A stretch of DNA of 64,000 bases from a virus (Duplodnaviria; Caudoviricetes). A model generated the notes under the pieces. It saw only the letters and a program-made list of their open reading frames with translations. It did not search any database and had not been told where the DNA came from. Below, in pieces: positions 1 through 64,000 of the stretch (positions are counted from its first letter, which is position 1; each line of letters begins with the position of its first letter). The translations under genes were made by a program, and so were the position numbers. The DNA lies in the IMG/VR virus record IMGVR_UViG_3300014204_000006, positions 1 to 64,000 of that record. One strand, given 5' to 3'.

Positions 1-58
1 AGGAAAGGAGAGACTTATCGCAGTCTCTCCAAAATAACTAATTATAATTTTAAATAAA

Positions 59-565
59 ATGGAACAATTAACAAAAGAGCAAGTGCAAAAGAAAGTTTTA
101 AAAAATGGTGAACCACTAGGAATAGATTTGTTCGAGTGGGATAAAAAGACAAACACCTTTTCGTCTGAAGAAAATTATCTAGTTTTAGATTTTAATTTTG
201 TCAATGATTGCACATTCAAAACTGGTTCTGGTTGCACATTCAAAACTGGTTCTGATTGCACATTCGACACTGGTTTTGGTTGCACATTCGACACTGATTA
301 TGATTGCACATTCAAAACTGGTTCTGGTTGCACATTCAAAACTGGTTCTGGTTGCACATTCGAAACTGGTTCTGATTACACAAGTTGTGTGGTAGTGAGA
401 AGGGACATTTTTGAAATAATTGAGTTAAAAGAAAAACAAACTATTAAACTTAATGAGTGGGGCGTAAAGGGGTTTACTGTTATTGAAAATAAATTAGATA
501 TCGAAGAAATGACAATGGACGAAGTATGCAAAGCACTGGGAAAAACAATAAAAATTAAGAAGTAG
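59..565 (+). CDS. Hypothetical phage protein with 8-residue CTF(K/D)TG(S/F)(G/D) repeats (probable beta-solenoid)
   Basis: 168-aa ORF; seven tandem CTFxTxxx units. Confidence 0.8.
   Translation: MEQLTKEQVQKKVLKNGEPLGIDLFEWDKKTNTFSSEENYLVLDFNFVNDCTFKTGSGCTFKTGSDCTFDTGFGCTFDTDYDCTFKTGSGCTFKTGSGCTFETGSDYTSCVVVRRDIFEIIELKEKQTIKLNEWGVKGFTVIENKLDIEEMTMDEVCKALGKTIKIKK
209..376 (+). repeat. 7 x 24-bp tandem repeat (TGCACATTCAAAACTGGTTCTGGT consensus)
   Basis: Direct reading of units starting at 209, 233, 257, 281, 305, 329, 353. Confidence 0.95.
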
Positions 566-573
566 GAGGCACT

Positions 574-768
574 ATGGAAAATTTGCTCGTTAAGATGTGC
601 GAAAAATGTCGAGAAGTCTCTCTGGCTTGTGTGCATATCGGGACGGGCAGAATACATTTTTGCCACCATTGCAAGGTTTGCGAAGTCGCTCCGATTCCAG
701 AGAATAAGAAAATCTATTCTACTCTTTGTGAAAAGTGCAAGAATAAACGAGTGGTTTATGTTCTTTGA
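574..768 (+). CDS. Small Cys-rich (Zn-finger-like) protein
   Basis: CxxC pairs; AGGAGG Shine-Dalgarno upstream. Confidence 0.6.
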   Translation: MENLLVKMCEKCREVSLACVHIGTGRIHFCHHCKVCEVAPIPENKKIYSTLCEKCKNKRVVYVL

Positions 769-824
769 GAGGATAACATCTTCTCATGCACAAGGACAGG
801 TCCAAAAGACCTTTCAACGAGCTA

Positions 825-857
825 CCCTGCCAGCTCTGATGGCAGGGACCATTTTTT
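825..857 (+). terminator. Possible intrinsic terminator
   Basis: Stem CCCTGCCA/TGGCAGGG followed by ACCATTTTTT. Confidence 0.35.
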
Positions 858-872
858 GATAAAGGAGCAACT

Positions 873-1061
873 ATGAAAGAGAAAAATTGCAATGAGTGTT
901 ATGCCGAAACTTGCTCAGTATGTGGTAAAAGGTTATGCTATAGGTGCGGAAAAGCCTGTTCTATGGATAAGCACCTTGTTCTTGGATCAACTGTATATTG
1001 CTCTGATTGTTGGGTATATTATGTTAAAGAAGAGGACAAAAAAAGCATGAGATCAAGTTAA
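873..1061 (+). CDS. Small Cys-rich (Zn-finger-like) protein
   Basis: Four CxxC pairs; AAGGAG upstream. Confidence 0.6.
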   Translation: MKEKNCNECYAETCSVCGKRLCYRCGKACSMDKHLVLGSTVYCSDCWVYYVKEEDKKSMRSS

Positions 1062-1104
1062 AGTAAAAGAGTTGTGGGAGATCTCTAAAAAACTCCCTTG
1101 TCTA

Positions 1105-1188
1105 GGAGAGATGGCAGAAAGGCTATTGCAGCAGTCTTGAAAACTGTAGAGTGTCAAAGCTCTCAAGGTTCGAATCCTTGTCTCTCCG
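1105..1188 (+). tRNA. tRNA-Ser(UGA)
   Basis: GGAGAGA/TCTCTCC acceptor, loop CT-TGA-AA, long variable arm, GGTTCGAATCC T-arm. Confidence 0.93.
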
Positions 1189-1194
1189 CAGATT

Positions 1195-1277
1195 GGAAGA
1201 ATGTTCCGAATGGTAAGGAACCACTTTGCTAAAGTGTTGATGTAAAAGTCATGTAGGTTCGATTCCTACTTCTTCCG
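1195..1277 (+). tRNA. tRNA-Ser(GCU)
   Basis: GGAAGAA/TTCTTCC acceptor, loop TT-GCT-AA, variable arm, GGTTCGATTCC. Confidence 0.9.
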
Positions 1278-1283
1278 CAGTAA

Positions 1284-1355
1284 TGGCATTTAGCTCAATG
1301 GTGGAGCGACTTCCTGATACGAAGTAGGTTGATAGTTCGAGTCTATCAATGCCAA
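1284..1355 (+). tRNA. tRNA-Ile(GAU)
   Basis: TGGCATT/AATGCCA acceptor, ACTTC-CTGATAC-GAAGT anticodon arm. Confidence 0.92.
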
Positions 1356-1362
1356 CAAGAAG

Positions 1363-1436
1363 GTCTGAGTATCCCAACTGGAAGAGGAAAAAAACTTAAA
1401 ATTTTTAAAGTGTGGGTTCGAATCCCACCTCGGACA
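1363..1436 (+). tRNA. tRNA-Leu(UAA), short variable loop
   Basis: GTCTGAG/CTCGGAC acceptor, AAAAA-CTTAAAA-TTTTT anticodon arm, discriminator A. Confidence 0.85.
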
Positions 1437-1442
1437 CAAAAA

Positions 1443-1516
1443 GCTCATATAACCCAACTGGTAGAGGTAACCGTTTCAAATGCGGTACAGTATAGGTTCG
1501 AATCCTATTATGAGCA
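1443..1516 (+). tRNA. tRNA-Leu(CAA), short variable loop
   Basis: GCTCATA/TATGAGC acceptor, ACCGT-TTCAAAT-GCGGT anticodon arm. Confidence 0.87.
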
Positions 1517-1522
1517 CAAAAA

Positions 1523-1595
1523 GCCCCTGTGGTGGAACGGAATACACATCCGTCTTAGAAACGGATTATTACAGGTTCGAATCCTGTTGGGGGCA
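1523..1595 (+). tRNA. tRNA-Leu(UAG), short variable loop
   Basis: GCCCCTG/TGGGGGC acceptor, TCCGT-CTTAGAA-ACGGA anticodon arm. Confidence 0.87.
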
Positions 1596-1637
1596 CTGAA
1601 AATATAGAGGCTATCTGTGGCTAGAAACACAGAGGAA

Positions 1638-1710
1638 TGGAAAGTAGCTCAATGGTTAGAGCACCTCGTTTACATCGAGTAGGTTGTAGGTTCAAGTCCT
1701 ATCTTTCCAA
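1638..1710 (+). tRNA. tRNA-Val(UAC)
   Basis: TGGAAAG/CTTTCCA acceptor, CTCG-TTTACAT-CGAG anticodon arm. Confidence 0.9.
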
Positions 1711-1717
1711 CATATAT

Positions 1718-1791
1718 TGGGGATTAGCTCAGTTGGTCAGAGCAGAACGCTTATATCGTTTTGGTCAATGGTTCAAATCCATTATTCCCAA
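1718..1791 (+). tRNA. tRNA-Ile(UAU)
   Basis: TGGGGAT/ATTCCCA acceptor, GAACG-CTTATAT-CGTTT anticodon arm. Confidence 0.88.
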
Positions 1792-1813
1792 CATAATAAA
1801 TTAATAATAAAAT

Positions 1814-1987
1814 ATGTTAAAAAAAATCGACAAGCAGTTGATAACAAAAGTTGTATCCCAGTCTGTTAAAATGTCTGGGATAGAGCTTAAAAACACAGCC
1901 TATACCCGTAAAGAAGTAGAGGAAATCATTAGGGAGATAAAAATATGCGTGTTAGACAAATCCGCCTTTTTATTAAGAAGTTTATAA
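1814..1987 (+). CDS. Hypothetical 57-aa protein (MLKKIDKQLITK...)
   Basis: Manually translated ORF below track cutoff; typical A-rich leader. Confidence 0.5.
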   Translation: MLKKIDKQLITKVVSQSVKMSGIELKNTAYTRKEVEEIIREIKICVLDKSAFLLRSL

Positions 1988-1994
1988 AAATTAT

Positions 1995-2372
1995 ATGAAA
2001 ATGAAAAAGACGCCCTATTTAAAATTAAGAAAAGACATCCGATGCACTTGCAAGAGGCAGAAATCAAATGAAAAGGATCGGATAAAATTCGGAGTATGCC
2101 GGTGCGACGGGTATTCCATGTATTAAACTTTGGGTCATGTAATAGCTAATTATCTTTATCAATATCTAAACGATGCTAAGGGGTACATTATCAGGGAAGA
2201 CTATGACGACATAGAAAAACACGCTAAAGCTATTAGAGAGTTTGCTGACGCAGACAATTGGGACGAAATAAGTAAAAATGTTGAAGAAAGAAAAAAATAT
2301 AGGATAAAAGTAATCAACTGGAAAAAAGCAAATAAATGGTTGGAGAAAAATTGGAATACATTATGGTGGTAA
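1995..2372 (+). pseudogene. Hypothetical gene interrupted by one in-frame TAA at 2124-2126
   Basis: ATG at 1995 is in frame with ORF 2130..2372; reads DGYSMY*TLGHVIANYL. Confidence 0.55.
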
Positions 2373-2393
2373 ATATTAATATTAAAAAATTAT

Positions 2394-2675
2394 ATGAGAA
2401 ACATCTGCTGGGTATGTAAAAAAGAGTTTGATGCGTTTAAGGGAACAAAAAGATATTGCAGCTTAGCGTGTAATAACAAGGCTTTAAAGGCTAGGGGCAA
2501 TGGAGTCTCCTATGCTACATGGACCACTCCTACTAAAGAGGAAGACGAAAAAAGAATAATAGAGCTGGCTAAAATGTATCAACAGAGAAAGTGGTATCAG
2601 ATAAAGCAATTTATGCTAGATGAGATGATGGTGTGTGCTTTCAGATTAAATTTTATCCATAAAAGAAATGATTGA
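2394..2675 (+). CDS. Zn-finger protein (CxxC...YCSxxC)
   Basis: CWVC and YCSLAC motifs. Confidence 0.65.
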   Translation: MRNICWVCKKEFDAFKGTKRYCSLACNNKALKARGNGVSYATWTTPTKEEDEKRIIELAKMYQQRKWYQIKQFMLDEMMVCAFRLNFIHKRND

Positions 2676-2940
2676 TCAGAAAACATTAGTAGAAGAAATA
2701 CTATCGTTATGGAAAAATGGAAAGAAAGAAGAGGCCAAAAGCTATCTAGTGATGTCAAAGCATATATTTTCTAACAAGGCCATATACGACTATATGTATA
2801 AAAAAATGGGGATAGTTAATTCTACAAAGCCTCCTGCTCTATTGGTTAAGGCGCAAGATATGATGGGAGGAAGGCTTTTCGACCAGTATGGGTTCCCGTA
2901 TCCCGGTCAAAAAAAGAAGACAGAGAGAATAGAATGGTAG
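2668..2940 (+). CDS. Hypothetical protein
   Basis: 90-aa ORF overlapping the upstream stop. Confidence 0.6.
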   Translation: MIDQKTLVEEILSLWKNGKKEEAKSYLVMSKHIFSNKAIYDYMYKKMGIVNSTKPPALLVKAQDMMGGRLFDQYGFPYPGQKKKTERIEW

Positions 2941-2944
2941 CCCC

Positions 2945-2973
2945 TTGACAAATGGAAAGCGATAATATAAAAT
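2945..2973 (+). promoter_or_regulatory. Sigma70-type promoter
   Basis: TTGACA-N17-TAAAAT; CCCCTTGACAAAT context shared with the site at 8173. Confidence 0.65.
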
Positions 2974-2981
2974 TAAATTAT

Positions 2982-4679
2982 ATGAAGATAACATTAGATA
3001 AAAGTAAATATCATCGATTTAGACTTTATTACGATTACACCCCGGATAGAGTAGAGTTTTGTCGTCAATTAAAGGAATCCTTTGGATGGGACCGTTTTTC
3101 TTTCTATTCAGAGGGGAATCAAAAATTTTGGGCCTTCACCGACTCTTTATTTATACCAGTGCTGGCTGAAAAGTTCCCTGAAGTAGACATCTCCCCAGAA
3201 GCAGCTGATCTTGTGAAATATGAACAAAGATGGGAAAGAGAAAAAGAGATTAAAAACAAAAAAATAGAGGACATAAGATCCAAAACAGATACTGACTTTG
3301 CAGTTAAGGGGCTAAAAAATGAGCTGTATCCGTATCAAAAGATAGGGGTGGAGTTTCTAGTGGAATCCGAGGGAAGAGCCATTATAGCGGACGGTATGGG
3401 GCTAGGGAAGACCTGTCAGGCCATCTCTTTTGCAAAACATATGAATTTTAAGAGAGTTCTGGTAGTCTGCCCTGCTTCTGTTAAGTTTTCGTGGAAAAAT
3501 GAGGTCTCTAAATGGACTAGATTTTCCTCCATTGTTATAGATAGTAAGACAGATGTCAAAAGCATAGATTCAGAAATAAACATGTGGATAGTCAATTATG
3601 ATATTTTAAAGAAACACTATGCTCAACTATCTAAGATAAGATTCGATTGCATGATAGGAGATGAGGTACAAATGATAAAGACCACTTCTGCCATAAGGAC
3701 TAAGGCATTTAGAATGATATCCAAAAATATTTCTTCTATCGTTCTTTTGTCAGGAACACCTCTCCTTTCTAGACCATCCGAACTCTTTTCCTTGTTAAAT
3801 ATAATAGATCCTAAATCATGGGATAATTGGTTCCAATTTGCCAAAAAATATTGTGCAATGCATCAGACAAGATGGGGTCTAGATACTTCTGGAGCGTCAA
3901 ATATAGAAGAATTACATTCAAGGATTAAAAGATATTTCATCCGAAGAGATAAATCTCAAGTTTTAAAAGAATTGCCAGAAAAGACATTTATTGATGTACC
4001 GGTTCAACTAGATAAGGAGAATGAAAAAAGATATACTGTAGCTGCCCAAGATTTGGCTAAATATTTGAGGAAATATGCAGGCAAGGAAAAATCAGAGATA
4101 GGAAAGGCTATGGCAGCAGAAAAGTTGACTCAACTTAACATTTTAAGGCAGATAAACGCAGTTGGGAAATTAGGCACAGCTAAAGAATTGATAGAAAGCG
4201 TTTTGAATTCAGGAGAAAAAGTATTGGTTTTTTGCTCGTTCGTGGAACCACTAGAGATATTGAAGGAGTATTTTGGAGATAGTGCTGTGATTATAACAGG
4301 TAAGACTCCTGTAGAAGAGCGTGGTGGCATTGTGGATGCTTTCCAGAATAACAAGGATATCAATATTTTTTTAGGAGGGTATAAGAGTGCTGGGGTAGGG
4401 ATAACATTGACAGCAGCTAGCAATTTTATCGGGCTAGATTATCCTTGGAATCCGGCTGATCTTCAGCAAGCTATCGATAGGTTGCACCGCCCCGGGCAAA
4501 AAGCTAGCGCAGTTAATGTTTATCAACTAGCTGTCATAGACAGTATAGACGAAGATATGAAGGACACGATTGACCATAAACAGGGCATTTTTGACCAAGT
4601 AATAGAGGGGAAGGTATCTGTCTCTGTCGGTAAAGATGCCATGGATTCAGCTGTTAAAAGAGTATTAAGCAATTATTGA
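2982..4679 (+). CDS. SNF2-family (SMARCAL1/HARP-like) helicase
   Basis: ADGMGLGKT Walker A, VVCPASV, IGDEVQ, LLSGTP, GVGITLTAA, WNPADLQQAIDRLHRPGQ; start placed at ATG 2982 downstream of promoter. Confidence 0.92.
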   Translation: MKITLDKSKYHRFRLYYDYTPDRVEFCRQLKESFGWDRFSFYSEGNQKFWAFTDSLFIPVLAEKFPEVDISPEAADLVKYEQRWEREKEIKNKKIEDIRSKTDTDFAVKGLKNELYPYQKIGVEFLVESEGRAIIADGMGLGKTCQAISFAKHMNFKRVLVVCPASVKFSWKNEVSKWTRFSSIVIDSKTDVKSIDSEINMWIVNYDILKKHYAQLSKIRFDCMIGDEVQMIKTTSAIRTKAFRMISKNISSIVLLSGTPLLSRPSELFSLLNIIDPKSWDNWFQFAKKYCAMHQTRWGLDTSGASNIEELHSRIKRYFIRRDKSQVLKELPEKTFIDVPVQLDKENEKRYTVAAQDLAKYLRKYAGKEKSEIGKAMAAEKLTQLNILRQINAVGKLGTAKELIESVLNSGEKVLVFCSFVEPLEILKEYFGDSAVIITGKTPVEERGGIVDAFQNNKDINIFLGGYKSAGVGITLTAASNFIGLDYPWNPADLQQAIDRLHRPGQKASAVNVYQLAVIDSIDEDMKDTIDHKQGIFDQVIEGKVSVSVGKDAMDSAVKRVLSNY

Positions 4680-4747
4680 TTAAAAGAGATAAAAATTGGC
4701 ATTAGGTCGAGTGTCAAAAGAAGTAATAAATATTAATGAAAAAAAAT

Positions 4748-4915
4748 ATGGATGAAGATAACATCTCTGCGCCAAAATGGCTCAGTGAAAATTATGGGAT
4801 AATACTATCTATTTTAATGGTTATTATGCTAGCAGTCGGGATATATAGCTATAGTAAGAGGACTCATGTTGATAACACTCCAAAATGTCCAGTAGCTAGT
4901 GAGTTAATCAATTAA
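4748..4915 (+). CDS. Small single-pass membrane protein (55 aa)
   Basis: Manual translation MDEDNISAPKWLSENYGIILSILMVIMLAVGIY... Confidence 0.55.
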   Translation: MDEDNISAPKWLSENYGIILSILMVIMLAVGIYSYSKRTHVDNTPKCPVASELIN

Positions 4916-5022
4916 AAAAAACATATGAAGGCGATTGAGCGGTGGAATGGGGATGTACCCACATCTATGGTCCCAGGAGGATCTGTTCCGTTCATAAATT
5001 TGACTAAATAGTTAGTATGGCT

Positions 5023-5060
5023 TATGTAAGGCCTTATATCAACAAATGAGGCCTTACATA
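5023..5060. repeat. Inverted repeat/hairpin
   Basis: TATGTAAGGCCTTAT ... ATGAGGCCTTACATA. Confidence 0.75.
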
Positions 5061-5075
5061 GCACTTTGATAAACT
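5060..5075 (+). promoter_or_regulatory. Putative late promoter upstream of lysis region
   Basis: AGCACT-TTGA-TAAACT matches motif seen 10 times before structural genes. Confidence 0.5.
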
Positions 5076-5369
5076 TAATACGTATACAATTTAAGAAAAA
5101 ATCCCTTCTACGGTTCGCCTAATTCGGTGTTCTATCAGGTAGGGTAGATAATTTTTAAATTTAATCATACGAGTAAATTCATAATTCAAATAATAACTAT
5201 ATTTTTAGTGTTATTATTTACTTTATTTTTTGCATGTTATGGCGTAGCGAGAGCTTTTAGTGGGATAGAGAAAAGGACTCCAAATACTCTCCAATACCAA
5301 AATTGGGATAATTATAAAAGATAAATTATGGCAAAATCACATCAGAATAATAAATTAAATTTAAATAAT

Positions 5370-5477
5370 ATGAATAAAAGAAAAGGGTTTGCTCCCTTAA
5401 GAGCATATGAGGATGAACAAAGGACTATTTTGGTCGTAATAGTCTTTTTGTCTGCATTAATTGGAGTTATATTATGA
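5370..5477 (+). CDS. 35-aa membrane peptide with prepilin-like N-terminus
   Basis: MNKRKGFAPL...ILVVIVFLSALIGVIL. Confidence 0.35.
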   Translation: MNKRKGFAPLRAYEDEQRTILVVIVFLSALIGVIL

Positions 5478-5502
5478 ATAATGCTTGGTTAAATATAAAT
5501 AT

Positions 5503-6162
5503 ATGAGAGGAATGGATTTAAGCCACCACAATAGTGTGGTAGATTGGAAAAAAATAAGAGAAGCAGGATTTGAATTTGCTTTTTGTAAGTGTACCGAAGG
5601 AACATCTTTTATAGACAGTAAATTTCAAGGATACAAAAATAGTGCTAGAAATAATGATATTTTATTCGGTGCATATCACTTTGCAAGAGGCGGAGATGCT
5701 ATAAAAGAAGCTGATCATTTTGTAAATACAGTAGGAGAACTGAGATATGGAGAAATAGTGGTGCTAGACTATGAACTTTATTCTATTAAAAATCCGGCCC
5801 CCTGGTGCCTGTCCTGGTTGAGAAGAGTAGAAGAGAGATTGGGGTTTAAGCCGTTGTTTTACACCTATCACGCTATATTAAAAACCTATAACTGGAAAGC
5901 AGTGTCAGATAACGGTTATCCGCTATGGGCAGCAAGATATGGGTTGCAACAACAAACTCCTAACCCCAAATATTACCCGGATTCAGGAAGTTGGCCTAGG
6001 GAGTTAATATGGCAGTACTGTTCTAAGGGGATAGTCCCAGGAATAATAGGGGATGTAGATCTAGATTCATGCGACACTATAATAACTACCCTAAAGACAT
6101 ACGGTAAAAAAGAAAAACCTGAATTAAGCTGCCTCCATTGCCCTATCCATTGCCCTAACTAA
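5503..6162 (+). CDS. GH25 muramidase endolysin
   Basis: GMDLSHHN, KCTEG, GAYHF, VLDYE (DxE), IWQY, VDLD motifs; ATG at 5503 preferred over TTG 5485. Confidence 0.92.
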   Translation: MRGMDLSHHNSVVDWKKIREAGFEFAFCKCTEGTSFIDSKFQGYKNSARNNDILFGAYHFARGGDAIKEADHFVNTVGELRYGEIVVLDYELYSIKNPAPWCLSWLRRVEERLGFKPLFYTYHAILKTYNWKAVSDNGYPLWAARYGLQQQTPNPKYYPDSGSWPRELIWQYCSKGIVPGIIGDVDLDSCDTIITTLKTYGKKEKPELSCLHCPIHCPN

Positions 6163-6180
6163 TTAATAATTTTAAAACAT

Positions 6181-6453
6181 ATGGAAGAAGAAATTGAATC
6201 ACCAGTGGCATTAGAAGCAGATGAAGTAGAAAACATCCCAGAAGGATCTCCGGCTAAAGAAGTTGATTGGACTTTCTTAAAATCTACTGCGTTTTATGCC
6301 ATCGTTATCGGGTCAGCCAGTGCGTTGCTGCTTGAGCCCAATTTTATAACAACCCCTTGGTATGTTCTGCTAGGAGAGTTTCTAGCGTTAGTATCAGCAG
6401 GATTCTGGGGCACTAGAACCCTAGATAGAACCGTAGATAAGTTATCGAAATAA
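6181..6453 (+). CDS. Putative holin
   Basis: Two hydrophobic helices, adjacent to endolysin. Confidence 0.65.
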   Translation: MEEEIESPVALEADEVENIPEGSPAKEVDWTFLKSTAFYAIVIGSASALLLEPNFITTPWYVLLGEFLALVSAGFWGTRTLDRTVDKLSK

Positions 6454-6455
6454 TT

Positions 6456-6692
6456 ATGGAGGATGAAAGAATAATAGAAATAGAGAATATGCTTGTAGAT
6501 AGCGGTGCTGATCCATCTAAAATTGATGATATAATGGATTTATTCAAGGAGAAGGATAATATTTCTATTAATGGAATTAGCAAAGACAACGAGGAAACTG
6601 AGGACTCTCTAAAATTGAAAATTATGAATGAAAAAGATTGGCGGAAAAGAGCTTCAATGTCGGCCATGATAATATCTAAATCGTTAGAATAA
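6456..6692 (+). CDS. Hypothetical protein
   Basis: 78-aa ORF in operon. Confidence 0.6.
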   Translation: MEDERIIEIENMLVDSGADPSKIDDIMDLFKEKDNISINGISKDNEETEDSLKLKIMNEKDWRKRASMSAMIISKSLE

Positions 6693-6697
6693 ACTAT

Positions 6698-7720
6698 ATG
6701 AAAAAGGAGATGAAGAAAGAGGATGCCGGAAACGACATCTTAGAAGAAGCATTGAAAAAATTGAGGAAAATATACGGAGAAGGAGTTATCCTCCAAGACA
6801 GCGATGTCCCTAAAAATATTGAGGCCATACCAACAGGATGCTTCGCTATAGACAATCTCCTAGGATGTGGAGGATTGCCTAAAGGAAGGATCATAGAGAT
6901 TTTTGGAGAACCTTCAGAAGGGAAATCTACTTTATGTCTTTTTTTAGCTGGTCAGGTCCAGAAACAGGGAGGAAAAGTAGTCTATGTGGACGCAGAAAAC
7001 GCCTATGACGCCTCTTATGCCAAGAATCTGGGGGTAGAGACCAAAGAACTACTTGTGTCGCAACCTGGGACCTTAGAGGAGGCCATGGACACCGTTAGGG
7101 CACTGGCTGAGACAAATCAAATAGACCTTATTATTGTAGATTCAGTGGCCGCTTTGGTCCCGAAGAGTGAATTGGAAGGAAAGGAGATGCTAAAAGAAAC
7201 TATGGCTCTACAAGCCCGTTTATTGGGAAAAGCCTTAAGAATCATTACTGGTCCAATATCTAGGAGCAAAACAATAGCCATTTTTATTAATCAGACTAGA
7301 AGTAAGGTCGGAATGGTATGGGGAAATCCTGAGACTACTCCTGGAGGAAAGGCCCTAAAATTTTTCTCATCAGTCCGACTTAAGGTGTCGAAAGGTGACA
7401 AAATATTAGGATTAAAGGATGAACAAATAGGTAATACCGTTAAAATAACCGCCGTTAAAAATAAAGTAGGAATGCCATTCAGGAAGGGGACTTTCGATCT
7501 TTATTATGGAGAGGGCGTGGATCTTGTGGCCGATACTATGTTAACCGCAGAAGAATACGATGTAATAAAAAAAGAAGGAAACACTTATTCATTTGGGGAT
7601 ACAAAATTAGGAGTAGGAAAAGACAACACCATTGAAAATTTAAAAAATAATAAAGAATTATATGAAAAAATTAGAAAAGAAACTGAAAAAAGTATCAAAA
7701 AAGAGTCAGAAAAAAAATAA
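6698..7720 (+). CDS. recA: RecA recombinase
   Basis: GGLPKGRIIEIFG, GEPSEGKST Walker A, IIVDSVAAL, IFINQ, ETTPGGKALKF, VKNKV. Confidence 0.96.
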   Translation: MKKEMKKEDAGNDILEEALKKLRKIYGEGVILQDSDVPKNIEAIPTGCFAIDNLLGCGGLPKGRIIEIFGEPSEGKSTLCLFLAGQVQKQGGKVVYVDAENAYDASYAKNLGVETKELLVSQPGTLEEAMDTVRALAETNQIDLIIVDSVAALVPKSELEGKEMLKETMALQARLLGKALRIITGPISRSKTIAIFINQTRSKVGMVWGNPETTPGGKALKFFSSVRLKVSKGDKILGLKDEQIGNTVKITAVKNKVGMPFRKGTFDLYYGEGVDLVADTMLTAEEYDVIKKEGNTYSFGDTKLGVGKDNTIENLKNNKELYEKIRKETEKSIKKESEKK

Positions 7721-8183
7721 AGAAGTAGAAAAAATAGACAGATTGTCTCATATCCCCATTGAGTTACGAGATATGATCGCTGAAGATGTAGAAAAATTTA
7801 AAAAAATATTAAAGATAGAAAACTATGACTCTAAAATATTTTATAGTACCAAAGAAAATGAAGACAATATGTGCGATTATGAGAAAGGTCTTCCAATAGC
7901 AGCCTCCGCTCATGTCGATAATAGATATCTAACTGTAGATATTAGGGTTTATCCTCTGTTGGTAAATGGATGGAAATCAAAAGAACTAGACAAAAAGGAT
8001 GTCCATGGGATAATAGCTCATGAAATGTCCCATGTTGTGACTCAACCAATGTTTAAATTATGTTATTCAGTCTATAAAAGTGAAGAAGAGATGAAAAATG
8101 CATGGGAAAATTTGACTACTATTATTGGAAGATTGGTGGAAACAATTGATATTTTAACAGTTAAAACCCCCCTTGACAAATAG
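7662..8183 (+). CDS. HExxH-motif protein (possible zinc metallopeptidase)
   Basis: IIAHEMSHVV. Confidence 0.55.
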   Translation: MKKLEKKLKKVSKKSQKKNKEVEKIDRLSHIPIELRDMIAEDVEKFKKILKIENYDSKIFYSTKENEDNMCDYEKGLPIAASAHVDNRYLTVDIRVYPLLVNGWKSKELDKKDVHGIIAHEMSHVVTQPMFKLCYSVYKSEEEMKNAWENLTTIIGRLVETIDILTVKTPLDK

Positions 8184-8201
8184 TAAACAAAAGAATAATA
8201 T
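8173..8201 (+). promoter_or_regulatory. Sigma70-type promoter
   Basis: TTGACA-N17-TAATAT. Confidence 0.65.
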
Positions 8202-8230
8202 TAAGAAGTAATAAATTAAATTAAAAAAAT

Positions 8231-8536
8231 ATGGATTCACACTCAATGAGCCCACTGCCAGGGATACAAATAAAAGACGCAGAAACAGAAAAAGTAGAAG
8301 AAAAAGCGGTAGAAGATATCAAAACAGAAGAAAATGATGATTTTTTAGACTTTTACACAGCGTTAAAGGAGGTTGTGAAAGGTAAAAAGATTTATAAGTT
8401 AGAATGGAATGATAGGGGATTTTATGGATGTATAGTAAAGGAAGTCCTTTGCCTTCATAAACCGGACGGAAAAGACTACCAATGGGTTTTGAGTGAGGCA
8501 GATATAAAAGGAACAGATTATATGGTAGTAGAATAG
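8231..8536 (+). CDS. DUF2829/Tad2-like protein (possible anti-Thoeris sponge)
   Basis: DFYTALKEVVKGKKIYKLEWN ... WVLSEADIKGTDYMVV resembles the F..AL..lk.GkkvaR.gWN / W.psq.D.la.DW.iv pattern. Confidence 0.65.
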   Translation: MDSHSMSPLPGIQIKDAETEKVEEKAVEDIKTEENDDFLDFYTALKEVVKGKKIYKLEWNDRGFYGCIVKEVLCLHKPDGKDYQWVLSEADIKGTDYMVVE

Positions 8537-8606
8537 AAAATAATAAGATATAGGTCGATTGTCTTTTATTTAGAAGTATTAAGTAGTAATTATTAAGTAT
8601 AAAATT

Positions 8607-9284
8607 ATGGACATATTTGAAAGCGTAGTGCCACAGTCGGGGGAATTCTTTAAGTTTAAGAATGTAGGGGATGCTATCCAAGGAACATACATCGGTAAGA
8701 GCGAAGGTGTAGACAGTTTTAACAATGAACAAATAATTTATTTGATCCAAGACAAAGACGGAAAGGTTTGGAATGTAGCTTTCAGGAAAGAATCTTTGTT
8801 TGTTAATGAGAGGATGGCAGGAATAAAGTTGGGTCAAATTGTAGGATATAGGTTTGATGAAGAGAGAGATAGCAAAAAGATGCCTGGGAAGAAAGCCAAA
8901 ATTATCAGAATTTATGCGGATAACAAGTTCGTTGACAAAGAGTGGATAGAAAGGCAAAAATTGTTGGAAGATGGAATGAATAATGATCCGGTCTCAAATT
9001 ATGGGGCTAAAGTGACTGAAGATACAGTTGACAAGGCTATCGTGGATGCATTCGAGCTTCCTACAGATGCGACAGCCGTTTCAGGATCTATGCCGACTAC
9101 TACAGAAAAGCCTAAAAATGACGCTTTGGAGGCTATCAGGACACTGGCTAAGACTAAAGGGTTAACTCATGAATCTATGGCAGAAGAAGATGCGGATAGG
9201 ATGATTGAAGAGTTCGCAGGACTAAAGTTGGAAGACGCCAATTTGACAAAAATTATTATAGCTTTAACTGGTTACACAAAATAA
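8607..9284 (+). CDS. Putative OB-fold ssDNA-binding protein
   Basis: FFKFKNVGDAIQGTY N-terminal beta domain, acidic linker; located in recombination module. Confidence 0.5.
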   Translation: MDIFESVVPQSGEFFKFKNVGDAIQGTYIGKSEGVDSFNNEQIIYLIQDKDGKVWNVAFRKESLFVNERMAGIKLGQIVGYRFDEERDSKKMPGKKAKIIRIYADNKFVDKEWIERQKLLEDGMNNDPVSNYGAKVTEDTVDKAIVDAFELPTDATAVSGSMPTTTEKPKNDALEAIRTLAKTKGLTHESMAEEDADRMIEEFAGLKLEDANLTKIIIALTGYTK

Positions 9285-9287
9285 ATT

Positions 9288-10292
9288 ATGAAAATACTTT
9301 GCGTTGGAGATCTCCACTTTAAATATGAACTATCATACGCATCTTCTATACTAGACGGTAGAAAATCAGAATGGGAAGTAGTTAAAAAAACTATTCATGA
9401 TACCGCAAAATATTGCGATTCGATAGTTCTCTTAGGAGATAGCTTCAATTCAAGGCATAATCATAGCGGTGTAATCAAAGAGTTTATAGAATTTTTAAAT
9501 GCTTTTGGTGAAAAGGAAGTCCATATTCTTTGCGGAAATCATGAACGGTATGGATCGAACACAGCCGTGGACTTTCTAAAAAGCATTAAAAAGAAAAACA
9601 TATTTGTTTATCTATCCCCAATGCAGGCGTTAATATCAGGACAGTTAGCAACAATGATACCATTTATGACGCCTGCGTTGCTTGGTGTAGAGACAATAGA
9701 AGAAGGAAACAAAGAATTGTCATCAAAATTAAATAAAACAGATTTGGCGTTTTGTCACTTAGCGGTAACCGGAGCAAAAGGATCAGAATTTTTTAATGAG
9801 ATAATATTAGATAAAAAAGAACTTGAATCAAAATTTGGAATGACATTTGCTGGACATCTCCACACTCCTGAAAAATTGAGTGAAAAAATACAAATAACCG
9901 GATCAGTGTTCACTCAAGAGGTAGGAGAAACTGAAAAATTCATATATGTATATGACACAGAAACAAAAAAGACTGAATCGGTCAAACTTCCTGTTAGGGG
10001 TATAAGAAAGATAATATGGGAAGAGAGAGATCGAGGAGAGCTTATTCCCAAAGAGACTATACTTAAATGTTACATAACTGATAAAAAAACGGTCGTAGAG
10101 GATGTAAAGAAAGAATTAGAAGCTTATTTTGACTCAGTAATCATAATAGAGCAATATGAAAATACTAGACAAAAGGTTCATTTTGAAGAGGGAGGATTAG
10201 ATTTGTCGATAGAGTCACTACTGAAGGTATACGCTGACACCAAAAAGGTTAATTATGACGAATTAAAGGAGGGTTTTGACCTAATAAAATAA
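9288..10292 (+). CDS. sbcD: SbcD/Mre11-like metallophosphoesterase nuclease
   Basis: GDLH, LLGD, GNHE, GHLH motifs. Confidence 0.85.
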   Translation: MKILCVGDLHFKYELSYASSILDGRKSEWEVVKKTIHDTAKYCDSIVLLGDSFNSRHNHSGVIKEFIEFLNAFGEKEVHILCGNHERYGSNTAVDFLKSIKKKNIFVYLSPMQALISGQLATMIPFMTPALLGVETIEEGNKELSSKLNKTDLAFCHLAVTGAKGSEFFNEIILDKKELESKFGMTFAGHLHTPEKLSEKIQITGSVFTQEVGETEKFIYVYDTETKKTESVKLPVRGIRKIIWEERDRGELIPKETILKCYITDKKTVVEDVKKELEAYFDSVIIIEQYENTRQKVHFEEGGLDLSIESLLKVYADTKKVNYDELKEGFDLIK

Positions 10293-10296
10293 ACAT

Positions 10297-10494
10297 ATGG
10301 GTATATTAGACTATGTTCCAAGAAAACCAGTGTGGACTCCATCTAAAGATGTTAGCAACTCTATAAGGACTGAAAAAATTAAATGCGACCATTGCCATAC
10401 AACTTTTATGGGTTTCAAATGGATGAAGGAGAGGTGCAGTAAATTAATACTTTGTCCTGATTGTTTTAAAAATAATAAAAAAGATATAGAATAA
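10297..10494 (+). CDS. Small Zn-ribbon protein
   Basis: CDHC and CPDC. Confidence 0.55.
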   Translation: MGILDYVPRKPVWTPSKDVSNSIRTEKIKCDHCHTTFMGFKWMKERCSKLILCPDCFKNNKKDIE

Positions 10495-10513
10495 TTAATA
10501 TTAAATAAATTAT

Positions 10514-11239
10514 ATGCCACAATCTTATTATTTTACACAAGCAAGAGGAACTGGAACAGGGATGAATCTATTTTCATATGATGGATCCGCTTCATGGGGA
10601 GAGCAAGGGACAACTAATCAGGTCGCAGGCAAGGTAACTGTAAAAACAGGAATAAGCCCAATATTGGCCTTTAAATATATAAAGAAAAAGTTTGGAATAC
10701 TTGAAAATATAATATTAGATAGAAGGCTTAAGAAACTTGAAGCAGCTTTTTATCAAGCTGTAGATAATGGGCAAGAGGCCCTAGGAGTTAAGATTTTGTC
10801 AGAACTGGCTAGAGAGACAAGGGAGTCAGCATTGTATGCTAAGGGTATAAGACATTTCGTGGAAAGAGAGGATATCCTTAAGGTCAAAAATAAAATCAAG
10901 GATGGACATATTTCAGATACTCGCTTAGAAGAATTCACTAAAATCATACCTAAAAATGTATTAAAAAAGAAAAAAGAATTGGAAGGAGTTTTTGATGGAT
11001 TTATAATATATCATTATTACAATGAGGAAATAGAGAAAAAAATAGCAAAGAAACAAAAAAGATCCCCTGATGAACAGGGCAAAATGAGAGATCCGATCTT
11101 ATTCGGATATATAAAAGAATCAGATAGGCTATATTTTGTAGCTGATTGGGAAGATGAGTATTGTGATTTGACTTTTGATGAGATAATAGATGTAGTGGGG
11201 GATAATAAATTAACAAAATATCCAAAATTGGATGTATAA
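10514..11239 (+). CDS. Hypothetical phage protein
   Basis: 241 aa; DPILFG...LYFVADWEDEYCDLT C-terminal motif. Confidence 0.7.
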   Translation: MPQSYYFTQARGTGTGMNLFSYDGSASWGEQGTTNQVAGKVTVKTGISPILAFKYIKKKFGILENIILDRRLKKLEAAFYQAVDNGQEALGVKILSELARETRESALYAKGIRHFVEREDILKVKNKIKDGHISDTRLEEFTKIIPKNVLKKKKELEGVFDGFIIYHYYNEEIEKKIAKKQKRSPDEQGKMRDPILFGYIKESDRLYFVADWEDEYCDLTFDEIIDVVGDNKLTKYPKLDV

Positions 11240-11244
11240 ATATA

Positions 11245-11802
11245 ATGATTGTTGTAGGACTGGACCTAAGCCTGACTAAAACCGGATATTCAATAATAAA
11301 CGAAAAGGGAAAGGTATTGTCTTCTGGAGTGATAAAATCCAAACCCAACGGAGACTCATATTTGGATGAAGTTAACCGCATAAAGAAGATAGTAGAGGAT
11401 GTGTTTGAGAAGATAAACGAGCAATGCCCCAGTTGTAACCCTGATTTAGTAGTTATAGAAGGAATGGCATTCGCCGTCAGAAACACTACCGCTTTGGTAC
11501 AAATAGCAGGTCTAAGTTACTACTTAAGGATACAGTTGTCATTTTCAGGAGCTAAATTTGTTATTGTGGCCCCTACATCTCTTAAAAAGTTTATTACCGG
11601 ATCAGGGAAGGGAGATAAAAGTATGATGATGATGAGTGTTTTTAAAAATTATAAATTTGAGTCAATGGATGATAATGAATGTGATGCATATTCTCTATCG
11701 GCATGTGGATTAGCACTCCTAGGATCTCCATTGATTAAACCAGGCGTACCTCAACAAGAAGTAATTAAACTATTAAGTAAACAAATATGCCAGAAGAAGT
11801 AA
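11245..11802 (+). CDS. ruvC: RuvC-like Holliday junction resolvase
   Basis: VGLDLSLTKTGY, VVIEG, PTSLKKFITGSGKGDK, DDNECDA. Confidence 0.88.
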   Translation: MIVVGLDLSLTKTGYSIINEKGKVLSSGVIKSKPNGDSYLDEVNRIKKIVEDVFEKINEQCPSCNPDLVVIEGMAFAVRNTTALVQIAGLSYYLRIQLSFSGAKFVIVAPTSLKKFITGSGKGDKSMMMMSVFKNYKFESMDDNECDAYSLSACGLALLGSPLIKPGVPQQEVIKLLSKQICQKK

Positions 11803-11936
11803 ATGAACCAAATTTGATCCTGCCAATACTTTGTCCTCATTGTTCGAAGGAAATAGAACTAGCAATGGATTTTAGACTCCTTCCTCCCAAAGATTCAACC
11901 ATTAAAGAAGCAGAAATAATAAGTGAAAACAAATGA
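11787..11936 (+). CDS. 49-aa CxxC protein
   Basis: Manual translation MPEEVNEPNLILPILCPHCSKE...; stop overlaps next ATG. Confidence 0.5.
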   Translation: MPEEVNEPNLILPILCPHCSKEIELAMDFRLLPPKDSTIKEAEIISENK

Positions 11937-14068
11937 TATTACTCAAAAATATACAATTGGTTAATTTTTTAAGTCATGAAAAAACAACTATCGAATTTGG
12001 AGAAAGCGAGAAGTGCCTTATCGATGGGGCGTCTGGTGCGGGGAAATCATCAATCTTCGATGCCATCATCTGGTGCCTGTACGGCAACGGACGAGTCGAC
12101 AATAAAAACCTTATCAGAAAAGGATATAAAGAGGCTAATGTCATTGTTAGCGTCATCAGGAAAGATACCAAGGGGGATGAAAACTTCACAATTTCAAGAA
12201 AGATATCTAATGCAGGAAAACATACTCTCTCAATATCCTCTGATAAAAGTGGACTCAATGTTGCCATACCCACATCTGGCGTTCGGGAAACTCAACAATT
12301 CATTGATAGCGAACTCATAGGAGCCAGTTATCTCCTTTTTATTAACAGCGTAGCGTATGTCCAAGGAAATGCAGAAAGTTTTGTATCTCAATCAGCTCCC
12401 AAAAGGAAAGAGCTTCTTTTAGAGATCGTCAAGGCTGAGGACTATAAAAAATACTACGAAAAAGCCCGCACAGCGTTATCTTCATTAGAAAAGGAACATA
12501 GTAACGTTTTAGGACAGATAGAGGCTCTCAAGGGAGTTTTGAGCTCTATGGGAGATAATGAGAAGCATAGAAAACCCAACATGGACATTATCCTTGGTAA
12601 CTCTAGCAAGATCACCACTCTAAATAAAGAAATGGCTATTTTAAAGGAAAAGAGCATAAAATTATATGATTCTATGCAATCTATTGTTTTTATAAGTGAA
12701 AATTTAAAAACAGCCACAGAAAACAAAAATTTTATAGAAAATATGCTGCATGAGAGAAAAATAGATATATCCACCAAACCTAAACTCATAATGGCTTTGG
12801 AGAAATATGGAGATTATGAGAAAAGGGTAGAAACTGCAAAGGATGAATTGGAAAATTTAAGGAACTCGCTTACCACTGCCAGTGAAATAGAAGCTAAAAG
12901 AAACGATATTTTGAACCGAAAACCGTTTCAAAAGGATTTTGAAGCAGAACTAGATAGGTTGAAAATAAGAATGAAAACTATAGAAGCCAATCCGGTTTGC
13001 CCTAGCGGTGAAAAATGCCCTTATTCAGGAGATCATAGCAAGCAAATTAAAAATATAGGAGAGGATATCATAGTTTTGTTGAAAGAAGAAACTGATGCAA
13101 ACACTAAAATGGATGAATGGAAGGTAGAATTAGACAATATGCCTGAAAAAAAGGATCTATCACAAATAATCATACAAATAAAGGATAAAGAAACATCAGT
13201 AAAATCTCTAGAATCAGGGATGTTGCAGATAGAATCTATAAAAAAAGACATTGAAAATATAGAAGGTATCGAAAAAAAAATTCCTGAAATAGAAGCTACT
13301 TTGGCAGAAAAAGTTAAATATGTAGAAGAGCTTACAAAGAAAAAAGAAGAGGCTGAAAAAGAATCAAGGCATGAGGAGCTGATAGAGACTGATAAAAAAA
13401 TAAAAGAGATAGATGAAAAGTGCAAGGAGTTGAGTTCAGAGGTTTCTAAGGCGACTGCTATTATAGAAATGATAGATATAAATAAAAAAGAACTTAATGA
13501 ATCAAAAAACAAAATATCATTCCTTGAGATAGATTTGGCTCTTTTAAGCGGAAAAATAAGAAAGGTGGCATGTGCTAAAAATGCCTTTAGTCCAAAAGGA
13601 GGAATAGAAACAATGGTAATTGATTATTTGTTGCCTAAGCTAGAAGATCGCATAAATGAAGTATTATCAAAACTATCTGAATTCCGAGTCAGGTTAGATA
13701 CGCAGAAAAATACCTCAGACGGAGAGGGAATAATTGAGGGGTTATTTATAACTATATTAAATGATAGAGGTGTTGAAATGCCGTATGAGGCATATTCTGG
13801 CGGGGAACGGCTGAAAATATCGGTAGCTATATCAGAGGCATTGGCAACGTTGCAAAAAGTAGGATTCCGTCTATTTGACGAAGTGTTTATAGGTCTAGAT
13901 GAAAATTCAACAGAGAGTTTTGCAGAAATATTAGATGAACTTCAAAAAAGTTTTAGTCAAGTTCTTTGTATAAGCCACTTGATCCAAATAAAAGAATTAT
14001 TTGATAAAAAAATAACCGTAATAAAAAATAATAATCAATCTTATGTCAACAGACAAAAAACCGCCTGA
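11933..14068 (+). CDS. sbcC: SbcC/Rad50-like SMC ATPase
   Basis: NFLSH, GASGAGKS, coiled coils, YSGGE signature, LFDE, ISH. Confidence 0.92.
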   Translation: MILLKNIQLVNFLSHEKTTIEFGESEKCLIDGASGAGKSSIFDAIIWCLYGNGRVDNKNLIRKGYKEANVIVSVIRKDTKGDENFTISRKISNAGKHTLSISSDKSGLNVAIPTSGVRETQQFIDSELIGASYLLFINSVAYVQGNAESFVSQSAPKRKELLLEIVKAEDYKKYYEKARTALSSLEKEHSNVLGQIEALKGVLSSMGDNEKHRKPNMDIILGNSSKITTLNKEMAILKEKSIKLYDSMQSIVFISENLKTATENKNFIENMLHERKIDISTKPKLIMALEKYGDYEKRVETAKDELENLRNSLTTASEIEAKRNDILNRKPFQKDFEAELDRLKIRMKTIEANPVCPSGEKCPYSGDHSKQIKNIGEDIIVLLKEETDANTKMDEWKVELDNMPEKKDLSQIIIQIKDKETSVKSLESGMLQIESIKKDIENIEGIEKKIPEIEATLAEKVKYVEELTKKKEEAEKESRHEELIETDKKIKEIDEKCKELSSEVSKATAIIEMIDINKKELNESKNKISFLEIDLALLSGKIRKVACAKNAFSPKGGIETMVIDYLLPKLEDRINEVLSKLSEFRVRLDTQKNTSDGEGIIEGLFITILNDRGVEMPYEAYSGGERLKISVAISEALATLQKVGFRLFDEVFIGLDENSTESFAEILDELQKSFSQVLCISHLIQIKELFDKKITVIKNNNQSYVNRQKTA

Positions 14069-14765
14069 AGAGGTATTAAAAGTTTTAGCTTCTGAAAATG
14101 TGATAATAAAGGAGGCGTCTCCCGGGACAAGTGCAGATTCTAAAACATCAAAAGATGAAGAAAAGCTTCCGAAAGAAGAAGTAGAAAAAAGGCAAAAAGT
14201 AGTGGCAGAATATACTAGATTGCTTTCTAGGTATTGCAAACCTCATAATAAAAAGTCAAGATGGGTGACTGAAGAAGATTTAAAAAGAGTATTAACTGAT
14301 GGAAAAGATATGGTCACTTTATGTAGTGTCCCTGTAGGAAACTATTCTGGAGGGTCAGCCATAGCGCATACGCAGATAGATGATAAAGATCCACTTAGAT
14401 TTTTTGTACTGTTAAAAGGAATGGTTATTATAAATCCAGTCATTTTTTTGACTACAAGAACGACCATAGAAAAAAACGAAGGATGTCTTTCTTTTCCTGA
14501 AGAAAAGGTAAGATTAGGAGTTCCTAGATTTAATAGGATAACTGTTATTTATCAAACTCTTGAAAAAAGTGACAATGAATCTGAGCCTAAACTTTCCAAA
14601 CCTATAACTGAAAATTTGAATGGAGGAATGAGTCATATGTTTCAGCATGAAACATCTCACCTGAATGGAAGTAATATATACGATGATGACTTTAAAGCAG
14701 AATCTTGTCATGGTTTTGGGGATGGGTTAATAAGCGAGGAAGAGGCTAAAAAGTTATTTAATTAA
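14043..14765 (+). CDS. def: Peptide deformylase
   Basis: GGSAIAHTQ, IINP, EGCLS, QHETSHLNG. Confidence 0.82.
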   Translation: MSTDKKPPEEVLKVLASENVIIKEASPGTSADSKTSKDEEKLPKEEVEKRQKVVAEYTRLLSRYCKPHNKKSRWVTEEDLKRVLTDGKDMVTLCSVPVGNYSGGSAIAHTQIDDKDPLRFFVLLKGMVIINPVIFLTTRTTIEKNEGCLSFPEEKVRLGVPRFNRITVIYQTLEKSDNESEPKLSKPITENLNGGMSHMFQHETSHLNGSNIYDDDFKAESCHGFGDGLISEEEAKKLFN

Positions 14766-14778
14766 TTAATTATAAAAA

Positions 14779-15039
14779 ATGAACAAAATTATTTGCCATG
14801 ATTGCAAGCAGGAGTTGGAGAAGGACCAGGAGTATATTCCATACAAGGTAGGAAATGATTCCTATGCCAAATGCAGGCACTGCTATGAATTGGATACCAT
14901 ACTGAGGAATTTCCAACCGGTAGAGTGCTACAGTCGAGTAGTGGGATATATAAGGCCGGTAGCCCAATGGAATAATGGGAAAAAAGCAGAATTTAGTGAT
15001 AGAAAGGTGTATAAGATACCAGTTAAAGATAACAATTAA
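14779..15039 (+). CDS. Stand-alone NrdD C-terminal-like (glycyl-radical loop) protein with Zn ribbon
   Basis: CHDC...CRHC then ECYSRVVGYIRPVAQWNNGKKAEFSDR. Confidence 0.75.
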   Translation: MNKIICHDCKQELEKDQEYIPYKVGNDSYAKCRHCYELDTILRNFQPVECYSRVVGYIRPVAQWNNGKKAEFSDRKVYKIPVKDNN

Positions 15040-15050
15040 ATAAAAAATAT

Positions 15051-15206
15051 ATGAAGCATAAAGAAAAAGTAAAATTATTCAAAAGCATGAGTGTCACTAA
15101 AAAAGAGAAGAAAAGAGGAGTAAAGTTATTTGACTCAGCGGAGTGGGACAGACGTAAAGAGTCAAAAAAAGACAAGCAATTTAATCAAGGTAAAAAAAAT
15201 AAATAA
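15051..15206 (+). CDS. 51-aa basic protein
   Basis: Manual translation MKHKEKVKLFKSM... Confidence 0.45.
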   Translation: MKHKEKVKLFKSMSVTKKEKKRGVKLFDSAEWDRRKESKKDKQFNQGKKNK

Positions 15207-15207
15207 T

Positions 15208-15576
15208 ATGGAAAAAGTAGATTATATCGAAGACTACCTAGCGTTTGAATCTAATTTTAAAAGGACGCAAGTGTCTCCAGAGGAGGTAGGAGAGTTGATC
15301 ATGCATATGACCGCTTATTTCATCAGGTATAATGTCAGATTAGGAGAAGCAATTAAAAGAGCTTCTATTATTAAAGCTAATCTGCAAAACCAATCAGATC
15401 CTATCACCGGTAAATCCATGAGCTCATCCAAGGCCGGAATTCTGGCAGACGCTACTCCTGAGGCCCATATGTACGAAATGGCTAGAATCCATGTGACAAA
15501 CATCCAGGAGATAATAAACTCCATGAAAGTTCTGCAAAAGAGTTTGACCCTAGAATATTCAAACAGCAATCTATAA
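15208..15576 (+). CDS. Hypothetical helical protein
   Basis: ORF track 15130..15576; ATG at 15208 preferred. Confidence 0.65.
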   Translation: MEKVDYIEDYLAFESNFKRTQVSPEEVGELIMHMTAYFIRYNVRLGEAIKRASIIKANLQNQSDPITGKSMSSSKAGILADATPEAHMYEMARIHVTNIQEIINSMKVLQKSLTLEYSNSNL

Positions 15577-15619
15577 TAACTATGAATATTATATTTAATT
15601 TATAGTTAATTTATGTTTT

Positions 15620-16111
15620 ATGGAGATAAAACGCACCTGCAAAATATGCGGGAAAGAATTCACAGCGATAAAAACAAACCAGTTCTTTTGTTGTAGAAAG
15701 TGCTTTAAAAAAGACTTTTATGCAAGAACTAGGATTAAGCTTCAATCGTTATGCAATAACCCAAAGTATCCAGATAAGACATGCCCCCTCTGTGGTAAAA
15801 AATCTAGCTTAAATTTTGATCCCATAAAAAAACCTGATTTTTATTCATCATGGACATGTCCATATTGCGGAGTACCTAATAATATTGTTCTAAAATATCA
15901 AAATGAAGAAAATTCTAGATCAATAATAAAAAACATCCTAATAACGATTGGATGCCCTGATCAAATGAAAACAGTACAGCACACTCAAATATATAACATA
16001 CCGATAATAAGTCCTGAGCAGGGGGATACAGATATAATCACTTTGGCTTGTGAATCTATAAATATTATAGAAGTACAAAAGATGAATAGGAAAAAGATAA
16101 CTTTTTCCTAG
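15620..16111 (+). CDS. Multi-Zn-finger protein
   Basis: CKIC, FCCRKC, CPLC, CPYC; last gene before strand switch. Confidence 0.7.
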   Translation: MEIKRTCKICGKEFTAIKTNQFFCCRKCFKKDFYARTRIKLQSLCNNPKYPDKTCPLCGKKSSLNFDPIKKPDFYSSWTCPYCGVPNNIVLKYQNEENSRSIIKNILITIGCPDQMKTVQHTQIYNIPIISPEQGDTDIITLACESINIIEVQKMNRKKITFS

Positions 16112-19100
16112 TCCACAGACATCCTCTTTATATTATCCCACTCTCCACTATTAACCAAATTTCTAGCATCTTCTGCTCCCTTGCCCTCTCTAAGAACTAC
16201 TATATCAAAATTTTTGTTATATGCAGGTATTATCTCACTTCCAGTGTGTGGTGTGGCAAGATCTATTTTATTCTGACCATTAAATCTCTTATTCATTGTA
16301 TCAGCGATAAGAAATTTCTTTTTTAGTTCAGGCACCCATATTACTGTGCCCATTCTTAAATTTCCAGTGATCCCGTCTTTTTTCAATGATGTCGCCGCCA
16401 TTGAGTCATCTATAAATATACCTGAGGCTCCTTTCCCTATATCCTCTTTTTTAGAATCAGGTCTGTTTTGAGCCGTATGATATGGATCATAATTTGTACC
16501 AGTGAATGATGAATATGTTTTAGGCGTTGTAGGAGCGGACTGTTCGACTGGTGCAGCCGGCTGAGTATCTTGGTTGCCATTTCCATAGAAAACAGCTTTA
16601 GCTGGAGTATTTAAATTGCTCCACATATCCCCTATAGAGTTTCCAACAGTACTGACAGCTTTGTTAACATATCCTCCTAAATCGCTCAACCATCCTCCAC
16701 GACCGTCAGGATATCCCGGTCCTCCTGTCCCGTCAGGTGCACTAGGATGCTTAGTTGTTTCATCTATTATTTTTAGAGCTCTTCTTAAGTTTTTCATTAC
16801 ATTTTCAACATTGCTCTGGATAATTTCTGGAGTTTGCCAGTTTGATCTTTCTTCAGGATCTTCTAACGCCTTGGTAAGGGTTTTCCATTGTTGTTTCAAT
16901 TTTATAACGTCACTTTTAGCAGCCATGAATTCTGTCTTTTTACCTTCTTGAACGTTTAACCTATCCATATATTTTTTATAGATATCATTAAAGAATTCAT
17001 CTGTTTTTTTGTTTACCTCCTTTACTTGATCAGGACTCAAATTTGAAAAACTTCCCTTATAAAATTTAGGGTTAAGAAATAATTTGGTCTGGTTTAGCTT
17101 GCTGACTTTGCCGTTAAAAGGCTTAGACGCTTTTATAGAATCATTATGAGCCTTAACTATAAACTGCATTATGTTTCTAGCATCTTCTACCCCTTTTCTA
17201 ACAGCTCCCGGACCTTTATTTGATTCTCCAGCCATTTCTATCGATGTCACTCCTGGCAATAATTGGAAGTCAGCTTTAGAAAGATTTTTTATCATATCTT
17301 CTTCAACTGGATTCTTGGATATTCTAATTCTATTTGCATCTAATTCTCCCTTTCCAATGCCGCTATTAGTGAGATCACTCTCCGTCACCTTACCTTCCAT
17401 ATATTTAGCCTCTTGGAGTGCTCTCATTCTTTTCAACTCAGCTGACAATTTTGATCCTTTATTACCGGTAGCTAGGGCATTTATAACATCCTTAGATTGA
17501 TCGAATCCTTGTAAATCTTGCTTAGTGTTTGAAGTTTCAAAATAATTTTTGAATAATTTTTTAGCCACTCCTTCTGTCCCGAAAGCCCTACCCAACAACT
17601 CTCTGACAGTATCGTCTTTGGCATAATTTTTTCCAAAATTATCTGATAGCCATGAATTTAATGTGTGGCTGAATGAATGGGAATAAGATCCTGGTTCTGA
17701 ATTTTCCAATCCTTTTTTTGCCCAAGTTATTAATTCATCCCCGGATTTGAATCTCCTATTTTTAAGGACATCATAATCGCTAGTTTTTGTAAGAGGATTT
17801 TTTTCTACAAAATTTAATTTAGGAGAATCTTGCTTTACTTCTGCAGTCGTTGTTTTCTTCTTTGTAATTATATTCTCTTTGTTTAAAGTATTGACAAGCG
17901 ATTGAGCGTCTTCTATAGGCATATCGAAAATATCTCTCAATCTATAGGCAACGTCACTCAGCAAATGAGGTTCTATTTCTTTCTTTATTTTTATAGCCTC
18001 ATCTGTTGTAACGTTAGCTGGTTCTATTTGCTTTATTTTTGATATCATTGATTCAGCTACCATCTCTGCCCCACGGCCAGCCTTAAAAACACCAGTGTCT
18101 GGATCAATAGGTGTATATTTTCCTCCTCCTTGGGGATTAGTTTCTTCTATAATTTTTTTAGCACGAGTTACCATCTCGTTCGCAGATGACCCTTCTCTAC
18201 TTTTTGTAGAAGTAGTTCCGTATTGAGTCATCTCTTCAGGAGTCATCTTTCTTGATGTAACAGGTCCATTTTTATCGTTAGCAGGTAATTCTTCTTTTGC
18301 TGCACTGACTATGTTATCCACTAACTTATTTTCTGGTACAGTTAATATAACCGTAGGTTGAGTATTCTCTATATTAGAGTTGTTTGAAGGAATTAAACTA
18401 TTATCAACGCGATCTTGAACCGTATCTCGAGTATTGTTATTATTTATAACATCTTCTTGACCCGTATACTGAATATTTTTCATTTTTCCTTTAATAGGCA
18501 AGTCAATAGTAGCTTTTCCTAGAGCATTGGATTGAAGTATTCCACTTTCTATATATGTTTTCATGAAATCCAACTTCAATTTAGTAGCTACACTTACATT
18601 TTCAGAATTAACAGCATCAACTAAAGTCTTGACCCCCTCTCTCATTGTCATATTATTCCTTTTGTCGAATATTTCTTGTGCTGAAGTGTCCTCTAAAAGT
18701 ATATCAAAATTTTCTTTGAAAGCCTTTTTAACTTCTCCTGGATTAGGAGCTTCTAAAGCTTGCTCCATGGATATCAATATGCCTCTAGTGGCCTCTTGAG
18801 GGACAGTGACTCTATTAGCAGTCAATGAGGTAGTATCTGATATAGGTATCCTTGAAGACGCAGGTTTTACTATTTTTTTGTTTATTTCAGCTATTGCAGC
18901 GGATTTCTGCCCTGCGTTTCTGGCTGTTTCTAACCCTGAAATAGACATAGAAAGGTGATTTTCATCAGGCAGCATGGCTAATCTATCTCCTAATTGTTTG
19001 CTATAGATCCAATTTTTATCTTTTAAATTTCCCACCAAGAAACTTTTTTTATTAGTAGTAGAAGGAGTAGACATTGGATCTATATTCATTACTAATACTT

Positions 19101-21987
19101 TGAGGTTATTTTCTCTCATAGCATTGGCGATATCATCTTTGTTGTATTTTAAAGGAGGAAGACCCTTCTCTCCATTAGTTTCTATATAGTCCTTAACAAA
19201 TTGTTGGTTGTTGAATGCATATTTCCCCGTCTCTCTTCGGTGTTCAGAAGCTACAAAGCCTAGATCAACTATTTCTTTTTGACCTGTCTTTTGCTTTGTG
19301 GCCGGATCAACCACCCATTTCACTCCAAAGACCTGAAGAGCGTTTTCAGGGTGTAGGTCTATAGCATGTGTACCATCAGCGATGTCTTTAGGATTTATTA
19401 ACTTATTTCTCATGCTGAACAAAGGAGCCATATCGCTTCTATCCACAACTATCAAGTTTGGAGAAGAATTTGCTTTATCTGCCAAGAAACTTGCTACCTT
19501 AGGGTTATTCTTATCTAATCCGAATCCGGTTATTGTCACCGTTCCATCTGGATATTTTCCTGATGCAGGGTTAGTATCATTATTAAATGAGTTTTCCATG
19601 AATGAATCATCTATAGCATCTACAGCTTTTTTAGCTACAGGAGGGTTCAAATATGAGTCTTGTGCGTTGGCTCTTGATGTGAGAGCATCTTTAGAAAAAG
19701 ATAAAAGATCATCCACATCCGCCTTATTCCTCATTTCTCCTACTAAACCACCTTTATAGAGTTGTCTGGATGCGGCCACGATACGCTTAACCTCAGTTAA
19801 GGCAGTTTGAAGATCCATGTTATCTTCAGCAAACATCGTTTTATCCCCAGCATATTCATTTCTTGTCTGATAGTCTTTTCCAAATTCCTTAGATATAGTG
19901 GCATCCTGAGCTTTACCGGCTTTATAAGCATCTTTTCTGGCTGATAGTGAAAATTTATTTAAAAAAGATAATTTGGTAGGCTTTAAACTATCAATTTTTG
20001 ATTCTATCCCAGAAGCAAATTGTTTAAAACTTGATAAAGACTTTGAAACCGTTTCTGGAGCTAAGTCTTTTCCAAAAAATAATCTATTAAATACATTCTC
20101 TATCGCCTTATCCTTAACTTTTTGTATGTATTCTTGATTATGAGCAGTAGATGGGACTTTTTGCCCTGGTTTTAATTCTGGGAGATATTCAGGGGCATAA
20201 TGGCTTAATGAAGCATATGAGAGGTTATCTACAGCATTATTAAAATCTACAGTGATAGGATTCTTATACTTATTTCCTCCCAAAGCTTCTATGTTGTTAT
20301 ATCCAGGTTTTTTATAGGTTCCATGAGCATGCATAGCCCCAAAGACCAAACCGTTGACTATGGCATCTGTAGGATCATCAGGATTGGCCAAAAATGAAAG
20401 GGTAGTAGGGACCATGACTGAATATGCAGTACCTTTTATAGTAGGTGAAGCCACTCCGGTTACGGCTCCATAGAGAGAATCTTTTATAATATTTGAAATA
20501 ACACTGTCTTGCTCAGAAATAAGTTGTTTTCCAGATATAATATCAGGATTAAATTTGTTAGCTATAAATTGTTGACCTTGACCAAAAACTGCGCTTGTCC
20601 CTGCAAAAGTACCTAATTGTTTTACAAAATCAGGATTATTTATTGCCCTAGTCAAATAATTAGGAGTAGTATTAACTGTTTTGAACACTGTTTCTATTGT
20701 TTTTGTATTTTCTGCGACATTGACTCCGTCAGCGATACTCTTTAAGGCGTTAGCTTTGTTAGCTATGCTTGTAGCCCCTCCTGTGGCCTCTCCAGTAGCC
20801 TCTACGGCCTTCGCAGCCTCAGCGATGGTAAACGCCTTTCTAGTCGCTAAAACAGCAGATGCGCCTCTATATGCCTTAAACGGCAATAAAAGGGCTTTTG
20901 TAGCCAAAGACCACGGTACTAATGTTCCTATAGCCAACCCGGTTATTCCAGATGCTTTAGCAAAAATAGATTCATCTGAATCAATTTCATATGGGACAAA
21001 CCCTGCTGTACCTCCAGATACTAATCCCTTGCCGAATTCCCGTATAGGGTCAGGTAGAAATCCTTTGCCCCAATTTTTTGCTGCTTCAGGTATTCCTCCA
21101 ATGACATCTTTTGCTGTAACTGGTTTTGCATCATACCAATGAGCCAGTTTTTCTCTAGCTATCTCTATACCGGTTTTCCCGCCTTCTGAGTCTGAAATTA
21201 GACCTACAGTGTTTGGTTTTGGAATGTCACTAATGTCAGCGTTCTTCCATTCCATTGCCATTATTCTGGCTTTATCTAAAGTAATATCACCATGGGCGTA
21301 TAAAGTATATGCTATGGCTTGAGCCTTTGTTTTTCTAAAGTTTTCTTCCGGGTTAAGAAGTTGTCTATTTTCAGCCGTATCTGCTCCTCCCAATGATAAA
21401 GGCATAATATGGTCGATAGTGCCCATAAATCCTGGGATGTTCCCCCTGATAGCATCATCGTTGTCCCTATTAGTACCTCGAGTAGTCTTTACTAAAAGAG
21501 ATTTATTATTAGCATCTTCCACATATTGCCCAACCTGTCCGTCAAAAGACATGTTCCTTATTTGCGGCTTTGAGGGAGTCCCCCACGATAATTTCTCTCC
21601 GTTTTCAGTAAAAGAAGCTGGTGTCGCAAACTGGCTATAATCTGATGGGATAGGGATAGGTTCTTTTAAATTATCCGTAACTGGCATAAATTGATCTCCT
21701 GATATCCTATCTCCAGCAGACTTATTAAAGTCTTTTCCATATTTAGCCATTAGTAGGCTTCTCGTTGCTTCATATTCTGGAGATCCCGGAGATGCATTTT
21801 GCGGTATAGATATTTCTGGATTCATTGCAGTGTAATCAACTCTTGGGGAAAAACTGAGGGAGTTTCTTTTCGCAGCAATAGCAGCATTTTGTTCTCTAAT
21901 TTTGGCTATTTGGGAACTTAAACGAGGAGGAAGAATACTCCTTTTTATCATGCTTTGGTATGAATCATTTTGTGATATATTAGCCAA
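16108..21987 (-). CDS. Large internal virion/ejection-type protein with N-proximal HNH-like and C-terminal 3D (MltA-like) domains
   Basis: 1959 aa; DHIMPLSLGGADTAENRQLL...N..K; GTNYDP...GTVIWV...IADT...KIDLA. Confidence 0.7.
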   Translation of the reverse strand: MANISQNDSYQSMIKRSILPPRLSSQIAKIREQNAAIAAKRNSLSFSPRVDYTAMNPEISIPQNASPGSPEYEATRSLLMAKYGKDFNKSAGDRISGDQFMPVTDNLKEPIPIPSDYSQFATPASFTENGEKLSWGTPSKPQIRNMSFDGQVGQYVEDANNKSLLVKTTRGTNRDNDDAIRGNIPGFMGTIDHIMPLSLGGADTAENRQLLNPEENFRKTKAQAIAYTLYAHGDITLDKARIMAMEWKNADISDIPKPNTVGLISDSEGGKTGIEIAREKLAHWYDAKPVTAKDVIGGIPEAAKNWGKGFLPDPIREFGKGLVSGGTAGFVPYEIDSDESIFAKASGITGLAIGTLVPWSLATKALLLPFKAYRGASAVLATRKAFTIAEAAKAVEATGEATGGATSIANKANALKSIADGVNVAENTKTIETVFKTVNTTPNYLTRAINNPDFVKQLGTFAGTSAVFGQGQQFIANKFNPDIISGKQLISEQDSVISNIIKDSLYGAVTGVASPTIKGTAYSVMVPTTLSFLANPDDPTDAIVNGLVFGAMHAHGTYKKPGYNNIEALGGNKYKNPITVDFNNAVDNLSYASLSHYAPEYLPELKPGQKVPSTAHNQEYIQKVKDKAIENVFNRLFFGKDLAPETVSKSLSSFKQFASGIESKIDSLKPTKLSFLNKFSLSARKDAYKAGKAQDATISKEFGKDYQTRNEYAGDKTMFAEDNMDLQTALTEVKRIVAASRQLYKGGLVGEMRNKADVDDLLSFSKDALTSRANAQDSYLNPPVAKKAVDAIDDSFMENSFNNDTNPASGKYPDGTVTITGFGLDKNNPKVASFLADKANSSPNLIVVDRSDMAPLFSMRNKLINPKDIADGTHAIDLHPENALQVFGVKWVVDPATKQKTGQKEIVDLGFVASEHRRETGKYAFNNQQFVKDYIETNGEKGLPPLKYNKDDIANAMRENNLKVLVMNIDPMSTPSTTNKKSFLVGNLKDKNWIYSKQLGDRLAMLPDENHLSMSISGLETARNAGQKSAAIAEINKKIVKPASSRIPISDTTSLTANRVTVPQEATRGILISMEQALEAPNPGEVKKAFKENFDILLEDTSAQEIFDKRNNMTMREGVKTLVDAVNSENVSVATKLKLDFMKTYIESGILQSNALGKATIDLPIKGKMKNIQYTGQEDVINNNNTRDTVQDRVDNSLIPSNNSNIENTQPTVILTVPENKLVDNIVSAAKEELPANDKNGPVTSRKMTPEEMTQYGTTSTKSREGSSANEMVTRAKKIIEETNPQGGGKYTPIDPDTGVFKAGRGAEMVAESMISKIKQIEPANVTTDEAIKIKKEIEPHLLSDVAYRLRDIFDMPIEDAQSLVNTLNKENIITKKKTTTAEVKQDSPKLNFVEKNPLTKTSDYDVLKNRRFKSGDELITWAKKGLENSEPGSYSHSFSHTLNSWLSDNFGKNYAKDDTVRELLGRAFGTEGVAKKLFKNYFETSNTKQDLQGFDQSKDVINALATGNKGSKLSAELKRMRALQEAKYMEGKVTESDLTNSGIGKGELDANRIRISKNPVEEDMIKNLSKADFQLLPGVTSIEMAGESNKGPGAVRKGVEDARNIMQFIVKAHNDSIKASKPFNGKVSKLNQTKLFLNPKFYKGSFSNLSPDQVKEVNKKTDEFFNDIYKKYMDRLNVQEGKKTEFMAAKSDVIKLKQQWKTLTKALEDPEERSNWQTPEIIQSNVENVMKNLRRALKIIDETTKHPSAPDGTGGPGYPDGRGGWLSDLGGYVNKAVSTVGNSIGDMWSNLNTPAKAVFYGNGNQDTQPAAPVEQSAPTTPKTYSSFTGTNYDPYHTAQNRPDSKKEDIGKGASGIFIDDSMAATSLKKDGITGNLRMGTVIWVPELKKKFLIADTMNKRFNGQNKIDLATPHTGSEIIPAYNKNFDIVVLREGKGAEDARNLVNSGEWDNIKRMSVD

Positions 21988-22001
21988 TTTTTTATATTAA
22001 A

Positions 22002-24767
22002 TTAATAATATGCTTCAATAATCTTACCAATATTTTGAGCTATTTGTTCGTCTGAAAAAGGATTATTGGTGTCATATGGATTATCGTTATTCCAATTTTC
22101 GGTAGACGATGTGGGGTAAATAAATCCATTGGCAGCATTTGGATATTGCCCATTATTTGATGCAAAAACATATGCTGCATAAATTGCCTTAGATATAGAT
22201 TCATCAATAGTATTTCCCAATGCATTGGATACATTTTTTACAAATGTCTCTTCAGATGGAGTTTTTCTAGCACCTATCCCGAAAAACCCTGTTCCAGGTG
22301 AAAGTAGTTTGATTTGTTCAGTAAGTTTAGGAATTGATTTAGCAGATAATAATTGGGAAGATACTGCATTACCCAAATATCCTCTGGCTTGTATAGCAGC
22401 CTTTCTAGCTGCATCTGCAGAAATGTTATCTCCTGCCTCCGTGAATGCAGAAGCTAAATTTGTTAACTGCTGTATTCCTTCCTTCGCCATGCTTACTTTT
22501 TTAGCGTCAGTAACACCGTTCCCTGTAGATGTCCCATTATCATTTGGCTGATTTATATAATTTTGTACTCCCTTTATATATGAGAGCATGACTCCGGTAG
22601 GCGTTATATCTTTATTTCCAGGGTCATTCGCTATTGTAGTTATTTCTTGCACTAAATCAGTCCCGGGTATTGCGACATTGTCCTTGTCCACTATAACTCC
22701 TTTCAGTTTAGCATTTTGATCTATATAGCTAGTTTGATCAGCCAATGTTAGGGGGTCTGCTGCAGCTTCTTTCAAAGCCTTATCCCGTTGAAGAGTCAAT
22801 ATATCAAGTTGCATTTGTTCTGCTGGAGCAGCCTTTAATTCATTGTACATGCTCTCAAATGATGCCAACTGAAGTTTATATTCTTCTGTCGTAATGGCAT
22901 TTTGGCTAGTAAGTAATGCGGTAGCTGCAGTTATATCTGAATTATAGTCATCAACTTTAGCCTTAAGAGCATTTGTATGTTGTTCTACCGCATCGTTCAA
23001 ATAACCAATGTATGATTGATTCTGACGTCCACGAAGGGTATAGAGATAGTTTAATTGAGCGTTAGCCTTGGCAGCATTGGCTGGATTAGACATATCTGAT
23101 TCCGTCATCGATTTGTCTATAAATTTATCTATTTCCTTATCTGTTTGCTCAATATATGTATCTCTTCCTTTTATATAGTTTGTGATATCTTTAGGGAGAG
23201 TGACTCCTTCAGCTGTCATCCTATCCACTTCCTTTCTTTCGGCATCAATGTCATATTTATCCCAAATTGATTTTTGATTTTTAGTTGTAAGTTCCGACAA
23301 CGTTCCTCCTAATGTCTTTTTTGCTTCATTCAAAGCAAATGTTGCTGATCCCATATTAGAGTCGACTGCTGATTGAGCGTCACTTAAAATAGGGTTATGA
23401 TCTCTTATAAAGTTTCCTTCAGCTAGTCCAGTAGGGGTTTCTGACGGGACATAATACCCTGAAATTGTAGATGGGGCTACATTAGATCTCCTGTCTACTT
23501 TTCCATCTTTATTCCAATTACTTTCTACAAGGTTTAATGTCCCATCAGAATTGACGGATTCCACTACAGCCACGTGGCCATAGGATTCGTCAGTTTTTAT
23601 AACAGCTACCGCACCTGGGGTTGGAACACTGGAATTAACATTACTCATTTTTTGTTCGTAAGAGTCCCCAAATGTCCTTGTCCCTAAATAATCGTTTACA
23701 AAAGAGCCACATTCACCTCCAGTTTGCCCATTAGTAACATTTAGAGATACTGCTTTATTTGACAAAGGAGTATTTGTTATAGAGCTGTTAGGGTTTACTT
23801 TATTATTAGAAAGACTAGCTCCCATGTTTGTGGTGGCAGATTCTGTAATATTATCTCTCGTAGACTGTGGATTAGCGTTGGCAGAAGTATCAGTGGTCTT
23901 AGCCGGTGTCCATATATTATTTGAAGAACTGGATGGAACAGTAGATGGATTCCAAACAAGCCCATTGGTCTTATTTTTACCTCCTGTATTTAATGTATTA
24001 GACTGCTGCCCACTTGCATTAAATGGCATAACATAGTTGTTATTATTTCCTGAACTTAATCCTGTGGAACTAGGTTGACCAGTAACCTCATTATAAACAT
24101 TTTTAGCTCCAGTAGCTATAGCAGATCCTACGTCTTTTATACCATTCCAGGATTGATTATATCCATTGCCTATGGCTCCTGTGACAGCACTAGCCGCGTT
24201 GCCTATTCCAGAGAACATATTACTATATGCGTTCCCTACAGCTCCTACAGCATTAGAAACTCCAGAAGAAATTCCATTCCAAACATCACTAAAAAATCCT
24301 CCTCTTCCATCGTTATACCCCGGTCCGCCCATCCCTCCAGGTTGAATATTTGGGTAGCTATTGGAAATATTATTAAAACTAGGTTGTTGAGGGACTCTGC
24401 TAAAAGATGACATGCCATTTAAATATTGACTCTGAGTTTTTTGTGGAATAGCAGGAACACTTCCATAAGTTATTCTAGCCTGAGGTATTTTGTGAAAAAT
24501 AACCATTCCTTTAGAATTATATTCAGGTTCTTGAGGTTGTGGTGTGCTAAAAGATTGCTCCTGCATAGAGTAGTCACCGGGGCCTCCCATGCCTTCATTA
24601 TGAGCATGAAGCTTGTTCATTATGCTAAAAATCTTCTTCGCTTTTGTACGAGAAGTGCTTCCTATAGGAGAATTTAACGCTTCTCTAATAAGAGAAGCTG
24701 TTTCAGGATGTTTCATCATGCTTTTAAGCATGTCTCCCCTGCTAGATTTAAACGAAAATTCACTCAT
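22002..24767 (-). CDS. Internal virion protein with CHAP peptidoglycan hydrolase domain
   Basis: GECGSFV ... PTPGAVAV ... YGHVAVVESV ... ESNW. Confidence 0.78.
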   Translation of the reverse strand: MSEFSFKSSRGDMLKSMMKHPETASLIREALNSPIGSTSRTKAKKIFSIMNKLHAHNEGMGGPGDYSMQEQSFSTPQPQEPEYNSKGMVIFHKIPQARITYGSVPAIPQKTQSQYLNGMSSFSRVPQQPSFNNISNSYPNIQPGGMGGPGYNDGRGGFFSDVWNGISSGVSNAVGAVGNAYSNMFSGIGNAASAVTGAIGNGYNQSWNGIKDVGSAIATGAKNVYNEVTGQPSSTGLSSGNNNNYVMPFNASGQQSNTLNTGGKNKTNGLVWNPSTVPSSSSNNIWTPAKTTDTSANANPQSTRDNITESATTNMGASLSNNKVNPNSSITNTPLSNKAVSLNVTNGQTGGECGSFVNDYLGTRTFGDSYEQKMSNVNSSVPTPGAVAVIKTDESYGHVAVVESVNSDGTLNLVESNWNKDGKVDRRSNVAPSTISGYYVPSETPTGLAEGNFIRDHNPILSDAQSAVDSNMGSATFALNEAKKTLGGTLSELTTKNQKSIWDKYDIDAERKEVDRMTAEGVTLPKDITNYIKGRDTYIEQTDKEIDKFIDKSMTESDMSNPANAAKANAQLNYLYTLRGRQNQSYIGYLNDAVEQHTNALKAKVDDYNSDITAATALLTSQNAITTEEYKLQLASFESMYNELKAAPAEQMQLDILTLQRDKALKEAAADPLTLADQTSYIDQNAKLKGVIVDKDNVAIPGTDLVQEITTIANDPGNKDITPTGVMLSYIKGVQNYINQPNDNGTSTGNGVTDAKKVSMAKEGIQQLTNLASAFTEAGDNISADAARKAAIQARGYLGNAVSSQLLSAKSIPKLTEQIKLLSPGTGFFGIGARKTPSEETFVKNVSNALGNTIDESISKAIYAAYVFASNNGQYPNAANGFIYPTSSTENWNNDNPYDTNNPFSDEQIAQNIGKIIEAYY

Positions 24768-24790
24768 AATGTTTATACTAATATATTGGT

Positions 24791-24806
24791 ATTATACTAA
24801 AGTGCT
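24791..24806 (-). promoter_or_regulatory. Putative late promoter
   Basis: AGCACT-TTAG-TATAAT. Confidence 0.6.
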
Positions 24807-25231
24807 TTTATATATGGAGTAGGATTTATGTATTTGGAATAGGCGTTAACTATGCGATAATCTAAATTTGATGGATCACCTCCTGTTGGAGAATATGTTG
24901 CTCCAGACTTACCCAAAGTTGCCACTGACTGGCCTTTTGAGATTTTTTGTCCTGGTTTTGCTAATATAGATTGCAAATGATGGAATTGATGGGTGTTCCC
25001 TGATGCATCTTTCAATTCTAGCGTATTTCCATAGTTATTTTCTCCCTGAGAGTGTCCAGAATCTTCTTTTACAATAACTCCATCTACTGGAGAATGAATA
25101 GGAGTCCCCTCCGAATTGGCTATATCTACTCCTGGATGAAAATTTTCTTGTTCTGTTTTCCCTCCGAAAGGAACAGTTAAATTACCTAAGCTTAGGTTTT
25201 TGAATCTTTGTTGTGGATTTGGTCCTCTCAT
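24797..25231 (-). CDS. M23 family peptidase-like protein
   Basis: HPGVDIA (HxxxD), GTPIHSPVDG, YGN, FHHL; second HxH replaced by NLD. Confidence 0.8.
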   Translation of the reverse strand: MRGPNPQQRFKNLSLGNLTVPFGGKTEQENFHPGVDIANSEGTPIHSPVDGVIVKEDSGHSQGENNYGNTLELKDASGNTHQFHHLQSILAKPGQKISKGQSVATLGKSGATYSPTGGDPSNLDYRIVNAYSKYINPTPYIKAL

Positions 25232-25242
25232 TATTTTTTATA

Positions 25243-26547
25243 TTAGCTTATTCCAGGAAGCAGTTTTCCTGTATCCACTACTGGTTCAACTGGAGTCAAT
25301 GACTCCACCGGGACAGTTTTATCTGTAGTCGTGGGAGTCACTATTTTATTAAACTGAGTTCCTGCTGAGGTAGCTGAATCTGCCCCCGTGGTAGGTTTTA
25401 TTGACCCCAAAGCTACTCCTTCGTTATAACTCTCTAATAAATTAGCAAGTGGAGTATTCAAATCTTTATATTGAGATTTTGCTTGTTCTATATCTAAAAA
25501 TCCAGTATCGGATGGGTTTACTGTCTGAGCTATAACGTTACCATTTTCGTCCTTTACCGCTGTTCCTAGTGTCCCCATATTTGCTCCTAGATTGCTTCCA
25601 GTCATATATTTCTGATATAAAGAACTCCTATAGTTACCATTTGCATCCAAGACAGATGAAATACTCCTTTGGATATCTTCGTCAGACATATTAGGGTATT
25701 TAGCCTTAAGATTAGCAACGGTTAAAGAATTCCTAATCTCATCAGACGGTAATAATCCCCATGCTTTAGCCTTTTCTGGATCTGACGCAATCAATGCTTT
25801 GATTTGATCAGGAGTAGCAAATTTTGTATAATAATCTTGTTGACCAGCCTCTTCTTTTGTATTTGCCTCATCTCTAGCCACTGAATCAGATCTACGTATG
25901 CTAGCTAAATAATCATCCATTGATTCATTTTGTATGCCACTGTTTGTTATATTATTTTGCCCTGCCTGGCTTTTTATTGTTTGCATCTGATTCCACGCCT
26001 GATAAGCATCATTAGAAAGATTAATCCCTAGCGTCTTTTCTATGCCGCTCTTTAGTGTTTTCCAATTATAATCAGCTGCTGCTTTTTCTTGATCTGTACT
26101 AGCGTTAACCTGTTGTTGAAGTATGTCAAAATAAGCTGTACTGAGTTTATCTGAGGCTGCTTGGTATTCAGGCGTCCCCGGTATAAGTTGAGGAGTAGTA
26201 ATATTAAAGGCTTCATCTGGTAGGTTAGACACTGCTAAATCTTGAACCGTAGATGAATTAGTCTTTCCAGCGTCTATCCACTTAGAATTAAGTTTTTTAA
26301 CCTCACTAGAAGATAATTCTCCTCCAAAATCTTGGCTAAGAATGTATTGTTGAGCTTCTGAAGATAACTTATTCATTGCTTTTTGAGCATCCCCAGATAT
26401 ATTTTTTCCTGTGTCCCCTATTGCAGAATATCCAGACTTTGCGGCTCCTCCACCCCCTGAAGAAGAACCAGCAGAAGACCCGGGATATTCGCTTTTAGGT
26501 CTGCCAGTTTCTCTAGCCCATTTTTCTCTTGCTGATTCTTTAGCCAT
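25243..26547 (-). CDS. Putative internal virion protein
   Basis: 434 aa, Gly/Ser-rich N-terminus, position downstream of tail genes. Confidence 0.6.
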   Translation of the reverse strand: MAKESAREKWARETGRPKSEYPGSSAGSSSGGGGAAKSGYSAIGDTGKNISGDAQKAMNKLSSEAQQYILSQDFGGELSSSEVKKLNSKWIDAGKTNSSTVQDLAVSNLPDEAFNITTPQLIPGTPEYQAASDKLSTAYFDILQQQVNASTDQEKAAADYNWKTLKSGIEKTLGINLSNDAYQAWNQMQTIKSQAGQNNITNSGIQNESMDDYLASIRRSDSVARDEANTKEEAGQQDYYTKFATPDQIKALIASDPEKAKAWGLLPSDEIRNSLTVANLKAKYPNMSDEDIQRSISSVLDANGNYRSSLYQKYMTGSNLGANMGTLGTAVKDENGNVIAQTVNPSDTGFLDIEQAKSQYKDLNTPLANLLESYNEGVALGSIKPTTGADSATSAGTQFNKIVTPTTTDKTVPVESLTPVEPVVDTGKLLPGIS

Positions 26548-26549
26548 AC

Positions 26550-27155
26550 TTATTCTTTAGATTCTTTAAAACAATGACCTATATCTAAATATATATCTTT
26601 TAATGTATATTTGCCATAGGCCATAGATGAAATATAAAATGCCATTAGTTTGCTGTCTTCCTTTAAATTATCAATAAACTTAGGTGGAATTCCTGTTTTA
26701 TCTTCATTAACTTTTAGTAAGGAAAGAAATTTGTCTAATGCTTCAGTAGCCATAGATTCTGCTTTTTCATCAATGGGCTTTCCAAATCTACTTTTCAATT
26801 GATGGGTGCTAAAGTGAATCGGCTTTGTAGTCCCATTGTCCTTTATAGCATATTCAGGTCCAAGAAGGCTGAAGTCAGCTAAGACACCCTCAGTTATTTC
26901 CCCATCCTTATCAATTATGGGCTGATGAATAGTTACTACACGGCTCAATGCCTCTTTTAAGTCATCCCCGAAAGCAGCATCAAGGGCCATGTGAGATTCA
27001 AAAGGCCTGATTGTATGATCCTTTTTATTAGCTAACCAATAAGTCCCGGGACCGAATCCTTCTTCCCCAGTTGAAAATTTTATTAAAGCTTCATCTCCCA
27101 TGAAATATGGGGTTCCGTCTTGAATTGGGTATGAATTTGAGTGTATATTTTCCAT
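26550..27155 (-). CDS. Hypothetical protein
   Basis: 201-aa ORF with own promoter motif. Confidence 0.7.
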   Translation of the reverse strand: MENIHSNSYPIQDGTPYFMGDEALIKFSTGEEGFGPGTYWLANKKDHTIRPFESHMALDAAFGDDLKEALSRVVTIHQPIIDKDGEITEGVLADFSLLGPEYAIKDNGTTKPIHFSTHQLKSRFGKPIDEKAESMATEALDKFLSLLKVNEDKTGIPPKFIDNLKEDSKLMAFYISSMAYGKYTLKDIYLDIGHCFKESKE

Positions 27156-27162
27156 ATTTTTT

Positions 27163-27178
27163 AGTATAACATCGTCCT
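27163..27178 (-). promoter_or_regulatory. Putative late promoter (leaderless)
   Basis: AGGACG-ATGT-TATACT, 7 nt before ATG. Confidence 0.55.
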
Positions 27179-27191
27179 ATTTAAATAATTA

Positions 27192-27770
27192 TTATGGTGA
27201 AGGAGAAACTGAAGGAGAAACTGAAGGTGATTTCGATGGGGACTTAGAAACTGAAGGAGAAACTGAAGGTGATTTCGATGGGGACTTAGAAACTGAAGGA
27301 GAAACTGAAGGTGATTTCGATGGGGATATTGAAGGTGATTTCGATGGAGAAACTGAGGGTGATTTTGATGGGGATATTGAAGGAGATTTGGATGAAGAAG
27401 GAGATATAGAAGATGAAGTAGAAGGAGATTTAGACGTAGAAGGTGAAAGAGAAGGAGAAATAGATGGTGATAAAGACGGAGAAAAGGATGGTGACGCTGA
27501 AATGTATGTTTGATGATACATTGTTATCCCTTCGTCTACAGAAACTCCTTCATGTAGTGTTCTATCTAACCCGACAAAAACTATTTCAGAACTATAAATT
27601 AATTGAGAACCTTGATATATATTTAAAAGTCCTTCTGATACCTCAGAATCAAAGGATAATTTATATGTGTTTCCAGAAACTATGCCTAGGTTTGATTGGT
27701 AAAAACAAGGCATACAAGCCATTAGGTTGCTTTCTGAAACGGTTATCTGATCAAAAACTAAAATATCCAT
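27192..27770 (-). CDS. Tail-associated protein with beta-sandwich fragment and C-terminal Ser-Pro repeat tract
   Basis: YQSNLGIVSGNTYKLSFD; ~100-aa (SPSx)n tail. Confidence 0.75.
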   Translation of the reverse strand: MDILVFDQITVSESNLMACMPCFYQSNLGIVSGNTYKLSFDSEVSEGLLNIYQGSQLIYSSEIVFVGLDRTLHEGVSVDEGITMYHQTYISASPSFSPSLSPSISPSLSPSTSKSPSTSSSISPSSSKSPSISPSKSPSVSPSKSPSISPSKSPSVSPSVSKSPSKSPSVSPSVSKSPSKSPSVSPSVSPSP

Positions 27771-27774
27771 AAAA

Positions 27775-28290
27775 TTATTCGGTAATATCCATTGTGTTAC
27801 CAGAGAATATTATTGAGGTTTGAATTAATCTACATAGTTGTTTGGATGAATCCCTCCACGATATTCTTATTTCCCTAGCCAGAGGGGGGCTCGGTATATT
27901 ACTTTTATCTATTGAATGTATTTTTAATGTGGAAACACCTTTTGAAACAGTCCCCTGAAGCTCATAATAATCACCGTCATCTAAGGCGACAAAACATTTC
28001 ATTGAATTCCCTCTTTGAGTCCTATTCACTATTGCTAATGGAGTTGAGAAAACTTCAAAACTTTGATTAAGCTGCAATTGCTGTGAGTCTGCTCTGAAAA
28101 ATATCGGGTCACCCTCATCTGTGGTCCCTGAAAGGAACTCTTTGACTGAAAAATTAGGCCCTGTTTCATCAGTTATTACCTCTTTTAAACTTATATTGTC
28201 CACAGATATATTCGCTGAATTACCATCAGATTTAAATAGGAGTAAATCTCCTGAGCTATCTGCTATAAATTTTAAGTCTATTGTAGCCAT
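27775..28290 (-). CDS. Probable C-terminal part of tail nozzle/stabilisation protein
   Basis: In frame with upstream gene across TAA-AAT; starts with ...SVDNISLKEV. Confidence 0.6.
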   Translation of the reverse strand: MATIDLKFIADSSGDLLLFKSDGNSANISVDNISLKEVITDETGPNFSVKEFLSGTTDEGDPIFFRADSQQLQLNQSFEVFSTPLAIVNRTQRGNSMKCFVALDDGDYYELQGTVSKGVSTLKIHSIDKSNIPSPPLAREIRISWRDSSKQLCRLIQTSIIFSGNTMDITE

Positions 28291-28293
28291 ATT

Positions 28294-29874
28294 TTAAGGT
28301 ATTAAAAGTGTCATATTATTAGAACTTTTATCCCATGGATCTGAATATTCCCATGAAGATACTGTGTCGGAAAAACTACCATCGTTTATTAATTCATCAC
28401 CTAAAACAGCATTTCTCCCTAAAGAGATAGAATTCATGGTCAATCTTTCTACCCCGGATGAATCTAAATATGTTTTAAACATTGTAGATGTCACATTTGT
28501 ATGTATGTACCAGTTTTGATCAGCAGTAGCATATTCTACACACACCTTTGGCAATACTTTCAGCAAAGACCCATCATTTTTATAGAGAGTGACATCTCCT
28601 ATTGTACAAAAGATACTTAATCCTTTAGACCCCATTGCTCCTGATTCAAGACCTGCTTTTGTCGCCCCGCCTATGTATCGCTCTATTTTGCGAGAAAGAA
28701 GGCTAGGGACTCCTCCGGATGTAACATATATTCCAGAATAATGGAGGAAATAAAGAGCTCCATTCTTTACATATCCATTTCTAGAGCAACATCCCACATT
28801 CATATCAAAATTTTCCAAGCTATAATCATTCCAGGTCATCAAAGCATTCCTATTGGCTATCATGAGAATATTCCCTATTGGCACCAACATAGTGATAGCA
28901 TCTTCATCTCCTCCTACTAATTTAAATGTATCATATTGCTTTACATCACGTCCTACTGAATAAGAGTTTGATACCCATCTATATTGTTTTTCTCCGGTAA
29001 AAGTGCCTGATATCCACAATTCATCAGCAGATAAAAAGGAGGAATAACCGCTTTCAAAGGTTACATCATAACTGTTGGCTGTAATACTTGATGAGTCTGC
29101 GTCTTTTATGGTTATAGACGCTATTTTATTGTTTCCACGATATATATCATATAGATTCATTCCAGTATCGGTATAAATATACTTTGTATCAGTAAGTTTT
29201 AATACCCATTCGTTATTACCATCTACAGAAGACAAATCACCATCTAACAATGAAATCAACCCCATTGGATATGAAGATCTAAGTACTGTTGTCTTTAACT
29301 CGTTCCCATCATTATCACAATAATCTGCTACGTATATTCTACTTTTGTATGATGCTATGTTTTTAGATATTGGGCTATTGAATAATGATCCTGGAGAAGC
29401 TGATGTAGACATATTTGTGGTGACACCTATTTCACCAATTATCATCCTATTTGGATCTACTCCGTTTACCATTAATATATTGCTGTCTACATTGGCAAAG
29501 GTGCAATTATTAAGCGATAAATTAATCGCCATATCGTTATTTATTTTTGTCCATACATCACTAGTATTAAGATAATAAATATTTGCGGTTACTCCGTCTA
29601 CAGAGGAAACTCTTAATAATCCCTTGCTTAAAGAGCCTCCGTCTTCAAAGTAGGTCAACCCGTAGTCTCCTTCACTTATAAAAACTGCTCCATCATTATC
29701 TGTTCCTACTACTGTTTGCCCCTCTCTTTTATCTAGAACTCCTATAACCTTAGAACGAGCATTCTCAGCATGAATAAGCTCAGTTTTAGTGGCAATAGTT
29801 TGCTGAACCGTTGAGTTTACTCCGTCAAAGTACTGAATAGATATTCTATTTTGATTTGTTCCTGATTCTTTCAT
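28294..29874 (-). CDS. Tail nozzle/stabilisation protein (P22 gp10/T7 gp12-like by position and beta-rich composition)
   Basis: FDGVNS...AENAR...KREG N-terminus, GCCSRNG..LYFL..SGIY; follows adaptor gene. Confidence 0.6.
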   Translation of the reverse strand: MKESGTNQNRISIQYFDGVNSTVQQTIATKTELIHAENARSKVIGVLDKREGQTVVGTDNDGAVFISEGDYGLTYFEDGGSLSKGLLRVSSVDGVTANIYYLNTSDVWTKINNDMAINLSLNNCTFANVDSNILMVNGVDPNRMIIGEIGVTTNMSTSASPGSLFNSPISKNIASYKSRIYVADYCDNDGNELKTTVLRSSYPMGLISLLDGDLSSVDGNNEWVLKLTDTKYIYTDTGMNLYDIYRGNNKIASITIKDADSSSITANSYDVTFESGYSSFLSADELWISGTFTGEKQYRWVSNSYSVGRDVKQYDTFKLVGGDEDAITMLVPIGNILMIANRNALMTWNDYSLENFDMNVGCCSRNGYVKNGALYFLHYSGIYVTSGGVPSLLSRKIERYIGGATKAGLESGAMGSKGLSIFCTIGDVTLYKNDGSLLKVLPKVCVEYATADQNWYIHTNVTSTMFKTYLDSSGVERLTMNSISLGRNAVLGDELINDGSFSDTVSSWEYSDPWDKSSNNMTLLIP

Positions 29875-29879
29875 TATTT

Positions 29880-31025
29880 TTATGTGTTACAAGTAGGATC
29901 TATTCCCCACACATCTAAGTCAGCAGAGCGTTTAACCGAGGATTGAGTATACAAATCTACAGCATTTTTAAACGCCTGCATATATGTGGCCGCCAATGGG
30001 TTTGTAAATTTTAAACAGGCACGATAAAGCATATAGTCCTTTAAGCTATAAAAAGCATTATCGGGCAAATCTATATATGTGCTCAAGTTTGTAACCCTGG
30101 ATGCTTTAGCCCTATATGTATATTTGTAAATAGTTCCTGACTCAGTAGGCGTAGGAGAAAACCCTATATATCTACCCCGGAGATAATGTTGGGTCACTGA
30201 TGGATTTGTCCCATTATTAGACATTACTCCAGAAACCGATAAAAAATCTATTGGCAACCCATCTTCGTTGGTTATTTCTACCATATCCGAAAAATCATCA
30301 GGAAGTATATATTCTGCGTTATTTGCCACTGTGGTAATCGTTTGTGGCGTGGAAACGGTATACTCAACGTTTGTAAGGTTTAATTTAAGCTTTAATATAG
30401 ACAAAGCTTCGTTTAGCCATGAAAACTTTTCTTTTACAGATACCAATCTTAGTTCATTCGTATTCAAGCCGCTATCAAAATCTGAAAAGACTTGTTGGAC
30501 AGTGTTTAGGTTAAAACCTAGATAAGGTATGGGATTTGACTCAAGAGACGTTTCTTCTGATAAAGTATTTCTATATTGGAACCAGCCAAAACCAGTAGAA
30601 TGGCTTGTATCAGCAAAAACACTGTAATATGAGGATGGATCCAAATCTGTCCAGTCTGTAAGAGGGGTGTTATCATCAAATGTTGGGTTCTCATCGGCGA
30701 TAGTATTTGTGAAGGGGGTCCAGAAAAACCGTATTTGATCAAATTGCAATGCAGTTACCTTTGTGCTTTCAGGATAAGCGAAAGAAGTCGTAACCGCTAT
30801 ATTGTTATTATCTCCTAAATAAATAACATTTCCAGATATTGATCTTACTTTTAAAATTGAGGCGTTAGATTGCCCTATCTCACTTAAAAGAATAGGGGTG
30901 CCTACAGCGAAAGGATCTATATTAGAAATTTCTAATGAAGATACATTTGTCTGGTTATTATCTATCAAATAAGCAAATTTTGCCCCATTTACTAATGATC
31001 TATTGTCAGCTCTAAGTGTTAACAT
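29880..31025 (-). CDS. Head-tail adaptor-like protein with N-terminal extra domain
   Basis: WLNEAL, EYILPDDF, IGFSPTP..YKYTY, LKDYMLYRA in C-terminal half. Confidence 0.6.
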   Translation of the reverse strand: MLTLRADNRSLVNGAKFAYLIDNNQTNVSSLEISNIDPFAVGTPILLSEIGQSNASILKVRSISGNVIYLGDNNNIAVTTSFAYPESTKVTALQFDQIRFFWTPFTNTIADENPTFDDNTPLTDWTDLDPSSYYSVFADTSHSTGFGWFQYRNTLSEETSLESNPIPYLGFNLNTVQQVFSDFDSGLNTNELRLVSVKEKFSWLNEALSILKLKLNLTNVEYTVSTPQTITTVANNAEYILPDDFSDMVEITNEDGLPIDFLSVSGVMSNNGTNPSVTQHYLRGRYIGFSPTPTESGTIYKYTYRAKASRVTNLSTYIDLPDNAFYSLKDYMLYRACLKFTNPLAATYMQAFKNAVDLYTQSSVKRSADLDVWGIDPTCNT

Positions 31026-31055
31026 AATGTTTTAATCACATATTTTATTAATTTT

Positions 31056-31071
31056 AGTATAGCAAAGTACT
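31056..31071 (-). promoter_or_regulatory. Putative late promoter
   Basis: AGTACT-TTGC-TATACT. Confidence 0.65.
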
Positions 31072-33735
31072 TTAAAGGCCTCCATAAAAGTTGTCTGAAT
31101 ATATGGCGTCCCCTTGTGGCCTTCCTAGACTATACCCGTATGTTTTTCTGCTTAACAGTAATTCTTCTTCAACGCTTACGTCATCAAATAGGAATAACGG
31201 TATATATATTCCTAGAATTATTGTTTCTGATACAGCAACAGTTTCATACATATCTCCCGGATCCCATGGGCTAGGTGACACAGATGGGGATACTGAAGGA
31301 GAAGTTGATGAAGAAGGAGATATTGAAGGTGAAATTGAAGGTGATTTGCTGGGGGATAAAGAAGGGGACTTAGATATAGATGGAGATATCGATGGGGATG
31401 ATGAATATGATAACGATGGTGAAAATGAGGGAGAAATAGATGGAGACTTAGAAGCTGAAGGAGATATTGAAGGAGATTTTGATGATGAAGAAGATGGAGA
31501 TGCCGATGGGGATGATGAAACGCTTGGCGAAAGTGAAGGAGATATTGATGGAGATTTTGAGGATGAAATAGATGGCGAAATAGAAGAGCTCGGAGAAATA
31601 GAAGGAGATAATGATAGGCTGGGTGAATTTGAGGGAGAAAGAGAAACACTAGGTGAAAGTGAAGGAGATTTTGATATCGATGGTGACATGGACGGCGATA
31701 AAGAAACGCTTGGTGAAAGTGAAGGAGATATTGATATACTAGGAGACAATGAAGGGCTTATGCTTCCTGCGCTTGGGGAAACAGAAGGGGAAATTGACGT
31801 TGATGGTGAGATAGATTGACTTGGACTAAGGCTTTCTGATAAAGATGGTGAAAGCGATGGTGAGACCGATGGAGATGTGGAAATAGACGGAGAAGCTGAT
31901 GGAGACTCAGAAATAGATGGAGAAATTGATGGGGATTTTGATGGAGAAAGAGAAGGAGATTTAGACGTAGAAGGTGAAAGAGAAGGAGAAATAGAAGGTG
32001 ATTTTGATGTTGAAATAGATGAGGATGGAGAAATAGAAGGCGATGGAGAAACCGAAGGAGAAATAGAAGGAGATATAGAAATAGAAGGTGATAATGATGT
32101 AGAAGGACTTGGAGATAATGACTCGGATGGGCTCAAAGATGGGCTAATAGAGTAATAAGTGACATAAGAATCAACCATAGATTGATCCCAATATCTATTT
32201 TCTACGAAAAATTCGTCAACATATCCCTTGTACCAATTATTGAAAGTTCCTGCGTATTCTCCACATCCTATTTTTAATGTAGAGGTTGCACTACTAGCTA
32301 ATGGTTCGAAACTTGTAGCGGTTTTTTGTAGAATACCATTGACATACAGGTATGCGGTCAGGGTTGTTGCATTCCATGAACAAATCACATTATTCCATTG
32401 AGATACCCTATAGGGGGCAACACACGAAAAGATGTTATTATACGGTATAACAAAAGAAATAGTATTGTTTGAATTTTTGTTTAAATACCAGTCTCGGGGG
32501 CCAGTGTATTTTTCTCTATCTACAATTCTTCCAGTAGTCTTAGATTCGTCTGCTTTGAACCAAATAGAAAAAGTAAAGCTTTGATCTCCATAGAAATCAA
32601 AATTACTTCCTGAACCACAAATAATATATGAAGAGCTTCCATTGAAGGAAACTCCGTTTCCCACCACCCCATAACTATTGTTATAGCTTAATGCTGCTCC
32701 ACTTGAAGAAATAGAATTTCCAGAACTGTCAGTCAAGTCTCCTTGGAAATGTAACAAAACTTTAGTTATTGAACTTCCTGCTCCAGAATATTGTTCAGGC
32801 ATGACAGCCTTAGATGGAGAAAGAGAACTAGACGGGGATATTGATTGTGATTTTGATGGAGACAATGATGATGACGGAGAAACAGAAGGAGATGGGGAGG
32901 TGGATGGAGATACAGAAAAACCAACAGATGATGATTCTAATAATATTCCACCTCCATTTTCTTGCAACAGCCTCCCTCCATCTTCCATTAATAAAAAAGA
33001 ATTTCCTCCTGTAGGAGCATTAGGATTCAATGAAGATGCTATCCTCATCTGCATATCTAGATATGATGAAACATTATCCCATGGATTAGGTAAAACATCA
33101 TCTGTAAGATAAAAATAATCAAAAGCAGTTAGAGAATTTATTATAAAAGCATCAGTGAGTGCCGTGTCTATTTCCGGCCCCGGCTGGTTATAAACAACAT
33201 AACCCTTCCTGCTTTTTGGTATATTTGGGTTAACAACATCAGGCCCTATTTTACCGTTAGATTCATACACAATACAAACATCTGGAGCATTAGGCAATGT
33301 GAACCATGAATCATCTTCTTCTGTTAAATGAGCATTTGCAACTATAAAATTTGTTTTTGTTCTAGTATATTGTGCTATTTGAGTATATCCAGACAACCCA
33401 AAAGTAGCATAATCCCATTCATCAAAGAATATACCATCTAAATCTGGATAGTATTCAAACCATCTAGCTACCTCGGTGTTTATTTCTGCTACACTTCTGT
33501 TCCAAGAAGTAGTATATACATAGCCAATTACCCTAATATTGTGGTTATGACACTCTTCAATAAAGGTATGATATAAAGGGCTATTATAGTTTAATGATGG
33601 CCATATTGTGGTACTAACTCCTACAGCTAATATTAGGTTAGCATTTCTATACTGGTCAGCTAACGATATAACTCTTTGTATGTTAGCGGTGCTGACATTA
33701 ATAGTCTCATAGAATGGCACTATTATTCCTACCAT
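31072..33735 (-). CDS. Fibre/spike protein: spherulin-4 (GH135)-like domain + LamG-like domain + Ser-Pro repeats
   Basis: IIVPFY, VIGYVYT, DGIFFDE, YLTDDVLPNPWD; WNNVICSW..LYVNG..LKIG..GYVDEF; ~295-aa SP tract. Confidence 0.8.
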   Translation of the reverse strand: MVGIIVPFYETINVSTANIQRVISLADQYRNANLILAVGVSTTIWPSLNYNSPLYHTFIEECHNHNIRVIGYVYTTSWNRSVAEINTEVARWFEYYPDLDGIFFDEWDYATFGLSGYTQIAQYTRTKTNFIVANAHLTEEDDSWFTLPNAPDVCIVYESNGKIGPDVVNPNIPKSRKGYVVYNQPGPEIDTALTDAFIINSLTAFDYFYLTDDVLPNPWDNVSSYLDMQMRIASSLNPNAPTGGNSFLLMEDGGRLLQENGGGILLESSSVGFSVSPSTSPSPSVSPSSSLSPSKSQSISPSSSLSPSKAVMPEQYSGAGSSITKVLLHFQGDLTDSSGNSISSSGAALSYNNSYGVVGNGVSFNGSSSYIICGSGSNFDFYGDQSFTFSIWFKADESKTTGRIVDREKYTGPRDWYLNKNSNNTISFVIPYNNIFSCVAPYRVSQWNNVICSWNATTLTAYLYVNGILQKTATSFEPLASSATSTLKIGCGEYAGTFNNWYKGYVDEFFVENRYWDQSMVDSYVTYYSISPSLSPSESLSPSPSTSLSPSISISPSISPSVSPSPSISPSSSISTSKSPSISPSLSPSTSKSPSLSPSKSPSISPSISESPSASPSISTSPSVSPSLSPSLSESLSPSQSISPSTSISPSVSPSAGSISPSLSPSISISPSLSPSVSLSPSMSPSISKSPSLSPSVSLSPSNSPSLSLSPSISPSSSISPSISSSKSPSISPSLSPSVSSSPSASPSSSSSKSPSISPSASKSPSISPSFSPSLSYSSSPSISPSISKSPSLSPSKSPSISPSISPSSSTSPSVSPSVSPSPWDPGDMYETVAVSETIILGIYIPLFLFDDVSVEEELLLSRKTYGYSLGRPQGDAIYSDNFYGGL

Positions 33736-33752
33736 ATTTTTTTTCTATTTCA

Positions 33753-35363
33753 TTATGATGGAGAAACCGATGGAGAGTCTGATGGAGAAGTCGAATATGA
33801 ATATGAAGGACTGGCTGATGGACTGGCAGAATAATAAGTGAGATATGCATCAACTGCAGTTTGATCCCAATATGCTTTTTCAATGAAGAAATCATCCATA
33901 TATCCTTTATAGAAGGCCTCTCTAACATTGTTGCTTTCCCCGCAACCAATATACATAGTTGCTCCAGTAGAAGACATCTGTGTACTGCCGTCACTAGACC
34001 CCGCAAGATATCCATTGACATAAACATATGCCGTTTGAGTCAAAGCGTTAAAAACACACATCAATTGATTCCATACATTAATCCTATAATTTGCAGTTAC
34101 ATTTCTATCCGATACTAAAAAGGCAAGTGTTCCACTTCCGGTTTTAGATATTTTCCATGATCCATCAACCCCAGTATTATATCTTCCCATAAAAACACCA
34201 GTACTTTTGCTTTCGTCTGCTTTAAACCAAAAAGAACATGTGAAGTGATTTGAGCCATATATGTTGATTGAAGGGCCAATTACATACGATGCAGCCCCAT
34301 CAAAGCTTATCCCGTTATTTATAACTCCATAACTATTTGAATAAGATACGCCACTTGGATAACTTGTGAATCCATTTCCAGAACTATCAGTACAATTTCC
34401 TTGAAAATGAAGTAAGCATTGAGTTATTGATGTTCCTGCCCCAGCGTATTCTTGAGGCATAACTTCTTTTGAAGGAGATAGTGAAGACGAAGGTGAAACT
34501 GAAGGTGATTTTGAAGGAGATAGTGAAGACGAAGGTGAAACTGAAGGTGATTTTGAAGGAGATAGTGAAGACGAAGGTGAAACTGAAGGTGATTTTGAAG
34601 GAGATAGTGAAATAGACACAGAAGGAGAAATTGAAGATGAAGGTGAAATTGAAGGTGATTTTGAAGAAGATGGTGAAATTGAAGGGGAAATTGATGATGA
34701 AACTGAAGGGGAAATTGATGATGAAACTGAGGGGGAGATTGATAGAGATGGAGATAAAGAAGGAGAATATGAAGAAGACTCAGATGGGCTTGTGCTCCCG
34801 ACGCTAGGTGATACAGAATTGCTTATTGATGGAGAAGAAGAGTCACTCAATGATATCGAAGGAGATAATGATGGACTATTGCTTGATCCAGCACTAGGAG
34901 ATTGAGATGGGGATATTGAAGGGGATAATGAGTTGGATATAGAAGGAGAGATAGATAACGATAATGAAACAGATGGTGATATAGAAGGAGATAATGATGA
35001 ACTAGGGGAAACAGAGAGGGAAGTTGAACCTGAAGGGGAGATAGATGGAGATAAAGAGACACTAGGAGAAACAGAAGGTGATTTTGAAAAAGATAAAGAA
35101 GGGGAGATAGATAATGACAAAGATGATGACGGTGAAATTGAAGGAGAAATTGAAGGAGAAATTGAAGGAGAAATTGAAGGAGACTTTGACGGACTCAAAG
35201 AAGAACTAGGAGAAACAGAAGGAGAACTAGAAATAGCACCAATTCCGGAATTGACATCAGCAAGCGTAGAATAATATGTTACTCCATCTCTAACAACAGG
35301 AATCAAGTCTGTTCCTAACAACGGTGTTAAATAAGAAAGTTCAGATATTTTTAAGTCTGCCAT
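33753..35363 (-). CDS. Fibre protein: MADLKISEL-type N-terminal domain, Ser-Pro repeats, LamG-like domain
   Basis: ~250-aa SP tract; LamG region paralogous to neighbouring gene. Confidence 0.78.
   Translation of the reverse strand: MADLKISELSYLTPLLGTDLIPVVRDGVTYYSTLADVNSGIGAISSSPSVSPSSSLSPSKSPSISPSISPSISPSISPSSSLSLSISPSLSFSKSPSVSPSVSLSPSISPSGSTSLSVSPSSSLSPSISPSVSLSLSISPSISNSLSPSISPSQSPSAGSSNSPSLSPSISLSDSSSPSISNSVSPSVGSTSPSESSSYSPSLSPSLSISPSVSSSISPSVSSSISPSISPSSSKSPSISPSSSISPSVSISLSPSKSPSVSPSSSLSPSKSPSVSPSSSLSPSKSPSVSPSSSLSPSKEVMPQEYAGAGTSITQCLLHFQGNCTDSSGNGFTSYPSGVSYSNSYGVINNGISFDGAASYVIGPSINIYGSNHFTCSFWFKADESKSTGVFMGRYNTGVDGSWKISKTGSGTLAFLVSDRNVTANYRINVWNQLMCVFNALTQTAYVYVNGYLAGSSDGSTQMSSTGATMYIGCGESNNVREAFYKGYMDDFFIEKAYWDQTAVDAYLTYYSASPSASPSYSYSTSPSDSPSVSPS
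34471..34610. repeat. 3.3 x exact 42-bp tandem repeat within SP tract
   Basis: GAAGGAGATAGTGAAGACGAAGGTGAAACTGAAGGTGATTTT repeated. Confidence 0.9.
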
Positions 35364-35393
35364 ATATGTTTTTTAGTATTATTACTTCAACTA

Positions 35394-35409
35394 ATTATAC
35401 ATAAGTACT
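35394..35409 (-). promoter_or_regulatory. Putative late promoter
   Basis: AGTACT-TATG-TATAAT. Confidence 0.65.
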
Positions 35410-35417
35410 TCCAAGTC

Positions 35418-38222
35418 CTATATTTGGAAATCATCCACATCCCCTATAGGCCTATATTCTGGAACATCATATCCCTTTTCCTTTTTAAAGTACATTATGA
35501 GTGATTCTGAGACAATTATGTCTTCCTCCACAGTAGTGAGCTCTGCTGGACTAGGAGAAACTGAAGGAGAAATAGAAGGAGATGGAGAGGGGGATTTAGA
35601 GGGTGATTTAGAAGGGGATTTAGAGGGTGATTTAGAGGGGGATTTGGAAGGGGATTTGGAAGGAGACTTTGAAATTGAAGGAGAAATAGATGGAGATAAG
35701 GAAGGTGAAACTGACGGGCTTAATGAGACGGATGGCGATATTGAAGGAGAAACCGATATCGATGGAGAAATTGAAGGACTCAAAGAAATAGAAGGGGAGG
35801 TTGAAGGTGAAATTGACCTAGATGGTGAAATTGAAGGTGATTTAGATGGTGATATCGAAGGAGAAAGTGAAAAAGATGGTGAGGTTGAAAGTGATTTAGA
35901 CGGTGATATTGAAGAAGATATTGATGGAGAGAATGAACTAGATGGAGATGTAGAAAAAGATAATGATGAAGATGGAGATATTGATGATGATTTTGATGGG
36001 GAATTAGAAACTGAAGGAGAAATTGAAGGTGATTTTGATGGAGATATTGAAGGTGATTCGCTATAAGATTTTGATGGAGAAGTTGATTCACTCGGAGACA
36101 ATGATGGTGATATTGAATAAGAAATTGATATTGAAGGAGAAATTGAAGATGACGGGGATACTGAAGGAGATCCAGACGGTGATATAGACGCTGATGGGGA
36201 GACTGATGGGGATGGGGATATGGATGGAGATAAGGATGGAGATAAGGATGGAGACGCCGAAGCAGAGATACTGCTAGGGAAAGCACCATATCTGATATCA
36301 TCTATGAGAAGGCTTCCCTCAGTAAATGTTATTTCGTTTGATGCTACATAATATATTAAAGAAAAAGCTGTTATAGCGACTGGATCTGGAGAGCCTACCA
36401 CCCCAGTAGGATTATCCCAATTGACATCTATAGTCACCCAATTTCCTACCATTAAAATACTTGGAGACACATCCCAATATTTATATTGTGATGTGCTTAC
36501 TGTCCCAACTTGAACCCTAAAATTTCCTCCAGCGACAAGTTTGTCTTTAGTATCTTGATCTACAACATACAATCTAAACACAATATGCATATCTGATGAG
36601 GATAAATTAATAGTCGGTAATAGATATGAACTTATGCCATTACTTAACCTGTTCGTGAATGTTTTTTTCAGTTGTAAAGAATAGCTCCCTTCATAACTAA
36701 TTGCACTAGTGGGAAATGTTCCTATCTCTGCAAATTGTGCCCAATTAGTAGTTTCCTCACAAGGGTTCCATGACACTGTTGTTGATGGAGAAGGTGAGAC
36801 TGATGGAGATAAAGAAAGAGAAGGTGATGTTGAAGGAGACTTTGATGGAGATAATGATGGAGATAAAGAAAGAGAAGGTGATGTTGAAGGAGACTTTGAT
36901 GGAGATATAGACAGAGATAAAGAGGGGGAGGTCGACTGAGAAGGAGAAATTGATGGAGAAAGTGAGGGAGACTTACTAGGAGAAAATGAATTAGAGGGGG
37001 AAATAGAAGGAGACATAGAAGAAGAAGGAGAGTTTGAAGGAGAGATTGATGGAGATAAAGAAAGAGATGATGAAGGAGAAGTAGAAGGAGATATTGAAGG
37101 ACTAAAAGATACTGATGGGCTAGACGAAAAATTCCATCCGCTGTTATTAATAGTATTTAACGAATGAATTGCATTCCATGTAGCTCCGCCAGTTACGCTT
37201 GAGTTTGAAATATTTAGATATTCGCAATTAACTGTTCCTGATGATTTTGAAAGAGTGAATTGATTAGTTGTATCTATACTATCTAGGGTTATAGGATTCC
37301 CAACTGATCCTATAGCAGTAAAAGTAGCGACTGTTTGAGTAGTGTTTTCAAGAAACCTGACAGATACTCCTTCACTTATTTTTAAATCATTAAAATTATT
37401 AGAACCATAAACAAATATCGAATTTGTGGGTGTTGGTCCATTAATCCAAACGTTATTATATGTATGGCCTCCTAACCCACTAAAATTTATTTCCTCTGAA
37501 TCTATTTTTATAGTAGATGTTTCTGGTACAACCGTTAGTACTTCACCATTGTTTTCATCTGTCTCCCATCCTCCATTGGTGGCCTCCCATGTGCCTGAAC
37601 CCATGACAATAGTCGGAGTATACCCTGTACTAGCGTAGAAGTAGAAATTATTGACAGTTACATTGTGGTCATTAGCATCAAATGTTCCATTTTCGTGGTC
37701 GAACCAGCCAGCCGTCATTAAATTATTTTGCAGTGTCCATGTGGCCGCTCCTCCATCCCAACCAAATCCCAAACCACAATAAAGACTAGCACCAGCAATA
37801 GAGATAGTATATGAACCAGATAAAGATAGAAGAAGGAAGGCCACTTTAACTGCTCCGAAATGACCAAGTGTTAAACCTGCTTCTAAAGAAATATTCCCAT
37901 AAATAGACAATCTTCTATCATTATCTCCCGTATAATCTATTGAGTATGTATGGCCAGAATTGGAAGTAAAATTATTACATGCACCATCAGATAGTGTTAT
38001 CGTCCCTCCACTGCCAAAACCTGAACTAGAATTTATAAAAACATCGTCAGATGAAGTAGGCAAAGATGCTCCACCTGAACCTCCAGATGTTGCTGACCAA
38101 TGGTTAGTATAATCAGACCAATTGCCTGAGCCCCCAACCCAGAATCTGTCTGATGATCCAGAACTAGGACTTATACTAGGACTAACAGAAAAAGAAAAAC
38201 TAGGTGATATTGAATATGCCAT
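35418..38222 (-). CDS. Fibre/spike protein: beta-helix-like domain, carbohydrate-binding-like domain, Ser-Pro repeats
   Basis: RFWVGGSGNWSD..HWSATSGG..GASLPTSSDDVF N-domain; two long SP tracts. Confidence 0.78.
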   Translation of the reverse strand: MAYSISPSFSFSVSPSISPSSGSSDRFWVGGSGNWSDYTNHWSATSGGSGGASLPTSSDDVFINSSSGFGSGGTITLSDGACNNFTSNSGHTYSIDYTGDNDRRLSIYGNISLEAGLTLGHFGAVKVAFLLLSLSGSYTISIAGASLYCGLGFGWDGGAATWTLQNNLMTAGWFDHENGTFDANDHNVTVNNFYFYASTGYTPTIVMGSGTWEATNGGWETDENNGEVLTVVPETSTIKIDSEEINFSGLGGHTYNNVWINGPTPTNSIFVYGSNNFNDLKISEGVSVRFLENTTQTVATFTAIGSVGNPITLDSIDTTNQFTLSKSSGTVNCEYLNISNSSVTGGATWNAIHSLNTINNSGWNFSSSPSVSFSPSISPSTSPSSSLSLSPSISPSNSPSSSMSPSISPSNSFSPSKSPSLSPSISPSQSTSPSLSLSISPSKSPSTSPSLSLSPSLSPSKSPSTSPSLSLSPSVSPSPSTTVSWNPCEETTNWAQFAEIGTFPTSAISYEGSYSLQLKKTFTNRLSNGISSYLLPTINLSSSDMHIVFRLYVVDQDTKDKLVAGGNFRVQVGTVSTSQYKYWDVSPSILMVGNWVTIDVNWDNPTGVVGSPDPVAITAFSLIYYVASNEITFTEGSLLIDDIRYGAFPSSISASASPSLSPSLSPSISPSPSVSPSASISPSGSPSVSPSSSISPSISISYSISPSLSPSESTSPSKSYSESPSISPSKSPSISPSVSNSPSKSSSISPSSSLSFSTSPSSSFSPSISSSISPSKSLSTSPSFSLSPSISPSKSPSISPSRSISPSTSPSISLSPSISPSISVSPSISPSVSLSPSVSPSLSPSISPSISKSPSKSPSKSPSKSPSKSPSKSPSKSPSPSPSISPSVSPSPAELTTVEEDIIVSESLIMYFKKEKGYDVPEYRPIGDVDDFQI

Positions 38223-38228
38223 TTTTTT

Positions 38229-39218
38229 CTATTTCGATGGTGATTTGCTTTTAGGAACGAAAAGATGATCGTTCTCCTTAAGCTTTTTTAAATCTTCATC
38301 AGTCCATCCTTTGACCGGCCAGAATTTTTCTACTAACCAGCTTACGGGATATATCTGATGCTCCCATCTGTTATTAAAAAATAAATCTTTTACTTTCTCT
38401 TTACATTTTGCTACTGCTCTTCCTGATTGATGATATGGGAATCCGAAGTCTCCTCCTTGAGTCCTGAACATATGAGCATACCATGTTTTTTTATTGACTA
38501 ATACTCGTCCCCCGGATAACCATGTTTTGCAGGCTACGGTTATTCCTTGCGATCCCCAGCTACCTAGATTTTCATCATCTATATCCAATTCAAAATACTT
38601 ATCCTTAGTCATCATAAAACATGATCCTTGAAGTGACATTGTTTCTGTTACTTCTCCTTTTCCTTCTGGTCGTCTATTAAACTCTCCAAAATATTGAAAA
38701 TGAGGTTCTGCATCAAAGCAGTATGAATTACTTTGTGGCCTTTCTTTCCCTACCCACATCATCTTTCTTCTAATTTTATCTGTTTTTCCGCATTGTTCAC
38801 ATTTCAATGGAGTAGGACCTTGATATTTCTTCCATCCACAATGATAGCATTTCCAGTCATAACTCCATAGGTTTCTCATAGTTGGAACCATAGTCACATT
38901 ATCCCCTTGTATTTCAAACTCTTCTAACATCTTCCTATCGAACCCTTGGTCAAAAGAACAATGAGCATCGACCTTCATTATATATTTAGCTTTAGAGAGA
39001 TTTACACACATTTTTGTCATAGCCCTCTGGCCAATAGATTCTGGGACATAAATTATATTAACATCTTGATGCTGAATGATGGCCGGGTCGCTCCATTGTC
39101 CATCGAGCCCAACTATTATTTCAGTGTCAGATTCTTTCTTTTCTATAATATCTTGGATAGTGCGGGCTAAGAACATTTCATTTCTTGCCGGTATGCAAAT
39201 CGATAATTTATATTTCAT
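38229..39218 (-). CDS. GT-A glycosyltransferase, polypeptide GalNAc-transferase-like, with Zn-ribbon insert
   Basis: LSICIPARNE, KVDAHC (DxH), QGSCFMM..YFEL..DENLGSWGSQG..CKTWLSGG..YAHMFR; CYHC/CEQC. Confidence 0.82.
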   Translation of the reverse strand: MKYKLSICIPARNEMFLARTIQDIIEKKESDTEIIVGLDGQWSDPAIIQHQDVNIIYVPESIGQRAMTKMCVNLSKAKYIMKVDAHCSFDQGFDRKMLEEFEIQGDNVTMVPTMRNLWSYDWKCYHCGWKKYQGPTPLKCEQCGKTDKIRRKMMWVGKERPQSNSYCFDAEPHFQYFGEFNRRPEGKGEVTETMSLQGSCFMMTKDKYFELDIDDENLGSWGSQGITVACKTWLSGGRVLVNKKTWYAHMFRTQGGDFGFPYHQSGRAVAKCKEKVKDLFFNNRWEHQIYPVSWLVEKFWPVKGWTDEDLKKLKENDHLFVPKSKSPSK

Positions 39219-39448
39219 AATGTTTTTTCCGCTTGCTTTCTAGAAAAAGCTGCATCTTTAATATTTAAAAATCTACCTAAACTTAATTTTTTACCCATTA
39301 CCATCATTTTTTTTTTTGATATTTTAGTGGTAACAGACCTTACGGCATATCCCATATCGTTGATATTCCATTTCCACTGACTTAAATGTAGATAGTCATC
39401 GTCATCTACTAAGGCAAATTTCCCTTTTGTTAAAGGTATTTTTTTCAT
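39215..39448 (-). pseudogene. Internally deleted HNH-AP2 homing endonuclease remnant
   Basis: IPLTKGKFALVDDDDY..LSQWKW..YAVR N-terminus joined to LGRF...DAA..RKQAE AP2 end; HNH core absent. Confidence 0.7.
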
Positions 39449-39460
39449 ATTATTTTATAA

Positions 39461-40150
39461 TTATTTAATATTAAACATGGTTTTTAAATCCCATTCAGTT
39501 ATTATACCTAAGTGCCCTTCTTTCCAACTCTCTTCGCTCGGTTTATGCTTAAATTTATTTATATCACACTTTCTAGGACTTAATGTCCCTTTATGCCGGA
39601 TATCCACGTTAGGACGTTCTGACGACCAGTCTACACAAAAATCGTCCGTTATGCCCCCTCTGCGCCTCCTTTTAGTCCCGGGTTCAAATCCAAATTTTAA
39701 CTGCCACCCGTCTTTTTCTATCCTCTGTATCCTTTTTTTATAGTGCGCTATGGCGAACTCCCTCCCACAGCACATCCCGGATAATGATCTAAGGACGTCA
39801 TAAGTTATCAACCTGTCATGAGGATAATCCCATTTCCATACATTAGTATTATAGTAAAAAGTATTCAAATTTTTAGGGGTAAAATCAAAGTGAGAAGATG
39901 AATACACCACATCATGTTCCAGAAAAAAAACAAAATCAGCACTAGAATTTTCAAGTGCTGTCAATATTTGCTTTAAATAAGTCAATATTCCTGGCTCTAT
40001 ATCCAAAACAATGTTTTTACCAAAAGATATTGGTTTTAATGAGGCAGATATTATTTCTCCTTCAAACCCTTTTTTGATCTGATCCTGACATATTTTCATC
40101 ATGTCAGGATCTAATCTATTGTCCGTATAGTATATTGCGCCAATATTCAT
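39461..40150 (-). CDS. GT-A-like glycosyltransferase (paralogue 1)
   Basis: YYTDN, FFLEHDVVY, HFDFTP..FYYN. Confidence 0.65.
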   Translation of the reverse strand: MNIGAIYYTDNRLDPDMMKICQDQIKKGFEGEIISASLKPISFGKNIVLDIEPGILTYLKQILTALENSSADFVFFLEHDVVYSSSHFDFTPKNLNTFYYNTNVWKWDYPHDRLITYDVLRSLSGMCCGREFAIAHYKKRIQRIEKDGWQLKFGFEPGTKRRRRGGITDDFCVDWSSERPNVDIRHKGTLSPRKCDINKFKHKPSEESWKEGHLGIITEWDLKTMFNIK

Positions 40151-40154
40151 AGCA

Positions 40155-40766
40155 TTATTCCTTTATAAACATCCATGATCTATATTTATCTCTTTTCTCT
40201 CCCTCTTCAGATATTTTTGTACCTAATACAAAAAAGTTCTTTATCCTATATGCTCTCACAAAAGCATCTACGATAAAACGAACATGGCATGTTCCTACAT
40301 TAGAGGTGGAAGTACTAAGAAAGTAATCATGCCCAGCCACAATTCCGCCTTTTTTAACCTTTTTTGTCCATTCCACGAGATCTTCAGCCACATATTTAAA
40401 CCAATGATTACCATCAATATATACAAAATCGAGGCTTTCATCCTCAACCTCAGACAAGGCATCCATAGATGTTTTTCTAATTATAGTGCAATTTGGATAT
40501 GGTTTAAGCCTTTTTTCAGCATCCTTACAAATGAGATCCATTCCTTCTTGGCTCCTGAGATAATCCTTATAATACAACCACGGGTCTATAGCAAAAATTT
40601 TTAATCCTGATTTACAAAATTCTTCTGTGTATTCTCCATGGTCCACACCTATTTCAGCCCCAATTAATCTTCCTGTTTCTTTGAGGAACAAAGGCAAATC
40701 ATTCCTATTACAATCAGGTATTTCTGCGGGGCACCCCTGCAACTTTATTCCATCTTCTAATTTCAT
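40155..40766 (-). CDS. Class I SAM methyltransferase (Methyltransf_24-like)
   Basis: AEIGV, IDPW, DFVYIDGNH, KKGGIVAGHDY. Confidence 0.85.
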   Translation of the reverse strand: MKLEDGIKLQGCPAEIPDCNRNDLPLFLKETGRLIGAEIGVDHGEYTEEFCKSGLKIFAIDPWLYYKDYLRSQEGMDLICKDAEKRLKPYPNCTIIRKTSMDALSEVEDESLDFVYIDGNHWFKYVAEDLVEWTKKVKKGGIVAGHDYFLSTSTSNVGTCHVRFIVDAFVRAYRIKNFFVLGTKISEEGEKRDKYRSWMFIKE

Positions 40767-40786
40767 TTTTTTATATTATTTAATAA

Positions 40787-41557
40787 TTATTTTTCCCATT
40801 TATAGTCAGTCATTAATCTGCATCTCCTTGATCCTATAGCCTTATTTCTTATGTCTTTTAATGATAACACACTCCCATTTAAGAACCTTTTCTCAAGATC
40901 CTTGATAGAAACTCCGAAATTTGAACATTTAAAATCATCCTGGACCTGATTAGCCATATTATTTATAAAAATTGGCTCATCTAAGCAAATCATTAGTGGC
41001 CTATTAGGGCAATTATCATTCAACACTCCTTCTAAAAAATTAGGTGTTTTGAACTCATTGTCCTCTATTATAGGTAAAATGTCTTCAGTTCTGAAAATAT
41101 GGGAAGTTACTGACATAGGGAAACCCCAATTTCTGATATGGTAGTTTCTATTAAATCTATATTGTTCCCATTCCCATTTATTGCCATCTAAGGTCGGTAT
41201 ATTCCCAAAACGATGATTAGGACCTATTCTGAGGCTCAAGCAAAGTATATTCTTGTTTTCATTAAACTCCTTAAATTCCTTACAATTTTCATCAAAATTT
41301 CCTAAAGAGACATCATCATCAACTAAAAAAAGAGTATATTTGATACTCTCATCAATACATTCGATAAGCTGTTCTTTAAACACTTTTTCACGGACAAAAT
41401 TTACTTTTGGATACATTTGGACAATTTTATTATATCCATTTTCAAATCCATGATCTGCCTTATAAATAACCGTAGAACTAATATTCAGTCCTCTGAGCAG
41501 CAATTCTAGTTGACAAGCCCTGTTTTTGCTGAAGATAATTGTTTGTATTTCTGACAT
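40787..41557 (-). CDS. GT-A-like glycosyltransferase
   Basis: IIFSKNRACQL, FLVDDD, LSLRIG, WGFPMS..HIF. Confidence 0.65.
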   Translation of the reverse strand: MSEIQTIIFSKNRACQLELLLRGLNISSTVIYKADHGFENGYNKIVQMYPKVNFVREKVFKEQLIECIDESIKYTLFLVDDDVSLGNFDENCKEFKEFNENKNILCLSLRIGPNHRFGNIPTLDGNKWEWEQYRFNRNYHIRNWGFPMSVTSHIFRTEDILPIIEDNEFKTPNFLEGVLNDNCPNRPLMICLDEPIFINNMANQVQDDFKCSNFGVSIKDLEKRFLNGSVLSLKDIRNKAIGSRRCRLMTDYKWEK

Positions 41558-42141
41558 TATTTTTTTGTTACTGAAATTTGGAAATTAGGGTACATGTCAT
41601 GGACAATATAATCTGTCCGCTTCCAGCAGAATTCAAAGCCATTATTCTCCAATAATTGTTTTAGATACTTAGGAGTATATCCCCACCAATGAGTCCGGCC
41701 CTCTCTAGCGTGATCGCAATAAATAAGCCTTAACGCCCATTCTATCTCTTCATTGGTTTCTGCACTGGTCAATATTTCAGCTTGCTTTTGCCTATCATCT
41801 ACGTCTATTATTAGTTCTCCTCCGGTCTTTAATACCCTATGCCAGTCCTTTAAGGCATCTATGAATTCCTCTTTTTTCATGTGATCGATAAGATTAACGC
41901 ATAATATCCTATCTATAGAATTGTCATCGAATTCAAGCTTCCTGACATCCATAATGATATCAGTGACATTGTTGTCTTTATTCTGCCTAAAAGGGAATTT
42001 ATAATAATTTTCAACAGTAGTTTTATTCCTTTCCACCATAGCTGGGTTATCTTTGGCTAATGAACCAGACAGATCAATGTTTATCCAATTTTCCAGATAA
42101 ACAGTTCCATTTCCCAAGTGTAATCTTTTCATTTTTGACAT
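41557..42141 (-). CDS. Class I SAM methyltransferase
   Basis: LHLGNG..WINID, DVRKLEF, WHRVLKTGG. Confidence 0.82.
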   Translation of the reverse strand: MSKMKRLHLGNGTVYLENWINIDLSGSLAKDNPAMVERNKTTVENYYKFPFRQNKDNNVTDIIMDVRKLEFDDNSIDRILCVNLIDHMKKEEFIDALKDWHRVLKTGGELIIDVDDRQKQAEILTSAETNEEIEWALRLIYCDHAREGRTHWWGYTPKYLKQLLENNGFEFCWKRTDYIVHDMYPNFQISVTKK

Positions 42142-42143
42142 GA

Positions 42144-42776
42144 TTATTTTAAATAAAGTTTTTTAACTTCTTCAGCTGTGCCCCAATAAGGGAGCTCTCT
42201 AGTTACGATCTTCTGATTATATCCAGTTTTAAACCCTATTCCCTCTCTGGTCTTGAAATAAAGAACTGGATTTTTGCCTTCCCAACCATATTCATTCTTC
42301 TCATCAAATATAAACTTGAATGTTTCTGGCTCCCAACTGTTTGGATTTTCCAATATCTTTTCGATGCATTTTATCCAATGCTCCCTCCCACACATCTGAG
42401 CTCCTTCTACCCAATTCTTTTTCCAGAATTTATCCCTGCCATCAAAATGGACATATAAATTGGTATATCTATAAACCTTATCTTTAACTGGGGGTGTAAA
42501 TGTAAAGTACTCTGGAGGGTAAAGAACGTCTGATTCAGCCGCTATGCAAAACTCTGTTTTTGCTTCCTTAAGCCCGATTAGGATCTGCTTGAAAGAATTT
42601 GAATAGCATACCGGTTTTTCTCCAATACAGATATTTTTACCCATATTGATCGGTTTTCTAGTCACACTGATTATAGGGATATCCCTAGCCTGATTCTTAA
42701 TATTATCTATTATCTTCTGCTCAAACTCAGAATTTTCAACATTTGCTGAGTAGTAAATTATGGTCTTATTATTTTC
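42144..42776 (-). CDS. GT-A-like glycosyltransferase (paralogue 2)
   Basis: YYSAN, PIISV, AAESDVLY; ORF track 42144..42818, internal MENNK start approximate. Confidence 0.62.
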   Translation of the reverse strand, partial: ENNKTIIYYSANVENSEFEQKIIDNIKNQARDIPIISVTRKPINMGKNICIGEKPVCYSNSFKQILIGLKEAKTEFCIAAESDVLYPPEYFTFTPPVKDKVYRYTNLYVHFDGRDKFWKKNWVEGAQMCGREHWIKCIEKILENPNSWEPETFKFIFDEKNEYGWEGKNPVLYFKTREGIGFKTGYNQKIVTRELPYWGTAEEVKKLYLK

Positions 42777-43554
42777 CATCACAATTAAAATTACATTTTT
42801 TACAAATAGGGATATCAAAATCTAAATTTTTATGTTTCTCCCTCATCCATTCATAACTATCCCAAATCTCCTTTAAAGTGTTTTTATTGACATCCCCCAA
42901 GATCATCTCTCCATCCCAGTCCATGCAACATGGGACAACTCTCCCATCCCATAAAATGGTCATATGTTGCAATAATGAGTAACAAGGTTTTTTCCCTCCT
43001 ATTTTAGCAATAGAGGATTTTTCTCCTCCTGCCCAATTCAGAAAAGGTCTCATCTTTCTTTTAGTTCCCCACATTTTTTTGAATAACTCTGTTTCATGTT
43101 GATTATCTTCTGTTACTACCATAGATACTTTTACATTGAAAGGTGCTTTTTCTACCAGTTCTTTTATGTTTTTTAAACAAGTGTCATAATCCGGCCTTCT
43201 CATTACTTTATCATAAGTCTCTTTTGTGGCTCCATTGAAACTACAGTTGACATATCTTATATTTTTATATTTTATCAACCTATCCACATCTAAAAATTCT
43301 CCATTAGTATATAATACTGTCTGGACACCCTCTTTTTCCATATAATCAAGCCATTTCCACATCCTAGAAAATACAAATGGCTCTCCATTTAAGAATGGAG
43401 AAAAGAAAGCTGCCTTCATTTCCTTTCCTTCCTTAATTATTTTGTGGAACAATTCATCGCTCATTTCTCCCATAGGACGTGTCATTTTTTCTCTAGGACA
43501 GAATGTGCACCTAGAATTGCAGGAGGTACTGGACTCAAACTGAATTTTTGGCAT
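42769..43554 (-). CDS. Radical SAM / SPASM domain protein
   Basis: CNSRCTFC, NGEP, YTNG, C...WDGRVVPCC..D..LG..IW..CKKC. Confidence 0.9.
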   Translation of the reverse strand: MPKIQFESSTSCNSRCTFCPREKMTRPMGEMSDELFHKIIKEGKEMKAAFFSPFLNGEPFVFSRMWKWLDYMEKEGVQTVLYTNGEFLDVDRLIKYKNIRYVNCSFNGATKETYDKVMRRPDYDTCLKNIKELVEKAPFNVKVSMVVTEDNQHETELFKKMWGTKRKMRPFLNWAGGEKSSIAKIGGKKPCYSLLQHMTILWDGRVVPCCMDWDGEMILGDVNKNTLKEIWDSYEWMREKHKNLDFDIPICKKCNFNCDGK

Positions 43555-43559
43555 ATTTT

Positions 43560-44087
43560 TTATATTTTATGGAATTTAGCATACATTAATGTTCTAGTAG
43601 ATTCTATTTTTCCCTCTAATTTAAACCCTTGTTTTTCCACCATATCTACCAATTCTTGCTCTGTCCAATCCTCGAATTGCAGTTCATCCTTCCATTTCTG
43701 CTTTGTAGGGACCGCTAGGTATAAAAACATAGATATTACCCTTCTAGCCTCTTTTACAGCCTCCTGAGGGAATTCCAGGTGTTCTAGAGTGTCTCCCATG
43801 AAGGCTGACTCAAAATGTTCATTGTCAAATGGAAGGTCGTATGCATCAGCCAATATAACGTTCACACCCTTTTCTCTAGCTATTTTTACCCCATCTAGCT
43901 CATTGTCTATCCCTATTGCCCCTATTTTTGATGTTATGAGCCCATCTCCGGCTCCTATATCTAATACATTCTTTTCCTTTATCCAAGCCACGATTCTATC
44001 TACATGCGTTTTATATCTGGATTTTTCATCATACCATCTCCAATGATAATCACCGTTCCTCCTGTATTTGTTAAAGTCTTTTCCCAT
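43560..44087 (-). CDS. Class I SAM methyltransferase
   Basis: VLDIGAGDG, DAYDLPF, LEHL. Confidence 0.85.
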   Translation of the reverse strand: MGKDFNKYRRNGDYHWRWYDEKSRYKTHVDRIVAWIKEKNVLDIGAGDGLITSKIGAIGIDNELDGVKIAREKGVNVILADAYDLPFDNEHFESAFMGDTLEHLEFPQEAVKEARRVISMFLYLAVPTKQKWKDELQFEDWTEQELVDMVEKQGFKLEGKIESTRTLMYAKFHKI

Positions 44088-44092
44088 AATTT

Positions 44093-44794
44093 TTATCTAA
44101 ATTTTTTAACGAGTTCCTCTGATCTCCCCCAAAATGGTATCTCATATGCTCTCACAAATGACATTCTCTTCTTATGAGTCTGCTGTATAATCTCAGTCCC
44201 ATAATCATGGCTAAACTGGACAATGGGAATAGTAGTCCAAAACTCTACCATCTTTCTCTCTTTTAATTTTAATATCTTATCCGTCCTAGTCTTCCCCAAT
44301 TCTCCGGTATATTCCCCGGTTCCTTTAGGATATTTAGCGAATCTTTCTTCCAATGCCTCTATCATCAATTCTCTAGGGGCTATCAGGGAAAAATTACCCA
44401 CCCTGTGTCGCCATGAATATGTAGGTTCTCCGAAGGTATACAGCGACCACCTGGTCATATTATAAGCAAAGGTATCCATAGGCGGCCTAAAGTCTATGAA
44501 ATGATCCTGGCAATAAAGAACATCATCCTCAGCAATGGCAACAAATGGAGTTTTGGCTAATTTTGCTCCTTTCAGCATTTGCCAATAAATGTTTGAAGAA
44601 CTTTCCGGTTCCGTCTGAATAATATTGTAATGACCAAAGTCCATTGGTTCTTTAGATATAGTTATAATAGGGTAATCCCCCACAGCATTATATAATATCT
44701 TTTTATGATACTCGGCCCACTGTTCAGGAACTTTGTTGACGGTCAAAAATAATACCGTCAAATCTCCTTTTTTACCTCTATTTTCTCTGCCCAT
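44093..44794 (-). CDS. GT-A-like glycosyltransferase (paralogue 3)
   Basis: FLTVN, PIITIS, AIAEDDVLY, HF.DFRP..FAYN. Confidence 0.65.
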   Translation of the reverse strand: MGRENRGKKGDLTVLFLTVNKVPEQWAEYHKKILYNAVGDYPIITISKEPMDFGHYNIIQTEPESSSNIYWQMLKGAKLAKTPFVAIAEDDVLYCQDHFIDFRPPMDTFAYNMTRWSLYTFGEPTYSWRHRVGNFSLIAPRELMIEALEERFAKYPKGTGEYTGELGKTRTDKILKLKERKMVEFWTTIPIVQFSHDYGTEIIQQTHKKRMSFVRAYEIPFWGRSEELVKKFR

Positions 44795-44795
44795 A

Positions 44796-45377
44796 TTATT
44801 TTTTGATTATTGCCCATCCATATCTTGGCAATTCTATAAAATTAATGTTATTTTTCTTGGAAAAGTGATTGACTGCCTTAATAACTCCAAACTCTACTCC
44901 CAACCTATTGGTCCATTTGACATAGTCATCCCCGGCCAGGATACCGCCTGATTTTACTTTAGGATACCAGTCTTTTATGTCCTTTAAACACCCTTCGAAA
45001 GAATGATCACCGTCTATATAGACAAAATCAAAAAAATTATCATCAAACATTTTAACAGCATCAAAAGAATATTCTCTATAAATCTCCACAAACCTAAATT
45101 TCATCATCTCTTCCACAAAATTATTATATTGATCATCCAATTGTTTCTGAGAATAGCCTATATCATTTCGGCAAATACTTTTATCAGCATGCCAAGAATC
45201 TACCGCTACCGCTAAAAAGGGGGAATGTTCTATCATTTTTTTGAAGTTTTCACCTTTTCTAATGCCTATTTCACACACTGATTCACACCTATACTTTTCC
45301 ATAAAAGGTCTCCATATCCTTCTCTTATTTACTATTTTGAGTTCTTTTAAGTCTTGTATAATTTTATTGGATTCCAT
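44796..45377 (-). CDS. Class I SAM methyltransferase (Methyltransf_24-like)
   Basis: CEIGIRKG, VDSW, DFVYIDGDHS, KSGGILAGDDY. Confidence 0.85.
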   Translation of the reverse strand: MESNKIIQDLKELKIVNKRRIWRPFMEKYRCESVCEIGIRKGENFKKMIEHSPFLAVAVDSWHADKSICRNDIGYSQKQLDDQYNNFVEEMMKFRFVEIYREYSFDAVKMFDDNFFDFVYIDGDHSFEGCLKDIKDWYPKVKSGGILAGDDYVKWTNRLGVEFGVIKAVNHFSKKNNINFIELPRYGWAIIKK

Positions 45378-46083
45378 GTAATTTAAATATATTTATTAAT
45401 CTTTTAGACATAATAGGCATCTTAAGATTGCTTTTTCCATACATGAATATATCTAAAATCAGACTCCTATTCGGGTGGAAATGGACTACTTTTATTGGTT
45501 TAATAGCCTTTTCATAATTTGAAACCACATTTCTTTGACCAAAGTTATAAGTGACATTCATTCTAACTATCCTAGTATAGATTTCTTCATCGTTATCCGT
45601 GAGCATCATCATAGCTGTCTCATCTTCAATGTTGTTGAAAATATGAGGTTTAGTATATTCAAATATATCTTTGGCAGTGTCCTTGAAGAAATAACTTCCT
45701 AGACACCATCTTTCTCTCCAACCATAATCCGTCAAGCCCAAGTCCTTGCCCTTTAATATTCCCATTACATCATCAAATACATTCATTTGGAAAGCATCAA
45801 TATCATGATTCCAATACCACTCGTTCTTTTCTATTAAACCGCCATCTATTAAAAATGGGATAATAGATGTCTTTATTGATCTAGGCCTACAGGCGCAAAA
45901 GTGCTCATCTCCCACAACGATAGATTTAACTCCATGATATTCATAATCAAAGTTTGTTACAAGGAGAATATCATATGGTTTCCATCCAAGATCCAGACTG
46001 TTATCTATTTGAACTTTTATCAGTAATCCATACTCTTCGTTGAAGCATTTATCCTTACTGATATACACCATTAGGTTTTTCAT
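45364..46083 (-). CDS. Putative nucleotide-sugar transferase (GT-A, DxD)
   Basis: WNHDIDAF, GSYFF, MNVTYNF, VVHFHP. Confidence 0.55.
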   Translation of the reverse strand: MKNLMVYISKDKCFNEEYGLLIKVQIDNSLDLGWKPYDILLVTNFDYEYHGVKSIVVGDEHFCACRPRSIKTSIIPFLIDGGLIEKNEWYWNHDIDAFQMNVFDDVMGILKGKDLGLTDYGWRERWCLGSYFFKDTAKDIFEYTKPHIFNNIEDETAMMMLTDNDEEIYTRIVRMNVTYNFGQRNVVSNYEKAIKPIKVVHFHPNRSLILDIFMYGKSNLKMPIMSKRLINIFKLHGIQ

Positions 46084-47006
46084 AGGGATATATAATTATT
46101 TTTTAAATATTCCTCAAGACACACTCTCCAATCTCTTATTAAATATGGATTCATATCTTTCAGTTCTTTGTTACTCATTTTTTCAGAATAAGGCCTATTA
46201 GCAAAATATTCTTTTTTAAAATATTTAGAGGAAACCACCTTTAATTTTACCTTCTTGCTCAAATCCAATAATTTCAATATTTCCTTTGCTACATCATATC
46301 TGGAACCACCCCCATCACAAGTGGCATTAACTGTTCCGTAGAAGTTATCATTCAATAAATAATGGATAACCTTAGCCAAATCATAGGTATATGTAGGGGT
46401 ACCCAACTTATCCTTAACTACACATAATTCCTTTGACCCATTAATAATCTGATCTATAATTTTTTTAACAAATTTTTTGTCCTTTTTATGTCCTCCTCCT
46501 ATCATCCACCCGGCTCTTACAATGATATGTTTATGAACATCCATAACGGCTAAATCACCGGCATATTTAGATGAGGCATAAATATTGATAGGATTTGGGT
46601 AATCAAACTCATTATATTTCTCTTTTTTTCCATCAAAAATTCCCGCTGAAGAGATGTAAACAATCGGTATTTTATACTTTTTAGCCATTAGGCACATATT
46701 TTGAGTCCCCATGAAGTTTGTCTCATAAGCCTCTTCTATGTGTTTTTCACAATATTCTAGATCAGTAAGGGCTGCCAAGTGAATTATAACATGAGGTTTT
46801 ATATTTTCGCATGCGTGCTTTACCCATTTTAGGCTCCTCACATCTAAGTATTTAAGCCATTTCTCATTGACATCCATATCCGTAGCATAAACATTATATT
46901 TATCCTTTAATTCATGATAAACAGCTTCTCCCAACATACCTCCGCATCCGGTTATCAATATCCGTGTATTTTTGTTCATATTCATAGTTTTTACCACTTG
47001 GCCCAC
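46080..47006 (-). CDS. rfbD: dTDP-4-dehydrorhamnose reductase-like SDR
   Basis: ILITGCGGMLG, IHLAALT...CE, YISS, YASSK, GTPTYTYDLA, RPYS. Confidence 0.85.
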   Translation of the reverse strand: MGQVVKTMNMNKNTRILITGCGGMLGEAVYHELKDKYNVYATDMDVNEKWLKYLDVRSLKWVKHACENIKPHVIIHLAALTDLEYCEKHIEEAYETNFMGTQNMCLMAKKYKIPIVYISSAGIFDGKKEKYNEFDYPNPINIYASSKYAGDLAVMDVHKHIIVRAGWMIGGGHKKDKKFVKKIIDQIINGSKELCVVKDKLGTPTYTYDLAKVIHYLLNDNFYGTVNATCDGGGSRYDVAKEILKLLDLSKKVKLKVVSSKYFKKEYFANRPYSEKMSNKELKDMNPYLIRDWRVCLEEYLKNNYISL

Positions 47007-47806
47007 TTGGGGAGAAGTTCGTTAGTATAATAATCTTCCCATACTTTAAGGGAATAAGTATATCCTTCGTTGCAATTAGCTCTATTCTCCGGAGATCCTC
47101 CATTATGGGTCCTGGCAAAACTCCTATGTTTATGAGCAAACCAAGTTTTTTTGTTAACCATCAGTTTACCTCCATTTTTCCATGTTTTCATACAAACCTC
47201 TACAGAATCCTGGATTAATGGCCCATAACCCTCTACCTGCAACTCTCCAATGTGTTCGTCCCACCATTTTCTAGGGATTATCCACATGCTCCCTTGCATA
47301 GCCTGACTTTCTAAGATAGGAACATTTTCAAACTTTTTAGCTCTACTATCCCATCTCTGCCCGGAAAATTTTCGCACTCCCGGTTCTACGTTTTGGATCA
47401 CCAATTTTTCGCAATCCACAGGATGGTGCAATTTTGTATCCATCACCTCCCATTTTATTGGGTCCAAGAAAAAACGCCTAGCAGTCATTATCTGGTTAGG
47501 CTCACAATCTTCAGTCAAAATTCGGTCATATCCCTGACCAAACATGCAGTGTTCATCTAACCTCATGAAGAACTCTCCCTTTGAAACAGCGATTCCTGCA
47601 TTTATAGCCCCTCTCATACCCCTATTTTGACCCAGGTGCACTACTTTGACCCTGGGGTCTTGTATTATAGGCTTTTCCGGCCAATACCCATCTAGAACGG
47701 GGATTATTTCTAATTGATCACCTAACTCTGACTTTTCCAACAAATCGTTTATCGTCTTATGCAACATTGGATCTTTGTAACTTGGTATTATTACACTTAA
47801 TTTCAT
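46991..47806 (-). CDS. GT-A glycosyltransferase, polypeptide GalNAc-transferase-like
   Basis: LSVIIPSY, RGMRGAINAG, RLDEHC (DxH), QGSMW, EVCMKTWKNGGKLMV...FAHKHR. Confidence 0.82.
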   Translation of the reverse strand: MKLSVIIPSYKDPMLHKTINDLLEKSELGDQLEIIPVLDGYWPEKPIIQDPRVKVVHLGQNRGMRGAINAGIAVSKGEFFMRLDEHCMFGQGYDRILTEDCEPNQIMTARRFFLDPIKWEVMDTKLHHPVDCEKLVIQNVEPGVRKFSGQRWDSRAKKFENVPILESQAMQGSMWIIPRKWWDEHIGELQVEGYGPLIQDSVEVCMKTWKNGGKLMVNKKTWFAHKHRSFARTHNGGSPENRANCNEGYTYSLKVWEDYYTNELLPKWAKW

Positions 47807-47861
47807 GTTATTTTTAATTTAATTATTTAATATTCTAGCCATCCTCCCAATTAATATTATA

Positions 47862-47877
47862 ATAATAACACAGTTCC
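47862..47877 (-). promoter_or_regulatory. Putative late promoter inside glycosylation cluster
   Basis: GGAACT-GTGT-TATTAT. Confidence 0.5.
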
Positions 47878-47881
47878 TACA

Positions 47882-48676
47882 TTAGGAAGTCATCCTCCTT
47901 AATGCCTCCTTGAACGTTATTTTTCCCTCTAGGAACTGTTTTGGAAGACTTATAGGGTATTGGACACCTGTTTGTCTATCAATATGCTTCACAAAAATTG
48001 TAGTATCTACCAAAAATGGGAACTCTTTCTTCTGGTATTTAGACCATCCGGCTTTTACAAAAATATTATCGTCTTTAAGACGTTTGCACCAAGCCAGGTC
48101 TGACGTTCCGGACTGATTCATCCATCCCCCAGTTAAAGGATCAATGTAACTCTCTGAAGGATTATCAAACACCCTTCTTGTGACCACTCCGTTCACCATA
48201 TATTCCGGAGACTCTTTCCATAATTCACGGATTATAGATCCGTGGATAAGGGTAAATCCAAAGGGTATCCCGTCAACCCAAACTTTATCGCCTAGTTTCC
48301 AGTCTGCGTAGTATCCCTGCCCCATTCCCCTGTACAAAATCGGTTCAGGGGGCACAGATTTGGTAAAATAAAGCCCGGATACTATGGGGACATTCCCTCT
48401 AATCATGTATTCATTAAGTTTCACTAAGGCGTTAAGAGGGGGCAAATTATCATCTTCCCAACTAAGGAACCACTCCGATTCTTGTTCTACTACAATCTTT
48501 GCAGTTAAATTCTCTGCATCTGCCAATTGATAACCTAGGGGAGCATATGAGTTCATAAACTGGTGCACATCTACCAGGCTAAAATTGCATGGGATTGTTT
48601 GACCGAATCTGGCATTTACCCATTCAAATCTTACATTTCCTAATGTTGGAGTCCCTATTATTAACCTATTTTTCAT
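47882..48676 (-). CDS. GT2-like glycosyltransferase
   Basis: IGTPTLG, FLSWEDD, IVSGLYF, GFTLIH, SDLAWC, VKHI. Confidence 0.75.
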   Translation of the reverse strand: MKNRLIIGTPTLGNVRFEWVNARFGQTIPCNFSLVDVHQFMNSYAPLGYQLADAENLTAKIVVEQESEWFLSWEDDNLPPLNALVKLNEYMIRGNVPIVSGLYFTKSVPPEPILYRGMGQGYYADWKLGDKVWVDGIPFGFTLIHGSIIRELWKESPEYMVNGVVTRRVFDNPSESYIDPLTGGWMNQSGTSDLAWCKRLKDDNIFVKAGWSKYQKKEFPFLVDTTIFVKHIDRQTGVQYPISLPKQFLEGKITFKEALRRMTS

Positions 48677-48926
48677 CTATTTTTTCATAAGTTTTTTTAA
48701 AAATATCTGGCTTACATGGATAAAATTCTCCGTTGACTCCTCTTATTATCCAATCATTTTTAGAACATCTCATTTTTCCCTCCAACGTATTAATGTAAAA
48801 AGATTCGCTTCCCATTTCTCCAGGATCCCATTTATGTCCTATTAAGTTAATAACCTCATCCATCGACTGTTTTGTCGATAAAAATTGTACTGCATCAACA
48901 ACTACCGGTTTTTTTCTAAATTTCAT
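48666..48926 (-). CDS. Widespread small phage protein (KKPVV.EA.Q / TLEG / FYPCKPDIF family)
   Basis: MKFRKKPVVVDAVQF...INTLEG...GEFYPCKPDIFKKTYE; start approximate. Confidence 0.75.
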   Translation of the reverse strand: MKFRKKPVVVDAVQFLSTKQSMDEVINLIGHKWDPGEMGSESFYINTLEGKMRCSKNDWIIRGVNGEFYPCKPDIFKKTYEKIDEK

Positions 48927-48927
48927 A

Positions 48928-49563
48928 TTATTTTGATAAACATTTATAACTTTTATCAACCTTTCTTTTCTCTAAAGCCAACTCAACAAAACCATTTTTA
49001 TCATAAAAACACCTTAAAATCTTCCAGGGCTTAGGCCTATATATGGTGTAAAGATTGTAATAGTTTCCTGCGCTATCTTTTACCAATGGATCAAAATACG
49101 CCATTGTGACATGAGATATAGGATTAACGTGGGTTGGATCTTGCCAAAAGCCTGTTGAACCAGCATACGGAAATGATGCTATAACCTGGCCACCTGGCTT
49201 TGTAATGCGCCATAATTCGTCCATAAAACGTACAAAACCGCCTAGGAATTCGTGTTCTCCAACATAGTTAGAGATATCCTTTGCGGTTACAATTTTTTTA
49301 TCTAAAAGTAGATTTATAAGCCCTGATAGTCTTGGATCTGATGATGCTGGATTAATGTGCTCAAGTAAGTGCGATGCTACAACAACGTCTGCTACTTCTG
49401 ATGGGATATTCTTCCATGGATATAAAGATAGATTTTGGACCACATCAACTCCATCTAATTTTCTGAAATCTACACCTATCGACCCTGGTCTTTTATTTTC
49501 TCCTGAACCTAAATCGATTGTGATCATTCCTTTCTTTTCCCAAATAGTTGACTTCTTTCTCAT
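48928..49563 (-). CDS. Class I SAM methyltransferase
   Basis: IDLGSG, SHLLEH, ELWRITKPGG, QDPTH. Confidence 0.85.
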   Translation of the reverse strand: MRKKSTIWEKKGMITIDLGSGENKRPGSIGVDFRKLDGVDVVQNLSLYPWKNIPSEVADVVVASHLLEHINPASSDPRLSGLINLLLDKKIVTAKDISNYVGEHEFLGGFVRFMDELWRITKPGGQVIASFPYAGSTGFWQDPTHVNPISHVTMAYFDPLVKDSAGNYYNLYTIYRPKPWKILRCFYDKNGFVELALEKRKVDKSYKCLSK

Positions 49564-49592
49564 ATCTAATTTTTTATTTATTATCTAATTTC

Positions 49593-49621
49593 ATTATGTT
49601 CTTAGAGTTGCTATTTGTCAA
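49593..49621 (-). promoter_or_regulatory. Sigma70-type promoter heading the glycosylation cluster
   Basis: TTGACA-N17-CATAAT; CTTGACAAATAG identical to site at 8172. Confidence 0.6.
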
Positions 49622-49630
49622 GAGTGTATC

Positions 49631-49656
49631 AAAAAACCCCATTTTATTGGGGTTTT
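49631..49656 (-). terminator. Intrinsic terminator
   Basis: AAAACCCCA-loop-TGGGGTTTTTT after the 166-aa gene. Confidence 0.7.
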
Positions 49657-49668
49657 ACAACAATATTT

Positions 49669-50169
49669 TTAAGAAAAGCGGATTTGATATGATCCCTGAA
49701 TCGCCTGGTTCGTTTGTAGAACAGAACTCGCAAAAGTATTTCCTGCAAAAATAGTCCCGGCCTGAGATGTAGAAGAATGATTAATAAGTCCAATATTTGT
49801 AATGGTGTGAGGAGCAGTATAGACATTAGAATTTAATGTAAATGCAAATTGTAATGTTTTTGATGCTATAACAGTCGGAGTAACCGCACAGCGAGTACCT
49901 GCTACATCTGTTATTTCACCATCCAAGGATGTGGCAGTGGCCCCGGGGGCCGTGCCCTCTCCTAGCATGGCATGAGTAACCTGTTTTGATCCAGCAATGC
50001 CTCCTAACGTCATACATAAATATTGAGAAAATCCATCATTGGTTATCTGATTTTCATTCCAACCGGAATCGCCTACAACTTTACCATTTTCACATATTTG
50101 TAACTTAAAGAATCCTCTGGCCTTTATGCCTTCTGACTTTCCGCTTTTTTTCTTTTTTAATTTTGCCAT
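49669..50169 (-). CDS. Virion structural protein (fibre-attachment-like)
   Basis: ENQITNDG...MLGEGT.P.AT.TSL.GEI...ITNIGL pattern typical of fibre N-terminal domains. Confidence 0.55.
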   Translation of the reverse strand: MAKLKKKKSGKSEGIKARGFFKLQICENGKVVGDSGWNENQITNDGFSQYLCMTLGGIAGSKQVTHAMLGEGTAPGATATSLDGEITDVAGTRCAVTPTVIASKTLQFAFTLNSNVYTAPHTITNIGLINHSSTSQAGTIFAGNTFASSVLQTNQAIQGSYQIRFS

Positions 50170-50199
50170 ATTACCTTATTTTAAGTTATTAAATAATGC

Positions 50200-51120
50200 T
50201 TATCCTAATGAAGGAGAAACCGAAGGAGAAGGGGATGTTGATGGAGAAATAGAAGGTGAAGTAGATGATGATGGAGAAATTGAAGGAGATTTTGATGGAG
50301 AAAGTGAAGGTGATTTGGAAGGGGAAAGTGAAACTGAAGGGGAGACAGAAGGTGAAATTGAGGGTGAAAGTGAAATTGAAGGGGAGACAGAAGGTGATTT
50401 AGACGGTGATAATGAAGGTGATAATGAAGGTGATAATGAAGGTGATTTAGAAACAGAAGGAGAAATTGACGGAGACAATGAAGCTGAAGGGGAAACAGAT
50501 GGTGATGGAGATGGACTAGTAGAAACTCCCACCAAATCAACTGAGGTTGTATCAGATGATTTCGGATTTACAACCAAGGATTGAGTTCCTACAACATTAA
50601 CTGAGCCCATGGTCATCGATGTAGAGGATTTTTCCAAAACCCATAAAGACAAAGGTCCGTATGGTATAGAAGTATCCGAAACAGAATATATTTGAACTCT
50701 ATTAATAAAAAATTTAGCAGTTCCGGCCTCCCATCTTATAGTAAATTCTACATTAATTCCATTCCAATCGCTATTCCATTCTAAATCAGATGATTCTGTC
50801 GTGACTCCTTTATTTGATGTTTGACAATTAAGAGTGTCAGTAATAGAAAATCTGATATAATCAGATCCATCTGAAGAAGAAACGCCAAATAGGCGATTAT
50901 CTCCTGCAGTGGGAGATCCTGGTATAGTAAGATTATAAGTTATTTCTCCTTTAACAAAATCTGAAAAATGGACCATTACTGAAGCTATCCCTGATCCTGT
51001 ATATACGGCAATTCTGCCAAAGGCATTTATAGCGGGAGTACCTGAAATAACTCTCCATGAGTTGGTATCAAGACCTTGTCTGAATGGATCGTACTTAAAA
51101 CTCTTTAATATTTCTGACAT
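50200..51120 (-). CDS. Lectin-like beta-sandwich protein with C-terminal Ser-Pro repeats
   Basis: FTIRWEAGTAKFFIN; ~105-aa SP tail. Confidence 0.7.
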   Translation of the reverse strand: MSEILKSFKYDPFRQGLDTNSWRVISGTPAINAFGRIAVYTGSGIASVMVHFSDFVKGEITYNLTIPGSPTAGDNRLFGVSSSDGSDYIRFSITDTLNCQTSNKGVTTESSDLEWNSDWNGINVEFTIRWEAGTAKFFINRVQIYSVSDTSIPYGPLSLWVLEKSSTSMTMGSVNVVGTQSLVVNPKSSDTTSVDLVGVSTSPSPSPSVSPSASLSPSISPSVSKSPSLSPSLSPSLSPSKSPSVSPSISLSPSISPSVSPSVSLSPSKSPSLSPSKSPSISPSSSTSPSISPSTSPSPSVSPSLG

Positions 51121-51149
51121 AAGATTTTAAAATTATCCTTTATAGTATA

Positions 51150-51165
51150 AATATACCATAGTCCC
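51150..51165 (-). promoter_or_regulatory. Putative late promoter
   Basis: GGGACT-ATGG-TATATT. Confidence 0.55.
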
Positions 51166-51184
51166 TAAAATCCTATTTTATTTG

Positions 51185-51739
51185 CTAAGAAACAACCTCT
51201 TTTTCATTCTTTTCCGTTTCTTCGCTTTCTTCTGGAATATCAGTTTTTACTTCTTTTTTCCCAGATTTAGGTTTTCTTCCTGGTTTTCTTCCTCTAGTCT
51301 TTGGCTTATCCTTAGCCTCTTTATTGTTTTTAACTAGACTTTCTAGAGTATCTTTAACCATTGTTGGGAGCATAGTTTTAGCCATTTCAATAGCTAATGA
51401 TTTCACCATCTTCTGCATTTCAGGGCTGAGTTGTTTTTTATCTCCTGTTAATCCGACTGGGGTTCCAAACTTAATTTCTGTTATTTCATGTTGAGGTTCG
51501 GAAGCTTTTCTTGTCGATTCATATGGATCAACAGCCAAGTTTTCAGAAGAAATAAAGTCACTATTGAACCCTGGATGTTTTATCATCATAGATACCAGGT
51601 CCTCTTGTTCGACTTCTGCCACTCCATCCTTAAATCTAACTGATATTGTAGGAATTTGTGGTGTGCCGGTAAGAGGTTGGGCTGACATCCCTGGTCTTAA
51701 AACAATCAATAAATTTGAGCTTTTTGAGATAAATTTCAT
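51185..51739 (-). CDS. Hypothetical protein, charged C-terminus
   Basis: 184-aa ORF. Confidence 0.7.
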   Translation of the reverse strand: MKFISKSSNLLIVLRPGMSAQPLTGTPQIPTISVRFKDGVAEVEQEDLVSMMIKHPGFNSDFISSENLAVDPYESTRKASEPQHEITEIKFGTPVGLTGDKKQLSPEMQKMVKSLAIEMAKTMLPTMVKDTLESLVKNNKEAKDKPKTRGRKPGRKPKSGKKEVKTDIPEESEETEKNEKEVVS

Positions 51740-51808
51740 ATATTTTATTCATAGTTTGATTAATTTTTTTGTGCTTATAGGGCGGCTTTTACACCGCCCC
51801 ATAATGAT

Positions 51809-52510
51809 CTATTTTACAATTCCAGTAACTCGTACATAATTTCCAGCAGCATCACTCAAAGCAGCGGCATCTTTAACTAGGGCAACGATTTCCTCGTCAA
51901 CTCCACCAGTTATTCCGACCTCTCCTCCTGCGAAATTAATTGTTGTTGCTGTAGTATCTACAGAAAGTTCTCCAAATACTTGTGTCTCGACTGTTCCTTT
52001 ACGGATCCAGATTTGGACACTATCAGCAGCAGCTGTTCCCATGTTCACAGAATATTTCAATTCTCTAAGCTCAACAGAATGCCCTTTAGGAGCATCAAAG
52101 TCTCGAGCAGGTGTCAAACAAACAGCAATCTGAAGTGAAGCATCTGTATCTTGTTTAACATCCCAGATTACTAGTCCATTAGTATCAGCTGACGCTGTTA
52201 CAGCACCATCTACCAAGGTAGAAGCACTTGCTTTTGAACGGAGTGCATCAATGATTTTAGCCTCCCATCTTCCTGTTGCATTAATAGCATCTACAACTGC
52301 ACCATAAGTAGTGTATGTTGCGAATGCGATAGTATCTGTAGTTACGCTTCCTACCAATACAATGTTTGTAGCGGTAGTAACCGTTACTGAGGTAGCTGTT
52401 TCTGTTCCTATTTTTCTCAATCGGATAGCTACTGAGCCATTAGTGCCTGCTTGAATAACAGTTCCTTTAGCCAGTAGTTCTCGGATTTCCAATGAATCTT
52501 TTGAAGCCAT
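51809..52510 (-). CDS. Putative capsid decoration/minor structural protein
   Basis: Thr/Ala/Val-rich, directly downstream of the major capsid gene. Confidence 0.55.
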   Translation of the reverse strand: MASKDSLEIRELLAKGTVIQAGTNGSVAIRLRKIGTETATSVTVTTATNIVLVGSVTTDTIAFATYTTYGAVVDAINATGRWEAKIIDALRSKASASTLVDGAVTASADTNGLVIWDVKQDTDASLQIAVCLTPARDFDAPKGHSVELRELKYSVNMGTAAADSVQIWIRKGTVETQVFGELSVDTTATTINFAGGEVGITGGVDEEIVALVKDAAALSDAAGNYVRVTGIVK

Positions 52511-52648
52511 ATTTTTGTAATTAATTTAATTAGTTTGTTAATTATATTGAGTCAATTACCCGTGACTATATCGGGCCCCAGAGGGGCCGGAGATGATTTA
52601 TTGTCCCATCTCCGGGAAGGACTATGCATCCAAACTAGAATGCAGCGA

Positions 52649-53893
52649 TTATGCAGTTACACCTTTCAACATTGCGTGCCTTGGAGCTTGTTTTCTCTCC
52701 AAACCAGCTTCTGTGATGTATTGATCAATCTCACCATCTACATCTGGAGCTTGAATATTTGTTTCAAGTTTAGTATCTCTACCGTCCATATATCTGTATC
52801 TGAAACATTCCATATCTAGCAAGTAAGCTGTTCCGGCTAGGTCTTCAACAAACAACGGGTTGTGAACAATATTGATTGTTCCAAAAGCTGTAGTCCACTC
52901 TGAGATTCTTACGCCATAAGTAGTATCTCCAGTTTTTGTGATAACTTGACCTCTAGCAATTTCGTTGATAGCTTGCAAAACTATTCCACCTGCAAACATC
53001 ACTTTTGTGTTGTTTCCATATGTGAAAGCCTCTCTCAAGAAGTTGTTCAAATCAGGAGCAGTAAGAGGACCACCCTGGTTTTGAACGAATGAACTTCCAG
53101 CTGAAAGGAATTCATCAATACCTCCAGTAGCACGTCTAGCATATGTAGAAGTATCTGAATTCTTCTGTCCAAACCAGAAAGCACGTTCGATATCAAGAGC
53201 ATGTTCGGTACCTTTCTTAGCCCTTTGATAAGGAAGATCTTTTCCTCCATATAGAGCGGCAGCCTTTTCAGTGTTGGAAACAGCAATTGTAGTCTTGAAA
53301 ATCTGAGTATAATTGCTTTGACTTGTAGATCGGGTAATATTTTGAGCACGAGCTCCAGTATTTTCAGCGTTAACATTACCTACAATAAACAATCCATCTC
53401 CAGCAGCGATAGCAGCAGCAGCAACATCTCCATAAGAGTTTGTTACAGCAATAGTATCACCATCAGTGATAGCTGTTACCAGCATGTTTTCTCCAGTTCT
53501 TGCATTTCGGACAATATCTCCAATTGTGAAGATATAAGCAGAATTAGAACCGGCTCCTGTTACATTAATAGATCCAGCAGAAGCATTCGCAGCAGCAGCA
53601 GCGCGAGCATATCGGCCTCCGTATACATCTTCAAACCATTTGAACTCTGGATTAGTTGTAACAGCCTTCATAATACTTGATCCGGTCCAAGCTTTTCCAT
53701 CCCACACTTTTCCTACATTAGTAAGCAAAGATACTAGGGGATGCTTGTTTGGTTCAAGCAAGAAAATTTTATCAACTGCATCTACAATCAATCGTCCTTC
53801 AGCTGAAGATACCGAGGTATCTCGAGCTCCTTGTATTCCACCAGTTCCAACTCCATCATGAGTAGGCTCTGTGTAATAAGGGTAATTAGCCAT
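52649..53893 (-). CDS. Major capsid protein (HK97 fold, SU10-like)
   Basis: FKWFED, SNYTQIFKTTIAVSNT, HALDIERAFWFG, RRATGGI, ITEAGLE. Confidence 0.85.
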   Translation of the reverse strand: MANYPYYTEPTHDGVGTGGIQGARDTSVSSAEGRLIVDAVDKIFLLEPNKHPLVSLLTNVGKVWDGKAWTGSSIMKAVTTNPEFKWFEDVYGGRYARAAAAANASAGSINVTGAGSNSAYIFTIGDIVRNARTGENMLVTAITDGDTIAVTNSYGDVAAAAIAAGDGLFIVGNVNAENTGARAQNITRSTSQSNYTQIFKTTIAVSNTEKAAALYGGKDLPYQRAKKGTEHALDIERAFWFGQKNSDTSTYARRATGGIDEFLSAGSSFVQNQGGPLTAPDLNNFLREAFTYGNNTKVMFAGGIVLQAINEIARGQVITKTGDTTYGVRISEWTTAFGTINIVHNPLFVEDLAGTAYLLDMECFRYRYMDGRDTKLETNIQAPDVDGEIDQYITEAGLERKQAPRHAMLKGVTA

Positions 53894-53922
53894 ATTTTTA
53901 TGTCTTTATTGTTAATTAAGTA

Positions 53923-54717
53923 TTAACCACCGAAGAACGTATTAGGATTTGGTCTTCCGGCGATCAATTTGTCCACCATTGGGGTTCCGTCTGAAGAGAA
54001 TTGAGCAGTATTTCCTCCGCCTGGTGCGTTGGACAATATTTCCTTAGCTCTTTCTGCTTCTGCAATCTCGGCGGCTTTCTTTGCTTTTTCCTCTGACATT
54101 TTACCTTTCACAGCGTAGTAAGCGACTTCTATATCGGTTACTTCATGTGTATCAAGCCATTTGTCAATGTCATCAGCATACTCCTGAAAGTCCTTTGTGT
54201 TTTCTATGAACTTTTGCGAATAATCTTGGAATTTTTCCAAATCTGCTTTTTCTTCAAACTCCTTTCGAAATTTGGATACTTCAGCTTCTACAAGTTTTGC
54301 TACTGAATCTGGTGTGGCAAGATTATAAGCCTTGTCTCCCAGTTTCTCTTTGACACTCTCATTAGCTTGTTGAACTATTGCAGCGTCTCTAACATCTACT
54401 CTTCCTTCCATTACCGCCTGAGCAATATCCTTGTCAACCTTTCCATCGATGATAGCTTGTACCAGTTCTGGAGATTGATCGAGTTTATCAAGCAAGGGCG
54501 CAATGTTCTGAAAGAACTGACGATATTCTCCTAACTCTTGGCCTTGGGTTCCAAAGCGGGAAACCAAGTCGTCATATGCTTTTGAGTTATCACCATTTTC
54601 TCCTCCTGTCTTGTTCGTCTCCCCTCCCGGATCACCTTGGTTAGGTGTTGTAGGAGGAACGGCTGGGCTACCCGCCGGAGCGGACCCTAAATTAGGATCA
54701 ACGTTATTAATATTCAT
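53923..54717 (-). CDS. Putative scaffolding protein
   Basis: Acidic helical protein, YDDLVSRFGTQGQELGEYR, immediately upstream of capsid gene. Confidence 0.65.
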   Translation of the reverse strand: MNINNVDPNLGSAPAGSPAVPPTTPNQGDPGGETNKTGGENGDNSKAYDDLVSRFGTQGQELGEYRQFFQNIAPLLDKLDQSPELVQAIIDGKVDKDIAQAVMEGRVDVRDAAIVQQANESVKEKLGDKAYNLATPDSVAKLVEAEVSKFRKEFEEKADLEKFQDYSQKFIENTKDFQEYADDIDKWLDTHEVTDIEVAYYAVKGKMSEEKAKKAAEIAEAERAKEILSNAPGGGNTAQFSSDGTPMVDKLIAGRPNPNTFFGG

Positions 54718-54745
54718 ATATTTATTTAGTTTATTAACTTTTTAC

Positions 54746-54761
54746 ATTATACACTAGTACT
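54746..54761 (-). promoter_or_regulatory. Putative late promoter for scaffold-capsid operon
   Basis: AGTACT-AGTG-TATAAT. Confidence 0.65.
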
Positions 54762-54912
54762 ATTTTTTTGTTCCACATCCGCCTTTCCCCATCTTCTCTT
54801 TTCTCCTGGCAGAAAGTTTTTCTACAATTCCTAAGAGAGCTTTTCCCTTTTTGGAACCGAAGCCTTTTCTTCCATTCAGAGCAGACATTACCCCAGTTGT
54901 TTTTGAACTCAT
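54760..54912 (-). CDS. 50-aa basic protein ending MGKGGCGTKK
   Basis: Manual translation MSSKTTGVMSALNGRKGFGSKKGK... Confidence 0.55.
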   Translation of the reverse strand: MSSKTTGVMSALNGRKGFGSKKGKALLGIVEKLSARRKEKMGKGGCGTKK

Positions 54913-54930
54913 ATTTTTTAAAAAAATTAA

Positions 54931-55296
54931 TTATTTATTTGACGATCTAGACCTCGATACATATTTATATTTAAATTTATTATTTTTAGTCACTTTGTCC
55001 TGGACTGACGAATTTTTATTCGTCATGCTTTGAGCTCCTTTAAGTGCCAATAGCGTTATTCCAACTCTCCCAGCACTTTTTAAGGCATCTAATCCAGAAG
55101 TCTTGTCTGGAATATTTTTCTGCAGAGTTTTGCCATACAGGGAATTAGGGACAGACAGTTTGGCCAATTTAGATCCTGCATAATCTGCCAGGTCGGACCC
55201 CCCTGATGCATCCGTTATAAATTTAGCCCCTTTCTGAAGAGTTTTGTTAAAAACAACCTTTTTAACCATGTCTTTCAGCATATTCCACTTTCCCAT
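54931..55296 (-). CDS. Basic hypothetical protein
   Basis: 121-aa ORF behind promoter motif. Confidence 0.6.
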   Translation of the reverse strand: MGKWNMLKDMVKKVVFNKTLQKGAKFITDASGGSDLADYAGSKLAKLSVPNSLYGKTLQKNIPDKTSGLDALKSAGRVGITLLALKGAQSMTNKNSSVQDKVTKNNKFKYKYVSRSRSSNK

Positions 55297-55321
55297 AAAT
55301 TTATTTTAAAGTTATTATGCA

Positions 55322-55337
55322 ATTATATCAAAGTACT
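55322..55337 (-). promoter_or_regulatory. Putative late promoter
   Basis: AGTACT-TTGA-TATAAT. Confidence 0.65.
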
Positions 55338-55738
55338 TAAAAAGCACTTTTGATTGACTTTCTAAGTTTCTTCAATTTTATACTTTTTAATTTTGGACTT
55401 TTAAACCTAGTTATTTTTATTTTAAAAGAACTAGCTTTTTTATCCTTTAATAAAGACTTTAAAAGGGATGAAGATGATGGTACGCTTATCCCTTTAGCTT
55501 TTTTTGATTTTCCTTTTCCTGAAAAAGAACTTTTTATGGAAAAGCCTGCTTTCTTAACACCATAACCTATAGATGACAATCCTCCTGGTCCCCCTTTTCC
55601 GTTTTTTACAGCCATTTTTAAGAGTTTCTTTTTTGAAGAATAAACACTATTTTTCATTCTTCCGTCACTTATAGAATCTGCAGTTGTAATCGGTGTTGAC
55701 TGTTGCATATTTTTATTGAATCTTTCCTTCCGGATCAT
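55337..55738 (-). CDS. Lys/Ser-rich highly basic protein (possible DNA-condensing core protein)
   Basis: K/S-rich C-terminal half after GKGGPG; real start may be the internal MQQSTP. Confidence 0.55.
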   Translation of the reverse strand: MIRKERFNKNMQQSTPITTADSISDGRMKNSVYSSKKKLLKMAVKNGKGGPGGLSSIGYGVKKAGFSIKSSFSGKGKSKKAKGISVPSSSSLLKSLLKDKKASSFKIKITRFKSPKLKSIKLKKLRKSIKSAF

Positions 55739-56090
55739 AATTAGTATTTTCTTCTATATCTTCCTCTTCTTTCTTAGATGAATTTAATTCTATTACATAA
55801 TTTTCAATGTCAGATAAACCGGCTAATGCTCCCTGAGACCAAGAAATTGTATGAGGGTCGTTACTCGGATTGCATGTTCTCAATTGAGAATCTAATAGCA
55901 TCGTTCTTATACTGACATATTTGAGCATAGCTATCCACTCACGTTTTGATATTAATTCCTTCATAAGTGTTTCCATTTCCTTAGAAGTCATTTCTACCAT
56001 TTGGCTGTTTATTTCTTTAGTAAAATAAGCCCTTACATTAGATATAGGTTGTTCTTTTACTGTCTCCTGTTTTTTTTCTCCTTTTTTCAT
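55713..56090 (-). CDS. Hypothetical head-module protein
   Basis: 125 aa, between portal and scaffold. Confidence 0.65.
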   Translation of the reverse strand: MKKGEKKQETVKEQPISNVRAYFTKEINSQMVEMTSKEMETLMKELISKREWIAMLKYVSIRTMLLDSQLRTCNPSNDPHTISWSQGALAGLSDIENYVIELNSSKKEEEDIEENTNYDPEGKIQ

Positions 56091-56107
56091 AATTTTAATT
56101 TAATTTT

Positions 56108-56716
56108 TTAATATCCCCAAATTCCTAAATTGCTTACTGGAGGTGGTTGATTGTATCCAGTCTTCGAGTATCCAGGGCCACCAGCTCCTCCAGTAGGGGG
56201 AGTAGTTGTTATAGCGGGAGGTGCGGTCGGGAGAGTTTCAGACGGCATAGTAGCCTGGGTCCCATCACCCTTTGTGGCCTTAATTTTATCTAGAATCGCC
56301 TGAATATCTGAGCTTCCTCCACCTGATGGTGCTCCAGCAGGAGGCAAAGTGCTTTCAGTGACTCCATTTAAGCTATCCCATTCCTTGGAGTAATTTTTAT
56401 AAGCTCCGATAACTGCTTTTACCCCGTTAACCAGTTCGTTTACACTTCTTCCTGGTTTATTAAGGAGATTCCCCATCATTTTTTGCAATAATTCTCTTTT
56501 AAGCCCATCTGTCTTTCCTCCAGATGGAGCAGAATCTTCTGATGTTTCTCCAGAATCAGGAATTACTTGATCAGTCGGAGCTTGTTCTGGCATAGCTCCA
56601 GACATATTTGGAGAGATGCTTGATGTTTGATCCCCAGACATATCTGGTGGAACCATCGATGAGGTTGGATCTTCAGGGCTTATTGGTATTCCTGGTCCTT
56701 GTGCTAAATTATCCAT
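56108..56716 (-). CDS. Pro-rich hypothetical head-module protein
   Basis: 202 aa; contains GAGGPGY. Confidence 0.65.
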   Translation of the reverse strand: MDNLAQGPGIPISPEDPTSSMVPPDMSGDQTSSISPNMSGAMPEQAPTDQVIPDSGETSEDSAPSGGKTDGLKRELLQKMMGNLLNKPGRSVNELVNGVKAVIGAYKNYSKEWDSLNGVTESTLPPAGAPSGGGSSDIQAILDKIKATKGDGTQATMPSETLPTAPPAITTTPPTGGAGGPGYSKTGYNQPPPVSNLGIWGY

Positions 56717-56730
56717 ATTTTTTAAAATTA

Positions 56731-58935
56731 TTATTTACCTGGTTGAGTTGACATAGCTCTATTTAAAATATTCGACTGCATACTAGTAGTATTCCTTGAT
56801 GGTATATTCGTATCTACTTTGCTTCCTGGAGCCCTGTTATGCCCTGCCATGTTTGGCATATATGATTTTGTGCTTTTATCGGCAGTTGGAACTCCATTAA
56901 CCGTAGGAGGAATTCCACCATCTGCTAAAAGATTAATTGGTCTAGAAAACTGTGAAAATCCGCTTCCACTATTATAATTCTCACCGGTCCTTCTGAGGTG
57001 TTTTATAACACTATGGAGAGATGATTTTGGAATGACATTTCCTATCCCTGGTCCTCCCATCCCCCCTGCTCCTCCTGAAGGAGGCATTGGAGCTCCTGGC
57101 AATCCCGCAGGCGGTCCTGTAGGTGGCGTCAATGGAGCCATCCCTGCTGGTGAGGTAGCCCCTGGGGTAGCTCCAGCTGGAGACAATGGTTGCCCGTCTG
57201 GACCTACACCACCAGTTTCTGGGGTTTCTTCTGATTTGGTAACTCCATCTAAGGACCATCCCCAATCAGCTATTACTCTAGATGTAAGTTTTTGCGGATC
57301 AATAAATGGCAAATTAATAAGAAGTTGATAAAGATCCATATCTTGCTTCTTTTTAACCTCATCTTGCCCAGCAATAGAAGGAAGTACTTTTGCACTATAA
57401 TCAAAGAAACCATTTAAATCATCTTTTTCAATAAGAGGGAATTCAGGCTGACCATTCTTTCCAATTATCCGTATTTTCATCTTCTCTGTAAATAATTGCC
57501 TGTTTAAATCCATCCAATATCTAAGAACATCGGCATAAGCATCCCCTAGATGATTTACAAACATTCTGACACGTTCTAGGGTAGATTCTCTAAGATGACG
57601 CACTTCTGTGGCACTATTTGATCCTCCACCTATTCCTTGAGAAAAATCATCCACTCCTGAAGCATATTGCATATCTCCCTTTAACAATTCCTCTTCCTTG
57701 TAAGCAGACGGCTTTATATCGCTAAACTGCACTTCTCTAACCCCATTTGGATCTATAGAATAAATTATACCGAATGGTCTTGTGACTAGTTCGTCTTTAT
57801 TAACATTTGCTAAAGGATTTACAATCCACATCTTATGTATAGAGAGGGTAGCGGCATCAAGTCTCTGATTTTTAACCAAATTTAGCATAATTTGAGGACT
57901 TTCCAATATAAGCGGCAATCCATATCCTTCAAATTCTCCCGGGATCTTTAAATAAGAAGCATCAATAAAAGGAGCTTCTTTAAAGTCCATGGGTATAGGC
58001 ATAGATCCTCCTTTAAAAATAGGGACACTGCTTCCCCCTACTATGACAGCGTATTCATCATCAAATGGCCTCCACCATTCGAAAATTTCATACATCTTTA
58101 ACAAATTGTCTTGAGTATTATTATATTTATCCCCTCCAGCCCCTCCACTAGAAAAAGAGGATGCTGCTGAAGATTTTGTTGTGTTCAAATTAGTAGTCCT
58201 TACTTGTTGCCTTATTTGAGCATAATCAGTGAGGTCACCTCCTGGAGAGTTAATAGCTAATTGGAGCCTTTGTTTGTCTGCCATTGGATATCTCCTGGTT
58301 ATTTCAGCCTCTGTCAAAACTAACCGCTTGAACCAGAATTGCTTGCTTTTTCTAGCAGTATTGTGCCAATCATACCAAAGGTTGTAATTGTCTACCCATT
58401 CACACATGGGACCGTCAAAAAAGGTTCTTTCTTCTGTTTTCCACACATATTTAGAACTGGCTATGTCCTTTGACCTAAGAAATTTTAACTTTCTTACATC
58501 TTTTTTCCAACTAACCTGTAAAAAACCTATTCCATAAATAAGTGTAGCACGAACAAAATCTTCATTTGTGGCATCCATTCCGGCTTTCTCCCAATCATAG
58601 TCCATCAATTTTACCTGCTTTTCCGCTCTGACTTGATCGTCTTCATTTCTTCCAATTACAGTAAACTCAGGTCTAGCGTCAACTATACGTGGGACCATAG
58701 TTTCTACCGCCGATTGGATGTATGGAATCTGAACATTGGACTGCCATTTTTTTATTTCTCTCTGCCTATCTCCTCCATAAGCAATATAAAGCTTATATGA
58801 ACGATCAAGCCGTGGTTTTATCACGTTTAAGAAGTAATTCCTGGCATCGTCTCTTTGAATATTAAAAAGTCTTAGAAGTTCTTCCTCTTTTTTTCCAAAA
58901 TTTGATGCATTATAGATAGTTCCGTACTTTTGCAT
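56731..58935 (-). CDS. Portal protein (P22/SU10-like)
   Basis: IPYIQSAVETMVPRI, EFEGYGL, N..KNQRLD, SGVDDFSQG..SATEV; follows terminase. Confidence 0.85.
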   Translation of the reverse strand: MQKYGTIYNASNFGKKEEELLRLFNIQRDDARNYFLNVIKPRLDRSYKLYIAYGGDRQREIKKWQSNVQIPYIQSAVETMVPRIVDARPEFTVIGRNEDDQVRAEKQVKLMDYDWEKAGMDATNEDFVRATLIYGIGFLQVSWKKDVRKLKFLRSKDIASSKYVWKTEERTFFDGPMCEWVDNYNLWYDWHNTARKSKQFWFKRLVLTEAEITRRYPMADKQRLQLAINSPGGDLTDYAQIRQQVRTTNLNTTKSSAASSFSSGGAGGDKYNNTQDNLLKMYEIFEWWRPFDDEYAVIVGGSSVPIFKGGSMPIPMDFKEAPFIDASYLKIPGEFEGYGLPLILESPQIMLNLVKNQRLDAATLSIHKMWIVNPLANVNKDELVTRPFGIIYSIDPNGVREVQFSDIKPSAYKEEELLKGDMQYASGVDDFSQGIGGGSNSATEVRHLRESTLERVRMFVNHLGDAYADVLRYWMDLNRQLFTEKMKIRIIGKNGQPEFPLIEKDDLNGFFDYSAKVLPSIAGQDEVKKKQDMDLYQLLINLPFIDPQKLTSRVIADWGWSLDGVTKSEETPETGGVGPDGQPLSPAGATPGATSPAGMAPLTPPTGPPAGLPGAPMPPSGGAGGMGGPGIGNVIPKSSLHSVIKHLRRTGENYNSGSGFSQFSRPINLLADGGIPPTVNGVPTADKSTKSYMPNMAGHNRAPGSKVDTNIPSRNTTSMQSNILNRAMSTQPGK

Positions 58936-58941
58936 GAATAA

Positions 58942-58957
58942 ATTGTATCAAAGTCCT
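58942..58957 (-). promoter_or_regulatory. Putative late promoter (leaderless) for portal
   Basis: AGGACT-TTGA-TACAAT, 6 nt before ATG. Confidence 0.6.
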
Positions 58958-58978
58958 TTTTTTAGTTTGTTTTTTGAT

Positions 58979-60427
58979 TTAATATGAAAAATTAGATGGA
59001 AGTATGCCTTCATAGTCAATTTGCTCCAATTTTCCTCCGTACATGACCTTGAAACCTTGAAAACCAATAGCGGAAGCGAAAATACAGTCATCGTTGAACC
59101 CTCCTTGAGAGACCATATCGCCGGAATCATTAAAAACAAAGGTTAGCATTTCATCCATAGTCTTTTCGGTATGTATTTTCAAACTCCTATCAGATAACGC
59201 CTCTCTTAGATCATCAATCATAAGCGGTCTGGTAATTTTCGTGGTTTTCCAGCCCATTCTGTCTCCGAAAGAGGTCCCCATAGTGTCCATCTTTACTACA
59301 GGCCTGAAATAAATTTGAGGATACATCCTATTTTTTAAAGCTGTGACAGTAGTAAGGCCATGGTTATTAATTTCCACCACCATTAGAGCGTTGTTATAGA
59401 ACCTTCCAACCTTATCCAAAAAATAACCAAATCTTTCTGGAGACATATGTCCTCTCCAAAATGCCACTTCATGGCCTGATCTCCTATCATATACGGTCAA
59501 TACGGAATAATCTCCTCCAGTTACACCCTCAGAAACGTCTGCTCCTACAATATAAGTTCTTCCTTCCTTTGGTTTAAAATACATGATCAAATCGTCTTCA
59601 TCTTTTTCAACTATTCCCTTTATCCCGTCATCATCAGTAGTCTCGTCACCTACCTTTAATACATCAAGTCTCAATAGCTTAATTAATTGAGAGGAAAAAA
59701 CCGGCCTTCCTGCTGCCATGAATTCTAGCCCATATTCCTGAGCAAACTTCATGGGGTTGTTTATTCTCCTTCTTATTATTTCTATTTCTTCTTCATTATA
59801 TCCCCACCACCACCCATATTTTTTCTTGCAATAATCGTTTTCTGACATCCACATCTTATGGTACTGATTTCCCATACCATTTGGGGTGCTCTCAATAATT
59901 ATCTTACCATCCGATGGGACGGCATTTTCAATCGCCAACATTTTTTCCGATGCCTTTTCCCAGAAAGCTAACTCTGTGGCCAAAACATTATGAAGAGTAT
60001 ATCCTCTACCTACATTTTCACTAGATGGCAACACAAGTATTTTTGAATCTATGGCTGGGAATGATATTTCATATTTTGAATTATATTGTATTTGAGGACG
60101 TATAGATTCTGGAGTGGTACGATAAAAGGTTTTAACTTTATCAAGAAGTTCTGCTGTTAGGTCAGAATTATATCCGATAAGAGCAGTATTTGTCCCTGGA
60201 GTAATAATTGTTCTATGATAAAGGTATCCTACTGCAGCTGTAGAAAATCCTATCTGCCGGGCTTTCAAAATTATCACCCTAGAATGAGTATTTATGGCAT
60301 TGAAAAGATCCTTCTGAGCTTCATTTAAAATAAACGGAGCAAGACCGGGAGTTTTTCCCTTGATTTTCGTGAACGACTCTAAATAAAATTTAGGATCTAA
60401 AAGTTTATCAATGCTATTTTGTGTCAT
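58979..60427 (-). CDS. terL: Terminase large subunit
   Basis: ILKARQIGFST, LATELAFW, IIESTPNG, GADVSEG..DYS, VEINNHG, DDCIFASAI. Confidence 0.92.
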   Translation of the reverse strand: MTQNSIDKLLDPKFYLESFTKIKGKTPGLAPFILNEAQKDLFNAINTHSRVIILKARQIGFSTAAVGYLYHRTIITPGTNTALIGYNSDLTAELLDKVKTFYRTTPESIRPQIQYNSKYEISFPAIDSKILVLPSSENVGRGYTLHNVLATELAFWEKASEKMLAIENAVPSDGKIIIESTPNGMGNQYHKMWMSENDYCKKKYGWWWGYNEEEIEIIRRRINNPMKFAQEYGLEFMAAGRPVFSSQLIKLLRLDVLKVGDETTDDDGIKGIVEKDEDDLIMYFKPKEGRTYIVGADVSEGVTGGDYSVLTVYDRRSGHEVAFWRGHMSPERFGYFLDKVGRFYNNALMVVEINNHGLTTVTALKNRMYPQIYFRPVVKMDTMGTSFGDRMGWKTTKITRPLMIDDLREALSDRSLKIHTEKTMDEMLTFVFNDSGDMVSQGGFNDDCIFASAIGFQGFKVMYGGKLEQIDYEGILPSNFSY

Positions 60428-60962
60428 AAATGCTTCCGGTTACTATTGCTTCATCTTCCTGCTTTATCTTTTCTGATTCAGGTGTTTCAGGCTCTATTAC
60501 TTTATATGGTTCTAATCCTGAATCAATATATCCTCCGTCTGCTTTTTCCTCCTCAATCTTTTTTAACAACGCTTCCTCCCAAGTACCTTCGGTACCAACA
60601 GTTTCTATATCATATTTTTCCATTCCCACCGATTTTAACAATGTCTGGAACGCCTTTAATCTATCAGCATCTTTTTCTCCACTGTCTGCGATTCCTTTTA
60701 TCCCTTTAGTTATGTAATCGAAGGAAATACCACACCGGTTAAGAGCCTCATGATATTCTTTCCTCATAGCTAATTTATCCAACGTCCTATAAACCTCGGC
60801 CACGGTTTTTACCCCTATCATTTCTCTCAATTTTTTAGGGTCCTGAGTAACCTTTAACGCCTTCAATAGAAACATCTGCTGAGTAGTATTTTGAGCCCCA
60901 GACGCCGGTTTTGCTGTGGTATAAACAATCGGCCTGAGCCTTATTTTTTTTGGTTCTTCCAT
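60414..60962 (-). CDS. Putative terminase small subunit
   Basis: HTH-like N-terminus, DRLKAFQTLLK helix, directly upstream of TerL. Confidence 0.55.
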   Translation of the reverse strand: MEEPKKIRLRPIVYTTAKPASGAQNTTQQMFLLKALKVTQDPKKLREMIGVKTVAEVYRTLDKLAMRKEYHEALNRCGISFDYITKGIKGIADSGEKDADRLKAFQTLLKSVGMEKYDIETVGTEGTWEEALLKKIEEEKADGGYIDSGLEPYKVIEPETPESEKIKQEDEAIVTGSIYDTK

Positions 60963-61619
60963 TTATTTAAAGTTAAATTTTTTATGTTCCCACCACCTTT
61001 TTAATTTATTATTCCTTATATAAGGCCAATTTAAATGTCCTCCTATCAACTGATATTTATTGACATTGTTGTCATCATTGTAGCAAAGGGCCCAGTTCGT
61101 AGCCCAGTTTATAAATTCCGCATATGACATCCCTCTTTTTTCAGCCTCTTCAAGCAATTCCAGCCTCTCATCCATTTGATAAACGAATACCAGATAATCT
61201 AGGGTTATTTTTTTGTATGGATATTTATATTCTTCCGGCTCTTTAAACGGATCATGATACAAAAAATCAGGAAAGAAGTCTATCAAATAAGTAGCAACAG
61301 GGGTAAAACAAAAATTAGCCGTAAGGACACGATGACTGGTCCCTACCGCTACTTTATTAAATCTGCTAAATAATATATCGCTCCAGACCCCGTTTCCTCT
61401 TCGCTTTATTCTTCTCCTACCGTCCATTACAAGCTGTTTTTCTAACCATATCTCTTTTATAGTGGATTCAAATATAGAAAGGTGGGTTTCTTTATAAAAG
61501 TTTCTAAATTTCAATATCAATTCATCCAATGATCCGTCAACTGATTTTATCCTTCCATTGATATTGGACCACTTACTTATATCGCAAAGATCACTGTAAA
61601 TTTTGGGATAATGCTTCAT
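60963..61619 (-). CDS. Hypothetical protein
   Basis: 218-aa ORF. Confidence 0.65.
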   Translation of the reverse strand: MKHYPKIYSDLCDISKWSNINGRIKSVDGSLDELILKFRNFYKETHLSIFESTIKEIWLEKQLVMDGRRRIKRRGNGVWSDILFSRFNKVAVGTSHRVLTANFCFTPVATYLIDFFPDFLYHDPFKEPEEYKYPYKKITLDYLVFVYQMDERLELLEEAEKRGMSYAEFINWATNWALCYNDDNNVNKYQLIGGHLNWPYIRNNKLKRWWEHKKFNFK

Positions 61620-61986
61620 TGTCGTTTATATTATTCATATTATTTTCATCTGGTTTGCCCAATAGCGCATCCATGTTTTTTTCAAACATTGAAGCTAATT
61701 CTGGGTTAAGTTGTTGTAATTTTGCTATAAAAGCGGCTACTGATTCACGATTAGACAAATCTATTCCTGATGCCTGCAATCTTTCAAATACTTGTTTTAG
61801 TACACTTTTTCTGCTTATCTCAGCCTTATTGCTTGAAGCAAATCTTGTAGCTTCCAATGTCTTCATTTGCCCTTTTATTTTTTCTAGCAAATCCAAAAGT
61901 TCCTGCCTCTGAGCTTGTGAAATAGGAGCTCCTCCAGCTGCAGGATCTTGAGTGGGATCTATTTGTGTTGGTTGAGGTATATTCAT
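61591..61986 (-). CDS. Hypothetical helical protein
   Basis: 131-aa ORF. Confidence 0.65.
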   Translation of the reverse strand: MNIPQPTQIDPTQDPAAGGAPISQAQRQELLDLLEKIKGQMKTLEATRFASSNKAEISRKSVLKQVFERLQASGIDLSNRESVAAFIAKLQQLNPELASMFEKNMDALLGKPDENNMNNINDNEALSQNLQ

Positions 61987-61992
61987 ATAATT

Positions 61993-62008
61993 ATTTTAAC
62001 ACAGTACT
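61993..62008 (-). promoter_or_regulatory. Putative late promoter (leaderless)
   Basis: AGTACT-GTGT-TAAAAT, 6 nt before ATG. Confidence 0.62.
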
Positions 62009-64000
62009 TAATTATTAATACTATTGTTATCTTTAGCTGCGAAATTAGTATTGACAGGGGCCTGAACAGAGATTCCTAATGCTTGAGCAATAGCCCTATC
62101 CCTTCTGGAAGAAGCATCCTCTTTGCTAGATATTCCCAATTGATTTTTACCATTTTTTGCCATGGCTAGTTGCCTCCATCTATAGCTAGGAATATAAGGA
62201 GCAGCGGCTTCTGGAGTCAATAATCCAGCGAATGAAGCTACATTAGGAACAAAGGCTTCTCCTAATGTTCTGGCTCCATATCCGACTTTCTCTATTGCGT
62301 TAGCATCTACAGGATATAGCGGTTGCCCAAATTGACCCTGTGGTTCTATTGCTTCTCCTAATATCAATGGCTGAATAAAATAATCAAACAAAGTGCTACC
62401 CAAAGGATCTTTCATCAATGGGGATGATTGAACTGTTTGGACAAGTTGTTCCTTAGCAGAACTTCCATAATCAGTTTGCGTAGGATTAAACATATTCAAA
62501 GAATAATATGGGATCATACTTGCCATATTCATATATATAGGATTTTTATCAAAGAATGGCATCCTCATCATTCCTGGTTGTTTTAAATATGAATAATAAG
62601 ATGAGTCAAGAGCCTTTTTTTCTAGTGGAGTTTTAGATCCACCTAATTCCGTCATAGCAAACCCTACCTTATTAAATGCTGCTGGGTTATAAGCCAATGT
62701 TTGCCCGGTTTTTATTGTCATCCCATACATAAATGAAACGAATGGAGAACCGAGTAATGGTAAGTTCCTCATCACCTTTACGGCTGATGGCATTGCAGCA
62801 TAATTCAAATACATAACATTAGAAAGTTCCAAAGCATTCCTTCCAGAAATAGCATATCGTTTCTCGGTTAAAAGTTTTCCTGATTCATCTTTTAATACAG
62901 TCCTTATCTCTTCTGGGTTTATATCTATAAGTTTAGATATTTTTCTAAGTTCATTCATTGTATAACCATCAACGGTAGCAGACAGAAAGGTAGCCATTTT
63001 AAAAGTTTGGTCAATTTTTTCATAACCCTCAGGAGCCTTATTAAATATATAATTAAGGACTTTAAATGTTTTATTATCAGGTTCTTTCGCAGCCTTTTCT
63101 GCAATATACTCGAAGAGTTCTGATGCAGCCTTATTAGAAAATAACTCCTGGGAAGCCATTCCCGTTCCCAAATCCATACTAGTTACTCCCTCTATTCCTT
63201 TTTCTCTTATTGCCCGTTTGGACAGAGATACCGTAGATCTATTTTTAGCCAGTGTTTCTGCAGTTTTCATGTCTGCTTGTCTAGCTATATCAGCTAAAAC
63301 ATTGTTAACCTCTTCTGGGTTTAAAGCATCTTTTATTATCCCTGCGTCTATTCCTTGCATTGACACTCTTTCCACTACATAATTTGACAAACCCTTCCTG
63401 CCAGTTACAGGATTTCCTAAATAAGAAGTATCTCCTAAGCTTCCTGATGCTGCTGTTTTGTTTTCAGCTAAAGCTCTTCTTATCAAGTCTCCTCCCTTTT
63501 CCCCTCCTCCTGCATCCATCATTAACCCGTCAAGATAAGCTAATTTACCGGACTTTTGTCTATAATTAAGTGTAAAAGAATCTCCAAGTCTCTTTAAGAA
63601 ATTTCCGCCTATGCTTGCCCCTGCCATGTGGGTCATTAACATATTTCCGACTACAGCGTTTACCCATGATGATGGAGATGCAGCAACTTTTGCTACTCTA
63701 AATATTGACATTCCCTTATCGTAACTATCCATAGTGACCTTCCCTATTTGTTTTATTTTTCCTATATTTCTATCAGTTTTTATAGTATAGTCACGTATTC
63801 CTTTCATCATATTGTCGAACCACTTCACTCCTGTCTGATCTAATGCTCCAGAATTAACTATTTTAGAAATATCCTCTAGTGAGATCGGAGATCCTCCTAC
63901 CTTTTCATTTGTTATCCTTAATGCGTTTTCCATCGGATCAAGAGTAGTAAACTTGCTAGAATCATCCAAAAGAACAGATGCAGCATCATCAGCATCCTTC
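62008..64000 (-). CDS. C-terminal part of a large virion/polyvalent-type protein (5' end outside window)
   Basis: Frame stays open to window edge; NY..MP..VK.MR..P.LG.PFVSFMY motif typical of large internal phage proteins. Confidence 0.65.
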   Translation of the reverse strand, partial: KDADDAASVLLDDSSKFTTLDPMENALRITNEKVGGSPISLEDISKIVNSGALDQTGVKWFDNMMKGIRDYTIKTDRNIGKIKQIGKVTMDSYDKGMSIFRVAKVAASPSSWVNAVVGNMLMTHMAGASIGGNFLKRLGDSFTLNYRQKSGKLAYLDGLMMDAGGGEKGGDLIRRALAENKTAASGSLGDTSYLGNPVTGRKGLSNYVVERVSMQGIDAGIIKDALNPEEVNNVLADIARQADMKTAETLAKNRSTVSLSKRAIREKGIEGVTSMDLGTGMASQELFSNKAASELFEYIAEKAAKEPDNKTFKVLNYIFNKAPEGYEKIDQTFKMATFLSATVDGYTMNELRKISKLIDINPEEIRTVLKDESGKLLTEKRYAISGRNALELSNVMYLNYAAMPSAVKVMRNLPLLGSPFVSFMYGMTIKTGQTLAYNPAAFNKVGFAMTELGGSKTPLEKKALDSSYYSYLKQPGMMRMPFFDKNPIYMNMASMIPYYSLNMFNPTQTDYGSSAKEQLVQTVQSSPLMKDPLGSTLFDYFIQPLILGEAIEPQGQFGQPLYPVDANAIEKVGYGARTLGEAFVPNVASFAGLLTPEAAAPYIPSYRWRQLAMAKNGKNQLGISSKEDASSRRDRAIAQALGISVQAPVNTNFAAKDNNSINN

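Follow-up and report, generated by a model that had tools for sequence, protein, structure and literature searches.

A candidate phage-encoded O-glycosylation system that pairs GT27-like enzymes with Ser-Pro repeat proteins

Giant viruses (chlorovirus PBCV-1 with its capsid, Mimivirus with its fibrils) have their own cytoplasmic glycosylation machinery, with methyltransferase domains fused to glycosyltransferases (GTs) and with 6-deoxyhexose synthesis; their glycans cover the surface fibrils or the capsid, and those of PBCV-1 are N-linked at atypical sites. In mycobacteriophages, a small number of GTs (in some cases one) modify capsid and tail-tube subunits at short C-terminal extensions. The O-glycans on the Pro/Thr/Ser linkers of secreted cellulases and on the hydroxyproline-rich glycoproteins of plants and algae stiffen, extend and protease-protect spacer tracts. 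Gram-positive serine-rich repeat adhesins have long Ser-rich repeats, which receive dense O-glycosylation in the cytoplasm from a multi-GT cluster (PMC7948813, PMC6973325), while the polypeptide GalNAc-transferases (ppGalNAc-Ts, CAZy family GT27) that start eukaryotic mucin-type O-glycosylation prefer acceptors with Pro at -3/-1 and +1/+3 (PMC9950641). For phages, the title 'Virion glycosylation influences mycobacteriophage immune recognition' is cited in PMC12363180 and PMC11256854, among other papers.

Here we describe a 101 kb environmental phage genome that carries, in the 64,000-nucleotide stretch analysed (the window), a block of enzyme genes (38229-49563) together with five genes containing (SPSx)n tracts (Table 1; genes are named by their lower coordinate). 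We put at roughly 0.7 the probability that this block is a phage-encoded cytoplasmic O-glycosylation system for the phage's own virion proteins, with the tracts as its dedicated acceptors. A sequence-only reading had placed the block inside the structural module, which was borne out: the major head gene 52649 lies on one side and the SU10-type adaptor gene 29880 on the other, all on the minus strand. As in actinobacteriophages, the GT genes lie on the late strand within or beside the structural module; the cassette genes are closely spaced there, and terminator-like sites are not in excess.

Table 1. Features of the enzyme block and of the tract genes, in window coordinates.
Feature	Coordinates	Strand	Basis
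192-aa tail-module protein: conserved N-terminal 90 aa, SP tail aa 84-192	27192..27770	-
SP tract of 27192	27195-27521	-
887-aa fibre-like protein: Spherulin4, SP aa 260-322, Laminin_G_3, SP aa 518-831, C-terminal anchor	31072..33735	-
SP tracts of 31072	31243-32184 and 32770-32958	-
536-aa fibre-like protein: SP tract aa 33-308, Laminin_G_3, short SP end aa 505-536	33753..35363	-
SP tracts of 33753	33756-33851 and 34440-35267	-
934-aa fibre-like protein, SP tracts aa 354-489 and 642-898	35418..38222	-
SP tracts of 35418	35529-36299 and 36756-37163	-
GT27-like GT 1 with DAH motif and distal His; candidate initiator of peptide O-glycosylation	38229..39218	-	Pfam GT2, profile
GT-A GT, A1 family	39461..40150	-	paralogy, model
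Methyltransf_24 methyltransferase, core travelling with GT27-like gene	40155..40766	-	Pfam
GT-A GT, DDD motif, second family without Pfam model (alignment A5)	40787..41557	-	model
Methyltransf_11 SAM methyltransferase	41557..42141	-	Pfam
GT-A GT, A1 family	42144..42818	-	paralogy, model
Short radical SAM + SPASM enzyme, 261 aa	42769..43554	-	Pfam
Methyltransf_11 SAM methyltransferase	43560..44087	-	Pfam
GT-A GT, uncharacterised ExD family (alignment A1)	44093..44794	-	paralogy, model
Methyltransf_24 (TylF-like) methyltransferase, paralogue of 40155	44796..45377	-	Pfam
GT8/Nucleotid_trans-like GT, DID motif	45364..46083	-	structural comparison
RmlD-family NAD(P)-dependent 4-ketoreductase of nucleotide-6-deoxyhexose synthesis	46080..47006	-	RmlD_sub_bind E 8.7e-57
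GT27-like GT 2, DEH motif, paralogue of 38229	46991..47806	-	Pfam GT2
264-aa protein, EDD motif, possible GT, conserved backbone gene outside swapped block	47882..48676	-
phrog_419 protein, 97 aa	48666..48959	-	phrog match
Probable SAM methyltransferase	48928..49563	-	marginal Methyltransf_11, 18.5 bits vs cut-off 21.2
306-aa protein: aa 1-186 conserved N-terminal domain, aa 187-306 C-terminal SP tail	50200..51120	-	tract scan
SP tract of 50200	50203-50562	-

Two of the enzymes, 38229 and 46991 (329 and 271 aa, each with a single GT2 domain), belong to a family of at least 5,413 clusters whose database annotation is generic only. When a profile of 63 family sequences was compared with solved structures, the top 13 matches were all ppGalNAc-Ts (E 3.6e-16 to 5.6e-12), and their alignment spans profile positions 4-256 of 291; other GT2 structures align to the first 80-120 positions only. 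A single-sequence search without the profile matched GT27 at E 2.7e-5. D84, H86 and H249 are invariant in the 63 sequences, and the DxH and distal His positions of the family align with LDAHC and VGHVFR of GalNAc-T1. The region of the Gal/GalNAc-T motif (WGGENxE...W.CGG) aligns as well, with K231, W233, G236 and G237 nearly invariant ('KTWLSGG'); in place of the WGGE start the family has 'WGSQG' or a variable sequence. A ricin-type lectin domain and an N-terminal type II membrane anchor are absent from both proteins; homologues of greater length have, instead, a domain of the GT-A, methyltransferase or homing-endonuclease kind. Judged by these alignments, 38229 and 46991 are specifically GT27-like, that is, they resemble peptide O-glycosyltransferases. 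We use 'mucin-type' for this enzyme likeness and for the acceptor architecture; the term does not extend to a GalNAc linkage.

The paralogues 39461, 42144 and 44093 have an AlphaFold model (pLDDT 95.6) with structural matches to GT-A glycosyltransferases only, the model of 40787 adopts the GT-A fold (pLDDT 96.8), and 45364 compares with the GT8 and PF03407 clusters at a TM of about 0.7. By these predicted structures, the five extra genes turned out to be GT-A-fold glycosyltransferases. All modelled GTs have this fold, and no block gene matches the GT-B (Glycos_transf_1) family. The cassette proteins are free of hydrophobic segments, their 19-residue hydropathy reaching at most 1.13, and no Pfam family of a flippase, polymerase, oligosaccharyltransferase or priming transferase was found in the block; the lipid-linked assembly that marks PglL/PglO-type en-bloc O-glycosylation or O-antigen/serotype conversion is thus not seen here.

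Pfam matches in 46080 and 42769 confirm the RmlD and radical SAM/SPASM genes named by the sequence-only reading. The RmlD-like protein scores 192 bits against TIGR01214, below the equivalog cut-off of 224, and RmlA-type (PF00483) and RmlC (PF00908) genes were not found in the whole 101-kb genome; the phage has neither RmlABCD nor an equivalog-level RmlD as the mark of a dTDP-L-rhamnose pathway. Methylation of the glycan is plausible, since Methyltransf_24 genes accompany the GT27-like gene at most loci and the two are fused in one relative. Seven of the eight claimed glycosyltransferases are supported, 47882 being only a possible one, and four of the five claimed SAM methyltransferases are firm, 48928 being marginal. 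Both 47882 and 48928 are kept in relatives without tracts (79% and 71% identical homologues in the cassette-less relative G001), so this part of the block as originally drawn lies outside the system.

A window of 30 aa counted as tract when Ser made up at least 40% of it and Pro at least 12%. By this measure the five genes, which are long minus-strand ORFs as had been claimed, hold 1,310 tract residues, with 242 Pro and 638 Ser; the latter agrees with an earlier estimate by eye of several hundred. At the DNA level, the SPSxSPS pattern occurs at 109 sites on the coding strand of the genome, against 0 for a reversed-pattern control. Plus-strand 'GDxEGE' ORFs were rejected as genes, being antisense artefacts of the tracts. 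With the four-residue SPSx period, each Ser has Pro residues around it that fill two of the four positions -3, -1, +1 and +3. Gene 50200 is the third gene downstream of the major head gene, and the C-terminal end of the 35418 protein reads 'YDVPEYRPIGD'. Gene position and a shared fibre end motif suggest that all five tract proteins are in the virion.

The distribution of tracts among related phages strongly favours the proposed system. In a co-occurrence check set beforehand as a possible refutation, SP tails were present at 6/6 loci with a GT27-like gene and at 0 of about 100 without one. Among capsid relatives the 50200 homologue is SP-tailed in all five loci with a GT27-like gene, against 0 of about 30 that lack it; in a second set, anchored on 47882, the counts are 2/2 versus 0/78. 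The GT27 trait switched at least 4-5 times among 18 relatives on the capsid tree, and the tails tracked it, about 4-5 independent transitions being below the number needed for a formal sign test. Four complete relatives (97-102 kb) have no member of the GT27-like family and 0 SPSxSPS sites, versus the 109 here. A long Ser/Thr-Pro tract protein is found in at least 25 of 30 viral loci with a GT27-like gene, mostly adjoining it; the few viral loci with a weak tract protein or none have less than 3 kb of sequence beyond the gene. SP tracts in related contigs reach about 1,900 residues. Because related phages have SP tracts only when the enzyme block is present, stalks with a coat of sugars very probably decorate the particle.

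Gene order and gene fusions also speak for this. Compared with G001, all backbone genes are kept and the block 31072-47806 is replaced; the 50200 and 27192 proteins are conserved, tailed here and tail-less there (the 27192 homologue is an open frame of 127-130 aa). The order head gene, SP-tailed protein, cassette, SP fibres recurs on a second phage backbone (phrog_267 head protein). In about 18 of 30 related loci the GT27-like enzyme is fused to a C-terminal A1 domain equivalent to 39461; relative L011 fuses it to Methyltransf_24, and relative L053 joins a radical SAM-SPASM enzyme of the 42769 type to the next GT, of the A1 family. These fusions imply that the enzymes belong to a single pathway.

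Several GTs and methyltransferases with an RmlD-like gene also resemble a surface-polysaccharide cluster, and the cassette could instead remodel the host envelope (receptor masking, superinfection exclusion or surface-glycan conversion), leaving the SP tracts as unmodified flexible linkers that co-travel with fibre genes. Sources apply the name 'glycosyltransferase involved in cell wall biosynthesis' to members of the family, and in contigs binned with candidate-phyla-radiation (CPR) bacteria the homologous cassette sometimes stands in surroundings that look cellular and lacks any SP gene within 8 kb; given these contigs, the GT27-like family may act on other acceptors as well. We nevertheless consider envelope remodelling improbable for this phage. 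The block is without a membrane protein, priming phosphoglycosyltransferase, flippase, polymerase or ligase, and the best relatives of its key enzymes are peptide glycosyltransferases. Moreover, the conserved genes 50200 and 27192 lie outside the swapped block and are SP-tailed only with the cassette, so hitch-hiking with fibre genes is insufficient as an explanation.

We rate no higher the idea that the tracts are modified by other chemistry or host enzymes, such as phosphorylation or radical-SAM cross-links, or that a minimal core modifies them while the remaining enzymes make a separate product. In its favour, only the core (GT27-like, A1 and Methyltransf_24) is common to nearly all loci, the RmlD, radical SAM, 45364, 40787 and Methyltransf_11 genes each occurring in few, and peptides are often substrates of SPASM enzymes. 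However, the L053 fusion to a GT-A domain ties the radical SAM enzyme to sugar chemistry, and its 261 aa fit the sugar-acting twitch/SPASM enzymes, of which BtrN has about 250 aa; the accessory genes are also interspersed among the core genes on a single strand, where stops overlap with starts. DNA-modifying phage glycosyltransferases are well known, the alpha- and beta-glucosyltransferases of T4 among them, but it is very improbable that the present enzymes have phage DNA bases as their acceptors or that their product is a soluble small molecule unrelated to the virion. The block is part of the late structural module and stands apart from the replication genes, which occupy the opposite strand; family searches of its genes found no base-hydroxymethylating or DNA-binding enzyme, and the close co-variation with SP tracts would be left unexplained.

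For virion O-glycosylation, the reading we prefer, we propose the following order of steps. In late expression, 38229 and 46991, as soluble GT27-like enzymes, would place the first sugar on tract Ser residues, and the GT-A enzymes 39461, 42144, 44093, 40787 and 45364 would lengthen the glycan stepwise from nucleotide sugars. The RmlD-like reductase and the radical SAM enzyme may tailor a sugar precursor supplied by the host, with the TylF-like and other methyltransferases O-methylating the sugars. This would yield an extended bottle-brush stalk that keeps the globular heads (LamG, Spherulin4, beta-rich domains) off the particle and takes the place of the beta-repeat stalks of relatives; it could serve stiffness, protease shielding, adhesion or mimicry.

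Like cellulase linkers and hydroxyproline-rich glycoproteins, the tracts are low-complexity, Pro-containing spacers between globular domains, but the enzymes and compartments differ, and plant systems depend on prolyl hydroxylation, whereas no enzyme of that kind was seen here. Like that of giant viruses, the glycosylation machinery predicted for the phage is virus-borne and cytoplasmic and includes methyltransferases and 6-deoxyhexose synthesis; giant viruses have eukaryotic hosts and unrelated GT families, and are not known to have Ser-Pro repeat acceptors. As in mycobacteriophages, phage GTs lie beside structural genes, their presumed targets being capsid and tail proteins of the phage itself, whereas here 7-8 GTs plus tailoring enzymes accompany repeat domains of 100-300 residues, and the initiating enzyme family is GT27-like. 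The serine-rich repeat adhesins likewise combine very long Ser-rich dipeptide-type repeats with a dedicated multi-GT cluster acting before surface assembly; theirs starts with the GT-B pair GtfA/GtfB adding GlcNAc and exports through SecA2/Y2, while the block genes match no GT-B enzyme and no SecA2/SecY2 or other Sec family. Relative to eukaryotic mucin-type O-glycosylation, the phage enzymes are without the ricin-type lectin domain, membrane anchor, Golgi and WGGE motif, the acceptors are almost pure Ser rather than Thr-rich, and the genes reside in bacterial viruses and CPR-binned contigs. In common with it, they have the GT27 catalytic domain as closest solved relative over the full length, conserved metal ligands in the DxH motif and at the distal His, presumed stepwise sugar addition by soluble GT-A enzymes, and acceptors that are long Ser/Pro-rich tandem repeats with the Pro spacing that GT27 prefers.

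Comparison of this genome with its relatives supports a reading in which enzymes encoded by the phage would glycosylate Ser-Pro tracts on its own virion proteins; the system would then be a virus-encoded glycosylation of the virus's own particle, with a dedicated mucin-like domain as the acceptor. The full viral record is 101,483 bp long, has direct terminal repeats and is rated complete, and the window is its first 64 kb. All window genes from 16.1 kb onward are carried on the minus strand, and the terminase, portal, head, adaptor and tape-measure-like genes among them show that the finding falls among the late structural genes of a podovirus-like phage. A megablast search of deposited phage genomes with the enzyme cassette gave no match.

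Structural genes and Pfam-assigned enzymes of the late module (genes are named by start coordinate)
Feature	Gene	Strand	Source
Large terminase	58979	minus	
Portal	56731	minus	
Major head protein, phrog_1328	52649	minus	
SU10-type adaptor	29880	minus	
M23 peptidase	24797	minus	
Tape-measure-like protein	22002	minus	
GT2	38229, 46991	minus	Pfam
RmlD_sub_bind	46080	minus	Pfam
Radical_SAM + SPASM	42769	minus	Pfam
Methyltransf_24	40155, 44796	minus	Pfam
Methyltransf_11	41557, 43560	minus	Pfam
Methyltransferase, sub-threshold match	48928	minus	Pfam

The sequence-only reading had described a block of glycan enzymes beside five Ser-Pro repeat proteins with several hundred serines, and ORF, Pfam and tract counts bear this observation out. 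The (SPSx)n tracts (tract-type peptide sequence, SPSISPSVSPSK) lie in five minus-strand ORFs, 50200, 35418, 33753, 31072 and 27192; under a definition of ≥40% Ser and ≥12% Pro per 30-residue window, they total 1,310 residues, of which 638 are Ser and 242 are Pro. Most units have I, V, L or K at x, and the SPSxSPS DNA pattern occurs at 109 coding-strand sites in this genome against none in a reversed control. Serine codons within the tracts are mixed (TCA, TCT, TCC, AGT, AGC and TCG), and Tandem Repeats Finder reports a few perfect 42-nt duplications within otherwise degenerate 12-nt arrays, which together indicate that the repeat pattern is maintained in the protein sequence and that some local expansion is recent. 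Plus-strand ORFs encoding GDxEGE repeats were rejected as genes; they mirror the tracts and have no non-repeat domain.

The proteins that carry the tracts have the features of fibres. Laminin_G_3 domains are present in 33753 and 31072, and the C-terminal end YGY/YD.VPEYRPIGD, found in 35418 (window 35418-35500) and 31072 (window 31072-31160), also closes the fibre genes of a cassette-less relative (L116:8250-14734) in the form YGY.VPEYRPIGD. This shared end is probably a virion-attachment piece, and its occurrence in both phages suggests that the SP proteins are fibres anchored at their C-termini, with the tract as a stalk. The N-terminus of fibre 31072 is a Spherulin4 domain (PF12138; window 32956-33735), likely a glycan-active head on the SP stalk.

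The enzyme block (38229-49563, minus strand) was proposed to hold eight glycosyltransferases, five SAM methyltransferases, an RmlD enzyme and a radical SAM/SPASM enzyme. Pfam domains confirm the latter two and four of the methyltransferases, the fifth (48928) having a sub-threshold match only, and seven of the eight glycosyltransferases stand; 47882 has no fold or profile assignment, its language-model neighbours giving a weak GT2/Anp1 lead and nothing stronger. Six glycosyltransferase-like genes have no Pfam or PHROG match, even at relaxed thresholds. Three of these genes, 39461, 42144 and 44093, are paralogues in which the ExD motif is invariant across an alignment of 39 family members (the A1 family), and an AlphaFold model of this family (pLDDT 95.6) matches only GT-A glycosyltransferases in Foldseek, 291 of them at E ≤0.001. 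The model of 40787, built from 43 homologues (pLDDT 96.8), likewise matches GT-A enzymes only (SpsA, TarP, GnT-I and POMGnT1), while the stored model of 45364 resembles GT8/Nucleotid_trans clusters with a TM of about 0.7. Profile searches of solved structures with the A1 alignment, the 40787 family (A5) and a further family (A3) gave no meaningful sequence match, so these folds are taken from models; profile-profile comparison of A3 and another family (A4) with A1 and the family of 38229 and 46991 (A2) found no significant match.

Every protein of the block lacks a membrane-like segment. The RmlD-like enzyme (46080) falls short of the equivalog threshold, and RmlA-type and RmlC genes are absent from the genome, so any 6-deoxyhexose would need host precursors; rhamnose is one possibility among others. 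Genes 47882, 48928, 49669 and the N-domain of 50200 (window 47882-50169) form an older module, with a probable methyltransferase and a possible glycosyltransferase: they are 48-79% identical in G001 (loci L116/L112), a complete relative without the GT27-like gene described below and without tracts. A 105-nt gap upstream of 48928, the sole gap that large at the head of the block, contains an 11/12 match to the sigma-70 consensus (window 49593-49621, minus); it is no more than a consensus match, and the region shows no enrichment of promoter-like sites. Genes 42144 and 42769 overlap by 50 nt in different frames (window 42144-43554). The 242-nt gap between 39461 and 38229 holds a 77-aa ORF (window 39218-39448, minus); its homologues in three further loci with the cassette (L003, L030 and L031) are 42-45% identical to it.

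The two GT2 genes, 38229 and 46991, encode GT27-like enzymes. A single-sequence search with 38229 returned polypeptide GalNAc-transferases as the sole solved relatives (E 2.7e-5), and with a 63-member family profile the top 13 solved structures are all polypeptide GalNAc-transferases (E 3.6e-16, positions 4-256 of 291); other GT2 structures align with the N-terminal nucleotide-binding part only. Three residues are invariant, D84, H86 and H249, and they align with the metal ligands of GalNAc-T1, the DxH motif and the distal His. Unlike the animal GT27 enzymes, the phage enzymes have neither a lectin domain nor a membrane anchor, and they do not keep the WGGE with which the Gal/GalNAc-T motif begins; for these reasons we use the term GT27-like and do not place the family in GT27 itself. 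In two of three relatives (L006:9989-12091, L068:15531-17261 and L024:9983-11515) the GT27-like gene is joined in frame to homing-endonuclease domains, GIY-YIG and NUMOD3, and in the third a stretch of about 180 residues without a match interrupts it; mobile endonucleases seem to target this gene.

The sequence-only reading had staked itself on the co-occurrence of tracts and enzymes, and across related phages the tracts do track the GT27-like gene. At least 25 of 30 viral loci with a 38229 homologue encode a protein in which (SPSx)n, (SPSASx)n or (TPSS)n units form a long tract, most often in the gene that follows; in the few loci whose tract is absent or weak, the sequence stops less than 3 kb past the gene. 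When loci were anchored on the head protein, five of 80 carried the GT27-like gene (L042, L047, L053, L067 and L068), and exactly these five have an SP tail on their 50200 homologue; in about 30 further homologues the N-domain is either the end of the protein or is followed by unrelated sequence. A set of 80 loci anchored on 47882 gave an SP tail in both loci with the gene and in none of the 78 without. Ser/Pro-rich ORFs in a distant capsid group (L084-L103) and in six of the 47882-anchored loci proved to be off-frame artefacts or a 40-aa SSSTP linker. On the head-protein tree the enzyme trait switches at least five times among 18 relatives, with close pairs differing in it (L068/L063 and L047/L048), and the tails follow; the independent pairs are too few for a formal sign test. 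Scanning in the reverse direction, for a DNA pattern of four SPSx units in viral contigs, gave mostly off-frame matches, and five of the 80 loci examined held a real SP tract or the gene. Four of these are real tracts, three with a GT27-like gene within a few kb and the fourth a (SP)n dipeptide repeat on a 5-kb fragment; in the remaining locus (L256) the gene is present and the end of the locus truncates the pattern match. A search of viral contigs with the 50200 N-domain, whose alignment is too variable for scanning, found two loci only.

Neither a family member nor an SPSxSPS site occurs anywhere in four complete relatives (97-102 kb). Gene-by-gene comparison with G001 shows the whole backbone conserved, with 31072-47806 (16.7 kb) swapped for 9.6 kb of other fibre genes. 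The 50200 protein is 306 aa here and 219 aa, tail-less, in G001; the 27192 protein is 192 aa against a tail-less open frame of 127-130 aa. Both proteins lie beyond the swapped block, and their gain of tails would be difficult to account for if tail and enzymes did not function together. The same order of head protein, small SP-tailed protein, cassette and SP fibres also adjoins a different head family, phrog_267. Three relatives have proline-free (SSST)n tails on the 50200 homologue (L065:9177-17258, L069 and L070:12841-13884), and in L065 at least, the neighbourhood has a different enzyme set (a GT2-methyltransferase fusion, a weak GT1 match and Methyltransf_24). Tail chemistry may track enzyme type.

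Three components travel together as a core: the GT27-like enzyme, of which there are often two copies, an A1-family glycosyltransferase and Methyltransf_24. GT27-like and A1 domains form a single polypeptide in about 18 of 30 loci, L011 encodes a GT27-like/Methyltransf_24 fusion, and L053:17108-18535 is a 476-aa ORF joining radical SAM/SPASM to A1; the fused genes speak for a single pathway comprising initiation, extension, methylation and the radical SAM step. The RmlD, 45364, 40787 and Methyltransf_11 genes are accessory and vary among loci, which suggests that the glycan differs from phage to phage. The soluble block enzymes would act on the tracts directly, in the cytoplasm, late in infection. 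Animal GT27 enzymes are reported to prefer acceptors whose +1 and +3 positions, and whose -1 or -3 position, are Pro (PMC9950641). In the four-residue SPSx repeat, a Ser that precedes Pro has Pro at +1/-3 and one that follows Pro has it at -1/+3, a spacing that would suit this preference, by an analogy with the animal enzymes that says nothing of the phage ones. Dense O-glycans would hold a single low-complexity chain extended and protease-resistant, and the tracts could then act as stalks, replacing the VSVFDSVSITE-type repeats of the relatives.

The main rival to this model is that the cassette remodels the host envelope; against it, the block has no membrane component, its key enzymes are GT27-like, and the tails sit on conserved proteins. 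Modification of DNA by the same enzymes fits neither the location of the block nor the co-variation of tracts and enzymes. On a split reading, the core may act on the tracts while the accessory genes do something else.

The GT27-like family comprises at least 5,413 clusters at 90% identity, named in the sources only as 'hypothetical' or 'glycosyltransferase involved in cell wall biosynthesis'. Within a collection of one genome per prokaryote species it is almost confined to bins labelled as candidate-phyla-radiation bacteria (Woesebacteria, WWE3, Levybacteria, Saccharibacteria, Paceibacterota and others). About half of the bin loci with a 38229-type gene have a downstream SP protein; the large SP ORFs have phage-fibre-like ends, and in Collierbacteria and WWE3 bins (L151:9839-16927 and L119:10087-16926) fibre-like ORFs of at least 2,363 and 2,280 residues adjoin the cassette, one of them with 1,936 residues of uninterrupted SP tract. 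Other loci are cellular-looking, with no SP gene within 8 kb, and leave room for other acceptors of the family. The taxon labels of these metagenome bins hint at the host group, and the occurrences may be mis-binned phage contigs. A whole-genome pattern search of five bacterial bins with the cassette found TPT- and SPS-type tracts elsewhere and is uninformative on linkage. A broader proposal, to which we give roughly two chances in five, is that this enzyme family, present in phages and in candidate-phyla-radiation-binned contigs, is a true prokaryotic-virus counterpart of mucin-type glycosylation, building bottle-brush stalks on single tracts of 100 to about 1,900 residues, maybe as the prokaryotic root of the animal enzymes, with tail chemistry and enzyme set exchanged as one unit: SPSx alongside GT27-like enzymes, (SSST)n alongside other glycosyltransferases.

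To our knowledge, a GT27-like initiating enzyme family has not been described in phages. A full-text literature search, incomplete in its coverage, returned virion glycosylation for mycobacteriophages only and no paper tying GT27-like enzymes or Ser-Pro repeat fibres to phages. If the proposal is correct, thousands of generically annotated 'GT2' proteins would gain a function, and sister phages with and without the module would offer a natural experiment on what a glycan coat does for reach, stiffness, protease resistance and sticking to or evading surfaces. Tailed phages would make mucin-like glycoproteins with their own enzymes, and phage virion glycosylation, so far known in a few actinobacteriophages, would extend to a widespread environmental group. 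The enzymes would be soluble, lectin-free relatives of those that initiate mucin glycosylation in animals, paired with a simple repeat acceptor, and as such useful for studies of peptide O-glycosylation and for bacterial glyco-engineering.

Follow-up and report, generated by a model that had tools for sequence, protein, structure and literature searches.

The 64,000-nucleotide window analysed here (positions 1 to 64,000 of IMGVR_UViG_3300014204_000006) derives from a complete, 101-kb phage genome with direct terminal repeats, and contains within its virion module a cassette of ~9.6 kb, transcribed from the minus strand, with a glycosyltransferase (GT) gene at each end. P0002 (46991-47806; 271 aa) opens the enzyme block and P0001 (38229-39218; 329 aa) closes it, the bracketing arrangement that the original prediction had described, and both minus-strand ORFs carry the DxH and QGS motifs expected of them: KVDAHCSF (D84, H86), LQGSCF and SWGSQGITVACKTWLSGGRVLVNKKTWYAHMFR in P0001, together with H249, and RLDEHCMF (D84-x-H86), MQGSMW and GYG..VEVCMKTWKNGGKLMVNKKTWFAHKHR in P0002, together with D200, E203 and H225. 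The two are paralogous soluble GT-A enzymes (28% identity, E 3e-29). Between them, on the same strand, lie three divergent GT-A-like paralogs (39461-40150, 229 aa, with an ExD motif; 42144-42818, 224 aa; 44093-44794, 233 aa), SAM methyltransferases (40155-40766 and 44796-45377, Methyltransf_24; 41557-42141, Methyltransf_11/25; 43560-44087, Methyltransf_11), an RmlD-like NAD(P)-dependent sugar-nucleotide reductase of the dTDP-4-dehydrorhamnose reductase family (46080-47006), an accessory radical SAM/SPASM-domain protein (42769-43554; in 2/80 bacterial and 10/80 viral loci), and proteins of 256 aa (40787-41557) and 239 aa (45364-46083) that lack a family match, the latter being upstream of the GT in 24/80 bacterial loci. 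No hydrophobic segment is present in any of the cluster enzymes (maximum 19-residue hydropathy ≤1.06). The proposal of late-promoter control gained no support: 64 Sigma-70-like sites were counted where 68.9 would be expected, hence no enrichment, and the clearest terminator-plus-promoter pair is at ~49.6 kb, upstream of P0002 and two further genes.

Five virion-module proteins, also encoded on the minus strand, contain six Ser-Pro tracts spanning ~1,094 residues (~52% Ser, ~21% Pro). P0003 (35418-38222), a fibre-like protein of 934 aa, begins 6 bp after the end of P0001, which is upstream of it, and carries a pair of (SPSx)n tracts, at residues 368-479 (DNA 36786-37121) and 657-892 (DNA 35547-36254). 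Single tracts are found in a 536-aa protein with a C-terminal Laminin_G_3/ConA-like domain (33753-35363; residues 47-297, DNA 34473-35225), an 887-aa virion-module protein (31072-33735; residues 531-823, DNA 31267-32145), a 192-aa protein whose C-terminal 100 residues form the tract (27192-27770; DNA 27195-27494), and a 306-aa protein with a C-terminal tract, encoded upstream of the cluster and near the capsid gene (50200-51120; residues 202-303, DNA 50212-50517).

An alignment of 88 relatives covering both the P0001 and P0002 families has fully invariant columns only at T20, D84, H86 and H249, and conservation is 90% or higher at Q197-G198-S199, W233 and G236-G237, showing that these motifs are not chance occurrences. 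D84/H86 align by HMMER with D209/H211, and H249 with H344, of mouse GalNAc-T1 (counted on 8v9q numbering), the residues that serve there as Mn2+ ligands (PMC4202792). The profile of these 88 relatives matches the ppGalNAc-Ts across positions 4-255 of its 286 (E 2e-22 to 1e-17, with two isoforms weaker at 1e-12 and 5e-12), whereas GT2 structures match only at positions 3-100, in the N-terminal half (E 1.7e-11 or worse), and the chondroitin synthase K4CP matches in two stretches (E 3.8e-14). AF2 models of P0001 and P0002 are confident (pLDDT 85 and 96, respectively), and the ~50 best Foldseek matches in the PDB are all GalNAc-Ts; VIA-align Z scores are 26.5 and 24.6 against GalNAc-T1 and 24.4 and 24.0 against TgGalNAc-T3, compared with 18.6-18.9 for the next-best family. 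By sequence profile and predicted structure, both enzymes are thus nearest among solved structures to family GT27 rather than to ordinary GT2, with GalNAc-Ts at the top for each, in agreement with the GalNAc-transferase-like, DxH-containing enzymes originally proposed.

The resemblance to GT27 (mouse GalNAc-T1 8v9q/1xhb, human GalNAc-T2 4d0t, Toxoplasma GalNAc-T3 8uhv) extends over the full length of the GT-A catalytic domain (246-269 aligned residues, rmsd 2.4-3.2), and takes in the metal ligands (DxH and a distal His), the Thr conserved in LLRTV and the Gal/GalNAc-T motif framework W-G...W..GG...H.FR; the P0001 family shares in addition an HxFR...FP signature that aligns with the GalNAc-T catalytic loop HVFRK..YTFP. 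Ordinary bacterial GT2 enzymes (SpsA, TarS/TarP, PglI-like, K4CP) have in common with P0001 and P0002 the GT-A fold and a PF00535 match in the N-terminal, nucleotide-binding half, but they use DxD, their structural Z scores are 16-19, and the C-terminal half of the phage enzymes matches GT27 and not GT2. Neither phage protein has the C-terminal ricin-type lectin domain of GT27, nor its N-terminal membrane anchor or stem, and they are therefore expected to be cytoplasmic, in contrast to the Golgi-lumenal GT27 enzymes; P0001 also has a Cys4 zinc ribbon (C124, C127, C140, C143) inserted in it, unlike GT27. Identity to GT27 is only 15-19%, so that GalNAc-T specificity is not transferable to P0001 or P0002. 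This bears on the suggestion that the preferred sequon matches the phage repeat. The tracts do contain 219 SPS units and 128 Ser/Thr flanked by Pro at both -1 and +3, and the arithmetic of that suggestion stands; however, GalNAc-Ts have the consensus sequon T/S-P-x-P, which places Pro at +1 and +3 (bioRxiv 10.1101/2020.06.25.171371), a combination found at neither Ser of S-P-S-x, so that the canonical sequon is missing from tracts that are moreover Ser-rich, with Thr much rarer.

The association of these enzymes with Ser-Pro proteins extends well beyond this phage. Eighty Patescibacteria loci include 68 Ser-Pro tracts spread over 42 loci, all 68 of them encoded after the enzyme gene and on its strand, while 657 kb of upstream sequence contains none (binomial P 2.6e-16), and among 301 sampled Patescibacteria genomes the gene is present in four, the tract pattern in nine and both in three (Fisher P 7e-5), the loci and genomes so counted not being phylogenetically independent. 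Where 10 kb of downstream sequence is complete (32 loci), 23 loci have a tract there; of the tract-bearing loci that are truncated, 17 of 19 end inside the tract or within 150 bp of it. A relative is encoded on 314 viral contigs; in the 80 of these examined, tract and GT share a strand for 102 of 103 tracts, and of the 31 loci whose flanks are complete, 26 have a tract downstream. Other parts of the cassette recur too: 50-75 of the 80 bacterial loci have the methyltransferases, the GT-A-like paralogs and a further GT of P0002 type. Conserved gene order, shared strand and joint occurrence at the genome level thus give strong comparative support to a functional link between the enzymes and (SPSx)n proteins, and since GT27-like enzymes flank a block sited just upstream of Ser-Pro genes in both phages and ultra-small bacteria, the fibres of the phage are probably coated with sugars by its own enzymes, P0003 being the likely acceptor.

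We favor, with a probability of about 0.6, a reading in which P0001 and P0002 represent a branch, found in prokaryotes and phages, that is akin to the eukaryotic GT27 catalytic domain, and would act as soluble, cytoplasmic, Mn2+-dependent GT-A glycosyltransferases that, with the rest of the cassette, O-glycosylate Ser within the (SPSx)n tracts of the five virion proteins. Modification would be cytoplasmic, inside the host, and would precede or accompany assembly; the remaining cassette enzymes would then lengthen and methylate the glycan, which presumably includes deoxyhexose and methylated sugars. The tracts are put forward as acceptors from gene neighborhood, and one or both of the enzymes would make the first sugar-Ser bond, the P0001 type, with its high conservation, being the better candidate. 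UDP-GalNAc is far from certain to be the donor given the neighboring RmlD-like reductase and methyltransferases, and the Gln that replaces the first Glu of the GT27 motif WGGENxE throughout the P0001 family argues against a GalNAc-T-like donor pocket.

A narrower version, which we consider possible but clearly less probable, is that the cassette glycosylates the tracts with only one GT27-like enzyme initiating, and the other extending the glycan together with the three ExD GT-A-like proteins; one cassette does hold five GT-A-type proteins. P0001 orthologues have a median identity of 62%, far above the 38% of P0002-like genes and above the cassette genes generally (26-62%, the widely shared ones 33-43%), and this unequal conservation suggests different roles. 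Alternatively, P0001 could be weakened in this phage and P0002 be the working enzyme: N69K and E227T depart from residues kept by at least 95% of relatives, position 227, which is Glu in 154/158 relatives, corresponds in the alignment to the second of the two Glu residues in WGGENxE, so that its replacement by Thr may leave phage P0001 impaired or altered, whereas P0002 is acidic at both Glu positions (D200, E203). Nonetheless, the metal site is complete in both enzymes, they match GalNAc-Ts equally well structurally, and their sequences offer no feature that separates an initiator from an extender.

It is unlikely that the enzymes instead make or modify a glycoconjugate without protein, for instance a glycolipid or a polysaccharide of the cell wall or cell surface, which in the phage might alter the host surface, with the Ser-Pro genes as mere neighbors. 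Clustering of surface-structure genes could account for the adjacency, PF00535-matching GT-A enzymes mostly make polysaccharides, the next-best structural matches are K4CP, heparosan synthase and teichoic-acid GTs, and some bacterial loci include heptose and UDP-glucose dehydrogenase pathway genes or lie near UppS and PAP2. But GT27 scores 6-8 Z units above the polysaccharide GTs, the cassette has no membrane-spanning enzyme and yielded no flippase, polymerase or priming (phosphoglycosyl)transferase in a Pfam search, and neither the strict downstream, same-strand placement of tracts in bacteria and their co-occurrence with the gene across genomes, nor the position of the phage cassette in the virion module beside tract-bearing structural proteins, fits such a target. 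Quite improbable is that the infecting phage modifies a Ser-Pro fibre or another protein of its host, perhaps as a means of excluding superinfecting phages; homologous cassettes and giant Ser-Pro proteins do appear to be present in hosts of this lineage, and a WWE3 bacterial copy is 75% identical to the phage GT, yet the phage's own structural-module proteins supply the long tracts described above, one immediately beyond P0001, and the system is present in only ~1% of sampled Patescibacteria genomes. Hypermodification of phage DNA, although DNA glycosylation by phage glycosyltransferases is known (summarized in PMC12619734), is very improbable, as the complete genome lacks a thymidylate-synthase-like hydroxymethylase, the cassette is in the virion module and not among replication genes, and bacteria carry this cassette on their chromosomes, adjoining Ser-Pro proteins.

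We found no published description of this system in the literature. In the serine-rich repeat proteins (SRRPs) of Gram-positive bacteria, glycosylation is initiated by the GT-B pair GtfA/GtfB and export is via SecA2/SecY2, whereas a Pfam search of the present cassette gave no GT-B (Glycos_transf_1) match, the repeats are S-P-S-x, and TatC rather than an accessory Sec system is nearby in 13/80 bacterial loci. The two are alike, by the description of SRRPs such as Fap1 and GspB in PMC5207161 and PMC6291802, in placing giant Ser-rich repeat proteins beside dedicated enzymes (Gtf, with accessory Sec, in SRRPs) and in having soluble glycosyltransferases that work in the cytoplasm ahead of export; the presumed Ser/Pro-rich repeat acceptor is likewise a point of similarity with GT27. 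Mycobacteriophage virion glycosylation (Freeman et al. 2023, Cell Host Microbe 31:1216, as summarized in PMC12619734) also links phage-encoded glycosyltransferases to glycans on virion proteins, with modification inside the host cell; there, experiments detected the glycans at the C-terminal ends of the capsid and tail-tube subunits. By comparison, the present system is a prediction from genes, its presumed acceptors are long (SPSx)n tracts in fibre-like proteins, the cassette is much larger, and the key enzymes are GT27-like. We note that prophages or wrongly binned phage contigs may be among the 'bacterial' loci, one of which has tail-gene matches, and that one GT sequence is identical between the bacterial and viral sets.

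P0001 (329 aa; 38229-39218, minus strand) and P0002 (271 aa; 46991-47806, minus strand), the last and first enzymes of the cassette, carry the GalNAc-transferase-like motifs listed in the original prediction exactly as described there, and are paralogues of one another with 28% identity (E 3e-29). Their sole Pfam match is Glycos_transf_2 (PF00535), in the N-terminal half of each (P0001, E 2.7e-9, profile positions 1-117 of 168; P0002, E 1.1e-12, positions 1-92). This match is common to ordinary GT2 enzymes and does not discriminate, because GT27 catalytic domains belong to the PF00535 superfamily too. Database searching yields over 5,400 relatives of P0001, the listed best matches at 66-75% identity and several labelled Patescibacteria (WWE3, Levybacteria); the relatives of P0002 form 782 clusters in a 50%-identity library.

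Comparisons of sequence and structure place both enzymes nearest the GT27 GalNAc-transferases, as predicted. A single-sequence search of the PDB with P0001 gave 16 matches, all of them polypeptide GalNAc-transferases (best E 2.7e-5) and centred on the Gal/GalNAc-T motif, whereas P0002 gave weaker and mixed matches. The family profile matches GalNAc-transferases with E-values of 2e-22 to 1e-17 over positions 4-255 of 286 (two isoforms are weaker, at 1e-12 and 5e-12) and chondroitin synthase K4CP in two stretches (3.8e-14); its matches to GT2 structures span positions 3-100, at 1.7e-11 or worse, such that the C-terminal half of an ordinary GT2 enzyme is not that of P0001 and P0002. Confident AlphaFold2 models were obtained for P0001 (pLDDT 85.2, with a poorly defined insert at residues 120-190) and P0002 (pLDDT 96.3). 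With the P0001 model, the first ~50 PDB matches in Foldseek are all GalNAc-transferases (E around 1e-16), and VIA-align superposes it best on mouse GalNAc-T1 (Z 26.5, rmsd 2.7 over 268 residues) and Toxoplasma GalNAc-T3 (Z 24.4), followed by K4 chondroitin polymerase as the next family (18.6) and ordinary GT2 enzymes (16-18); for P0002 the corresponding values are 24.6 and 24.0 for GalNAc-transferases against 18.9 for the next family. As far as solved structures tell, the two enzymes do not cluster with ordinary polysaccharide GT2s, since profile, Foldseek, VIA-align and residue mapping all favour the GalNAc-transferases, and their catalytic domain is homologous to that of GT27 over its full length.

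The residue mapping includes the metal site. Ordinary GT2 enzymes have a DxD metal motif, in place of which P0001 and P0002 have DxH, and D84 and H86 are invariant in all 88 relatives of a mixed alignment of both families and in all 158 other aligned relatives. A HMMER alignment to 8v9q, counted by residue, places D84 and H86 on D209 and H211 and H249 on H344, the three residues that a review (PMC4202792) gives for the DxH/His metal site in mouse GALNT1. The third ligand position is likewise invariant (H249 in P0001, H225 in P0002), and the alignment extends through HxFR...FP, matching the HVFRK..YTFP catalytic loop. T20, D84, H86 and H249 are the only invariant columns of the 88-sequence alignment, and the same four are invariant in a P0002-led alignment, where H225 takes the place of H249. 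Within 158 P0001-type relatives, 79 from bacterial and 79 from viral loci, D84, H86, Q197-G198-S199, W221-G222, H249, F251 and R252 are constant. An inserted Cys4 zinc ribbon (C124, C127, C140, C143) is a further feature of the P0001 family, invariant in a 27-sequence alignment of this type; among the 158 sequences C124 and C140 are invariant and C143 nearly so, whereas 44 of the 79 bacterial sequences are gapped at the C127 column.

Several features set these proteins apart from eukaryotic GT27 enzymes. The C-terminal ricin-type (QxW)3 lectin domain is absent, because both proteins end with the catalytic domain and match PF00535 alone in Pfam; their structural alignments cover the catalytic domain of the target only. 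Eukaryotic GT27 enzymes are type II membrane proteins of the Golgi lumen, whereas P0001 and P0002 are phage-encoded and have no membrane anchor; both are cytoplasmic proteins that begin at the first beta-strand (residue 3-5 in the models) without a hydrophobic segment (maximum 19-residue hydropathy 0.63 and 0.54, respectively). The full set of Gal/GalNAc-T acidic residues of GalNAc-T1 (D310, and E319 and E322 of WGGENxE) is not kept in P0001: D215 aligns with D310, but position 224, the first Glu, is Gln throughout the P0001 family, and position 227, the second Glu, is Thr in the copy in the window. In P0002 the corresponding columns of the mixed alignment are occupied by D200 and E203, in a register that a short insertion renders uncertain. 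Both of these Glu residues matter for GalNAc-T1 activity, and the P0001 of this phage may therefore be altered or weakened. E227T (38538-38540; Glu in 154 of 158 relatives) and N69K (Asn in 153 of 158) are its only departures among 84 highly conserved columns. Of the 79 viral copies, four depart at position 227, four at W233 and three at G237, compared with none of the 79 bacterial copies, which may be a sign that some phage copies are under relaxed constraint or have changed in specificity.

The virus record is a complete genome of 101,483 bp with direct terminal repeats, of which the window is a part; the window contains an eight-tRNA array, and from 16 kb to its end at 64 kb the minus strand holds nearly all long ORFs. 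The glycosyltransferase block runs along the minus strand from 47806 to 38229, its genes closely spaced, and lies within the virion structural module, with an SU10-type major capsid gene (52649-53893) on one side and the fibre-like genes on the other. Between P0002 and P0001, Pfam identifies two Methyltransf_24 and two Methyltransf_11-type proteins, a radical SAM/SPASM protein and an RmlD-like reductase. Three paralogous proteins of ~230 aa (229, 224 and 233 aa) with a conserved E-x-D also lie here, and are assigned to the GT-A fold because a structure search of the ESM Atlas groups them with Glycos_transf_2 clusters (TM 0.64-0.89, normalised by query); their profile has no credible match among PDB sequences, and hhalign comparison with the GT27-like profile is weak (36% probability, N-terminal 90 residues only). 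The ORFs at 40787-41557, 45364-46083 and 47882-48676 and a 77-aa ORF at 39218-39448 match nothing in Pfam at E-values up to 5. Hydropathy reveals no membrane segment in any cluster protein, and no cluster ORF has a Pfam match to a flippase, polymerase, priming transferase or GT-B enzyme.

Two smaller features of the cassette may be noted. The radical SAM enzyme with its SPASM domain (261 aa; 42769-43554, minus strand) is an uncommon member of the cassette, with 10 of 80 viral loci and 2 of 80 bacterial ones carrying it. Since peptides are the usual substrates of SPASM enzymes, its target might be the tract, or else a sugar. What appears to be a 242-bp gap upstream of P0001 contains the 77-codon ORF (39218-39448, minus strand; MKKIPLTKGKFALVDDDDY...GYAVR..., with an A11 run), which we take to resemble the N-terminus of AP2/HNH-type homing endonucleases and which may have been left by a mobile endonuclease that inserted beside the glycosyltransferase.

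Immediately downstream of the block, starting 6 bp after the end of P0001, is the gene for the fibre-like protein P0003 (35418-38222), which holds two (SPSx)n tracts. Four further proteins of the structural module bring the tract proteins to five, with six tracts in all comprising ~1,094 residues that are ~52% Ser and ~21% Pro, x being mostly I, V, L or K; PHROGs assigns no function to any of them. One of these proteins (33753-35363, minus strand) combines a Ser-Pro tract with a terminal ConA-like/Laminin_G_3 lectin-type domain, a layout that suggests a stalk-plus-head architecture for tract-bearing proteins. The tract serines are overwhelmingly encoded by TCA and TCT, and the tRNA array starts with two tRNA-Ser genes with anticodons TGA and GCT (1105-1278, plus strand); the phage may supply tRNA for its own ~570 tract serines.

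The association between enzyme and tract extends well beyond this genome. A frame-aware scan of 80 species-representative bacterial loci, labelled Microgenomates, Parcubacteria and Saccharibacteria, found 68 Ser-Pro tracts in 42 loci, and all 68 are downstream of the glycosyltransferase on the same strand, with none in the 657 kb upstream (binomial P 2.6e-16, for loci that are not phylogenetically independent). A tract is present in 23 of the 32 loci with a full 10-kb downstream flank, and of the 19 loci with a tract but an incomplete flank, 17 break off inside the tract or within 150 bp of it, as expected of repeat-broken assemblies. Methyltransferases, ExD paralogues and a second, P0002-like glycosyltransferase are upstream in 50-75 of the 80 loci, and P0001 orthologues have a median identity of 62% as against 33-43% for the widely shared cassette genes. 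In an even sample of 301 Patescibacteria genomes, a P0001 orthologue occurs in four, a five-unit SPSx DNA pattern in nine and both in three (Fisher P 7e-5). Exact protein look-up revealed two bacterial loci in which the orthologue is followed by giant SPSx proteins, of 1,539 aa in one and of 440 and 1,130 aa in the other; one of these loci is chromosomal, being flanked by TatA/TatC, UppS and ribosomal protein L33. The public gene call at L001, a bacterial locus with a P0001 orthologue, is on the wrong strand and yields a 1,173-aa (GETDGE)n antisense frame (L001:12922-16443, within L001:11746-16498), where the sense frames encode the 440-aa and 1,130-aa SPSx proteins; SPSx genes are probably often mis-annotated or split, with many contigs breaking inside them. 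Among the viral contigs of IMG/VR, 314 encode a relative, and in the 80 examined 102 of 103 tracts are on the glycosyltransferase strand; of the 31 loci with complete flanks, 26 have a tract downstream, at a median distance of 1.2 kb, and upstream tracts occur too, as in the window. A tblastn search of 50,697 GenBank phage records with P0001 gave no match and is uninformative, as the record's own genome is possibly masked.

The best reading of these loci is that they encode a cytoplasmic protein O-glycosylation and methylation cassette, in which a GT27-like enzyme would make the sugar-Ser bond and the Ser-Pro tracts of virion fibre-like proteins would be the acceptors; it is gene neighbourhood that points to a peptide acceptor. 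We give a probability of roughly 0.4 to the fuller proposal that the enzymes belong to a large group in prokaryotes and phages, hitherto undescribed, that is sister to the GT27 initiators and acts as lectin-less cytoplasmic Ser-O-glycosyltransferases on (SPSx)n 'mucin-like' stalks. Host proteins are possible targets, though the five tract proteins of the phage itself make the more economical choice. Against a non-protein acceptor speak the strict tract association and the lack of any membrane machinery in the cassette. DNA glycosylation was set aside given the position of the cassette and the lack of a hydroxymethylase.

Which serine might be glycosylated, and with which sugar, can be considered in part. 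The original prediction held that the preferred GalNAc-transferase sequon matches the repeat. For GalNAc-transferases the consensus is T/S-P-x-P, the +3 Pro occupying a conserved pocket; GalNAc-T2 favours Pro at -1 and has F361 and R362 in its +1 and -1 pockets (bioRxiv 10.1101/2020.06.25.171371). The first Ser of S-P-S-x is followed by Pro at +1 alone, and the second, as predicted, is flanked by Pro at -1 and +3, but neither Ser has Pro at both +1 and +3, making the match a weak argument. F251 and R252 of the P0001 family align with F361 and R362, and as these match the +1 and -1 pocket residues, the Ser before Pro would be at least as good an acceptor candidate as the Ser after Pro that was originally favoured. 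Known GT27 enzymes are retaining enzymes that use UDP-GalNAc to add GalNAc to polypeptide Ser/Thr. For the present enzymes GalNAc should not be assumed as the donor, given the RmlD-like gene, the heptose-pathway genes present in Levybacteria loci and the Gln at a GalNAc-contacting Glu position. A complex prediction of the P0001 family with Mn and a 60-residue Ser-Pro tract scored 0.00 with controls absent, and is evidence neither way.

The enzymes were also predicted to bracket a block driven by late promoters; P0002 and P0001 do flank the block, but the promoter part found no backing, as a scan of 35-53 kb gave 64 sigma-70-like sites compared with 68.9 in shuffled sequence, and fewer terminator-like sites than expected. 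The clearest terminator-plus-promoter pair near the cluster is at 49564-49668 (minus strand), where a hairpin and T-run (AAAACCCCAATAAAATGGGGTTTTTT) is followed at once by TTGACA-17-CATAAT (49621-49593); this pair precedes gene 48928-49563 and is not at P0002.

Both phage virion glycosylation and dedicated systems for O-glycosylating proteins are known already. Serine-rich repeat glycoprotein (SRRP) loci use the GT-B initiating pair GtfA/GtfB together with accessory Sec genes, whereas the cluster ORFs have no Glycos_transf_1 or SecA/SecY match and 13 of 80 bacterial relatives have TatA/TatC nearby. GT27-initiated protein O-glycosylation is regarded as eukaryotic and Golgi-based. Virion glycosylation is known from mycobacteriophages (PMC12619734). 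The present phage, which is uncultivated and comes from a metagenome record, has its glycosyltransferase genes inside the virion module beside tract-bearing proteins, the layout looked for in a system of that type. We found no literature description of GT27-like enzymes in phages, bacteria or Patescibacteria, nor of the Ser-Pro repeat pairing. If the fuller proposal is true, phages of ultra-small Patescibacteria would make brushes of methylated, sugar-coated fibres and would carry the cassette back and forth between their own genomes and those of their hosts, virion glycosylation would extend to a large uncultivated phage group, and the origin of the animal mucin-type machinery would become testable. 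A soluble, lectin-less version would be a simple system for how the GT27 catalytic domain reads peptide, since the Ser-Pro acceptor tracts that go with it are extremely regular, and the cassette might serve as a toolbox for producing, in bacteria, repeat polymers with defined O-glycosylation and methylation. The attachment biology of Patescibacteria is poorly understood, and the cassette would point to surface-fibre chemistry in this group.

A FastTree reconstruction of 159 sequences with viral and bacterial labels has 13 label changes, at least seven of them forced by supported branches, compared with 53 for shuffled labels, and one glycosyltransferase sequence is identical in the viral and bacterial sets; the pattern indicates repeated phage-host exchange or mis-binning. 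P0001 orthologues are patchy (4 of 301 species), yet are 57-75% identical across classes and interleaved with phage copies on the tree, and the cassette looks horizontally mobile, probably with phages as carriers. Of the 80 bacterial loci, 13 have TatC within 10 kb of the glycosyltransferase; none of the 80 viral loci does. In the Levybacteria loci L003-L005 (~14300-15500) an SPSx gene is followed by TatA (twice) and TatC, and such bacterial Tat neighbours fit export of an already glycosylated, folded fibre.
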